Positions 1 through 64,000 of a stretch of 64,000 nucleotides of DNA are shown piece after piece. The notes under the pieces are model-generated. The model saw nothing but the letters and a program-made list of their open reading frames with translations. It was not told the DNA's origin and made no database searches. Source of the stretch: Eledone cirrhosa (Eukaryota); the NCBI GenBank assembly GCA_964016885.1, contig OZ024742.1, positions 268,212,001 through 268,276,000 on the forward strand, written 5' to 3'. Every line of letters starts with the position of its first letter. The first letter of the stretch is position 1. The translations under genes and the position numbers were made by a program.

Positions 1-2516
1 AGAGTGCAAAAATCAGGCGATACGAGAACAGAGTCAGTCAGTATAAACAGAACCGCATGTTCGACAATAACCAGACGATGCTGTTTGGACAGCTTGAGGG
101 GAAAGAAAGAGGCAACGATTTGATCCCTGAGGCGGAACAAACTAAGACATTCTGGAGAGGAATATGGGAGTAGGATGTTAGACATAATGACCAGGCAGGG
201 TGGATTGAGACAGTACAGATGGAGATCGGTGAGCAGGCACACCAACAAACTGATTTGAGTATCACAGTTGAAACTCTTAAGGGGCAGGCCAAACAACTAA
301 CCAACTGGAAATCACCAGGCCCAGATGGTGTGCAGGGGTATTGGATTAAAAATATAACATCCCTCCACCCGAAACTGACAACCATGTTCAATGACTGCTT
401 GATGTCAGGTGAGGTACCAGAGTGGTTGACAAAAGGTACCACAGTTCTGATAATGAAAGACCGAATCAAGGGTAATGATGTTACCAACTATAGACCTATC
501 ACATGTCTGTCCGTAATGTTGAAACTGTTGACGAGCATTGTGTCTGAGGAAATCTACCATCACCTCCACACAAACAACATGTTACCGGACGAACAGAAAG
601 GATGCCGAAAGAAGTCACGTGGTACAAAGGACCAGTTACTTATTGATAAGATGGTAATGGGGAATTGCAGGAGGAGACACACTGATCTTGCCATGGGATG
701 GATAGACTACAGAAAGGCATTTGACATGGTGCCTCATTCTTGCATCACCAAAAGCCTGGAGATCTTCAAGGAGGCAGATAACATCAGACAGTTGTTGGGC
801 AAGAGTATGAGGTCCTGGGAAACAGAGTTGACATCAACTGGAGAATCCTTGGGAAGCGTGAAGATCAAGAGAGGTATCTTCCAGGGAGATAGCCTGTCCC
901 CTCTGTTGTTTGTCCTTGCCCTGATGCCCCTGACCAGTGTACTGCGAAAAGTGAGAGCAGGATACGGGTTGGGAAAGGGAGGGCTTACCATCAATCACCT
1001 CCTCTTCATGGACGATCTTAAGCTCTTCGGGAAGAGTGAGAAGGAGTTGGATGTGCTTGTTGACACTGTCCGTATTTTCAGCAGTGGTATATGTATGCAG
1101 TTTGGTATTAGTAAGTGTGGAGTCATTGTGATGAGGAGTGGTATGTTGAGCAGAAGTAACGGAATCCAGATACCAACAGGTGAGATGATAAAGGAAAGTG
1201 ACTCTGAGGAAGGATACAAGTATTGGGGCGTTCTGGAGGCTGATAGCATAAAGAACAAAAAAATGAAGGAATTGTTAAGAACTGAATACATTCGGAGAGT
1301 AAGGAGCGTATTGAAGTCACATCTGAACAGCAGAAATGCCATAAGCGCAGTAAATTAAAGAGCTGTGTCAATTATTAGGTACAGTGTGGGAATTCTGAGA
1401 TGGAATGTTGCTGAACAAAAAGAAATGGATAGGAAGACTAGGAAGCTATTGACTATCTACAACATGTTCCACAAGAGGAGTGATGTCGATAGAATCTACC
1501 TAAGGAGACCTGAGGGTGGAAGAGGTCTTATCAGCATAGAGGACTGTGTTCAGATGGAGAAAAACAACCTACACAAATAAGTGACTGATAGTAAGGAGCC
1601 AATGCTCAGAACTGTACTGAAGGAGGGGACAGTAGGCCAGGGGATGTCCAAGGAGGAAATAACATCAAGGAGAAAGAGCAGCCTTCAGGAAAATCCCTTC
1701 ATATTACCTTCTTTGAGAAAACTGAATTTAGAGATCCACTGACATGGAACTGGTTGAGAAGAGGAGACCTTAAAAAGGCTACAGAAGGAATGTTAATGGC
1801 TGCGCAGGAGCAGGCCCTCAAAACGAAGTGGTTAAAACACCATATTTACAAGGAGGAGGCTAGCCTACTGTGCAGGATCTGTGGAGAAAGAGAGGAGACT
1901 ATGGCTCACATTGTATCCGAGTGTAAACACCTAGCCCAGACCCACTATAAGGGCTGGAGACGTGATGTGATGGGCAGGGTGATCCACCGGCACCTGTGTA
2001 AAGTAAACAATTTACCACATTCTGAGAAATGGTATGAGCATAAGCCAGAGGCGGTGATGGAGAACGATCGGGTGAAGGTGTTGTGGGATTTTAGGATACA
2101 GACGGACAAGAAACTGGAACACAATAGACCTGACCTGGTGGTTGTGGACAAAGAAAAAAGATCGTGTCTGATTGTGGATGTGGCCTGCCCATTCGACACG
2201 AGAGTGCAAGAGAAGGAGAGGGAGAAAATTAACCGATACCAGGACTTAAAGTGGGAGGTAAACACGATTTGGAACTGCCATGAAGTCAAAGTGATCCTGA
2301 TTGTCATAGGCGCACTGGGGACTATCTCCAAAGGTTTCCAGGGATGGTTAAAGAAAATCGGACCCTTCACGCTTTTTGGAACGCTTCAAAAGACATGCTT
2401 GAAGGGAACAGCAAGAACCATCCGATACGTCCTGAATATCTGAGGCTGCAGGTAGTGCCTTGATATTCATTCCAACGGACTTTCCAGTTAACTAACATCA
2501 ATGACTGAGATTCAAG

Positions 2517-2517
<1 letters not shown>
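1..2517 (+). mobile_element. R4/Dong-clade non-LTR retrotransposon (RT + CCHC + restriction-like endonuclease), 5' part outside window, disrupted
   Basis: ORF pieces 219-1358, 1365-1580, 1754-2443 carry RT motifs KSPGPDG, NYRPITCL, DYRKAFD, GIFQGDSLSP, LFMDD, then CRIC-x8-H-x4-C and RPDLVVVD..IVDVACP..EKINRYQDL (REL); in-frame stops and a frameshift; short 3'UTR runs into (AAT)20. Confidence 0.93.

Positions 2518-2577
<60 letters not shown>
2518..2577. repeat. (AAT)20 microsatellite joining the 3' ends of R4/Dong (+) and Tx1-A (-)
   Basis: Directly visible perfect repeat between two tail-to-tail elements. Confidence 0.98.
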
Positions 2578-2579
<2 letters not shown>

Positions 2580-2850
2580 TTTCTTTATTAACCACAAGGG
2601 TTTACATAAAGTAGACATTAAGGACAGTGCAGGACAATGCAGGACGGTACAAATGGGCATTTCTGCGTGTAAAAAAAAAAAAAAAAAAAAAAAACAGAGG
2701 ATGTAACAAAAATAACAATGAAAATAACAATGAAAAATTCCCCAATAGGGGGGAGACTTCGGAGGGACATTTGTGGAGAAAGCCCAGTAAAAAGCCACAA
2801 TGACCCTGACCACCAAGGCAAGTGCCCTCTCCCAGTTTTCCACCTTTAGT

Positions 2851-5800
2851 TTACAGATATATACTCAGAGTCGGCCCATTCACTCGGGCCATTCTTGCTT
2901 CTCTCACCCATCTTTCAACAAAATGCTGGGAAGAGAGCACTTCCTTCTCTACTCTGATTTTCCTTTTCAAATGAAATTTGAAAAAGTCAATCAGAGCATC
3001 ACCGAAGAGGTAAGTGCTCGTCTTCAGCCCTTTCAAACGTGTCCACCATACTATCTCTTTCGCCATGGCCACCAGACAGATAAAAACTGCCTGCCCTTCC
3101 CGGCTAAAGGAGGAGGGCGGGGCAATCCTCACGATAGACTCAGATGATAGCTGGATCCGTCCTAAACGCGACAGCAGGTGTTCGACATAAACCCACAAGT
3201 CAGCAATTTTCGGACACTGGACGAGTGCGTGCAGGACGGTTTCGTCGCCCTGCGCGCATCTCGGACATGCCCGGCTGACGGCACCTCCATGCCTGTAGAG
3301 TTTATCCCGAACTGGCAAGGCTCCTCGGTAGCACTGCCAGGCCAGAGATTTCTGGAAGTTGTCCATAGGCCCCGGCCCGAAAGTTCTTCCGAAGAGATTG
3401 GCTAGTTGATTTTCGTCGACGCCTAGAGTTTCCCCAAGTACGTCGTCGCTCTTCCCCTCCACTAATCCTCTATAGAACGCCGAGGTGGAGTTTCCACCGA
3501 TCAAATTGCCCGATTGGTCGAGGGCTGTGAGCGCCTGAAGACATTCCAGTCTCCAGGCGCTCCCTCTCGGTCTTCGCTTGACCCAGGACTGCAGCTCCGT
3601 CAAGGAAACGAGCTGGGGAAAAACGCGTCTAGCAAACGGCGACCACACCTGATCACCGTCGAGGAAGAGGTGGAGATGTCGTAGCCTGAGCGCGTGTCTG
3701 CGCATCATCAGCCACGGCATGCCCAGCCCTCCACGTAGCGGGTGTTGACAACAGATGGACCGCCTGACCATCGGAGCACGTCCCTTCCACAAAAAGCGAA
3801 AGAGCAAACGCTCCAGCGCAGTCAGGCGAGGCTTAGGACAAGGTACGACGGTTAGGCGGTAGCAGATGACAGACGCGATGTACGCGTTAGCCACCTCCGC
3901 TCGACCTTTCAGGGATAGCTTCCTCTCCGCCCATTTCTGGGTGAGAGAAGCCACCCTGCTCGTCACCTCGTCCCAGTTTTTGTCCGTCTGGAGGTCCGGA
4001 CCGAACCAGACCCCTAGCAATTTAACCGGTCCGTCCGTCCAGCGCCCGACGACGCTGTTGGACGGCATGGACCTGCCTCTCCAGGTGCCGAGCTGCAGGC
4101 CCACTGACTTTTCCTGGTTGATCATTGCTCCTGTCACCGCTTCGTATTCTCTTAGTGTAGTGCCGATCGCCTCGATGTGTTTGGCGCTCGACACCACTAC
4201 GGTGACATCGTCCGCATATGCTGACACTGATCTTCCGCATCCTAGTTCGCGCGGGACTCCCCTCAACGTCTCCAGTTTGTGCAGTAATGGCTCGAGAGTC
4301 AATACGTACAAGAGGGACGAGAGGGGACATCCTTGGCGGACCGAGCGCATGATGTTGAACGGTTCCGACAGGTGACCGTTCACTCTCACCACAGAGCAGA
4401 TGTCGCTGTGCATGGCAGCGATCCAGCCTCTGAAGACGGGCCCAAAGCCAGCCGCCCTCAGGACTGCCGCTAGGTAACGATGGTCGACCCTATCGAAAGC
4501 TTTCGACTGATCTAAATTGATCAAGGACCCACCCGTGCCAGGTTCCCTAGCTACCCTCTCTACGATGTATCGCATGAGGTGGAGGTTGTCGTGGATGGAT
4601 CTGTCGGGAATGGCGCATGTCTGCGCCTCTCCCACCAGACCACCAACGACAAGCGCCAACCTCTTTGCTAGCACCTTGGCCAAAATCTTAAACTCTGTGT
4701 TTAGCAGAGTTATGGGCCGGAAATTGTCTATGTTATCCCCCTTGTTCGGATCCTTTCTCAGCAGTGCCACCGCTCCTCGGCTCACAGAACTGGGAATTCT
4801 CCCGTTCTGTTGCCAGTTGCAGTAGACGTCCGCCAAGAGGCCTCCGAACAAGTCTGGCATCTGTACGTAAAGTTCATAGGGCAGACCATCCAAACCAGGC
4901 GATTTACCCCTTGTGCAGCCAGTCATTGCCTCCCTTACTTCAGCGGCTGTTATCGGCTTTTCGCAACACTTCGCCTCAGTGGCCGAGAGCCGCGGCAGTC
5001 CGTCGAGGTAGACACTAAAGTCCATCCCTCTACCCGGCCCCCCGCTGCCCCCGAACAGCTGAGCGAAGTGTCGCTGAAAAGCTTCACACATTTGCCCGGG
5101 ATCGAGTAGCATGCGCCCGTCGTGGTCCACCAAAGACCGGATCGTGGCTTTGTTGCCACGACGCGCCTCCGCCACTCGGGCCCATTGAACGGCTTTCGTC
5201 CCCTCGTGTCTGAGAGCACGCACCCTAGCTCTGACAACGCAGCCTTCGTGCTTTGCATTGAAGAATTGGTCAAGGGCCAATTTCGCCGCAAGCACGTCGG
5301 TCGCAATGCCTTTGCTAAGCGCCTCGTCTAATTTTCTAACTAGTTCTCCCTCTGCTCTATTTTTCTCTATTGCTAAAGCCTTACTAAACCTAATCGATTC
5401 TATTCTAATCGCTCTTTTCAGAGCAAACCACCACTTGTTGTTGACGATGGCCCCCGTCAACGCCCGCTTAACTAGTTCGCTAATCCGGTCTCTGTAGGCC
5501 TTGCGCGCTGGTAAGGACGCGTTTAGCTTCCAGTAGCCGGGTCCTCGTCTATGAAGCCTATCTAAGTCAAGCACACAGATCACGAATTTGTGGTCCGTGT
5601 AGCTGACTATCTTGAATTGTGGACAGCCTATGCTAGACCTATCTATTTCCCTACAAAATACTCTATCTAGATATGATCTGGATGACCCTATGCGGTTTGT
5701 CCAAGTCCACATTGGCACATTCGGGAAATCCAATCGGTACCTGTCAGACAGTTCAAAACGCCTGAGCAGGTTGGTGAGGCTCTTGCACCCTCCACCCCTA

Positions 5801-6270
5801 TCCGCTAATCCCACACAGTCCCAGCGTGCATCTAAGATCCCGTTCCAGTCGCCCACTAACACTAAAGAGCGGGACGTTCCAAGAAAGGTCTCCAGACGCC
5901 GGAAGAAATCAGGCCGCCCTGCTCCTGTCGGGGCATAGACGGCCACTAGCCTGAAAGCTTGCCCGTCTCCGCTGGTCACGTCCAGCACCACCAGCTTACC
6001 CTCTGGGTCCAGGAAGATGGCCCGTATGGCGAGATCCAAACCTCTCCGAAAAAGCACAGCAACTCCTCCACCCGATCCAGGACGGCTGGGAGATGCGTAC
6101 ACATCGTAGCCGCCGAAGATCGGTACGAAGGCCCGTGCTTCGGAGATTCTGGTCTCGCTGATGGCCACTACATCTATGTTTAGTGACCTGAGGTCGTTGA
6201 GCAGGTGACCCTGCTTCCATGACGACCCCAAGCCACGCGCATTTATGCTGCCTATTCTGAGTGAGGTCAT
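2851..6270 (-). CDS. Tx1-A ORF2: APE endonuclease + reverse transcriptase + C-terminal zinc-binding domain (1139 aa)
   Basis: SINARGL, SET, VYAPT, GDWN, SYLDR, TDH (APE); KSPGLDGLP, NFRPITLLN, DQSKAFDRVDH, VRQGCPLS, AYADD (RT); GPGYWKLN and CPRC-x7-H-x4-C are typical of Tx1-type ORF2. Confidence 0.95.
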   Translation of the reverse strand: MTSLRIGSINARGLGSSWKQGHLLNDLRSLNIDVVAISETRISEARAFVPIFGGYDVYASPSRPGSGGGVAVLFRRGLDLAIRAIFLDPEGKLVVLDVTSGDGQAFRLVAVYAPTGAGRPDFFRRLETFLGTSRSLVLVGDWNGILDARWDCVGLADRGGGCKSLTNLLRRFELSDRYRLDFPNVPMWTWTNRIGSSRSYLDRVFCREIDRSSIGCPQFKIVSYTDHKFVICVLDLDRLHRRGPGYWKLNASLPARKAYRDRISELVKRALTGAIVNNKWWFALKRAIRIESIRFSKALAIEKNRAEGELVRKLDEALSKGIATDVLAAKLALDQFFNAKHEGCVVRARVRALRHEGTKAVQWARVAEARRGNKATIRSLVDHDGRMLLDPGQMCEAFQRHFAQLFGGSGGPGRGMDFSVYLDGLPRLSATEAKCCEKPITAAEVREAMTGCTRGKSPGLDGLPYELYVQMPDLFGGLLADVYCNWQQNGRIPSSVSRGAVALLRKDPNKGDNIDNFRPITLLNTEFKILAKVLAKRLALVVGGLVGEAQTCAIPDRSIHDNLHLMRYIVERVAREPGTGGSLINLDQSKAFDRVDHRYLAAVLRAAGFGPVFRGWIAAMHSDICSVVRVNGHLSEPFNIMRSVRQGCPLSSLLYVLTLEPLLHKLETLRGVPRELGCGRSVSAYADDVTVVVSSAKHIEAIGTTLREYEAVTGAMINQEKSVGLQLGTWRGRSMPSNSVVGRWTDGPVKLLGVWFGPDLQTDKNWDEVTSRVASLTQKWAERKLSLKGRAEVANAYIASVICYRLTVVPCPKPRLTALERLLFRFLWKGRAPMVRRSICCQHPLRGGLGMPWLMMRRHALRLRHLHLFLDGDQVWSPFARRVFPQLVSLTELQSWVKRRPRGSAWRLECLQALTALDQSGNLIGGNSTSAFYRGLVEGKSDDVLGETLGVDENQLANLFGRTFGPGPMDNFQKSLAWQCYRGALPVRDKLYRHGGAVSRACPRCAQGDETVLHALVQCPKIADLWVYVEHLLSRLGRIQLSSESIVRIAPPSSFSREGQAVFICLVAMAKEIVWWTRLKGLKTSTYLFGDALIDFFKFHLKRKIRVEKEVLSSQHFVERWVREARMARVNGPTLSIYL

Positions 6271-6305
6271 GTTTAAAATAGAGTGGAAAAGATGGGAAAG
6301 ACCAC

Positions 6306-8402
6306 TTACCGTACTTTTGGTAGAGGAGGGATGGTTTTTACATCCCTTTTCACTTGATCGTCTGGTGAAGGGACCGTTGAATCGTCCCTTCGGCTGGTCG
6401 TCGGCTCTTCTAAGAGAATGTCTGAGTATACTCTTCGATTGATGGTTCCTCCTAGGTCCCTGAAATCACCAACTGCGTTGGGGAATTTCGTTTTAATGTT
6501 TGTGTATTGTTTCTGTGCTATTTTTAGCAGTCTTATGTTAGTTGGCGTTTTGATTGGTGCTGGTATTATGTAGTCCTGTTGTGAAATGTCTGTGTGTTCA
6601 ATTATGTAAGTCATTAGTTTCTTGTTGTGTGTATTTATTGCCGTGCATTTGTTTTTCTGGGGGTGGGGTGTGGTTCTGCTATTTTCTTGTCGTTGTTGCT
6701 GGGTGTGTGTGTTTTGTTGTTGTGTTTGCGATGTTGGTGCTTGTGGTGGTGGTGTTGAAGGTGTTGTTGGCGGTGGGGTTGTCGCCGGTGGTGATGGTGG
6801 TGCTAGTGTGGGTGGTGATGGTGTTGGTGTTGTTGCTGCTGTGGGTCTCTTTGCAGTAGACTTTACCCTTTTCTCATTTCTTTCCTCCCTTTTCAAAGGC
6901 GACGATGCGCTGCTTCTGCGTTTGTGCCTTCTTGCGACCTTTTGCCATCCCTCTCCCACCTCACACTCCATGTCTGATTCTGTGAGGTCGGGGAGGGGTA
7001 CCAGCTCCACTCTTTCACTTGTTGTTGTTGGTGATGTTTGCACTGGAGTCTCTGTTGCAGCTGCATTTGGTATTGCTGTTGTTGTTGTTAATATTTCCAC
7101 TGCTGCTGCTGTTTTTGATTTCCGTGGCGTGGGTATGGGTGCCACGGACCTATCGTTCCTGGTTGCCGCTTGTCCTGTTGCTGGTAGCCGTGGAGCCGGA
7201 TTCGGAAGGAGGGGGGTTTTCTCCTTTCTCAGGGTCTTCTCGTTGCAGAAGGCCCTGAGGTGAGTCTTCGATCCACAGCGAAAGCATTTCGGGCGTTTGC
7301 CCTCAACACTTATGGGCAGTTGAGTGCCGTTATCGAAGTCTATCACATCCGGGATAGCTTCGATGCACTCCTGGTTGGTTTGGATTAGCATCTCAATGGA
7401 GGAGCCGACCCAATCTTCTCTTACTTTTTTCTGTACTTGCAGTACAGTTGTTTTGTCCTCGATTCCGATTAGGACAGACGCGGCCAGCCAAGAAGGGGTC
7501 ATTCCGGGGGGGACGTGGGTCAGTTTGACCCTCACAATTTTTTGCCCGCAGTAGGAGGGCACCAACACCATTTCCTCGCTCCTTAGGGTCACTACTGATT
7601 GGGCCTTTGCCTCCTGGGGTGTGGCAAAAAGTACGTCTACGGTGGCATATTTTTTGCCTCGGGTGATGTGCGTTTTCCGCTGCCACACAGATCCCAAGGC
7701 TTTTTGTATTTGGGCCTCTGTGGCTCTTTCCACCCTACGGGATTTTGTACTTACTGTACGGTACGTGACCGTACAGTGCTCTTGGGTTTTGAAAAATTTT
7801 TCCGCTGCCTTGCAGATTGCTCGGTGTCCGTTTTTTGTCACCATCTTCTTCGCTTCCTCTAATTCCTCATTTGTTATGAGGATTGTTTCCAAGTTTTTCG
7901 CAATACCTGCAAATGAGATTGGTTTTTCTCTGCTGTTGTTGTTGTCGTCAGAGCTGCTGGTACTTTTGTTGTTGCTGCAGGTACTACGACTACTGCCTCC
8001 GCCGCTGTTGCTGTGGTTGTTGTTGGTGTTGCTGCTGCTAATGCTGTTGTTGTTTATGCTGCTGGTGATGCTGTTGCGGCTGCTACTGTTGTTTTCATTG
8101 TCACTGTTGCTGTTGTTATTACGGCTGCTACTGCTATTATTCCTGACGTCAGACGAATGAACTGGGTTTTCGTATTTCCCGCACACCTGTTTCGTCGCTG
8201 TCGTCGTCGTCGTGGAGAAACCTTGCACGCTTTGCACGAGACTTTTCTTTTCTTTCGTCACTTGCGAAAGAGAAGGGAGGGAGAGAGACACATTTAAAGA
8301 AGGGAGGGAGAGAGACAATCTTCTCTCTGCTGTAGTGATGATTGAGGAAGAAGAAGACGGAATGAGTGGGAGTGACGTATGAAATTTCTTTTTCGTAGCC
8401 AT
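6306..8402 (-). CDS. Tx1-A ORF1: gag-like nucleic-acid-binding protein with CCHC zinc knuckle (698 aa)
   Basis: CFRCGSKTHLRAFC (C-x2-C-x4-H-x4-C); lies immediately upstream of ORF2; N/S- and P/T-rich low-complexity tracts. Confidence 0.88.
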   Translation of the reverse strand: MATKKKFHTSLPLIPSSSSSIITTAERRLSLSLPSLNVSLSLPSLSQVTKEKKSLVQSVQGFSTTTTTATKQVCGKYENPVHSSDVRNNSSSSRNNNSNSDNENNSSSRNSITSSINNNSISSSNTNNNHSNSGGGSSRSTCSNNKSTSSSDDNNNSREKPISFAGIAKNLETILITNEELEEAKKMVTKNGHRAICKAAEKFFKTQEHCTVTYRTVSTKSRRVERATEAQIQKALGSVWQRKTHITRGKKYATVDVLFATPQEAKAQSVVTLRSEEMVLVPSYCGQKIVRVKLTHVPPGMTPSWLAASVLIGIEDKTTVLQVQKKVREDWVGSSIEMLIQTNQECIEAIPDVIDFDNGTQLPISVEGKRPKCFRCGSKTHLRAFCNEKTLRKEKTPLLPNPAPRLPATGQAATRNDRSVAPIPTPRKSKTAAAVEILTTTTAIPNAAATETPVQTSPTTTSERVELVPLPDLTESDMECEVGEGWQKVARRHKRRSSASSPLKREERNEKRVKSTAKRPTAATTPTPSPPTLAPPSPPATTPPPTTPSTPPPQAPTSQTQQQNTHTQQQRQENSRTTPHPQKNKCTAINTHNKKLMTYIIEHTDISQQDYIIPAPIKTPTNIRLLKIAQKQYTNIKTKFPNAVGDFRDLGGTINRRVYSDILLEEPTTSRRDDSTVPSPDDQVKRDVKTIPPLPKVR

Positions 8403-8617
8403 GTTGTTTTTTGTTTAAAATGAAATTTTGGGTACAAAACCCCAATAACTGATTATTTAACCCCGAAGGGCCAACTAACGGACAGAAAGACCCCTCTCAC
8501 GAGGAGGAGGGTGTCTTTATCAACAATTTGGTTCAAGTTTTAAACAATTTACAATTGTTTTAAAGGTTAAAAAATACTATACCTTACAGAGCCGAGCCTC
8601 CGTCAACCATGGCATTC

Positions 8618-8641
8618 AATAATAATAATAATAATAATAAT
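8618..8641. repeat. (AAT)8 spacer between tandem Tx1 elements
   Basis: Visible between Tx1-A 5' end and Tx1-B 3' end. Confidence 0.97.
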
Positions 8642-8918
8642 GATTTCATTTATTAGCCACAAGGGCCGACATGTAGGGGACAATACAAAGACAGGGACAG
8701 TGGGGGTTTACAATAAGGTCGAGTAAAAGTGCACAATGGCAAAACTAATTTAACAATGAAAATATAAAAATATAAAATAAACTATGCAAAATATAACAAA
8801 ATAAATTCCCCGATAGGGGGTGGACGACCCTGGGGTGATTCGGGTACCCCACCAATCCTGAACGACCCTGCGCTTCTAGGGCACCCAGGAGAGCACCCCT
8901 CTCCTCAAGTTAGCCAGC

Positions 8919-11900
8919 CTATAGGCGCATGGTGAGAGTAGGCCGATTCACACGAGCTATTCTCGCTACATTCACCCACCTTTTAGCAAATGTACTGGGG
9001 GGCAGCACTTCTCTCTCCACCCTCACCCTCCTTTCCATGTGAAACTTGAAGAAGTTGATGAGGGATTGGCCGAAGAGAAAAGTGTCTGTCTTTAGTCTTT
9101 TCAACCTGGTCCACCACATAATCTCTTTCGCAACTGCCACCAGACAGAGGAACATTTCCTGCTCTTCGTGACCTAAGGAAGGTGGCGGCTCGATCTTCAC
9201 TATGGACCCGGCCGGTAACCGGATTCGTTCCACACGCGACAGTAGCTGTTCGACATAACTCCACATGTCAGTAATGCACGGACATTGGACAAGTGCGTGC
9301 AGAACGGTTTCGTTGTTCTGTGCGCATCTTGGGCAGGTCCGTCTGACAGCATTTCCGTGCCTGTAGAGTTTATCCCGAACCGGCAGTGCCCCCCGGTAGC
9401 ACTGCCAAGCGAGGGATTTCTGGAAATTGTCCATCGTCCTCGGCTCAAAGGTCCTCCGGTACAGACTGGTCAGTTCGACTTCGTCGAGGCCCAAAGCTTC
9501 TCCGTGTGCGTCATCGCACTTGCCCACCACTAATCCTCTATAGAACTCGAGAGTGGAAGTTCCACTGATCGCATTGCCCGCTTGGTAGAGGGCAGTGAGT
9601 GCCTGGCAACATTCCAGGTGCCAGTCACCCAGTCTCGGTCTCTTCTTGACCCAGGACTGCAGCTCAGTCAAAGAAATGAGCTGCGGAAAGGCCCGTCTGA
9701 TAAACGGCGACCACACCTGTTCACCATTGAGGCAGAATATCTGGAGATGTCGCAGCCTCAACGCATGTCTGCGCATCATTAGCCACGGCATGTCCAGCCC
9801 TCCGCGTAGAGGGTGCTGGCAGCAAATGGACCGCCTCACCAACGGAACTTGTCCCCTCCACAAGAATTTGAAGAGGAGCCGTTCCAACTTGACGAGGCGC
9901 GGACGGGGGCAAGGCACGACGGTTAGGCGGTAGTAGATGACGGACGCGATGTACGCATTCACCACCTCCGCTCGACCTTTCAGTGATAGCTTCCTCCCAC
10001 CGCATTTTTGGGTGAGACTGGCTACTCTGCTCGTTACCTCGTCCCAATTCTTTTCCACCTGGAGGTCTGGTCCGAACCAAACCCCGAGCTACTTTACCGG
10101 TCCGTCCGTCCAGCGCCCCACGACGCTGTTGGACGGCATGGGCTTGCCTCTCCAGGTTCCGAGCTGCAAGCCCACCGACTTTTCCGGGTTAAGTTTGGCG
10201 CCTGTCAACCTTTCATATTCCTTCAATAAGGTGCCGACCACCTCAATTTCTGAGGTGTTCGACACCATCACGGTGATGTGGTCCGCAATAAGCCGGCACC
10301 GCTTTTCCACGTCCCGGTTCGAGCGGGATGCCCTGCAACAGCTCCAGCTTCCGCAGTAAAGGCTCGAGAGTCAATACGTACAGAAGGGAAGAGAGAGGGT
10401 AGCCTTGACGGACCGATCGGGAGAGCCGAAATGGTTCCGAGAGGTGGCTTCTGAAGACAGGGCCGAAGCAAGCTGCTTTGAGGACAAACTGCAGATACCG
10501 ATGGTCGACCCTATCGAATGATCTAAATTGATCAGTGCCTCACAGAAGCCAGGTTTACACCCTACCCTCTCTATGATGTATCGCATGAGGTGGAGATTGT
10601 CGTGTATGGACCTGGCTGGGATTTCGCAAGTTTGCGCCTCCCCAACCAAATCCTTGACGACAAGCGCCAATCTCTTTGCTAACACCTTGGCCAGAATCTT
10701 AAAATCTGTGTTGAGCAGAGTTATGGGCCTGAAGTTGTCTAATGTATCCCTCTTGTTCTCGTCTTTCCTTATCAGCGTCACCACTCCCCTGCTCACAGAA
10801 CTGGGAATACTCCCATTCTGCTGCCAGTTGCAGTATAGAACTTCGAGGAGTTCGGAGAACAAGTCTGGCATATTTACGTGAAGCTCGTAGGGTAGGCCAT
10901 CCAAACCGGGTGAATTGCGCCTCATGCAGCCGACAAGGGCGTCCTGAATTTCGGCTGAAGTTATCGGCCTTTCGCAGCGCTCAGCGTCGACCGTCGAGAT
11001 GCGCGGCAAGCCGTCAAGGTAGGGACTGAAATCCGCTACTCTCTCTGACTCGCCACTCTCCCTGAACAACCGAGCAAAGTGCTGACGAAAGGCCTCACAC
11101 ATCCGTTTGGAATCGCTTATTTCGTGTCCGTCTCGGTCCGCCAAAGTCCGAATTGTGGTTTTATTACCACGCTGCGCCTCCGCCACGCGGGCCCATCGAA
11201 CAGCTTTAGTTCCCACGTTTCTCAGCGCACGCGACTTAGCTCTGACAATGCAACCTTCGTGTTTGACATTGAAGAAATGGACTAATGCCATTCTCGCCGC
11301 TAGCACGTCAGTTGCGATGCCACTACAAATAGCCTCGTCTAACTTATCTACCAGCTCCCCCTCCTTTCTATTTTTCTCTAACGCTAGTTCTTTGCTGAAC
11401 TCTATCGAAGTTACTCTAATCTCTCTTTTAAGACCCACCCACCATCTGTTGTTGATGATCCCCCCTGTCAACTTTTGCTTAACTAACTTATTGACTCGGT
11501 CCCTGTAAGCCTTACGTGCCGGAAATGATATGTTCAGCTTCCAGTAACCCGGTCCTAACCTACGCGTGTTATTTAGGTCAACCGTACAGAGCACAAATTT
11601 GTGATCTGAATAGGCGACCGTCTTAAAAAGTGGACAGCCCACACTATTTCTATCTATTTTCCAAATGAAGATCCTGTCTATATACGATCTAGATGACACC
11701 ATTCGGTTGGTCCATGTCCATACTGGCACATTGGGGAAATCTAGTCGATACCTGTCAGACAGTTGGAACTGGCTGAGTAGGTGCTTGAGGCTTTTGCACC
11801 CCCCGCTCCTAACGGCTACTCCCACACAATCCCAGCGTGCGTCTAAGATGCCATTCCAGTCCGCCGCTAAAAGTAAAGGGCGAACGTACCCAGAAAGGTC

Positions 11901-12280
11901 TCCAGGCGCCTAAAGAAGTCAGGTCGTCCGGCCCCTGTAGGGGCGTAGACGGCCAGCAGTCTAAAGGCACCACCTTCGCTACTGATCACATCCAAGACCA
12001 CCAACTTACCGCCCGGGTCCAGGAAGATCGACCTTACCTCGGGATCCAGTCCTTTCCTAAACAGCAGTTCCACCCCACCCCCCATTCCCGGCCCGCTAAC
12101 AGATGCGAAGATCTGATAGTCGTCGAAAATGGGGGCTAGTGCGCGCGTGTCGGAAATTCTGGTCTCCCTTACGGCAATCACATCCATTTCCAGCGACTGG
12201 AGGTCTTTGAGCAGGCGAACCTGCTTCCAGGGTGACCCCAGGCCGCGAACATTTAAACTTCCTACTCTTAATATGGCCAT
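8919..12280 (-). pseudogene. Tx1-B1 ORF2 (APE-RT), broken into several frames
   Basis: ORFs 11867-12280, 10371-11825, 10089-10310, 8919-10058 are collinear with Tx1-A ORF2. Confidence 0.9.
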
Positions 12281-12311
12281 ATTGGTAAGCTAATAGAGAG
12301 AGGGGGAAGGT

Positions 12312-14260
12312 TTACTTACCTCCCGGGGTCTTGTGAAGGTCGGGTGGTTCGACCTCCATGGTTGGTGGGGTTTCTTTTGGGAACCCCTTTAAAAGTATTG
12401 ATGTGGGTTTCACATTCGGGGTTCCCACGTCTTGAGGAAAGCTCTCTCGAATTTCTTTGAAGGAATTGAGTGACATTCGGACCAGAAGCAAATCTTCTGG
12501 CACGCAAAATATGCTCATTTCAAAAATCTCCCTCTCTGTTTGAATGTCCTCGCTTCGCGCTAAGAGGGCCTTCAATTTATTGTTGGCCCTTCTGACAAGC
12601 ACGAAGTTTTAACATTTTGTTGGTGTGGTTTTATTTATTTTCGTTTTGGTGAAGGTGGTGGCGATGGTTTTGGTGGTGTTGTTTCGGGTATGTCTATGTT
12701 TGTTGTAGGTGTGGTGTCTGCAATTTCAGGTATTTGTGTGTTTATGTCTACTTGTGTTTGTTTAGGTTGTTTACGTTTCGGGGATTGTGGAGGTGGTGTC
12801 GATGTTGCTGTTGGTGATGTTGTTATTGGGGAAGTGTTTGCATTAGTGGTGTCTGTATTTTTTGTTGTGTATGTTTTTGTGTTTTGTTGGGGCTTTTTTT
12901 TTTGTGAGTTTTCTCTGTTTTTTGGCACTTTTGGGTTTTCCTTCATCTTCGCTGCTGGAAGACAAAGGGTCTGTGTCTGTGAGTGTCGCTGTGTCTGTGT
13001 GTGCGTTTATTGTTTTGTCTATGTGTATAATTGGGGGGGGGGGGCGATTGGGAGAGCTTTCCTCGTTTTCTCCTTGGATTGGTTTTGGTGTTGGTGGTGA
13101 TCCGGCTGCTTTTGATGTTGGTGTCCATGTTTTTGTTGATGTTGTTTTTGGTGGTAGTCGTGGTGCAGCTTTCCGTGCTGACACTGGCGTTGGAAACAAA
13201 GGAGGTTTGCGACCTCCTGCATTTTTGCGCTGAGGGCAGAAGGCTTGAAGATGCGTTGCTTGCCCGCAGACGAAGCAGCGTGGCCTTCTTCCGTCAATGA
13301 TTAGTTGGATTGTTGTCCCGTCCTGCAGGCGGGCAAAATCCGGGATGTTATTCATATCCTCCGGTTTCATTTGCAGAAGAATCTCCAAGTCCATTCCGGG
13401 CCAGTCCTCTCTCTCTGTCCTTTTGATGTCTAGGAGGGTAGTGTCTGTCCCCTCCTCGATTACGCATCCCAGCAGCCACCATATGTTCATTCCTGGTGGG
13501 ATGCTGGGAATGCGTACCTTCACTGTCCTTTTACCCATATAGGACGGATGCATGATAATGCGTTCCATTCTGCAGGGGGTCACCGTGTGCTTAATAGCGA
13601 GTGCCTCGGTTTTGAACAGTACCGAGATGGTACCGAACTGTTTGCCTCTTGCTTTGTACTCTATGTTACTTCCGATGTACTCCAAAGCAGCCTCTACCTC
13701 TGCTTGACTCGCAAGTTCCACTTTTCGTGTCTGCACCGAAATACATCGAAAGAGCACTGTCCTCCTTTTCATGGCCGCTATTACCTCGTCCGGGATGGTC
13801 AGGTTTGCCCAGGACTTCTCCCGTTTAATTAGCCCCACGCTTTTGCCAACTGTTCTTCTTTATCGCTAATATCAATATCAATATTCAATAAGCGCTTTGT
13901 TTTTGCTGCTGCTGCCGCAAATGTGGTGTTTCTGATGCTTTTATTGTTGTTGTTGTCATTCTTGCTGTTGCCACCGCCATCCTTGTTTACATTGAAGCTG
14001 TCGGTGTTATTGTCGTTATTGCGCTGAGTTGTTGTTGTGGTGGTTGTGGTGGTGGTGACGGTGGTGGTGATGTCGTTTTCAGATGATACTACGGCTATGG
14101 CACAAGGTTGTGATGGTAGCTTTTGAGTTTTGCCTTCACATTCCCTAGATTGGTTGACAGGCATGACTGTAGCCGTCGTAGTCGTGGTGAAATATACAGT
14201 GGCTGCCGTTAAACTTTTGACCTGAACGTTGTTTACCGTTTCAAGGTCGAACATTTCCAT
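12312..14260 (-). pseudogene. Tx1-B1 ORF1 (zinc-knuckle protein), frameshifted
   Basis: ORFs 13829-14260, 12843-13838, 12635-12946, 12312-12602; CCHC knuckle; C-terminal FKEIRESFPQDVG resembles Tx1-A YTNIKTKFPNAVG. Confidence 0.85.
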
Positions 14261-14510
14261 AATTTTCTTTTGGTGGGGAAGCGATTTTTCTCAAAGTTTG
14301 AAAAAATAAATCTGAATATTCGGGCTTAAAGCCCGAATATAGAGAGGTATTCCTCTCTTTAAATCAAGATGTGTACCTTAAGTTCCGTTAACGGCAAGAA
14401 AATACAAAAAAATGACACTTTAAAACAGCTTAAAGTTACGAAACTTTTCCCCCGCAGATTTGTACTGTCTTCACACATGTGCGGCCATAATAATAATAAT
14501 AATAATAATA

Positions 14511-16007
14511 ATGGACGATCTTAAGCTCTTCGGGAAGAGTGAGAAGGAGTTGGATGTGCTTGTTGACACTGTCCGTATTTTCAGCAATGATATATGTATG
14601 CAATTTGGTATTAGTAAGTGTGGAGTCACTGTGATGAAGAGGGGTAAATTCAGCAGAAGTAACGGAATCCAGGTACCAACAGGTGAGATGATAAAGGAAA
14701 TTGACTCTGAAGAAGGATACATGTATTTGGGTATTCTGGAGGCTGCTGACATCAAGAACAAAAAAATGAAGGAATTGATAAGAACTGAATACATTCGGAG
14801 AATAAGGAGCGTATTAAAGTCACATCTGAACAGTAGGAATGCCATAAGTGCAGTAAATTCCCGAGCTGTGTCTATTATTAGGTACAGTGCGGGAATTCTG
14901 AGATGGAATGTTGCTGAACAAAAAGAAATGGATAGGAAGACTAGGAAGCTATTGACTATCTACAACATATTCCACAAGAGGAGTGATGTCGATTGACTCT
15001 ACTTAAGGAGATCTGAAGGTGGAAGATGTCTTATCAGCATAGAGGACTGTGTTCAGATGGAGAAAAACAACCTACATAAATTCGTGACTGATAGTAAGGA
15101 GCCAATGCTCAGAACTGTACTGAAGGAGGGGACAATAGGCCAGGGGATGCCCAAGGAGGAAATAACATCAAGGAGAAAGAGCAGCCTTCAGGAAAAATCC
15201 CTTCATAGTACCTTCTTTGAGAAAACTGAATTTAGAGATCCACAGACATGGAACTGGTTGAAAAGAGGAGACCTTAAAAAGGCTACAGAAGGAATGTTAA
15301 TGGCTGCGCAGGAGCAGGCCCTCAAAACGAAGTGGTTGAAACATCATATTTACAAGGAGGAGGCTAGCCCACTGTGCAGGATCTGTGGAGAGAGAGAGGA
15401 GACTGTGGCTCACATTGTAACACCTAGCCCAGACTCTCTATAAGAGCTGGAGACATGATGTGATGGGCAGGGTGATCCACTGGCACCTATGCAAAGTAAA
15501 CAATTTACCACATTCTGAGAAGTGGTATGAGCATAAGCCAGAGTCGGTGATAGAAAACGATCAGGTGACGGTGCTGTGGGATTTTAGGATACAGACGGAC
15601 AAGAAACTGAAACACAATAGACCTGACCTGGTGGTTGTGGACAAAGAAAAAAGATCGTGCCTGATTGTGTATGTAGCCTGCCCATTCTACACGAGAGTGC
15701 AAGAGAAGGAGAGGTAGAAAATTAACCGATATCAGGACTTAAAGTGGGAGGTAAAAAGGATTTGAAACTGCCATGAAGTCAAAGTGATCCCGATTGTCAT
15801 AGGCGCACTAGGGACTATCTCAAAAAGTTTCCAGGGATGGTTAAAGAAAATTGGCCAATTCACGCTTTTTGGAACGCTTCAAAAGGCATGCTTGCTGGGA
15901 ACAGCAACAACCCTCCGATACGTCCTGAATTTCTGAGGCTGCAGGTATTGGCTTGATATTCATCTCAACAAACTTTCCAGTTAACTAACATCAATGACTG
16001 AGACTCA
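14511..16007 (+). mobile_element. 5'-truncated R4/Dong element, same family as 1-2517
   Basis: Starts at MDDLKLFGK directly after (AAT)n 14487-14512; near-identical to 1008-2515; ends in (AAT)n. Confidence 0.93.
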
Positions 16008-16042
16008 AATAATAATAATAATAATAATTATTATTATTATTA

Positions 16043-16221
16043 TTTCTACGTTTGGCACAAGCCAGCAATTACCCAGTGCTTTAATGGCAATTTATTTTAT
16101 CGACTCCGTAAGGATGAAAGGCAAAGTTAACCTCGGCGAGATTTGAACTCAGAATGGTAAGGGCCGTATCTCTGTACGTCAAAGCATGGCGTCCGACCCT
16201 CTACCGATACTGCCAATCCAC
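16043..16221 (-). mobile_element. tRNA-derived SINE
   Basis: Minus strand A-box TGGCAGTATCGG, B-box GAGTTCAAATC, central GCCTTTCATCCTTACGGAGTCGATAAAAT, tail TTGTGCCAAACGTAGAAAT. Confidence 0.88.
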
Positions 16222-16224
16222 AAT

Positions 16225-16669
16225 GATTTCTTTATTGGCCACAAGGGCTGACATCAAGAAAAGCATTATAACGGCACAGGACGGTACAGGACGGTACGAT
16301 GTGCGTTTTGTGCGTGTAAATATTTTTATTATTTATATAAGAAAATAAAAAAGGACATAGACACATATATATATAAACAATAAACATGAAAATTGAAACA
16401 ATGAAAAATTCCCCATTAAGGGGAAACCTCCGAGGATGACTCGTGGCGAAAACCACACAAAAGAGCACGCCAACCTGACCACCAGTACAAGCGCCCTCTC
16501 TCAATTTTTCCATTTCTCAAGCTACAGACGTATATTCAGAGCGGTCCCGTTCACTCGGAACATTCTCGCTACATTCACCCACCTTTCAACAAACTTGTTA
16601 GAAGGCAGCACTTGCCTCTCCACCCTGATTTTCCTCTTCAAGTGAAACTTGGAAATGTTAATTAAGGAT
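16225..16669 (-). mobile_element. Tx1-A-related 3' fragment (ORF2 end + 3'UTR)
   Basis: Encodes KFHLKRKIRVERQVL..ARMFRVNG; ends CCCTTGTGGCCAATAAAGAAATC-ATT. Confidence 0.88.
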
Positions 16670-16775
16670 TCCTCTGTTTTTTTACATGCAAAAATGCCCA
16701 TTTGTACCGTCCTGTATTGTCCTGTGCCGCCTGTAATGTTTTTCTTGATGTCAGCCCTTGTGGCCAATAAAGAAA

Positions 16776-16777
<2 letters not shown>
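16670..16777 (+). mobile_element. Tx1-A 3'UTR terminal fragment, inverted relative to neighbour
   Basis: Matches reverse complement of about 2578-2700; followed by (ATT)n 16778-16812. Confidence 0.85.
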
Positions 16778-16812
<35 letters not shown>

Positions 16813-16813
<1 letters not shown>

Positions 16814-18308
16814 GTTGCATTTAACTTGCTTTATGTTCATACGAGTTATCACCAAGTCACAACCAGTGACCTCAAGAGACAACAAGGCCCGCCATGTTCA
16901 AGAAAGAACATACATACACACACATGCATCTTTAGGAGTTTAGACTTGTGATGTACTTATATTGACATAATCTTCCTTAGTATATTGGCAGTTCCCATTA
17001 GTACTATCTTTTGTATTTCTCCTATACGCGGGTTTCCTGGGATTTTCGATAAGTAATCATTAGACCCCTTAGGTATCATTCCTAGAGTGCTTACAACCAC
17101 TGGTATTGTTTTAGTTCTCAATTTCCACATTTTTCTAATTTCTATCTCCAGGTCCTTATACTTGCTCAATTTTTCAAATGTTTTTATAGATACATTCTTG
17201 TCTATTGGAACGGACATATTAATTAGCAGGCATACCCGCTTTTAAAGTCCTTCAATATTATATCAGGTCTATTTGCATCTATTTTTCGGTCTGTTTGGAT
17301 GCTAAAGTTCCACAAGATTGAGATATGATCTTTTTCAAGTATGGGAGGTGGTTGATGCTCCCAACAATTCTTTTGATGGGGAAGGTCAAAATGCTTACAC
17401 ATTATTCAATGTATGTATTGTGCAGCTCTGTCATGCCTGTTTAGGTATTCGGTTGGAGCTATAGGACTGCACATTGAAATTATATGGTCAATGGTCTCTG
17501 GTTGTTTTTTGCATACACGGCATAATGGGTTGTATCCATTATTAATTATGTTGGCTTGGTAATAATTGTTGGCAGACACTGATCTTGTGCTGATATAATC
17601 AGTCCTTCAGTCTCCGATTTCAGTCCAGAGGATGTCAAACACTGATGGGTTAGAGTTTTGTCAACATCAGGATTGTTAGCTCTTTCTGTGTGTTTTCCAT
17701 ACAGAGGCTTGTCTTGCCATTTCTTAGCCAGTTTCTGTAGCAGTTCTTTCTTTGCTGTTACTTTTACCTGCTTGGCTTTTTCTGTGTTTTCCATTTCAGC
17801 AGTAAATGGGACTTCTGAAATGTGTAGTCCATTACTGTATCTTTGTGCATCTGTTGTAATGGAGTATGATCCGTTGATGCTTTCGTGCTTCAAAACGAGT
17901 TTGATCATCCAATCATGTGATTCCCTTAGATATATAGATAATCCAATTGTTGCAGTTTTCAACGCAATATCTAAGTGGATTAACCCACGTCCTCCTTCTT
18001 TCCTATGGAGATATATTCTATCTGTATCTGCCTTAGTGTGATGCATTCTGTGCATGGTTAAGAATTTTATAATTTTTGCATCGAGCCTACGGATCTCTGT
18101 GCTTGACCAGTTGATGACATTGTAACTGTAGGTTACTACTGGTATGGCAAGCATGTTTATGGCATCGATCCTATTCCTTGAATTCAATTCCGTTCTTAAG
18201 ATTGCTCTTACTCTGCGGTAACATTCCTTCCTTATCCTTTCCCTCATTGTCGAGTGCTTGATTCCGTCTCCTTCACAAACACCTAAATATTTGTATGTTT
18301 CCTCTTGA
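16813..18308 (-). mobile_element. 5'-truncated R4/Dong element, second family
   Basis: YKYLGV, GGRGLI, ETEGLIISAQDQCL, EKLSKYKDLEIEI..W, IQKIVLMGTANILR; 3' end in (AAT)n on its own strand. Confidence 0.9.
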
Positions 18309-18834
18309 AAGAGTAGGAAATTTTCCTCTGTCTGGTGGCAGTTGCGAAAGAGATTATATGGTGGACCAGGTTGAAAAGACTAAAGACATACACTTTTCTC
18401 TTCGGCCAATCCCTCATCAACTTCTTCAAGTTTCACCTGGAAAGGAAGGTTAGGGTGGAGAGAGATGTGCTGCTCCCCAGTACATTTGCTAAAAGGTGGG
18501 TGAATGTGGCGAGAATGGCTCGTGTGAATGGGCCTACTCTGACCATGCGCCTATAGGCTAGCTAACTTGAGGAGAGGCGTGCTCTCCCTGGATGCCCTAG
18601 AAGCACAGGGTGGTTCAGGAATGGTGGAGCACCCGAGTCACCCCAGGGTCATCCACCCCCTATCGGGGAATTTATTTTGTTATATTTATGCATAGTTTAT
18701 TTTATATTTTTATATTTTCATTGTTAAATTAGTCTTGCCATTGTGCACTTTTACTCGACCTTATTGTAAACCCCCACTGTCCCTGTCTTTTATTGTCCCC
18801 TACATGTCGGCCCTCGTGGCTAATAAATGAAATC
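18309..18834 (+). mobile_element. Tx1-B 3' fragment
   Basis: ORF 18335-18556 near-identical to Tx1-B ORF2 C-terminus; full 3'UTR; (ATT)n 18835-18857. Confidence 0.92.
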
Positions 18835-18857
18835 ATTATTATTATTATTATTATTAT

Positions 18858-21800
18858 GGCCGCACATGTGTGAAGACAGTACACATCTGCGGGGGAAAAG
18901 TTTCGTAACTTTAAGCTGTTTTAAAGTGTCATTTTTTGTATTTTCTTGTCGTTAACGAAACTTAAGGTGCACCTCTTGATTTAAAGAGAGGTATACCTCT
19001 CAATATTCGGGCTTTAAGCCCGAATATTCAGATATATTCTTAAAAACTTCGAAAAAAATCGCTTCCACACCAAAAACAATTATGGAAATGTTCGACCTTG
19101 AAACGGTAAGCAACGTTCAGGTCAAAAGTTTAAAGGCAGCCACTGTAGATTTCACCACGACTACGACGGCTACAGTCATACCTGTCATCCACTCTACTGA
19201 ATATGAAGGCAAAACTCAACCTTCTGTGATAGCAGCAGTATCATCTGAAAACGACATCACCACCACCGCCACCACCACCACCACAACAACAATTCAGAGC
19301 AATAACGACAATAACACCGACAGCTTCAATGTAAACACGGATGGCGGTGGCAACAGTATCGACAAACAAAAGGACAACACCAATAACAACAGCAAGCATG
19401 ACAACACCAGCAATAAGAGCATCAGAGTCACCACATTTGCTGCAGCAGCAGCAAAACAAAATGCTTATTGAATATTGTTATTGATATTAGCGATAAAGAC
19501 GAACAGTTGGACAAAGCGTGGAGGCTAATTAAACGGGAGAATTCCTGGGCAAATCTGACCATCACGGACGAGACAATAGCGGCCATGCAAAGGAGGACGG
19601 TGTTCTTTCGATGTATTTCGGTGCAGACACGAAAAGTGGAACTTGCGAGCCAATCAGAGGTCGAGGCTGCTTCGGAGTACATCGGAAGTAACATAGAGTA
19701 CAAAGCAAGAGGCAAACAGTTCGGTACCATCTCGGTACTGTTCAAAACCGAGGCACTCGTTATTAAGCACTCGGTGACCCCCTGCAGAACGGAACGCATT
19801 ATCATGCATCCGTCCTACATGGGTAAAAGGACAGTAAAGATACGCATTCCCAGCATCCCACCAGGAATGAACATATGGTGGCTGCTGGGATGCGTAATCG
19901 AGGAGGGGACAGACACTACCCTCCTGGATATCAAAAGGACAGAGAGAGAAGACTGGTCCGGAATGGATTTGGAGATTCTTCTCCAAATGAAACCGGAGGA
20001 TATGAATAACATCCAGGATTTTCTCGCCTGCAGGACGGGACAACAATCCAACTAATCATTGTCGGAAGAAGGCCACGCTGCTTCGTCTGCGGGCAAGCAA
20101 CGCATCTTCAAGCCTTCTGCCCTCAGCGCAAAAATGCAGGGGGTCGCAAACTTCCTTTGTTGCTAACGCCAGTGTCAGCACGGAAAGCTGCACCACCAAC
20201 ACCACCAAAATAACACCAACAAAAACACGGACACCAACATCAAAAACAGCCGGATCACAACCAACACGAAAACCAATCCAAGGAGAAAACGAGGAAAGCT
20301 CTCCCACTCGCCCTACCCCCTCCAATTATACACATAGACAAAACAATAAACGCACACACAGACACAGAGACACTCACAGATACAGACCCTTTGTCTTCCA
20401 GCAGCGAAGATGAAGGAAAACCCAAAAGTGCCAAAAAACAGAGAAAACTCACAAAAAAAAAAAGCCCCAACAAAACGCAAAAACATACACAACAAAAAAT
20501 ACAGACACCACTAACGCAAACACTTCCCCAATAACAACATCACCAACAGCAACATCGACACCACCTCCACAATCCCCGAAACGCAAACAACCTAAACAAA
20601 CACAAGTACACATAAACACACAAATACCTGAAATTGCATACACCACACCTACAACAAACATAGACATACCCGAAACAACACCATCAAAACCATCACCACC
20701 ACAGTCACCAAAACGAAAACAAATAAAACCCCACCAACAAAATGTTAATAACTTCGTGCTTGTCAGAGGGCCAACGATAAACTGATGCCCTCTTAGCACG
20801 AATCGAGGACATTCAAACAGATGGGAGATTTTTGAACTGAGCACATTTTGCGTGCCAGAAGATTCGCTTCTGGTCCGAATGTCACTCAATTCCTTCAAAG
20901 AAATTCGAGAGAGCTTTCCTCAAGACGTTGGAACCCCGAATGTGAAACCCACGTCAAGACTTTTAAAGGGCTTCCCAAAAGAAATCTCACCAACCATGGA
21001 GGTCGAACCACCCGACCTTCACAAGACCCCGGGAGGTAAGTAAACCTTCCCTCTCTCTCTTAGCTTACCAATATGGCCATATTAAGAGTAGGAAGTTTAA
21101 ATGTTTGCGGCCTGGGGTCACCCTGGTAGCAGGTTCGCCTGCTAAACGACCTCCGGTCGCTGGAAATGGAGGTGATTGCCGTCAGCGAGACCAGAATTTC
21201 CGTCTGTTAGCATGCCGGGAATGGGGGATGGGGTGGTAGTGCTGTTTAGGAAAGGACTGGATCTCGAGGTAAGGTCGATCTTCCGGGACCCGGACGATAA
21301 GTTGGTGGTCTTGAATATGAGCAGTAACGAAGGTGGTGCCGTTAGACTGCTGGCCGTCTACGTCCCTATAGGGGCCGGACGACCTGACTTCTTTAGGCGC
21401 CTGGAGACCTTTCTGGGTACATCTCGCATTTTACTGTTAGCGGGCGACTGGAATGGCATCTTAGACGCACGCTGGTATTGTGTGGGAGTAGCCGTTAGGA
21501 GCGGGGGGTGCAAAAGCCTCAAGCACCTACTCAGCCAGTTCCAACTGTCTGACAGGTATCGACTAGATTTCCCCAATGTGCCAGGATGGACATGGACCAA
21601 CCGAATGGTGTCATCTAGATCGTATATAGACAGGATCTTCATTAGGAAAATAGATAGAAATAGTGTAGGCTGTCCACTTTTTAAAACGGTCGCCTATTCA
21701 GATCACAAATTTGTGCTCTGTACGGTTGACCTAAATAACACGCGTAGGTTAGGACCGGGTTACTGGAAGCTGAACATATCATTTCCGCCACGTAAGGCTT

Positions 21801-24667
21801 ACAGGGACCGAGTCAATAAGTTAGTTAAGCAAAAGTTGACAGGGGGGATCATCAACAACAGATGGTGGGTGGGTCTTAAAAGAGAGATTAGAGTAACTTC
21901 GATAGAGTTCAGCAAAGAACTAGCGTTAGAGAAAAATAGAAGGGGGGGGGGGGGCTGGTAGAAAAGTTAGACAACTGACGTGCGAGCGGCGAGAATGGCA
22001 TTAGACCATTTCTTCAACGCCAAACACGAAGGTTGCATTGTCAGAGCTAAGAAACGAGGGAACTAAACCTGTTCGATGGGCCCGCATGGCGGAGGCGCAG
22101 CGTGGTAATAAAACCACAATTCGGTCTTTGGCGGACCGAGACGGACACGAGATAAGCGATTCCAAGTGGTGTGTGAGGCCTTTCGCCAGCACTTTTCTCG
22201 GTTGTTCAAGGAGAGTGGCGAGTCAGAGAGAAGCGGATTTCAGTCCCTACCTTGACGGCTTGCCGCGCATTTCGACGGTCAACGCTGAGCGCTGCGAAAG
22301 GCCGATTACTTCAGCCGAAATTCAGGACGCCCTTGTCGGCTGCATGAGGCGCAAGTCACCCGGTTTGGATTGCCTGCCCTACGAGCTTTACGTAAATATG
22401 CCAGACTTGTTCTCCGAACTCCTGCAACTGGCAGCAGAATGGGGGTATTCCCAGTTCTGTGAGCAGGGGAGTGGTGACGCTGATAAGGAAAGACGAGAAC
22501 AAGAGGGATACATTAGACAACTTCAGGCCCATAACTCTGCTCAACACAGAGTTTAAGATTTTGGCCAAGGTGTTAGCAAAGAGATTGGCGCTCGTCGTCG
22601 AGGATTTGGTTGGGGAAGCGCAAACTTGCGCAATCCCAGCCAGGTCCATACACGACAATCTCCACCTCATGCGATACATCATAGAGAGGGTAGGGTGTAA
22701 ACCTGGTTTCGGTGGGGCACTGATCAACTTAGATCAATCGAAAGCATTCGATAGGGTCGACCATCGGTATCAGGAGTTTGTCCTCAAAGCATCTGGCTTC
22801 GACCCTGTCTTCAGAAGCTGGATCGCTGCAATGCACAGTGGCATACGCTCGCTGGTCAAGGTTAATGGCCAACTCTCGGAACCATTTTGGCTCTCCCGAT
22901 CGGTCCGTCAAGGGTGCCCTCTCTCTTCCCTTCTGTACGTGTCGAGTCTCGAGCCTTTATTGCGGAAGCTGGAGCTGTTGCAGGGCATCCCGCTCGAACC
23001 GGGACGTGGAAAGGCGGTGTCGGCTTATGCGTATGACATCACCGTGATGGTGTCGAACACCTCAGAAATCGAGGTGGCCGGCACCTTATTGAAGGAATAT
23101 GAAAGGTTGACAGGCGCCAAACTTAACCCCGAAAAGTCGGTGGGCTTGCAGCTCGGAACCTGGAGAGGCAAGCCCATGCCCTCTAACAGCGTCGTGGGGC
23201 GCTGGTCGGACGGACCGGTAAAGTTGCTCGGGCTTTGGTTCGGACCAGACCTCCAGGTGGAAAAGAATTGGGACGAGGTAACGAGCAGAGTAGCCAGTCT
23301 CACCCAAAAATGGGCTGGGAGGAAGCTATCACTGAAAGGTCGCGCGGAGGTGGCGAATGCGTACATCGCGTCCGTCATCTACTACCGCCTAACCGTCGTG
23401 CTTTGCCCCCGTCCGCGCCTCGTCAAGTTGGAACGGCTCCTCTTCAAATTCTTGTGGAGGGGACAAGTTCCGTTGGTGAGGCGGTCCATTTGCTGCCAGC
23501 ACCCTCTACGCGGAGGGCTGGACATGCCGTGGCTAATGATGCGCAGACATGCGTTGAGGCTGCGACATCTCCAGATATTCTGCCTCAATGGTGAACAGGT
23601 GTGGTCGCCGTTTATCAGACGGGCCTTTCCGCAGCTCATTTCTTTGACTGAGCTGCAGTCCTGGGTCAAGAAGAGACCGAGACTGGGTGACTGGCACCTG
23701 GAATGTTGCCAGGCACTCACTGCCCTCTACCAAGCGGGCAATGCGATCAGTGGATTTTCCACTCTCGAGTTCTATAGAGGATTAGTGGTGGGCAAGTGCG
23801 ATGACGCACTCGGAGAAGCTTTGGGCCTCGACGAAGTCGAACTGACTAGTCTGTACCGGAGGACTTTTGAGCCGTGACGATGGACAATTTCCAGAAATCC
23901 CTCGCTTGGCAGTGCTACCGGGGGTCACTGCCAGTTCGGGATAAACTCGACAGGCACAGAAGTGCTGTCAGACGGACCTGCCCAAGATGCGCACAGAACA
24001 ACGAAACCGTTCTGCATGCACTTGTCCAATGTCCGTGCATTACTGACTTGTGGAGTTATGTCGAACAGCTACTGTCGCTTGTGGAACGAATCCGGCTATC
24101 GGCCGAGTCCATAGTGAAGATCGAGCTGCCACCTTCCTTAGGTCAGGAAGAGCAGGAAATGTTCCTCTGTCTGGTGGCAGTTGCGAAAGAGATTATATGG
24201 TGGACTAAAGACAGACACTTTTCTCTTCGGCCAATCCCTCATCAACTTCTTCAAGTTTCACCTGGAAAGGAGGGTGTGGGTGGAGAGAGAAGTGCTGCAC
24301 CCCCCCCCCCAGTACATTTGCTAAAAGGTGGGTGAATGTGGCGAGAATGGCCCGTGTAAATGGGCCTACTCTGACCATGCGCCTATAGGCTGGCTAACTT
24401 GAGGAGAGGGGTGCTCTCCCTGGGTGCCCTAGAAGCGCAGGGTGGTTCAGGATTGGTGGGGTACCTGAATCACCCCAGGGTCGTCCACCCCCTATCGGGG
24501 AATTTATTTTGTTATATTTATGCATAGTTTATTTTATATTTTTATATTTTCATTGTTATATTAGTCATGCCATTCTGCACTTTTACTCGACCTTATTGTA
24601 AACCCCCACTGTCCCTGTCTTTTTATTGTCCCCTACATGTCAGCACTTGTGGCTAATAAATGAAATC
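18858..24667 (+). mobile_element. Full-length Tx1-B copy 2, frameshifted (inverted relative to copy 1)
   Basis: Same 5' end GGCCGCACATGTGTG; ORF1 pieces 19082-21043; ORF2 pieces 21073-24388; ends AATAAATGAAATC-ATTATTATT. Confidence 0.93.
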
Positions 24668-24679
24668 ATTATTATTTTT

Positions 24680-24782
24680 GCCGAGGTTAACTTTGCCTTT
24701 CATCCTTACGTGGTCGATAAAATAAAGTACCAGTAATACACTGGATAATTGCTGGCCTTGTGCCCAACGTAGAAACAATTAT
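24680..24782 (+). mobile_element. SINE 3' fragment followed by (ATT)n
   Basis: GCCGAGGTTAACTTTGCCTTTCATCC...GGCCTTGTGCCCAACGTAGAAACAATT. Confidence 0.85.
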
Positions 24783-24784
24783 TA

Positions 24785-24815
<31 letters not shown>

Positions 24816-25159
24816 CATATTTGCCTTTGATTTTGTTTTATGTGCAATGCCTGGCGAGTATCAACCAGATAATTATGGCATACATCATTGGTTTTGACAG
24901 TTTCGTTAGCTTTTTTTCTCTCGCTTCTTTTGCGTTTCCTTTTCCTTTTTTTTTTTCTTTGTTCCGTCCTCACATCCACTTAACTAGTAACATCCCAACA
25001 TTTGATAGTCAAATAATGTAGAGGTAGGGGGTTCTAAAAAAAACCTATTAAGGAGTATAAATGATATGAATTGATTTTGCATTAAGAATATTTGAATGGT
25101 TTTAAATATTAATTAAATTTGCTTCAAAAATAAACTGAAAAGATTGTGTCGACATATAT

Positions 25160-26800
25160 TACAGAGAGAAAAATAACGAAGTCCATGGTGGTAGTTGTTA
25201 GAACTATCTGTTGGATTTCATATATGTTAGGTTTACCATGTATGTTTTCTTGAAACTTATGATCACCTTACTTTATGTCACCTTGAGCTTCTATCACTAT
25301 TGGAATAGTTTATATTTTAAGGTGACACATTTTGTTTATCTTAATTTCTGGATCGTTATATTTAGCAAGTTTCTCATACTCTTTTTCTGACATATCTATC
25401 AGACGGCATAGATATGTCAATGTGTAAGCAGGTTTTGTTTATTTATTTATTTAATAACAATATCAGGGCGGTTTCAATGAATAGTGCTATCTGTGTGAAT
25501 GGTAAAGTGCCAAATTAATTTTGCTCCTTCAGTCTCGGTTACTGGTTATGGTTTTCTTTTCATACCAGTATTATGCCTATTCTGCATTGTATTTGCTGCA
25601 TATTATCCATAGGCCCAACCCTATTATTTACAATCATATATTCAGTCGGTGCTAGTGTTAGACATCCTGATTCTATATGGTCAATTGTTTCACGTATCCT
25701 GCATTTGTGGTCTGCTCCATTCCTGAAAATGTTTGCTCATAATTCCTAGTAAAGAGGCCCTGCTTCAGGTTAGCAAAATAAAACAGGTTTCATCATTTAA
25801 TCCCGAACATCATAGCCATTATGCTTGATCTATATCATTATGTTGGGCGCGAAATGGGAATTGGGCGTGTAAAGGCTTTTGTTGCCATCTACCCCTAAAA
25901 GTTTTTAGACCTTCTTGCTTTGACTTGTTTCTGTGAATTTTTTCTGCCTCAGTTGGAATTAGGTCAACTTCATTATTTGGGTTTATGTCATCAGTTTTTC
26001 GTTCTTTCTTGTACTTTCCTGTCTCATAGTTTTCTGAACGGGGTTGTTTTGTGTCTTTGTGTTCACTTACTAACAGTATTATGCATTGTTTGGTGCTCTG
26101 TAGGTACGTTTGTAAGACTATCGTGGCTATTTTATATGACAGTTGCTCTTGGATTAGTTCTCTTCACCCACTTGTCTTGGCAAATATATGCGTATGCGTT
26201 GGGTTGATGCATTTTGTTGGCCGTAATGAGATTTCGAAATTGGGAATCCATACTTTGAAGATCAGATAGGTTCTAATTGATAGATAGTAGAGCTAAGGTG
26301 TATATTGTCTTGAAACAATCTTTAGAAATTAGTCTTCAGGGTTCTTCTGTAATATTGTTTCCATATTTTCTCCTTCATTTGATTGTATTTAACTCCATCA
26401 CCTTCGTTTATGCCAAAATATTAATATATGGTTATATATGGTTATACATGGTTATATATGGTTATATAAGGTTGTATCTATATCGAGTTTAATAGATGAT
26501 GTATTTGTTAGCTTTCCTCTTTTAAACGTTTCTTTGGCACATTTGTCAAGCCGAAATTGCATGCCAATGTTATTGCGAAATTGCTTCAGATTCGATAAAA
26601 GACCTTTTAACTTTTAGTCGCTTTTTTGTCATCCATATTAAACAAATGGTTAAGGATCTTATTGGTGCTTTTCATTTTATACTCGTATCCCCTGTTGGTG
26701 AGTTGATTGTATATTAGAAAAAAAGCAAGGCAAATAAGAAGACCGAGGAAAGAGCCACCTTGGAATATTCCGCAATTAACTTTAATTTTATCTGACTTAA
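25160..26800 (-). mobile_element. Old degenerate R4/Dong-like element
   Basis: [26 protein letters not shown] (ORF 26607-26873) and terminal IYEIQQIVL on minus strand; many stops; boundaries approximate. Confidence 0.75.
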
Positions 26801-26877
26801 CACACACACACACACACACACATACACACACACACACACACACACATACACACACACACACATACATACACACATAT

Positions 26878-27022
<145 letters not shown>

Positions 27023-27234
27023 TACCAGATTAAAGTTTAAGCAAAGAATCGCTGCTTTCACCCTTTATGGGATCTTCTGAAACAGTTTCAGAACATCCCG
27101 ATAAGAGTAGCGATTCATTACTTAAACTGTAATCTGTTATTTTAATAAATCGTTGCTCTCAGGATCATATATATTTGATATATATTTATCCTTATCGAGC
27201 CCTCTTTGGAGTTTATTTTTCACATTTATCATTT

Positions 27235-27312
<78 letters not shown>

Positions 27313-27313
<1 letters not shown>

Positions 27314-27474
27314 GTAGGTCCCGGGTTGAGTCGGGGATAACCACAGTAAGTAAGGTACTCAATACATGGCAGAGTAAATTTTTTTTATTTTATAGAAGGA
27401 GCTTCTACAGGACGAGTACTATTTCATCTGAATGAAACAGTACTAGTCCTGTAGAAGCTCCTTCTATAAAATAA
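27313..27474. mobile_element. Small fold-back element between (TA)n tracts, carrying the 3' half of a hammerhead motif
   Basis: Arms 27385-27427 / 27432-27474; GAAACAG-tactagtc-CTGTA-GAAG homologous to the complete motif at 62566-62616. Confidence 0.7.
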
Positions 27475-27980
27475 CAAAAAAAAAAAAAATATATATATAT
27501 ATATATATAAAGATTTACATATACACAAACTAAACAAAGTCACAGATATATATGTGGCAACCATTCACGATGTGGCTCAATGAAGAATTTATAAATTAAA
27601 TAATCAGAGCAATATATCATAAAGTATGTCCATAGAATAATTTGATAAAATAAATACACCATTTCATCTCCCAATTAGCATAATTAACCACATAAAAAAT
27701 CTTTAAGACCACGCTATAAAGACTCTTATGAAGAAATGTTTGATAAATAAACGACAGCAGCCTCTTCGCGGCCGACCGCAATAGAATATTTACCCAACAT
27801 TTCAACAGTAGGGGCTGCTGTCGTTTATTTAACAAAAATTACTTCATAGGAGCCTTTATTCTTATAGCCTGGTCTAATTGATTTTTTATGTGGTCAATTA
27901 TGCTAATTGGGAGAGGAAATGGTCTATATATTTTATCAAATTATTCTATGGACATACTTTATGATATATTGCTCTGATTA

Positions 27981-28136
27981 ACGCCATGCTTTCCAGCATA
28001 GTTACGTCCCTTTACGATCTGAGTTCAAATCCCGCCGAGGTTGACTTTGCCTTTCATCCTTACGGGGTCGATAAAATAAAGTACCAGTAATGCACTGGGT
28101 AATTGCTGGCCTTGTGCCTAAAGTAGAAACAATTAT
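27981..28136 (+). mobile_element. 5'-truncated SINE inserted in one arm of the fold-back
   Basis: B-box GAGTTCAAATCCC, central domain and tail; absent from the opposite arm. Confidence 0.88.
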
Positions 28137-28412
28137 TTAATTTATTAATTCTTCATTGAGCCACATCGTGAATGTTTGCCACATATATATCTGTGACTTT
28201 GTTTAGTTTGTGTATATTTAAATCTTTATATTTAATAATGTCCCACTAGGTTGATGCAATTTGGGCAATATTGGGCTGCGCTTTCTAGCAACCAACCGTA
28301 AGCAACCAATCACATTCTTTCTAACTTGACCACTGCCACGTCACGATCCTTAGCCATTTTTGAATCTATTTCTGGCGGGGATCGCTTTGAAAAATTACCT
28401 GTCCTATGAGTT

Positions 28413-28494
28413 TGTCTCCTGATGAGTTCGACACTCGAGATTTTATCCTTAATTGGATACCTCAAAACGCGAACGAAAGCCCAGGGTAGGGACA
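28413..28494 (+). ncRNA. Type I hammerhead ribozyme motif with long stem II
   Basis: UGUCUC-CUGAUGA-GUUCG..CGAAC-GAAA-GCCCAGGG-UA-GGGACA: 6-bp stem I (one G-U), 5-bp stem II base, intact core, imperfect short stem III. Confidence 0.72.
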
Positions 28495-28777
28495 TAATCA
28501 TGGTAAGAGAGTACGCATTTCTTCTAACTTTAATGTTATACCTAATTGCGGATGGTTGACGGTATATTTAGTCAATTTCTACATGCTGTTGAAATGTGTA
28601 AATATTCGATTGTGGTCGGCCGCAAAGTGGCTGCTGTCGTTTATTTATCAAATATTTCTTCATAGGAGTCTTTCTTCTTATAGCCTGGTCTAATTGATTT
28701 TTTATGTGGTTAATTATGCTAATTGGGAGAGGAAATGGTGTATATATTTTATCAAATGATTCTATGAACTTACTTTA

Positions 28778-28829
<52 letters not shown>

Positions 28830-28921
28830 CTAATAATGGATTTGAAGACTAAAATCCAAAGAGGGCTGGGTAAGGATAAATATATATCAAATATATAAGA
28901 ACTGTAGAGCAAATATTTATA

Positions 28922-28988
<67 letters not shown>

Positions 28989-31884
28989 TATGAGTGTGTG
29001 TAGTATTATAAGTATATTTTCTGTAGTTGTTGGGGAGGATTTTGTGTGTAAATATTATATATACCTATATCTCATGAACTAAGATAGCTATTAAAAAGCT
29101 TTGTTTTAAATTTTGTTTAACTCTTTATATATGAGTAATTATGTTTCCCTCCTGGTGAGTTTATACTAGAGGCGGAACGGAAATTAGTGTAAACATAGGA
29201 AGGAGAGATAAATGTTAATGTAGATCTAGAGGACGATAATAAGAAGGAGTTTAAACAGTAGAATATTGGAGAAGTTTGAAAATGGGAGGAAAAGAAGATG
29301 GAACAGCTAGAATTGGCAATAGAAGAAAGGAATTGATAAATGCTAGTTAAATATAAAATGTGGTAGACAAAGAAAAAATGCAGCTATGTTAAACGATTAA
29401 GACTATGTCTTATATTACAATTCTTTAAATATGATTATGTTTCTTTCTAGCAGACGATCATGGTTATCTAATCGGACGCCGTTTGATTTCAACGAATACA
29501 AAACAATTTGAGTTCAGTAGAATTCATTTCTATATGAATCCTATTTGTACATTCTCTACTAACATATTCATTAACGTGGTTCCATTTCGTTCCACTTCTG
29601 AAATTCATTCTCACTTCCATCTATCTATCTATCCATCTATCTAATTCTCTCCATCTCTCTCTCTATATATATACGACTGAAACAGTTGTATTCCTGTAGT
29701 GGTCAGTTCTATATAAAACAAATATGTTTCTCCTTTAGTAACGTATCGAGTAACTGTTTTGGGAAATCATCGTTAATTATCTCCCCGTCGGATGGGGAGA
29801 CCTCCCACTCACTTTGGGGTTGGTGAGATATGTCTTCTCTTGTGAAAATAGGTATAGCTTTCATTAAGTCAAATCTCCCCATTTTGCCTCATTTCTTAGT
29901 GAGGAATCATTTTAGAAAGAATAAGCCCATATCTAGAAGTGTAAAGAACTATTAACTTAAAAAGCATTTGGAAAACTCGATATTTAAAATTTAAATGCAT
30001 GCGTCCAAACTAAAATATTAATTATCGAATCTAAATAATAATTGAAAAATAGCGTAAAATCCTATGAAGACGGAACAATCAGGCAGACGCGCCTAACCAG
30101 TAACATACATTAGCAGAAATGCTATTCTCTTGGAAAATATTCTCAGCTTTTAGAATAAATTCAACTAAACACTATGTTTTCTCAAACTTTGTCTGTTAAT
30201 TAAAACTAAAATGGTCTCGGCATGAAAAATATATAACAGATCTTACACTCCCTGATACTAGTTGTTTAGATTGACAAATTTATGAAAAAAAAATACTTGT
30301 CGCAATCGGAATTATTATATCTTTGTTGATTCATATCAACGCAATAGGTTAAGTTCACTAAGAATAAGATCCTAAAATATTAAATCATCATACATCAATG
30401 ATACGAGGTTAGATTTCAATTAGACGTTACGACAGCATAAATAATGGCATGGAGTTACATTATCAGGTAAATCTAATTTATTCTGAAATAAATATAATTA
30501 TTTCATCAAATAAATATTGCTGCTATTCTTAAATGGAACTATCTCCATTTCATTTATCTTCTAACACAATCGTGAAGTGATCACATTTAATTGACAAGTC
30601 AATATATTTCTTAAATGATGTTGTTTGGTATAAATTCATGAACCAATTTGATCTGATTCGCATCAACTTAATTGTTTTACAAATTACAAAATCAGATTTC
30701 CAACATAATATATTGAACAGTTTGATATGTTTGCATGTTAAACGTTGTACTTATACAGTCTTCGTTCTATAAGGTGACAATTAGTAAATCAATGCATTCA
30801 TTTGATTTACTAATTGTCAAACATAAGTGGAGAAATTCTATAGTTAATATAATTAACTGTCGATGGTATGAGACGAAAAAAAGCAAATTCGTAGTAAACC
30901 ACACCAGATTACAAAACATGAACACTGCATTAAATATTATGTGTATACTCGTCATGCATTTCTCATCAATAATACTTCAAACGATGCCCGCTTAAAATCT
31001 CAATAAAATTTCCAAAGATGCAATCGAATATCATATGAATTAATTTTTATTTATCTTTTATATATTAGGAAGAACAGCACCCATAACTATTTTCAGTTTC
31101 TCCGAAACTATTAGCAAGAAAGAAAGTAGGTATCTTCTAGATACGAAGGCGCAAAAATGCATTCATCTAAGTAGTAGACCTCGATATACTGAACCAAGGA
31201 GATCACATACATTTCTACTCAAGACAAGTAATGATGGGAATGTCCCCCGATTGTGCTTTCGTCATATTTCCAAATATACTTTATCCAGTAACCACACATC
31301 TCCCTGTTTCTTCTAGAATCTTTATAATTTTGTTGTTGTGATCTGTTCTCTCTTTCTCCCTATCTATTTCGTTGCTATCAACTCTTTCCCTTTCTTTCTC
31401 TCCCTCCCTCCCCCTCTGTCTCTCCCTCTCCCTCACTTTTACTGTCCTTCTCTGCCAGCTACCCTGCTGCTTCCACTTTTTCTCTCGCCTCTGCCTACTT
31501 TTCGTCTACTCTTGCAGTGGTCAGACTTGTTTTCTTCGCTCTCTCTATTCACCGTCAACACAACCTCGGTCTTATGTCCATCAGCTGCTTTTGATTTCTC
31601 TCCCCCTCTCTCTCTCCGGTTGCTCATGTACATACATGTGATTTTCGTGTTTTTTTTTTCGGTATGTTCTCTGTGTTTTGTTTTCCTATTTTTTCTTTCT
31701 TTTTTCTCTTCCGTTATATACTTTTTCCCCCTCTCTTCTTCCCCCCACCTCCAATAATTTCATATAGTTATTGACGCACTGGAGCTAGACATATAGTCTT
31801 TAAAGCGTAGAAATATCCGTGACCTCCAGCAGACAACTGATGATGTGAATATCCCCCTTTTGTTCTTTCCTCTTATATATATAT

Positions 31885-32188
31885 GTTAGAATTGGTGCTC
31901 TGAAATAGCGATATATATATATGAATGTATATATAGTGTATTTTGCAATACACTGTATGCTTAATTAAAAGCATTTCGAAGACCTTACGCCATTGTTTTA
32001 GAGTAGTGACATTCTCACTTACTTTAATTTTCAGCAAACAGGGGAGATGTCTCCCCTGTTTGCTGAAAATTAAAGTAAGTGAGAATGTCACTACTCTAAA
32101 ACAATAGCGTAAGGTCTTCGAAATGCTTTTAATTAAGCATACAGTGTATTGCAAAATACACTATATATACATTCATATATATATATAT
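31885..32188. repeat. Near-perfect palindrome, arms about 140 bp, centre 32048-32049
   Basis: AACAGGGGAGA-TG-TCTCCCCTGTT at the centre; very few mismatches; TA-flanked; related to 53810-54470. Confidence 0.92.
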
Positions 32189-32645
32189 AATATGCATCTG
32201 TGTGTGTGTGTGTGAGGATGTATGCATGTATATGTATGTACATGTAAAATTTCAACGCGTGACAGAGTGTGTGTGCGTAGGCATTTTATACATGTGTGTC
32301 TATGTGTGTGATCGTGTCTACGTACATATACTTTTTATTTCTTTATTTATATCTGTTAATTTTATTTTTGTTTTTGTTTATGACGGTCTTTTCTTGTAAT
32401 GTTCAGGATAGGTGCATCCTTCAAATCCTAGTCCCATGTTTGGTCATTCTCTATGCTTGTTTGTGCTTCTGCCGTTTATTCCACAGACGTGTTGTGATAT
32501 TTGTTGTGTTAACACCGGTCTGAGGATCATGCAGTCGTGGAGTCTATTCTGGGGTGCTATCTCAAATCACGAACAAGCTGCTTGATAAATGTTTGTAACC
32601 AGGATTGTACAATAAATTTCCTATGTAACATCTCCACTTTGTTTT

Positions 32646-32703
<58 letters not shown>

Positions 32704-32705
32704 AA

Positions 32706-33150
32706 TGTATGTTTTTAGAATATTAATAATAACATTCGATTCATTTGCAATTATGCAAACAAGCCTCAATTTTATAGCCATGTCAGTAGAATGAACACTT
32801 CATTCCTGCTCTTGTGTTGGCAAATATGGCTAATCACTGGATCTGCTAATATGCAGATCTGACTGATCAGCCAGTCTGCTAATATGAAAATCAGGCCGAT
32901 CAGTCACTGTGTATTTTTGAAAATAGCATATATTTTCAATAGCTCTGACAATTTGGCAGGTGAACAGTGAGCTGTAGTGATGAAGGTTGATACCCAGAAG
33001 CTTTAGTGTCTTCAGTTCTGGTCGCATGCCACCATAAGGGCCAGAATGAAGTGTTCATTCTACTGACATGGCTATAAAATTGAGGCTTGTTTGCATAATT
33101 GCAAACGAATCTAATGTTATAATTAATATTCGAAAAACTCAGATTACATT
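32706..33150. repeat. Fold-back element with diverged arms of about 100 bp between (TA)n tracts
   Basis: About 32706-32803 is the reverse complement of about 33046-33148; related pieces at 41620-41722 and 52200-52450. Confidence 0.78.
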
Positions 33151-33254
33151 TATTGTATTCAGCCATGTAGAGCAAAATTCTCTTTATATATATATATCTA
33201 TCTCTATATCTCTCTCTCTATATATATATATATCTATCTATATATATCTATATA

Positions 33255-33319
<65 letters not shown>

Positions 33320-33325
<6 letters not shown>

Positions 33326-33584
33326 ATACTTTGGGAGGGTCATGTTGCCAATAAGAAACACACGCACCAGCTGCTTTCACTTCAATTTATTATATATTTA
33401 TAAATTTACAAACCAGAAATTTATAAATTTATAAATTTGTAAATTTATAAATATATAATAAATTGAAGTGAAAGTAACTGGTGCGTGTGTTTCTTATTGG
33501 CAACATGACCCTCCCAAAGTATAACAATATCGGTTTCAACACACGATTTCAGATAAAGAATCTTGCTAAACAAATTCAGAAACG

Positions 33585-33588
<4 letters not shown>
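33320..33588. mobile_element. Short fold-back element of the GTTATACTTTGGGAGGGTC family, with single-copy tail
   Basis: Arms about 33320-33410 / 33438-33529; tail 33531-33588 nearly identical to 49133-49190; (TA)n on both sides. Confidence 0.85.
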
Positions 33589-33648
<60 letters not shown>

Positions 33649-33849
33649 CAAAGGAATTGTGGTAAGGAACCAGATGGACCATAACGCACCAGAGTAGTCA
33701 ATCCTTTGGGTAGTAGAGTGTCCAGAAATAGCCGTCGAAACGGCTTGAGCTCTGCCGTCGGGGTCACACTTTTTCCTATATATATATATATATTGGTAGG
33801 AAAGTCTCCGATCAGCTACACAGCAAAATTCCTTTACACTCTAGGCGGG

Positions 33850-35310
33850 GCTTCGTGAGATCCAGGTCATAACAACTGGGTGTCCTTCTGCTGACATTAA
33901 TTCTTTCGGATATCAGAAACTTGTGTATTAAAACCGCGTGGAGATTTTGTTCACAGGATCAAGCTGAAAGTCGTGCCTTTGGCTCTGCCTCCAAACTAAT
34001 CTTCCAACGCTTTATTGATTTTGGAAGAAGCAGCGATGGTATTCAAGGAAGCTGTGAATCTTCAAAGATATCGCCGGCATCACCGCTAACACGAAAAAAA
34101 CACACGACTCACTCACAGTTACTTTATTTTTAGTGTGTTAAAATATAAACGCTATGCGTCTCTCGTGGTATAGAATACATTTTTGTTCCTCCTTACCACA
34201 TCCAGCTGGAACTCCTTTTCGCTACCTCTGAAATTTCCTTTCGGGTTTTCGTTCTTCTCTTACCAGAGACAGAAAGTTTTTTCGTGAGACCGTAGCCACA
34301 TTTGCCCACAAAACCTCTGATTCCAACTTCTTTGGCGAAAACATTGACTCGAAAGTCGGCTCCCTCATGTGGTTGTTGGCTAAACTGGCGTATATTTCTG
34401 TCTTGAATACGTGTGCTTCTTCTAATCAACTGTTAAATTCAATCAGCTGTTTTCATAAACTGGAATTGAGTACTATATCCGGCCTCGAACCACTCTTTAT
34501 GATGATTTATGGTTGTTTTGCTGATTCTGGGAGGTCTGCTATACACCCCCAATCGTTCGAACCACTCAGAAGACTCAAACTAATTTGCTGCCTCCTGCCA
34601 TCTAGAATGTTTGTGTTTCTCGTATAACGAGTTTTACTTTTGCCGTAATTAGCACGTATACAATTTCCTTCAACACTTGATTGTATCTCCACGTGTATGT
34701 CTAACCTGGGTTATTGCTATTCCGCACGAGCTCTGACTGTGTTCTACTGTCTATCTATAATAACTTCGTATCGAGGGCAGGGGATCATAGATATATCGGA
34801 GCAGAAAATTGACTCTGAGAGGGGCCATATGCCCTAAGTCATTCGAACTAAGACACCTATTGAGTGTTCTTTCTCACATCATCTATTGTCTCTGTTGGAG
34901 CTGTTGAACTGCCCACAGGAGTCTTCTGAAATCCTCTTCCCTCTAGGACGTCTAAAATCACCTCATCTTTTCTCTGGCCTGTGATCAGCATTCCAATTTT
35001 GGTACGCCAAATCCTTGCCTATTGGCGTGAGTTAGTCTCATTATATCTCTGATCAAATGGCTTTTTTTGCAGCCTCCACCGCCTCCTGGATCTTTCATTT
35101 TCTGCCTATCTTCAGCTTGGGACGGTTCGACGTCATGACTCTGTCTTCCGCATTAGCAAGCATAGTCAAAAGACTTGCTTTACTGGCGTTGTGCTCCTCA
35201 ACGATGGATTTTAGGGTTAGCATCAACTTTACCTGGCGACAGTAGTGTGCAACATCAGTGTGACCTGGTGGGACACCAAGCCACTTCCTTGTGTATATCT
35301 AGCTTGTTTG
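33850..35310 (-). mobile_element. Degenerate Hero/NeSL-like REL non-LTR retrotransposon remnant
   Basis: Minus-strand peptides IYDPLPS, DWGCIADL, RPDIVL, EVGIRGFVGK, EVAKRSSSWMW resemble REL C-termini; clade call from memory of motifs. Confidence 0.62.
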
Positions 35311-35599
35311 AATGCTCAAATAAATCCATTAGAATGAAGCCTTCTACAAAAACAAGAACTCCCATCCTTTTCACTCAATACAATTATTACTTCCGTAGTA
35401 TATGCAGGTCTAACAGCGTTAATGATTCTATCGCAGACAGATAAATACCAGTCTATATACGATGTGGTATGAAAAGGTTTTTATGACTAGATCTGTAGCG
35501 CACCAACATATAACAGTAGAGGGTTGCGAGCGCAATGATAGTTAGCTGTAACTGTCCTAAGCCAGTGTATAAAGGGAGATGATTGTGTTTATACCATGA

Positions 35600-36298
35600 G
35601 GTACATTGGTGCTTTCTTTTTATGTCCGTGGGCATCATGCACATCAAGTTTGAACAAAAGGCCAACGTGAACATTTGCGTTAAACGTGGGAAATCGGCCA
35701 CAGAGCTATTGAACCTGCTTCAGAGACAAAGCAGCAGTAAACGCAATAGAAGAGACCTTCATCACCACGACCAAAGAAGGTGGGACAGAATAGGAATCTA
35801 CTCAGGAGCATACTCATCACCGTTTTCCTCATAGTTCATCGAGAATACTACTCACAGGGCTAGACTATCACAAAACGTTTTACTGCGATGTTCTGAGGTG
35901 TTTCAAGGAGACCATACGGTGAAAGCGACCGGATCTGTGACGCGCAAAATATTGGATTCTCCATGACCACCATGCACGTTGTCGTCGAGCACTCATCGTT
36001 TGTGAGTTTTTCGCCAAGTACGATACGCCATCACCTCCGCACCTGCCCTACTCGTAAAATTTAATTCCTGTGGAAGTCTTCATTTTCTCGAATATGAAAG
36101 TCAAGCTGAAAAGTCACCCTTTCAGCTTAGGTAGGTTAATATCTTGGCCGCATTCGAGAAGTGGAAGAAATGCAGGGATCGGTGCATTGTTGCGCAATGA
36201 GACTTTTTCGAAGGAGTTGGTTATTAAAATTATCTAGATAAGGTCCTTTTTTAAATAAAGTGCTGGTCCAGAATCTTTTTGACTTACCCTCTTCGTAT
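35600..36298 (+). mobile_element. Internally deleted mariner (Tc1/mariner) transposase remnant
   Basis: EQKANVNICVKRGKSATE (N-terminal HTH), KRPDL..WILHD, PHLPYS..L.P, FEKWKKCRDRCIVAQ.DFFEG; mariner-like terminus CTTTTTGACTTACCCTCTTCGTA. Confidence 0.78.
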
Positions 36299-37028
36299 AT
36301 ATGTACATACGTATGTGTGTGTGCGTGTGTGTCAGCGTATTTGATTGTGTATGTGTTGTGTTTGGATTGATAGATGAGGCTTGCACAACCAATTGCACGA
36401 ATAATGGTGACTGAAATGCACTTGTTCTCAGGTGCCACCCAATACACAATTGAAGCTGTTAGCATCTAATTGTACAGGGTAAGGTCAAACCACAGTTATG
36501 GCTTGCATGGCAGTCTACAGCTTGAGAATGAAGCGCAATATCTGGTAGAGAATATGGTAGAAAAATAACAGGATTGACTGCACAGACAAACATACCAACA
36601 CATTGATGGAAACACAACCACACACACGCATGCAAACACACATATGTCCATGCAAAATATACAGGTATTCTCCCTTTAAAATCCTCTCCATTTTCTAAGA
36701 TACGAACTGACTAGCCTTTTCCCAGAGTGGTTTTTACGGGCTTTTACTCCAGAATTGCTTTTCGATTCTTCTCATTTTCAATCTTCCTATTTCCACTTTC
36801 ATTTCTCCTTTTCTCTACAGATGAAGGACTAATGCCCGAAATGTTAAGACGATTTTCCCCATATATCAAGTGTTACACTGATACATTTCATTGTACTCTA
36901 TAATCTGCTCTCTTTCAATTAAGTTGCCGCATCCATACACTCACACACGCACACACACTCACACACACACACACACACAAACAAACACACACACACGCGC
37001 GCACACACACGCATACACGCGCACACAT

Positions 37029-37132
<104 letters not shown>

Positions 37133-37231
37133 TGTACATATATTATACTAGAAGAGTCACCCGGCTGAAATTGTTCCTTATATATTGGTAGAAAAAAGCA
37201 AAATCTGTCGTATAGAGATTTATTATTATAA

Positions 37232-37397
37232 AGTGATTGGCAGTATCGGTAGAGAGTCGGACGCCATGCTTTCCAGCATAGTTACGCCTCTTTACGGTTT
37301 CAGTTCAAATCCACCGAGGTTCACTTTGCCTTTCATCCTTCCGGGGTCAATAAAATAAAGTACCAGTAATGTACTGGTGAATTGCTGACCTTGTGCC
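37232..37397 (+). mobile_element. SINE
   Basis: A-box, B-box, central domain and tail as in other copies. Confidence 0.88.
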
Positions 37398-37499
37398 AAA
37401 AAGATAGACAATTATTATAAATTCAATTTATTCCGCATTTGTGATGCATGATGAAATCAATTGTGAATTCAAAGTACAAAAATAAATAAATAGTAATAA

Positions 37500-37892
37500 T
37501 AATTGTTTCTACTTTAGGCACAAGGCCAGCAATTACCCAGTGCATTACTGGTACTTTATTTTATCGACCCCGTAAGGATGAAAGGCAAAGTCAACTTCGG
37601 CGGAATTTGAACTCAGATCGTAAAGGGACGTAACTATGCTGGAAAGCATGGCGTCCGACCCTCTACCGATAGTGCCAATACACCGCCCTATAAATAGTAA
37701 TAATAATTATTTCTACTTTTGGCACAAGGCCAGCAATTATCCCAGTGCATTACTGGTACTTTATTTTATCGACCCCGTAAGGATGAAAGGCAAAGTTAAC
37801 CCTGGCGGGATTTGAAATCAGACCATAAAGGGCCGTAAAAATCTGCTGCAAAGCATGGCGTCCGACCCTCTACCGATACTACCAATCCACCA
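37500..37892 (-). mobile_element. Two tandem SINE copies (about 37500-37688 and 37706-37892)
   Basis: Both complete; TAAATAGTAATAATAATT precedes each copy. Confidence 0.9.
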
Positions 37893-39400
37893 ATAAACGA
37901 AAATACATTATTTACCACTTTTAAGAAGGGAAATAAATTCTATTACATAGTTTGAAAGAAATTCGATAAGAACTTCTGGGCAAACAACATTCTTTGTCTT
38001 CTGGTTTGGAGCATAGACAAATAAGTCTTGTAAACCTGGAGCAACCAATATAAAATTCACCATGCGAAAAGTAAAGCTCAATTAAATGCAAGCCAGTAGA
38101 TTTCAACGTCTGACCGTGAGCTTTATTAATAGACATTGAGAAGCAAAGTCGCACTGGGAATTGTGTTCGTCTGCTCGTTTGATTGGAATTCTTGGAATGA
38201 AAACATCTCCCCGAGAGGCACACCCAGTGATGATGGTATCTTCTATCACATTAGGGGATAATGTCTTCACAATCAACCTTGTCCCGTTGCATAATTTTTG
38301 AGGATCTAAATTTCTTAGAAGCATTATTGGGACTGACTCCTACCTTCAGAAAAAGTTCATGTGGAAAAGGTCCAGGTGGCTTCAATGTATCTGAGAGTGT
38401 ACCAAACGTCCGCCACCAGAATACAAAATTCGTGGATTTTCTTACCCATTTCTTTCCTTTACAAAAACTGCACTCATTTGACATTGCTCCAATATCAATC
38501 GATTTCTCTGTAGAATAATCATGTTTTGGATCATAGTTAAAAGCTGATATTTTCCAAGTCCACTTGAAAGGTGCAACTCTTTTGTCAAACGCATTCAGCC
38601 TGTCTCTCCTCTGGGTGTCGGCGAAGTCTTACAGCAAATGTTTGCTCCTGGTTTTTTCTTCGTCTAATCCCTTGCTGACCTATAGTCTAATTGGCAAATC
38701 TGGCATCTTGTCTTTGTCTTGCATCCTTTAAACATTTTTCTCTTTCCTTTCTTGACTCTTTGCTCCTGTGGATTGCATTTTGTTGACATAATTGTTCTAA
38801 TCGTCTTTCCCTTCCTTCTTGTAACTCATTGGCCCTGCGTGCAGCAGCTCTCCTCCGGTCGTTTCCATGTCTCTGCTGTCATTGTACAGGAGTCTCTAGT
38901 GACGTTGCTCTGGCTACCTCTAATCGTCTTTGCTTTACCGTAGAATACTAATCATCTACATCCACCCCGTCTTCTCTTGTAGAGAGTGAGAACATTTGTC
39001 TTGGAAACTTTTCTGAAAATTAAAATTAATATTTAAAAAAATAACAAACCACTTAACACATGTGCAAAGTTCTCCTCGCGATGTTCTCAGGTTTCTAAAT
39101 ATCTTTAAAGAATTGGCTTCCTTAATTTGATTCATATCTTTCATCATCTACCGGTGTTTTACTAGTTCCCTCAAAATTATTAACAAATTTAATGTTGGCT
39201 GGCGTCTTTCGCTCACATTGACTCCCAAACAACTCAGATAATCTTCCCTTGATTTGAGGCACTTCTTTTTCTGTTCTGTATATTGCATTTTGAGTAAACA
39301 ATTTCCAGTTCAATTTCATCGGCACAGCTTGAACAATTTTGTCCCAAGTCTAACTAAATCTTCGCACTTAGTATGATACCATTGTAGGACCTTGCGTTAA

Positions 39401-39471
<71 letters not shown>

Positions 39472-39679
39472 AAGTTATATATTGAGTTAGAAATTTAAAA
39501 TACTCTCTGACAATAAAATAGCTCTAGGAAAGAGATTTTTCCGAGCCGTATATATTAATCTGGTCCCTTACGATTTGAACACATATATGTATATATCTGT
39601 GTTGGTATTTCTTTTATATTCAATTATATTCAATTTATATTCAATTATAATATATATCTATATATATATAATAAGGGTT

Positions 39680-39763
<84 letters not shown>

Positions 39764-40686
39764 CGGGATAACGTAGAATTCACCATGTCGTGGTCCAAGC
39801 TATCATCGGCTCAACCCCATAGGGAGGGTTGACATGACTCGTGCTATTTATGTGTCACCGAGATTATGGAAATAATCAAGAGGGGAGCTCGAGTATCAAT
39901 AAAGAACTAACCTCTTCAGCACCTGCCTCCACATATCTTCTGGAACCTTCTTCAGACTGTACGGACTAGCAACGTAGTAGTGCTAGTTGAATACTTTTGC
40001 GATCTTGACATGGAATCCGGACATAGCCTCGCGGCAACCCCAGCGTCAGGCAAGCCTTGGATATCTCGTTTGCACACATGCAGTCTCTATGTGTACTTGT
40101 TTTCTTGTCCGTATTCCTCTGTTTATATACCTACTGCTGTTTTTTTATGTATTCTGTCCCGTTCCTTTATTATTGTGTTCTCTATGTGAGTTCTCGTTTC
40201 TTCTATTTGTTCCTGTTCCTACCTTCGCTTCCCGTAACTCTCTTCCATGGCCTAACAGCCCTTTTGATAGTATTGTTGCCACTGTGGTTGGGACTGAATG
40301 CTATGATCATTGATGGCCCTGTGCCTTCCAGTGTTAGAGGAGGAATGTACTAACTGGGAATGTTTTTTTAATATGTATATAAATACCCATCTATATTTTC
40401 TATCCCATTTTGACATCCTTGTTTCAACGGACTACTATTGTGGTTAGTTTAATTTTCATAGAAGCGTGGCTTTTTTCCTGTTGCCGACGTACGCCGTGGT
40501 GGGGGTCATCGCTGGTCTTGTTGTTGTTATTGGTGTTACCAATGGCTTAATACTGATATAGTGGATACCACCACTACTGCGACGAACTGGATGGGTGTTG
40601 TGCGGTGTTGGTGTTAGTTGTCGCTGCCATTGCTGTTGTTATTGTTTATTGTCATGGTGACTGATACCAACAAGTCTGAGTACCCT

Positions 40687-40731
40687 AACTCTGTGTACCT
40701 CAACTCTGTGTACCCCAACTCTGTGTACCTC
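40687..40731. repeat. 15-bp tandem repeat x3 (AACTCTGTGTACCYY) in a (GTT)-rich degenerate region
   Basis: Directly visible. Confidence 0.75.
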
Positions 40732-41740
40732 TAAACTCCTTTTTATTACTTTGGTGTTATCGCTGTTTACGGTCAACAAGGTGGTACCGTCACTGCGACG
40801 ACTACGACCTGCATACACGACGTTGATCTGCATTTTTGCTGTTGTTGTCGTTTGTTGCTGTTGTCGTTGTAAGTGTTTTTACTGTAGCTGTTGTTTTAGT
40901 TGTTGTTGTCAATAGGGTGATGGTATCAGCACGACTATTGCGACCAGTGTGGATAACTTTGGTCGGCGGTTTCATGTTATTGTCATTGTTGTTGTTGTAG
41001 TTGACGTTGTCGTTGTTGTTGTTGTCTATAGGTGGTCGTCAACTAAATGTATACCCCACCCACCTCAGAGCTCCTTGTGTTCCTTCAACTCTCTACTGGG
41101 TTTTGGTTACACACGGTTCTTCGTTCTTTTCGTCTTTTCTCGGTGATAGCTTTTTCTAACAAACGCGACGGCTGGCAAACCCTTCAAGGAACTCATATGT
41201 ATGCTGGGCGCAGAGGCATTAGGATGTGTGTTTTCCTGCCAGCGGCATATCAAATATATCGATCTTCATCTGAGCAAACCGTTCTCATAATCAACAGCAA
41301 ATGCATGAAGGACATCTCGATTGCATGGAGAACCGTGGAAATAATTATTATGGTATATGTAACCTCAGCATCTTATTTTATTATTGATATATATATATAT
41401 ATATATATATATCCATAGATATTCAAAATAAATAAGAATTTTCATAACCAAAATATATTTTATTAATCATATTTCAAGGGTACTGTGGTTTTTAAGACCG
41501 CCACCATCAGATAAAACAAGAGATTGGCTGATCGACATACCCTATGGACTTGAATCTTCAATACCTGTAGTGGTAATCAGAGCTGCAATTCTGTTTACAT
41601 GCCAACACAAGAGCAATAATAAAGGGTTCATTCTACTGACATGGCTTTAAAATTGAGGCGTGTTTGTATTATTTTAAACGAATCGAATGTTATTATTAAT
41701 ATTCGAAAAACTCAGATTACACTTATATATATATATATAT

Positions 41741-42762
<1,022 letters not shown>

Positions 42763-43081
42763 ATATATATATATATATAGACATATATCCGTGTGTGTAT
42801 GTATGTGCGTGTGTGCACCATATTACAAGAATATCATGAAAGCTACTAATGACGACTGGAAATCATCTTTCCTAATGATAGTCATTACTTCGGTCTGAAC
42901 GGCCATAGAACGAACAATTGAAAAATAAAATATAATCAAAATATATGCATGGCCTCAGCCGGATGGCTGGAACAGGTATAGGAGTAAAAGAGTAATATCG
43001 AAGTAGGTGTAAATATAAAGTATTATTCTTAATAGGCTTATACTTATAGACATGTGTTCATATATATATATTCGATAACAA

Positions 43082-43220
43082 TAATAATGGTTTCTGATTT
43101 AGTCACAATGCCATCACTTTTGGAGAAAGCAGAAAGTCGATTAAATCGTCACAAGTACGTGTGTGCTTTATTTCATCGCCTCCATAAGGGGGGAAAGCAA
43201 TGATAACCTCGTTGGGATTT
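43082..43220 (-). mobile_element. Degenerate SINE 3' half (long variant)
   Basis: AAGTCGATTAAATCG and CTCCATAAGGGGGGAAAGCAA resemble the 44465-44684 copy. Confidence 0.55.
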
Positions 43221-43342
43221 GTAACGAAAAATTCTTTATAACGACATTGATCTAACACATCGAGTGGATGGACGGGGACTGAAAAAGATTTCGTTATATT
43301 GAAAAATTCGTTATAATGGTATTCGTTATAACAGACTTTTAC

Positions 43343-43347
<5 letters not shown>
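43220..43347. mobile_element. Pogo/Tigger-like MITE end
   Basis: Minus strand TA-CAGGTAAAAGTCTGTTATAACGAA with repeated TATAACGAA subterminal motifs; partner TIR not found. Confidence 0.4.
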
Positions 43348-43398
<51 letters not shown>

Positions 43399-44231
43399 AG
43401 ACTGTGAGAATGTGACAAAATGTATGTATAGTTATTGTGATTATTGGCCTAATCAAACCTGCAGACGGTCAACGCTTTTGATACCTCTTAGGGTCTCAAA
43501 ATCTGAAGAGATATTTGACATAATATTTAGACAATATTATTCAAATGCGTTTTAGACAAGTGAAAATGATCACTTAAAAGTAGCAACATTCTTTTCGAAA
43601 TGGTACTAAGCAATGTCGTTATATGAAATTTCTTGGCCCAAGTTGAAGAAGCTTCCCCAGAATCTCAGATATTGTTTTCGCTAATTTTTACAAAATATTA
43701 CGAAACTACTTTGCAAGAACTGATGGATGTTGCATCTCTTTCAGAATTCCAGATCAATATTACAGTATGCGGATTTACATTTCTTTTACTTGAACTTAAT
43801 CTAATTACATATGCATAGAGAAAAGAGTATTGCTAATTAAGATTCTATACCTTTTAATTCCTTGTTTACGAAATATGCATCTATTTAATCATATTTTGTT
43901 GATTCATCCGTTACTTTTAATATTATTCCACAAACCTTTGCTTCCCTCGCATATTGCAAGAGGTTGTGTAGATTTAAGATCAGTTCTAAGGACATTATCG
44001 ATTTTAATTGAATGCCTCTCACATCAATCGCAAACATTTATTCAATGAATAGATAAAACAATTTTCTTCGCTATACTTTACTGACAAATCTGATTGTGGT
44101 GTAGTTTTTTAGATCTATCTAAACGATTCAGTCATATAATGTCATGTTGAATAGATATCTATCGATTGTTAACAAACATGTAATGCAGAAACATATGTAA
44201 ACACCTCCTCTGTATACATAATATATTCGTA

Positions 44232-44684
44232 AATAATGGTTTCTTATAAAGGCACAAGGCCAGCAATTTTGAGGGAGTGGAAAGTCGACTAAATCGATTC
44301 CAGTGCGTGACTGGCACTTTATTTTATCGACCCCATAAGGATGAAAGGCAAAGTTAACCTCGCCGGGATTTGAACTCAGATCATAAAGGGCCGTAACTTT
44401 ATGCTGCAAAGCATGGCGCCGACCCTCAACCGATTCTGCCAATCCACGGCCCTTATATTCGTAAATAATGGTTTCTTATATAAGCACAAGGCCAGCAACT
44501 TTGGAGGAGGGGAAAGTCGATTAAATCGACTCCAGTGCGTGAGTGGTACTTTATTTTATCGACTCCTGATGATGAAAGCGAAAATTAACCTCGGCGGAAT
44601 TTGAACTTACATCATAAAGGGTCGTAATTCTATGCTGCAAAGCATGGCTTCCGACCCTCAAACGATACTGCCAATCCAACGCCC
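44232..44684 (-). mobile_element. Two tandem SINE copies, long variant with about 35 extra nt before the tail
   Basis: About 44232-44451 and 44464-44684; TATATTCGTAAAT present three times (44222, 44454, 44686). Confidence 0.9.
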
Positions 44685-45349
44685 TTATATTCGTAAATTA
44701 TGAAAGATACTGATGAAATTAGTCAGCAGCCAAGTATGTTTTTAAATGTTCACGGTGATATGTCTTAGACAGCAGTGGTTTCTGAGCCGTACTAAAATTG
44801 AATTTCCCAATATGCTTAATATTCTACGTACGAACAGGCGTAAACACTACCTTCATGACACACATATTGGAAAAGAATGATGTACCGAATTCCGCCTTCG
44901 AATTTCAACAGTAACCGAGCATAGTCTTCAACTATCTGTGCTTACAAATCTAAGGCGTGCATAAGAGTATCAGAAAAATAAAAGAGACATGCGGAGAAAA
45001 TAAAAACCAGTTCTGACAACTTTTAAATATTATATGGTGTCATATTGACAACAATTATATTAATCATTTTCTTAGAATTTATAAAGAGACGTCAGAAAAC
45101 AATAGGGGATCTAATAATTGGAGAGACAGTACATTCTCAATGCTTTTCTATACAACCGTGGAATATCTGGAGCAACGTACATCATTTTGTAAATATCTAG
45201 AAGAGAAATTCGCTACATTGGAAAATATAATGTATGAAATATTTTTCTTTCAATATATCTTAAATACTAAAGTTACGTTATGTTCTAAAACGTTACATTT
45301 CGAAGGATATCCATTTGAATCCAAACTACAGTAGATACCTAAAACCTCG

Positions 45350-45790
45350 AGATCATAAAGCATGGCTTCGATGCTGCAGGCATCCCTTCCCGTTTAGAGC
45401 CGGCGGGACTGGACCAAGGGGAAGGCAAAATACCAGACAGCAGTGGTAAACCCCTCATATGGGATGCCACATGCAGCGACACTTACTCCAGTGGCAACCT
45501 GTTGCAGTCTGTGAAAATCCAGGCTCTGTTGCGCTTCCGTCCGAAGAGGGTAATATTTCCAAATATCTGTCGCTCAACGACAGGTTTGCGGTTGAGCCAG
45601 TAGCAGTAGAAACCTGTTGTGGTCTTGGCCCTAGGATCACCGCCTTAATCACCAACAACGGCAGCGCGTTAGCTACCCGCGGATGTGAGCCTCACGAGCT
45701 GGAATGACTCTTCCAACGCGTCTCCCTCACCATCCTCCAGAGAAATGACTTCTGCCGGGGCCGCGGGACGGCCAGCGCGTGGGCACCCAT
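45350..45790 (+). mobile_element. CRE-like REL non-LTR retrotransposon 3' remnant
   Basis: PLIWDATCSDT, KYLSL..FAVEPVAVETCCGLGP, LFQRVSLTILQRN resemble CRE-type endonuclease C-termini. Confidence 0.62.
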
Positions 45791-47836
45791 TTGCTTATAA
45801 TAGTGAGAGATGGGGAGAATGAGAGAGACGGAGGCAGTAACTATACAAGCATTTCTGATTTTTTGGTACAGTTAAAGGTTATGTGGTTTTACAATGAAAT
45901 ACTATTTATGATTTTAATGGGGCCTTCTTATATTCTATAGTAAAATAAATATCAATCATTTTTTCCCTCGCTTCATCCAAATTCCTTGCTTCTTTATGCA
46001 TCCATTTAAAAAATAGATTATTTTGTGTAAAACAGAAAATACCTTCATATACAGCAATATAATAATCGAATTGGCTGTATTATGAATGAGTGACCGTAAA
46101 CCTAGGATCAATCACGTTCATCTGGAAGGTTTTACAGAGGTTCTCAAAACATTCGATGCATGTTGCTAAACCAACAGAATTCTACTTTTCATGAGAAATT
46201 ATAGAAAACATTCATGTTGTGGAGTACACACATACGTTTGATCACAAAAGTACTGGAGAAATGTTTTTATTGAAATTTTTCCTAAATGAAAATAACATAC
46301 CTAGAATAGGAATATAAGACAAAATATACATGTTTACTTGCAGATATAATTATGTCTTTAACAATGAAATATTATAGGCGACTGAATCGGAATCTAAAAC
46401 ATCAATATTCTGATTGTAACTTTATAATTGTAACTGTTTTTTATTTAGCAAAGATGGCCGAAGAGGTGACCAGGACCATTTCAGGAATAACAGGGGATCT
46501 AAAGGAGGAATCGCCAGCCTGGCGATCTAGTGGCTGCAAAGTAGTTGGCTCTGTCAATAGTACCCGAAATCAGGCGACCGATTATGTTTACCACACATCT
46601 AGGCCACTAAGTTATTTCAAATCGAAGTGCCGGAATGCACTTAGTACAACATCTAAAACTGTTATTGACAGCTTATGAATTACCTTGTCATGCTTTGAAG
46701 TCAGGATTCAGAAATATAGTGTGCAAACATAATGTATTTTGTCTTATTCTTTCACCATTCATCTCGGTCAAATATAGCCGTTGTCTCAAAATTTATCATT
46801 GAAAAGTATTTAACCACGTTCTTTTTTCTTTTGTTGTTACAAAACTCAAATGTAAAATAAACTTAAATGATGTAAGGAACAATACGTCCCATGTTATGAG
46901 TTCATATGTATGGACGTTTAATAAATGTAGTAATAATAATATTATATGTAATTTTGAACTGACTCGATACATTTCTTTCTCAATAGAAGTAAATGTTTTG
47001 TTCCGTTGTGAAGGGCTTCGTAAATATGAGGTCTATGTAATTTAATTAAGCAAAAGGTAGATCTGAGTAGAGTTCCATAACTATGAGATTGAAACGAGAC
47101 ATACAGCACTAAGTATAAAAAAAACACGTTATAGAAAAAGATGTGAATGACAAATATATAATTTACAGACAATGTCATCTTACGGCTCTTATGTAAAGGA
47201 CACTATTTATACTTTAGAATGTAAACGAACTCTGAAAAACAATAATGTTTATACATCGGTAATCCACGTGTTTCCTATATATGAGGTTGGAAGGAATACA
47301 TTTGACATAATAAAAATTGCATGTACGTTAAAATATATCACTGCCCGAACTTCCATATATAAAATAGATAATTTTTTGAGTTATAATCAATATTCATAGC
47401 TTTATTGCTGTAACCGAAGTAATGAAGTAGCATATATTGATACATCGATAGAAGGCTATCTCGCAATGATCAACATATTTCATAGGGAAAATACATGAGT
47501 ATCACAAGAGAAACAATAAAAAAAAGCATTGAAGATTATGCACCTGATTCTGTTCAACCTTCACCATTACGGTAACTCTAAATCTCATGACATACGTTCT
47601 TGTTCATGAAGGCTGTTGTGAAGTAGCGAAATATACGATAGATTAGTAGTGTGACACATCAGGGAAATATATCTTGTAAATGCCGTATAAGGTTAGCTGA
47701 AGTTAATAAATTCGATAACCCCTGCTGTTTATGAAACCGAACGATATTATAAGCGACAAATGTGTGTATATCTCACATATTGAACTAATATTGAATTCTG
47801 GTTCAATTGTTCGAGAAACGATGACTATCAATAGTG

Positions 47837-47921
<85 letters not shown>

Positions 47922-48063
47922 ATACTTTGGGAGGGTCATGTTGCCAATAAGAAACACACGCACCAGTTGCTTTCACTTCAATTTATTATATATTTATAAA
48001 TTTACAAATTTATAAATTTCTGGTTGGTTGGTTGGTTCCACAACCAGATAGTTGTTTATATAT

Positions 48064-48108
48064 AGTCATAGTTCTTTCGTCACACACTCTGTGACCTCTT
48101 CAGTGACT
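48064..48108 (-). ncRNA. Minimal type I hammerhead motif (left arm)
   Basis: Reverse complement identical to 48939-48983. Confidence 0.75.
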
Positions 48109-48938
48109 GGGGATTCCTTTCTTTGTTTCTGTGACTCTCCTTTGTTCTGTCCTACGCCATTTTGTTTCTGTGTGTGTGTTGTGTGCTCAGTCTGCGCATG
48201 CGCCACATCCGGGTGTCTGTGTGTGTTTATGTTCATTTATCTATTTGTTTATTTACATGTTACTGGTTGGTTGTTTGTTCTATGTGTGTGTGTGTTTTCA
48301 TTTTGTCCTTAATTGTAAGTTGTGATGTTGCTGTTCCACTCATATTTTCTATTTAATTTTGGTTGTAATTCTTTTATGTTTATTGCCTCTGTAATTTGTC
48401 TAAACATTGCGTCTTTTCTGTGTGTAGATTCTATTTTTATTTCTATGTTCTCTAATTTACCCTTGTGTTCTATCTTAGCATTTGGTAGAGTACATATGAT
48501 TCTTTATTATCTTGAACACTGGCGAGACCTTCAAGATAATAAAGAATCATCTGTACTCTACTAACATGCTAAGATGGAACACAAGGGTAAATTAGAGAAC
48601 ATAAAAATATAAATAGAATCTACACAAAGAAAAGACGCAATGTTTAGACAAATTACAGAGGCAATAAACATAAAAGAATTACAACCAAAATTAAATAGAA
48701 AATATGAGTGGAACAGCAACATCAGAACTTACAATTAAGGACAAAATGAAAACACACACACACATAGAACAAACAACCAACCAGTAACATGTAAATAAAC
48801 AAATAGATAAATGAACATAAACACACACAGACACCCGGATGTGGCGCATGCGCAGACTGAGCACACAGCACACACACAGAAACAAAATGGCGTAGGACAG
48901 AACAAAGGAGAGGCACAGAAACAAAGAAAGGAATCCCC

Positions 48939-48983
48939 AGTCACTGAAGAGGTCACAGAGTGTGTGACGAAAGAACTATGACT
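48939..48983 (+). ncRNA. Minimal type I hammerhead motif (right arm)
   Basis: AGUCA-CUGAAGA-g-GUCACA-gagug-UGUGAC-GAAA-GAAC-UA-UGACU: 5-bp stem I, 6-bp stem II, intact core, very short stem III. Confidence 0.75.
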
Positions 48984-49187
48984 ATATATAAACAACTATC
49001 TGGTTGTGGAACCAACCAACCAACCAGAAATTTATAAATTTGTAAATTTATAAATATATAATAAATTGAAGTGAAAGCAACTGGTGCGTGTGTTTCTTAT
49101 TGGCAACATGACCCTCCCAAAGTATAACAATATCGGTTTGAACACACGATTTCAGATAAAGAATCTTGCTAAACAAATTCAGAAACG

Positions 49188-49240
<53 letters not shown>

Positions 49241-49247
<7 letters not shown>

Positions 49248-49660
49248 AAAATAACAGGAGTTTGGACTTGTGTAAATCCTTGAAAGGTTTATTATACTCT
49301 GATGATTTCAATAACCGGGTTCCGTATGAATCGGGTGATATCATGAGGTATTCGAAATATAACAAAAGACTAAAACAGATAAAATCCATGGGGCTGAAAA
49401 TCATAGACAAGAGGACGACCGACCATCTAGCATCTTCTACCTTTAGGGCGACCGACTAAAGGTAGAAGATGCTAGATGGTCGGTCGTCCTCTTGTCTATG
49501 ATTTTCAGTCCCGTGGATTTTATCTGTTTTATTCTTTTGTTATATTTCGAATACCTCATGATATCACCGGATTCATACGGAACCCGGTTATTGAAATCAT
49601 CAGAGTATAATAAAACTTTCAAGGATTTACACAAGTCCAGCCTCCTGTTATTTTATTATC
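49241..49660. repeat. Fold-back element, arms about 205 bp, 9-nt loop
   Basis: CTTTAG-GGCGACCGA-CTAAAG centre (49447-49455); (TA)n at left and at about 49808. Confidence 0.92.
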
Positions 49661-49874
49661 ATAATTAACTCCGTACTCGCACCACCAACTACACAAACGA
49701 AGACGGGTGAGCTGCATTACGTTGAGTACTCTGGATAATATTACATCGAGATTGACCATACGGAATGACCAATTCTATCCAGAGGTGAACCAAAAAACCT
49801 AAATAAATATATATATATATATATAACCCATTACAATAAATGGGGGTGAAGAGACAAGCACGTGAATAAAATTA

Positions 49875-50062
49875 ATTGTTTCTACTTTAGGCGCAAGGCC
49901 AGCAATTACCCAGTGCATTCCTGGTACTTTATTTTATCGACCCCGTAAGGATGAAAGGCAAAGTCGACCTCGGCGGGATTTGAACTCAGATCGTAAAGGG
50001 ACGTAACTATGCTAGAAAGCATGGCGTCCGAACCTCTACCGATACTGCCAATCCACCGCACC
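49875..50062 (-). mobile_element. Full-length SINE with 14-bp TSD
   Basis: TGAATAAAATTAAT at 49863-49876 and 50063-50076. Confidence 0.92.
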
Positions 50063-50211
50063 TGAATAAAATTAATGGAGGCTATGTATATTTACAAATG
50101 ATTACATATACATATATGTGTGCTTACACATCTGCAAGCGTACGCATCACCTACTCTCTAACCACCACGTGTGCGTGCAGTTGTGCCCAGCTAATATTAT
50201 TATCGTACTCC

Positions 50212-50572
50212 GGTGGATTGGCAGTATCGGTAGAGGGTCGGACGCCATGCTTTCCAGCATAGTTACGTCCCTTTACCATCTGAGTTCAAATCCCGCCGAG
50301 GTTGACTTTGCCTTTCATCCTTACGGGGTCGATAAAATAAAGTACCAGTAATGCACTGGGTAATTGCTGGCCTTGTGCCTAAAGTAGAAACAATTATTAT
50401 CGTACTCCAGCTGTGAATTATATTATATTATATAGTTACGTCCCTTTACGATCTGAGTTCAAATCCCGCCAAGGTTGACTTTGCCTTTCATCCTTACGGG
50501 GTCGATAAAATAAAGTACCAGTAATGCACTGGGTAATTGCTGGCCTTGTGCCTAAAGTGGAAACAATTATTA
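50212..50572 (+). mobile_element. SINE (50212-50398) plus 5'-truncated tandem copy (50432-50572)
   Basis: ATTATTATCGTACT(CC) at 50196, 50393 and 50566. Confidence 0.92.
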
Positions 50573-51540
50573 TCGTACTGCAAACTGTCACACAAGCTTA
50601 CGCGTACCAATGTGTGTACTTGTACGTGAACTCGCGCACGCATACACACCACTATCACCACCACCACAGAATATATAAACGCACCACCGACGCCATGACC
50701 ACCATCGCCACGTATGCTACAACTACCACACCCTTCGTACTCCCCCATCTATGTCACACCGACTCTGTCCCTCTTCCACCACAAACTGCTTCAATCACCG
50801 TCAATTACACTCTATCCACTCGCTGATTATAATACCCCTACCCCCTATTTCCTCCTTAGAACTCTGACAAGGCGATATTCCACATTCGCACATGCACACG
50901 CGCACACGCCACCACACTCGCACCCGCCACCACACTCGCACCCGCAAACTCCCTGACACTACCCACCATTAATTTCTTTCCCATTTCTTAACTTTTCCAT
51001 CTTACTACGGTCATTCCGGACATTGGACTTACCAAACTGGAATCTAAAGAACCTGGAATCAAAGCCACATCGGTTCCGAAAACACACACGCACGTGCGCA
51101 TATGCACACATACACACACGCATAAACCTATGCATGCGACCACACAATAACTGCAAACACACACGCATCACTGCTAATAACATATACTAGCAAACTAGCA
51201 CAAACATGCAGGAGTGCTCAAATGCAGACACGGTTGTACACATATATGCGTGTGCCTGCATCTGTCTGTGTGACTGTTCATGCGTTCGCACGCACGGACT
51301 CGTGTGTACACACATTCACATACAGACCTCCACCCCGACAAACTTGGGTGCCTACTTGAGTGTGAATGTGGACCTTCTCGTGTATCTCTGGCATTGTATT
51401 ATTGTATATATTACTAAGAATATTTTTTTCAAAGAATCCCTTTTTTCTAAAATCCCTTGGCCAATGACCTCTGCCCATCCCCCAAAATCTTAACCTCCCC
51501 ACCACCTTTAGAAAACAGAACTATTTTACACGGATCGCTT

Positions 51541-51592
51541 GCTTTTCTGATGAATTATTTTGAATAAAACAGATCTAGAGCTGTAGAAGGCA
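51541..51592 (+). ncRNA. Degenerate hammerhead motif (GAAA replaced by AAAA)
   Basis: CUGAUGA-auuauuuugaau-AAAA-CAG-aucuagag-CUG-UA-GAAGGC; homologous to 62566-62616. Confidence 0.5.
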
Positions 51593-51689
51593 TTTTTATA
51601 TTAAACATGATGTTTACACATTACAAGTGTATTGAATACCTTTGTAATTGTGATTAACCCCTATTGAATATACATATCAGATATACATA

Positions 51690-51783
<94 letters not shown>

Positions 51784-51789
51784 GAGGTT

Positions 51790-52200
51790 GGAAATAGCAC
51801 GGTAAATATCTCACTGGAACAAACATATCGCCAACCTTATGATAACAAAATGCGGAAGAACAAACTGTAGAACATGCCTATACATAAAACTGAAGGACAT
51901 AAATTCACGTTTAAAGATGGGCAAACTTTTGCAGTGAAAAACAACGTCACTTGCAACTCGGAGAACCTGATCTATTTAATCACATGCGGTGGCTGTCGAC
52001 ATAACTATATAGGAGAGACGGGGGTGTCAAACGCAAAAGAAAGACCACCCATCGCCAACAAATCTGAGACGTAAACACAAGGAAAATCCCCTTAAGGAGC
52101 CACATTGCAGATTGTGCAGGAATGACTCTACCCAACTTTAAAATGTTCCCCCTTTATAAATGCTCCGATTCTTTCACTCAACAAAAAAGAATAAATATTC
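51790..52200 (+). mobile_element. Penelope-like element GIY-YIG endonuclease remnant
   Basis: KCGRTNCRTC upstream and TFAVKNNVTCNSENLIYLITCGGCRHNYIGETG (IY..C..C..YIGET) as in Penelope-like endonucleases. Confidence 0.82.
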
Positions 52201-52469
52201 GATTCGTTTGCAATCATGCAAACAGCCCCTTTAAAGCCACGTCAGTAGAATGACCCCCGTAATTTTTGCTGTTGTGTTGGCATGTACATAGAACTACAGA
52301 CACTCATTTTTCTGGGCCATTACCCTTCATCAATGCATTAAAATATACAATGACTGATAGACCTGATTTGCATATTTGCAGACTGCGTGCTCAGTCTGAT
52401 CTGCATATTAGCAGACTCACTGATCAGCCAGATTTGGATATCAGCAGATAGGCCAGTCAATCTCATGTA

Positions 52470-52950
52470 TGCGAGGTAAACAGTATTTACCTACCTAGAG
52501 CTGAAGGAGGCCGTGGCCTGATCCAATTTGAACTTACCAACAAGACTACTACTATTGGATTGGCCAAAAACGTTGAAGAAACAAACGACTTTATGTTGAA
52601 TCTTGTTGGAAAACATCAGAGAAGTAAGAAGCTTCATTTTATCTTGAAATAGAACAAAAAATATGCTACTGACCTCATGCTTGATCCCCAGTTTGGACAG
52701 ACTAAGGAAACTACTGTTTCTGGATGTAATGTTTTAGCGCCAGTACAGTACAAATATAGACATGACAGACGTGCCCAATATGGGACTTCAAGTCCGTTAC
52801 CAAACCAGTGATGTGGTATCACTGAGAATGATCAAATATAGAACAGAACAGTATTTGAATATGATCCCTGGTTTACCCTTTCTGAAAGAGGCGCAACAAA
52901 TTGTTTTAACTGGTACTGCACACATATGAAGAGCACTATCTCTGAAATAG
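52470..52950 (+). mobile_element. Deleted R4/Dong fragment
   Basis: IYLPRAEGGRGLIQFEL..KTTTIGL and [12 protein letters not shown]. Confidence 0.68.
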
Positions 52951-52970
52951 TGATATCCCTGCTTGTATGT

Positions 52971-53021
<51 letters not shown>

Positions 53022-53140
53022 TGTGTGTGCGTGTGCGCATACGTGCATGGATATCATTTATTTATATATATGTATGTGTATGTATGTGTATGGGTATATG
53101 TATGTATATTTGTATATATATGTATATATATATATATAAA

Positions 53141-53370
<230 letters not shown>

Positions 53371-53809
53371 AAAGTGAGGTTTATTTTTACAAAATGAAAA
53401 ATAACCGATGTGTCATACACGAGTGAAAGTATAAAGAAAAAAAGGTGAAATCGAAAATGCAACTGGAGTCTTATTTTAAAAATATATATATATTTATGTG
53501 GTTCCTTTACCGGTTTCCCAGTTCTTCTGCTTTTCAAAAGTAGAGTTGAGATGGAGGGTCTGTGGTTTTTCACACATCTGGTTGGTCTTTGAATGTTACT
53601 TGTTTTAGATGGAAAAAAGTGGCTCGAAACGCCAGGTTTTTAGAGAAGTAATTTGATTGGTTGGTCAATAGTTATAATAAATTTCGCACCAGATCGCGTT
53701 ACAAAGTTCTTCAAACATGGTGTGGGGGAGGGGATCAGGTTGGTTTTTCACATATGAGTGTTTGAATTTCTTTTTACTTAAAAAAAAAAAATATATATAT
53801 ATATATATA

Positions 53810-54462
53810 CATGTGTGTGTGTTTGAATATATGTATAGTATATTTGGCAATATACCGCATGTTTAATTACAAACATTTAGAAGACCATATGCCATCAGTT
53901 CTAAAGTATTAATAGTAACTATTTCACTTACCTCTTTTCGGCGAAAGAAGGGAGAGAAACTTAGAGGCTGATTGGCGTTCAACAGAGCCATGTACTCCCC
54001 TGCTTTCGCCGAAAATTATAGAAGCTGGATTATTATAGAATTCCAGTAATAATCAGGAGCTGATTATACAGATCGATTGCCAGTGCAGCAAAAATTAGGT
54101 ATTAGGATTGATGCTCTGAAATAGTGATGTATGCATGAATGTATGTATAGTATATTTGGCAATAGACCGTATGTTTAATTAAAACATTTAATTCAAAACA
54201 AACAGCTCCTGATTGTTACTGGAATTCTATAAGAATCCAGTTTCTATAATTTCCAGCGAAAGCAGGGGAGTACGTAGCTCTAATGAACGCCAACCAGCGT
54301 TAAACAGACTGTCAGCTTCTCCCCCTTCTTTCGCCGAAAAGAAGTAAGTGACATAGCCACAACTTTAAAACTGATAGCGTATGGTCTTCTAAATGATTTT
54401 AAATTAAACATACGGTATATTGCCAAATATACTATACATATATTCAAACACACACATGTATG

Positions 54463-54470
<8 letters not shown>
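53810..54470. repeat. Diverged composite fold-back, same family as 31885-32188
   Basis: About 53810-54065 inverted at about 54200-54470 with an internal partial direct copy at 54110-54190; TA-flanked. Confidence 0.75.
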
Positions 54471-54524
<54 letters not shown>

Positions 54525-54525
<1 letters not shown>

Positions 54526-55204
54526 AAGGCGGGTTAAATTCCCGAGATTCACGGACGAGTTCTCTCCAACGGTCTCTGTCCCTCATTATCGCTGCCATGT
54601 CCTGCGTTTCCAACAGAACAGTGTCTGTCCTTAGGGCATCAACATACGTTAACCTTGGTCTTTCTCTTCTAGTGTGTCCATGTAGGGGCTCCCAAAGGGG
54701 CACTGAGTGCAATGTCAACTCTGGATGTCGGTGAGCATGTCCAGCTAAGCTCAGTCTCCTCTGTGTCACTTTTGAGCTGACTTTTGGGATGCTCCCTTAC
54801 AGCTCTGAGTTTTTCATCCTCAGTGTATACTGATTAATGTTCAGAGCCATCCTCAGCATTCTCGTGTAGCACCCATCCACCATCTGAGTGAGTTTCTTGG
54901 TCAGTGTCCAAGTCTCAGACCCATACAGCAGCACAGACTCCACTACAGCAATGAAGAGGCGGATCAGAGCAGGAGAGTTAGGGCGAAAAAGGTATCGGAT
55001 GCTGAATTTGCCGACGACATAGTTTTGGTGACAAATACAGTGAAGGAGGCAGAGGATTTGATGCGGGAGGTTGAGACTGTGTCAATGAGTGTGGGGCTGA
55101 GAATGAATGAGACTAAAACAAAATATCTGCTAGAGAATGTTGAGAAGCCAGAGGGGATCACTAATGTAGACGGGAAGCCGCTAGAATTGGTTGAGGGCTT
55201 CCTG
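54525..55204. mobile_element. RTE-group LINE with internal inversion, inside (TA)n
   Basis: 3' end on minus (54525-54962: [35 protein letters not shown]); upstream RT part on plus (54965-55204: [19 protein letters not shown]). Confidence 0.8.
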
Positions 55205-55208
55205 TATA

Positions 55209-55342
<134 letters not shown>

Positions 55343-55648
55343 CATATATACATATATATATATATATACTTATATACATATATATATATGCATATATACA
55401 TATATACATATATACATATACATACATATATATATATATACATATATACATACACATGTATACACATACATACACATACACATACATACACATAAATACA
55501 CATACATATACATATATATAAATAAATGGTATCCATCCACGCACGCGCACATGCACACACACACACACTCACACACATACATTTATGTATACATCGCTAT
55601 TTCATAGCACCAATCCTAATATATATATATATATATATGTGTGTGTGT

Positions 55649-55737
<89 letters not shown>

Positions 55738-55834
55738 CAGACGTGTGTGTGGATGTGGATGTGTGTATGTATGCGTATGTTTGTGTAAGTATATATGTAC
55801 GTGTACATGTGTATATATATATATACATATATTA

Positions 55835-56236
55835 GTTTAGCGAGGTTTTTTATATGAAATCGTGTGTCGAAACAGATATTGTTATACTTGGGGAGGGTCA
55901 TATTTGCGTAATATTGTCAGAATTAATAACAGAACACACTCACTGTTTGGTTGGTTTTCGCTTCTCGCTGTCTTTTATATCTGCTATCTAACTTACTCGG
56001 TCCTCAATGTTGCCATTGACTTACCGACGGTCAAAAATAATACAGATACAATATAGACAATATATTGTATCTGTATTATTTTTGACCGTCGGTCAGTCAA
56101 TGGCAACATTGAGGACCGAGTAAGTTAGATCGCAGATACAAAAGACAGCGAGAAGCGAAAACCAACCAAACAGTGAGTGTGTTCTGTTATTAATTCTGGC
56201 AATATTACGCAAATATGACCCTCCCCAAGTATAACT
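55835..56236. mobile_element. Fold-back element related to the GTTATACTT-GGGAGGGTC family, arms about 175 bp, tail at left
   Basis: 55881-56055 / 56061-56235, loop GACAA; tail 55835-55880 related to the reverse complement of 60620-60657. Confidence 0.88.
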
Positions 56237-56408
56237 ATATACATATATATTTATATATATATATATATATATTTAAAGCTGTAACCTATAATTAGAGTCG
56301 TGTGTTAACTGTTTTACCAATGTAAAACGAGAGTTTCTTTGTCCTGGCTATTAGGAAGACACTCGGCATATATCAGAAACAATACTGAAAAAAAGTAAAA
56401 ACAAAGAC

Positions 56409-56503
56409 AATAATTGTTTCTACTTTTTGGCACAAGGCCGGCAATTATCCCAGTGTATTACCGGTACTTTATTTAATCGACCTTGTAAGGATGAAAGGCA
56501 AAT
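56409..56503 (-). mobile_element. SINE 3' fragment
   Basis: Tail and central domain only. Confidence 0.8.
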
Positions 56504-56519
56504 TTAATGACAATAATGA

Positions 56520-58178
<1,659 letters not shown>

Positions 58179-59470
58179 ATGAACGAGGTGTCAAATTTGC
58201 ATTCAGTTTATTCAGGGGTGACGCGCGTTTTGCGACTGATCAGCTCAAATTCCGTTATCAATTGATGAGGCCTGACTCTGGAAACAAAAGCTCATCAGAC
58301 TTCTGAGCCAGATGAACTGAAGCAATCTGTATTTTAATTTTCTCTCCTCTTCCGAATATTCTGTAGAAATATGAGTATATGTGTATGTACATGTATAAAT
58401 GCCTCTCTGTCTCTCTCACAATCTCCCTCCCCCCCCATCTTTCTCTCTCTCTCTATCTATATATATATGTGTGTGTGTGGGGGGGGGGGGGGTGAGAGAC
58501 ATTTCGGTGACGTATGACTCGGTATGAGTACTGCCGTCGCCCGTCATTTTCGTTCCCAAGGTCACATTACCTTACACGTCTCAGTCCTCGGTGTCATTTT
58601 ACATTACGGATCATAGGCTTCGCGGGCCAGGACAGAACATAGTCTAATATTCCTCCTTCGGTTCAGTGTTCCCAATGGACTCAACTCCTCTCCACCATTT
58701 CTTTAATATTACACATATATGTTTGTGCTTACTTCTCTACCCCTTGCCATCATCACGTTTATCCTGTCCGTTATCACATACGTGCTCATACATTCACACC
58801 TAGTTTCTTATAGGCTCTGATATTGTCAGAAATGTACACGTACAGCTGATACAGACCAACACAATACACACACACACACCTCTATTTTACCTTCACAGCT
58901 CTGTACACAGACATTTCTTATATTAACATACTTTTGCTCATAGCTTCTTACAGGCTTCACAAACATACTCTTTTACCCACATTTACACAAACATATCGTC
59001 TTACCTTCTTACGGACGTATAATCACACACACAAGTATACGCACGCGCACACGTATAGCTATATATAGAATACGTTTTTTTTTTCCTTTCCATATAGACG
59101 CACTCCTTTATCCACTTTTCTAAAAACGTATATCATATACTAAACGCCAGCACCACAGTTTTCCTGTTTTCCAAACGATGGCAATATGAATGGAGCTGTT
59201 ATTTTTCTCAAAAGTTTTTTGTTTCGATTTCCACTGCCCCTCTCCACATTCTGGTGAAGGACTAGCGTTCGAACTGATAAAACCCTTTTCCTGCTAATTC
59301 AATTGGAAAACTAATATATGTCTTCTATATAATGTACCATTTGTTTTGTTATTTCTGTTTATCTTTTACAGACACACACACACATATATATATAAATATA
59401 TATATAATAATATAATACCAGGACGATTTATTAAGCCTTCATTGCGTTTATTGATTGATAACACGCGCGC

Positions 59471-59546
<76 letters not shown>

Positions 59547-59749
59547 GTGATTCAGTGAATTATTGGTGTTGGTACCAAAGCAAGAACTCTATGCTTAGAG
59601 AGATTTTATATATAAAAAAACGAGGTATTTTCGTTTACATGTATATAATATTTAATGTATATCGACCTCTTACGCGCGTAACAGTTTGGTTAACAATATA
59701 CATGTAAATGAAAGTTTTTTCTTTAAAAACTCTGATATAAATATATATA

Positions 59750-60656
59750 TATAATCTATCAAAGTTCTTTCGTCACACATCTGTGACATCATCAGTGGTA
59801 CTATTATAATTCCTACCGTTGAATTGTAATGCCTATTATTAATTAATTTATTTATTATCTCTGTCTCTGTTAGCGCATACGTTTGCGTGTGTGTTTCCCG
59901 TTTGGTGTGTATGCTCGTGTTTGAGTGCATGTGTTTTTGCATTCTATCTTTACTCACTAGTATGTGTTTATATGTGTTTATTGTTGTACTTGTGCATTTA
60001 TTTATTTATATTTCCCTTAGGTCTGTATTGTTTGTTGTTGTACTTATGTATGTGTCTGTTGTTGTACTTGTTATATATATATATTTATTTATTTATTTTA
60101 TTTCCCTTCGGCCAGTAGTGTGTGTATGGGTATAGCAAAACAAACAGTACTGACCTAAGGTAAATATAAATAAATAAATAAATATATACACAAATACAAC
60201 AACATACACATATAACCACACACTAGTGCACAAAGATAGAATACAAAAACACATTCACTCAAACAAGAACACATACACTAAATAGGAAATACACACGCAA
60301 AGGCATGCGCAAACAGAGATAGACAAGAATAAATAAATGGATAAAAATGGAGTAGGCATTACAATACAACGGGAGGAAACACAATAGTACCTCTGATGAT
60401 GTGTGACGAAAGAACTTTGATAGACTATATATATATATATATTTATATCTGTATTTTTAACCGTTGGTCAATCAATGATGAACATTGATTGCCAGATAAA
60501 TTAACTGTGGAGATATAAAAGATGCAGAAGCGAAAACCAACCCAAACCAAACAGTGCGTGTGTTCTGCTATTATTTCTAGCAATATTATAACAATTTGAC
60601 TCTCCCCAAATATAACAATATTTGTTTCAACACACGATTTCATATAGAAAAACCTT

Positions 60657-60657
<1 letters not shown>
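59750..60657. mobile_element. Older fold-back element with a hammerhead motif in each arm and family-type 3' end
   Basis: About 59750-60030 inverted at about 60140-60430; motifs at 59757-59800 (-) and 60388-60422 (+); 60440-60657 homologous to the ends of the 55835-56236 and 47914-49190 elements. Confidence 0.78.
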
Positions 60658-60691
<34 letters not shown>

Positions 60692-60696
<5 letters not shown>

Positions 60697-60907
60697 GTGG
60701 TTACACATCAGTTAGCTCACCATATAGAGAACAATTGTTTCACCTTAGCGGATCCTCAGCTCGTAATCAGATTATGAGCTGAGTATCCGCTAAGGTGAAA
60801 CAATTGTTCTCAGTATGGTGAACTAACTGTTGAGTAACCACTTCTACCTAACTCGTCCCGTGGACAGAGTTCTCTAATGCCAGGAATATTACCTTCCAGT
60901 GTACTAA

Positions 60908-60911
<4 letters not shown>
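60692..60911. mobile_element. Small fold-back element (arms about 76 bp + tail) in (TA)n with paired hammerhead motifs
   Basis: Arms 60692-60767 / 60771-60846; tail to 60911. Confidence 0.85.
60727..60762 (-). ncRNA. Minimal hammerhead motif with palindromic stem III
   Basis: GAG-CUGAGGA-uCCgcuaaGGu-GAAA-CAAUUG-UU-CUC; plus-strand twin 60776-60811 has CUGAGUA. Confidence 0.68.
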
Positions 60912-60987
<76 letters not shown>

Positions 60988-60989
60988 AT

Positions 60990-61196
60990 ATATCAACTAG
61001 AAATTGATTGACATATATATACATTTAAAATAAACACATGAAACAATCACACGGACAATTTGTAAAGTGTGTAATCACACATAGCTAGGTAGGTAGCTAA
61101 TTAAAGTTTAACTAGAGCTTCAAATATTATTCCCTATGATTGTTTCATGTGTTTATTTTAAATATATATATATGTCAATCAATTTCTAGTTGATAT
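60990..61196. repeat. Inverted repeat, arms about 60 bp
   Basis: ATATCAACTAGAAATTGATTGACAT..CATGAAACAATCA and its reverse complement at 61137-61196. Confidence 0.85.
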
Positions 61197-61529
61197 AAAA
61201 TGCTCGGATCTATTCATTGGAATCTTTGAGCTTATTCTACAGTGGTTATGGCGGATGTCTCGGACATGACTCCCTTAATTTAATTTAATTTAATTAATTT
61301 TGGATATATACACGGCTCCTTAATTGTAGAGCTAACTCAGTTGAAAGGACTCGGCTGCTATTTATAGCTGTCGATCACCTTATTCACGCCACTGAGATGA
61401 CGCTAGCATGTTTTTAGTAGTTTTAGAATTGCAACATGCGCGATGGGGCACTCGCATGTTTGCATTTGATGTATAAACACATTTGATGCATAAACACATT
61501 CTTTTCTAAGACATTCTAAGCACTTGCCC

Positions 61530-61950
61530 ACAGTATCGGAGCTGTGAACTCTTAATTCTGAGAAGTAGCGTCTCTTATCTCCGAGCTACGTACACTATCA
61601 AGTAATGTTACTCCAAACACTCTTCCGGGGAAACACACTTCCACCTCCTGTGTTTGCGATCGTATTCTTTCTCTCATTACCCAAGATACATGCCTAAAAG
61701 TAAGGGTTGGCATGGATACCGAATTAAAATATAGCAAGTTTGGCTTTTATACCTACCTACCTTCTGTTTACTAAATGTAAATGCTGGTGCATTACTTCAC
61801 CAGCTTCTGCAATTATTGCCCTTAATTTAGCCTTCGACCTTCCATCACTCGCGAACACGTCACTGAGATACTTGAACCACTTAAGCTACTCCAGTGGAAC
61901 TCCATTCAGATGCAGAGTGTACTGCACAGGCAGGCTTCCTTTAGTGAACT
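61530..61950 (-). mobile_element. RTE-group LINE remnant
   Basis: VPLE.LKWFKYLSDVFASDGR and WVMRERIRSQTQEVEVCF..RVFGVTLLDSVRSSEIR. Confidence 0.7.
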
Positions 61951-61997
61951 AAATGTTTCATTCATAATTCATTTTTAGTGTAAATGTTTCTCACCAG

Positions 61998-62330
61998 TGA
62001 ATATGAGATCGGTTTTGTTTTATCGGTCGAAGTTTTAAAAAGCTTAAGATTTAGTTGTAGGCATTCTTAAAACTGTTAGAAGCTGAAGGAAAAGTTTATG
62101 GATATTAAGGTATATATTAACTTTCTCGTATCGTAAGTGTGGATATAAAATCTGTTTACTTTTTTTACGCCAGTAACTTTTCCGTGTTGATTAACTGCCG
62201 AATTTTGAAAAAGTAAAAGATTTCGTGAAAGTCATTTTCTCATCTAATTGTGAGACTTAGAATTTGAAAGGTAAGCTCATATATATTTCAAACTTCGACC
62301 GATAAAACAAAACGCATTTTATATTCATTG
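61998..62330. repeat. Imperfect terminal inverted repeat (about 45 bp)
   Basis: GTTTTGTTTTATCGGTCGAAGTTT at about 62012-62035 vs AAACTTCGACCGATAAAACAAAAC at about 62290-62313. Confidence 0.7.
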
Positions 62331-62456
62331 ATGAATCATTGTAGATAGAACTGTCATGAAGAAAACATTATGTTTAAACGTTTTTTATGCAATGTTTTGT
62401 CTTCTAATTATTTCAAATTAATATTGAAATATCTCAATGCTTTCACACGCACACGT

Positions 62457-62550
<94 letters not shown>

Positions 62551-62565
62551 GTTTTAATATAGATG

Positions 62566-62616
62566 AGATTCTACAGGACTAGAACTGTTTCATTCATTAG
62601 AAATCATCAGGAATCT
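62566..62616 (-). ncRNA. Complete type I hammerhead ribozyme motif
   Basis: AGAUUC-CUGAUGA-uUUCuaauGAAu-GAAA-CAG-uucuaguc-CUG-UA-GAAUCU: 6-bp stem I, 3-bp stem II closed by U.U, 4-bp stem III, GUA cleavage triplet. Confidence 0.8.
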
Positions 62617-62899
62617 GGGTATCAAAAAATAAACAAACTCTCTGAACACTGCCCGAACTGCATGCACAAGAACTTTGCAACATTCAAACACTTTAAGCCA
62701 GTGTTAAAGCCCGATGGCTAAAAACGACCTCCCCCTACTGGCCCCTATACCTCCTCCCCACCCTACCCCCACCCCTCCTCAACCTGAAATACGGCCACTA
62801 TGGTCATGTGAGTACCTCTTTCGTATCTACATTTTCTGCCTGTAGAGGTGTCTTTATGTGCCTGCGTATATGCGTATATTTATTGAGTACCTATTTACT

Positions 62900-62953
62900 T
62901 GTATGTGTATATATTTGTTTGTATGTGTGTATATGTGTATGTGTGTGTGTGTG

Positions 62954-63035
<82 letters not shown>

Positions 63036-63075
63036 TATATATATATATATATATATTTGTATATATGTGTGCAGA

Positions 63076-63116
<41 letters not shown>

Positions 63117-63249
63117 ATGTGTGTATGTATGTGTATGTATGTATGTATGTATGTATACGTGTGTATGTGTGTGTGTATGTTTATGTATATGTCTGTGTAT
63201 GTGTGTATGTATGTATGTGTGTGTATATGTGTGTATATATATGTGTGTA

Positions 63250-63306
<57 letters not shown>

Positions 63307-63399
63307 ATATATATGTGTGTGTATGTGTATATATGTATATATATGTGTATATATATGTATGCATGTATATGTATGTATGTGTGTATGTATGTATGTGTG

Positions 63400-63432
<33 letters not shown>
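62900..63432. repeat. Compound (TA)n/(TG)n/(TATG)n microsatellite (others at 26800-27017, 36935-37131, 52975-53368, 55205-55830)
   Basis: Directly visible. Confidence 0.97.
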
Positions 63433-63433
<1 letters not shown>

Positions 63434-64000
63434 CAACACATTAAACAAATAATGAATAAACAATTCCTTATATTAAACAAAAAAAGTTCATTATTTAACG
63501 ATCGTTTCTAGGGTATATATGTGTTATAATTGGTATGCATATTCAACAGATCTATGTACAAAATTATACAAAATTATACAAATTATCAAGATTAAATATA
63601 CATACCTAACACATATATACGCCGTCTTCAGAAATAATGAAGTATATTTATTGATAATAACAACAATTCAAAATATCAGTTCAAAATTGACCAATGAAAA
63701 CACAAAGGGTTAAAAGCAGTTCGGTGTGTGTATATACATGTAAAATCCTTACACATATTTTACAAAAATGTATGTATAACTTGTATACGCATACTAAAAA
63801 GATGGATGCAAACACAAAATTTCAAGGTTAATATCTCTGTAAGCTTAAAATGCGCTGATAAGATGCGCATTGATACTTATGGAGTCAAGCATATAAATAT
63901 ATTTTTTCATACTCACACATATCAGTATAATCACACATACATGCGCGTATATGCATAAATATACACATAACCACGAACATACAAACACACACACACCCCC

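What the first reader, a model, noticed from the sequence alone, without database searches (positions are those of the whole stretch)
2578..24676. Two Tx1-clade families apparently specific for (ATT)n, stacked in arrays with TAA-targeting R4/Dong elements in the opposite orientation
Seen: all three full-length Tx1 copies have (ATT)n on their sense strand at both 5' and 3' ends, and all three Tx1 fragments end in ATT. The R4/Dong copies with clear 3' ends have (AAT)n on their sense strand. The two clades therefore share one microsatellite in opposite orientations, building about 25 kb of contiguous LINE sequence. Established: Dong elements target TAA repeats and several Tx1 families are sequence-specific. 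Inference: ATT-specific APE endonucleases in a mollusc, with each insertion regenerating the target.
Basis: partly seen in the sequence, partly recalled or inferred. Interest (0 to 1): 0.75.

Follow-up and report, generated by a model that had tools for sequence, protein, structure and literature searches.

The report
ATT-seeking jumping genes share Dong's repeats
Thousands of copies of several related jumping genes in this probably octopod genome sit in ATT repeats, always facing the opposite way to an unrelated jumping gene (Dong-like) in the same repeats, likely because their enzyme nicks a short ATT motif and each insertion copies it; repeat-seeking is a known lifestyle, here with a target not found in the papers searched.

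Summary
Observation confirmed and genome-wide. ATTATT lies directly before 2320 of 2369 family-A 5' ends, 1633 of 1710 of a third family (D: A's ORF2, another ORF1), and 51 of 53 family-B ends lie in ATT tracts. Dong-like ends carry AAT; no end of either group was found on the wrong strand. Refinements: (1) the inferred nick site is short (C/T then ATTA), as shown by a SINE that shares the LINE 3' hairpin and inserts outside long tracts; (2) only 14 of 28 truncated copies have ATT 5', and none of the window's three fragments does; (3) single-family tandem arrays arise partly by local duplication; (4) the window array is about 37 kb and switches polarity at 16,680. Endonuclease specificity and Tx1-clade placement are inferred, not tested. 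This scan found the same system before on other DNA of this genome (8 notes listed). Known lifestyle, apparently new target.

The parts
1..2517 (+). Dong1, R4/Dong-type LINE, 3' part (RT, CCHC, restriction-like endonuclease motif); continues left of the window
2518..2577 (.). (AAT)20 tract shared tail-to-tail by Dong1(+) and Tx1-A(-)
2578..8617 (-). Tx1-like family A, full length, 6040 bp, both ORFs open; 3' end has a CUUGU hairpin and AATAAA
2851..6270 (-). Family A ORF2, 1139 aa: APE endonuclease, RT, C-terminal CCHC
6306..8402 (-). Family A ORF1, about 698 aa, one CCHC knuckle
   Evidence: no Pfam hit above cut-off
8618..8641 (.). (AAT)8: 5' flank of A and 3' tail of B1
8642..14488 (-). Tx1-like family B copy 1, full length, ORFs broken by stops and frameshifts; 74% nt identity to A over ORF2
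14489..14512 (.). (AAT)8 shared head-to-head by B1(-) and a 5'-truncated Dong1(+)
14513..16007 (+). Dong1, 5'-truncated, 92.6% identical to 1008-2550
16008..16044 (.). (AAT)7 tail shared by Dong1(+) and SINE(-), then a slipped (TAT) run at the SINE end
16045..16221 (-). SINE with a Tx1-like 3' hairpin
16225..16680 (-). Tx1-like family C 3' fragment, ends in a single ATT
16681..16777 (+). Second C-type 3' fragment, fused head-to-head to the first; the array's polarity switches here
16778..16812 (.). (ATT)11 shared tail-to-tail by the C fragment(+) and Dong2(-)
16813..18308 (-). Dong2, second Dong-type family (45% aa identity to Dong1 in RT), 5'-truncated, fused without ATT to the B fragment
18309..18834 (+). 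Family B 3' fragment
18835..18855 (.). (ATT)7: tail of the B fragment and 5' flank of B2
18856..24667 (+). Family B copy 2, full length, ORFs broken; 91% identical to B1
24668..24679 (.). (ATT)3 plus T run, repeated at 24778: likely duplication made when the SINE entered B2's tail
   Evidence: sequence
24680..24777 (+). 5'-truncated SINE
24778..24815 (.). Interrupted (ATT) tract shared by the SINE(+) and Dong3(-)
24816..26790 (-). Older, decayed Dong-type copy (Dong3), right end of the array

Best explanation
Several APE-type LINE families, likely of the Tx1 clade, sit in (ATT)n in one fixed orientation and Dong-type LINEs sit in the same tracts in the other, likely because the Tx1-type endonuclease nicks the AAT strand at a short motif and each insertion duplicates that target. 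Inferred steps: (1) first nick on the AAT strand at 5'-TAAT/purine (top strand C/T then ATTA); (2) the LINE mRNA, cut behind the AATAAA that lies 6-7 nt before its end, would carry several AUU units that pair with the nicked strand, favouring long tracts; (3) a second nick 9-20 bp away, probably at a T/A step, gives the duplication and, inside a pure tract, the fixed ATT|element junction; (4) both new junctions are again targets for Tx1 families, for the SINE and, from the other strand, for Dong, so polarised chains grow. The SINE shares the LINE's 3' hairpin and likely borrows this machinery, with a short tail and short targets. Single-family tandem runs are likely lengthened further by local duplication.
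For: 5' flanks: A 2320 of 2369; D 1633 of 1710; B 34 of 53 exact and 51 of 53 in a tract. Strand rule over distinct 3' ends in all fetched loci: Tx1 149 ATT, 0 AAT, 34 neither; Dong 81 AAT, 0 ATT, 5 neither; first 30 of 1141 Dong 5' ends: 27 AAT, 0 ATT. 5'-truncated copies, which cannot carry the element's 5' end: 14 of 28 have (ATT)3 within 25 nt against 0.22-0.23% background. Duplications with non-ATT letters, starting at the element's last base: 16 of 44 truncated LINE copies (9-19 bp; base before is C/T in 15 of 16) and 21 of 37 SINEs (9-20 bp; start ATTA in 20 of 21; C/T before in 18 of 21; mismatched-pair control 4%). Shared hairpin with CUUGU loop: 25 of 28 cells paired, 3 of 4 pairs with changes on both sides. 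Intact APE catalytic motifs in A; 11 of 20 full-length A copies have ORF2 open for 1160 codons or more. Window neighbours are different families or 91% identical, so independent insertions.
Against: No nicking assay and no empty site seen. 14 of 28 truncated copies lack ATT at the 5' side (6 have other simple repeats, 3 are fused to Dong, 5 other). 28 of 44 truncated copies in the short-tract set show no duplication, and that set was selected for ATTATT, so the first six letters of its duplications are circular. Full-length copies with a short 3' tract show no 9-30 bp duplication other than a tandem junction (1 of 14), and two show about 51 bp duplications; L115 and L176 have one ATT at the 3' end and a pure tract at the 5' end. 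One B copy has no ATT flank (L047/L096). The hairpin test rests on 7 hand-picked rows and 4 pairs, and single-strand folding was weak (z -2.0 to +0.3). The AUU tail on the mRNA is inferred from sequence only.
Confidence: 0.78

Rival explanations
1. Full-length RNA carries a few AUU units at its 5' end (transcription starting in the upstream tract); the cDNA end pairs with the nearest pure ATT run, which fixes the junction phase and restricts full-length insertion to long tracts, as in R2 elements whose RNA keeps upstream 28S sequence.
For: 96-98% exact ATT|G junctions in A and D against 494 of 1141 exact TAATAA in Dong; 91 of the first 95 A 5' ends have five perfect units (lists compared by eye); no short duplication in full-length copies, two about 51 bp ones; R2 precedent (PMC3774820, Discussion part 1 read).
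Against: A second nick at the only pyrimidine-purine step of a pure tract (T/A) gives the same phase with no RNA leader. One interrupted tract tested occurs 8 times, all in one locus, so no dispersed 5' transduction was seen. No RNA data.
Confidence: 0.3
2. The endonuclease is only loosely AT-rich/T-A specific and all ATT specificity comes from pairing of the RNA tail with the nicked strand.
For: SINE targets are short and degenerate after ATTA(T); L1 endonuclease reads DNA structure more than sequence (PMC1950540, passages).
Against: The base before the duplication, which the tail cannot read, is C/T in 15 of 16 LINE and 18 of 21 SINE cases; no LINE end lay on the AAT strand in 183 ends, though pairing alone would also predict this.
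Confidence: 0.3
3. Arrays grow mainly by unequal exchange or assembly duplication between ATT tracts, not by repeated insertion.
For: In single-family arrays neighbours differ by at most 1 base in 1.4 kb in 4 of 8 pairs against 15 of 473 non-neighbour pairs, and junction interruptions are copied.
Against: The window array and most fetched loci mix families (A, B, C, D, two or three Dong types, SINE); one 7-copy array holds two sequence types 10-12 bases apart.
Confidence: 0.12
4. ATT is only an element-made tail and the cluster is local.
For: Long ATT tracts are rare outside these elements: of 8 tracts of five or more units in the blind sample, 6 abut a Tx1/Dong hit and a seventh lies beside one, so many tracts are element-made.
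Against: Genome-wide 5' flank counts, ATT before truncated copies, and duplications that begin with no tail at all.
Confidence: 0.03

Closest known systems
Kibi (TC)n, Koshi (TTC)n and crocodilian (TTCC)n/(TTTC)n Tx1 families (PMC4494074, passages read; PMC3812793, passages read)
   Same: APE-type, L1/Tx1-group LINEs inserted in microsatellites; flank share far above the 20% used there to call a family target-specific.
   Different: Target is (ATT)n, not listed for any Tx1 family in the passages seen; host is a mollusc; the tract is shared with an RLE element. Relationship to these families was not tested by a tree.
Dong, DongAg, DongBg (R4 lineage, TAA-targeted; PMC3812793 and PMC3774820, passages read)
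   Same: The window's Dong1-3 have RT, CCHC and a PD..D..K-type motif and lie in (AAT)n; a mollusc Dong is already known.
   Different: Nothing new in targeting; here they share tracts with an APE family in the opposite orientation.
SART and TRAS of Bombyx mori (PMC7265360, abstract and Introduction read)
   Same: Two LINE families inserted in one simple repeat on opposite strands; endonuclease swaps there change the target.
   Different: Both are APE/R1-clade and telomeric; here the pair is APE plus RLE and the tracts are dispersed and largely element-associated.
SINEU with Tx1-Mar (PMC4494074, passages read)
   Same: A SINE tied to a Tx1 family by shared target preference.
   Different: Here the link is a shared 3' hairpin plus the same duplication signature, and the SINE uses short ATTA motifs.
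L1-Tx1 and Dong-R4 families counted as recently active in Octopus vulgaris (PMC13282606, passages and Table 1 read)
   Same: Both groups are known and young in an octopus genome.
   Different: The main text has no occurrence of 'target'; no flank analysis was seen. Supplements were not opened.

Membership tests
Tx1 clade (L1 group) | APE endonuclease at the ORF2 N-terminus with catalytic residues | tested here: met
   PF03372 E 6.7e-14; aligns to L1-EN with N, E, Y, D-x-N, D and DH motifs kept
Tx1 clade (L1 group) | RT closer to L1 than to RLE-type elements; C-terminal CCHC | tested here: met
   Best solved-structure match L1 ORF2p E 6e-52, R2 proteins E-22 or weaker; PF13966
Tx1 clade (L1 group) | Two ORFs, ORF1 with a CCHC knuckle (feature recalled, not from a call) | tested here: met
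   One C-x2-C-x4-H-x4-C motif in ORF1 of A
Tx1 clade (L1 group) | RT phylogeny grouping with named Tx1 families (Tx1L, Kibi, Koshi, Keno) | not testable with these tools
   No named Tx1 protein came back; named hits were an Argonauta hypothetical protein (73%), unnamed turtle proteins (30-43%) and one unnamed algal protein
Microsatellite-specific Tx1 families | More than 20% of flanks of one sequence type (criterion of PMC4494074) | tested here: met
   98% (A), 96% (D), 51 of 53 (B)
Microsatellite-specific Tx1 families | Target chosen by the element's endonuclease | not testable with these tools
   Inferred from duplications only
Kibi or Koshi themselves | (TC)n or (TTC)n target | tested here: not met
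   Flanks are ATT; TTC at 2 of 28 truncated 5' junctions only
R4/Dong | RT followed by CCHC and restriction-like endonuclease motif | tested here: met
   Translations (motif recognised from memory); RT PF00078
R4/Dong | (TAA)n target on the sense strand | tested here: met
   27 of 30 5' ends, 81 of 86 3' ends
R4/Dong | 5' HDV-like ribozyme as in B. mori Dong | tested here: inconclusive
   No ribozyme family hit in 3 Dong and 3 Tx1 loci; Rfam models may miss it
R4/Dong | RT phylogeny with named R4/Dong elements | not tested
   No named reference at hand

The most novel reading that the evidence does not exclude
An ATT-targeting Tx1 lineage whose full-length copies close their 5' end by pairing an RNA-borne (AUU)n leader with the target, and which together with Dong and one SINE makes and keeps most long ATT tracts of the genome: an APE and an RLE element supplying each other's targets from opposite strands.
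Probability: 0.3. Interest if true: 0.65.

Novelty: new variant of a known kind. Interest (0 to 1): 0.45.

Why it matters
It adds a target to the short list for sequence-specific APE endonucleases and offers a young system (identical copies on different chromosomes, many open ORF2s) in which one machinery leaves two footprints: long tracts for the LINE, short C/T-ATTA motifs for its SINE. That contrast makes the open question of how much targeting comes from the nuclease and how much from RNA-DNA pairing directly testable. It also explains chains of tens of kilobases and about 3% Tx1-like sequence in a blind 0.44 Mb sample, which matters for assembly and repeat annotation in these large genomes. 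It is not a new kind of system.

Tried and rejected
Empty-site test: reads and contigs laid on one copy (L203) gave no joint skipping the element; joints at repeats are dropped by the tool, so no conclusion. No RNA holder listed. Atlas look-up not available. No named Tx1 reference, so no tree. Rfam scan of six loci gave only sub-threshold microRNA hits on simple repeats. 5' transduction of an interrupted tract: one tract found only in its own locus; a related pattern hit 11 places in 6 loci whose flanks could not be fetched, inconclusive. Special double-priming mechanism for head-to-head Tx1/Dong fusions without ATT: rejected as unnecessary, since about 12 of 20 full-length A copies have a head-to-head Dong upstream anyway (by eye), so 5' target deletion explains 3 of 8 non-repeat junctions. 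All 40 hits on one strand: taken as a ranking artefact, since pattern counts are balanced. Rows dropped before the truncated count: L118 (other subfamily upstream), L146 (rearranged), L152 (full length with deletion), L154 and L159 (5' end interrupted); the 60 loci were chosen among the first 100 listed 3' ends for lacking a matching A 5' end, so they are enriched for truncated and D copies. Kojima and Fujiwara 2004 and Xiong and Eickbush 1993 were not held. Nine literature searches found no ATT-specific Tx1 family; Repbase and subscription papers could not be searched, and supplements were not opened.
Full report
Setting. The window is G000:C3:268,212,001-268,276,000 of a 3.0 Gb genome. The nearest named relative of the ORF2 RT is an Argonauta hypothetical protein at 73% identity, so the host is probably an octopod; that is inference.

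Anatomy. From the left: Dong1(+) 1-2517, (AAT)20, family A(-) 2578-8617, (AAT)8, family B1(-) 8642-14488, (AAT)8, truncated Dong1(+) 14513-16007, (AAT)7, SINE(-) 16045-16221, C fragment(-) 16225-16680, C fragment(+) 16681-16777, (ATT)11, truncated Dong2(-) 16813-18308 fused to a B fragment(+) 18309-18834, (ATT)7, B2(+) 18856-24667, (ATT)3, truncated SINE(+), an ATT tract and a decayed Dong3(-) to about 26,790. Left of the window the chain goes on for about 10.6 kb with a family D copy(-), Dong2(+) and the start of Dong1. The array is thus about 37 kb and made of two halves of opposite polarity joined at 16,680/16,681. A has both ORFs open, with APE, RT and CCHC domains; B1 and B2 are broken. 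The best solved-structure match is L1 ORF2p. The Dong copies carry RT, CCHC and a restriction-like motif (motif recalled).

Genome-wide flanks. Exact pattern counts over the whole genome: ATTATT directly precedes 2320 of 2369 A 5' ends and 1633 of 1710 5' ends of family D. D was not in the finding: it shares A's ORF2 and 3' end but has another 5' UTR and ORF1. For B, 34 of 53 are exact; of the other 19, 17 lie in an ATT tract with shifted or mutated last bases, one in AT-rich DNA and one in neither. A/D 3' ends number 6107 by one exact pattern. Background: ATTATT at 0.089% of strand positions in 400 kb picked blind. Of the first 30 of 1141 Dong 5' ends, 27 have (AAT)3 within 25 nt and none has ATT; only 494 of 1141 have an exact TAATAA junction. 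Over all distinct 3' ends in the fetched loci, Tx1-type ends gave 149 ATT, 0 AAT, 34 neither, and Dong ends 81 AAT, 0 ATT, 5 neither; these loci were fetched around such elements and partly selected for short tracts, so they are not a random sample.

Is the ATT target or tail? Of 60 copies fetched by their 3' ends (chosen for lacking a matching A 5' end), 27 were full length, all with ATT 5' flanks; 28 were truncated, 14 with (ATT)3 within 25 nt against 0.22-0.23% background; 5 were set aside. I then took copies whose 3' tract breaks after two units (335 in the genome; 58 resolved). Sixteen of 44 truncated copies, all under 1.5 kb, have a 9-19 bp duplication with non-ATT letters that starts at the element's last base; the base before it is C or T in 15 of 16. 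The ATTATT start is fixed by the selection, but its duplication on the 5' side is not: the repeat is target DNA and no tail is needed. Twenty-eight of 44 show no duplication.

The SINE. An abundant SINE ends in the same small hairpin (loop CUUGU) as families A, B and C; in 7 hand-picked rows 25 of 28 cells pair and 3 of 4 pairs change on both sides; folding energies alone are weak. Earlier notes of this scan pointed to this partner and its hairpin; I tested both here. In the blind regions plus the rest of the window, 21 of 37 SINEs have informative 9-20 bp duplications, 20 of 21 starting ATTA and 18 of 21 preceded by C/T; the mismatched-pair control gives 4%. None of 37 SINEs has five ATT units at its 3' end, against 45 of 60 LINE copies. 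So the same footprint appears on short motifs for the SINE and on long tracts for the LINE.

Mechanism. Shown: orientation rule, flank counts, duplications, shared hairpin. Inferred: first nick at 5'-TAAT/purine on the AAT strand; pairing of an AUU-containing RNA end (the LINEs have AATAAA 6-7 nt before the end, the SINE does not), which would favour long tracts; a second nick 9-20 bp away, probably at T/A, which in a pure tract gives the fixed ATT|element phase; and regeneration of target on both sides for all partners. Full-length copies fit this less well: of 14 with short 3' tracts only a tandem junction showed a duplication of 30 bp or less, and two showed about 51 bp. An RNA-borne 5' AUU leader, as for R2 RNAs that keep upstream 28S sequence (PMC3774820, Discussion part 1), is the main rival for that step; one test of 5' transduction found none.

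Arrays. The window's neighbours are different families or 91% identical, so they are separate insertions. Single-family runs differ: in a 7-copy A array and two pairs, 4 of 8 neighbour pairs differ by at most one base in 1.4 kb against 15 of 473 other pairs, and junction interruptions are repeated, which points to local duplication or a shared source. Identical copies also lie on different chromosomes, and 11 of 20 full-length A copies keep ORF2 open for 1160 codons or more: the family is young. Long ATT tracts are rare away from these elements: 8 in the blind sample, 6 abutting a Tx1/Dong hit, a seventh beside one.

Comparison with what is known. Microsatellite-specific Tx1 families target (TC)n, (TTC)n, (TTCC)n and (TTTC)n (PMC4494074 passages; PMC3812793 passages); Dong targets TAA, also in a snail; SART and TRAS share one repeat on opposite strands (PMC7265360 Introduction); L1-Tx1 and Dong-R4 are counted as recently active in Octopus vulgaris with no mention of targets in the main text (PMC13282606 passages; PMC9115989 passages, mention a Dong element only). 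Nine searches found no ATT-specific Tx1 family; the 2004 survey and Repbase could not be read, and supplements were not opened. The element works like Kibi and Koshi; membership of the Tx1 clade rests on domain layout and L1-group similarity, without a tree.

Verdict. A real, genome-wide feature, already noted by this scan on other DNA of the same genome. Known strategy, apparently new target, with a cross-clade opposite-strand pairing and a SINE that exposes the likely nick site. New variant of a known kind; interest 0.45.

Noticed in passing
L155, L160 and 1710 places in G000: Family D shares A's ORF2 and 3' end but has a different 5' UTR and ORF1 (about 40-50% aa identity in conserved parts): an ORF1 swap with the target unchanged.
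   Followed up: yes
G000:C3:316.81-316.86 Mb (L198-L201, L013-L017); C1:441.098-441.143 Mb (L338): Head-to-tail arrays of about 7 A copies with near-identical neighbours and repeated junction interruptions; in the first, the interruption matches sequence at the truncated Dong junction.
   Followed up: partly
window 18308/18309; L066, L069, L116, L162, L166, L307, L309, L311, L323: Head-to-head fusions of truncated Dong and truncated Tx1 copies with no ATT between; compatible with 5' target deletion.
   Followed up: partly
L121, L134, L326, L332, L339, L341, L343, L060: A recurring flank (GT/AT microsatellite followed by a degenerate ATT/GTT run) is hit again and again by Tx1 copies; probably the end of another repeat family.
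   Followed up: no
L012, L019, L120, L126, L128, L141, L176, L344: Compound (TTC)n(ATT)n tracts beside Tx1 ends; may mark a sister family or another element with a TTC target or tail.
   Followed up: no
L118, L128, L050: Further Tx1 subfamilies between A and B (79-82% identity to either) also flanked by ATT or TTC.
   Followed up: no
L045/L046; L336/L337; L174/L175: Pairs of loci with the same element and the same flanks 0.2-1.2 Mb apart: segmental duplications or assembly duplicates.
   Followed up: no
window 56,527-58,180: A lone decayed Dong-type fragment beside a SINE, outside the array.
   Followed up: partly
window 37,235-37,890; 44,222-44,702; 49,868-50,579: Tandem SINE copies separated by their own target duplications.
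   Followed up: partly
L168: A truncated A copy with a short inverted piece at its 5' junction, as twin priming would give.
   Followed up: no
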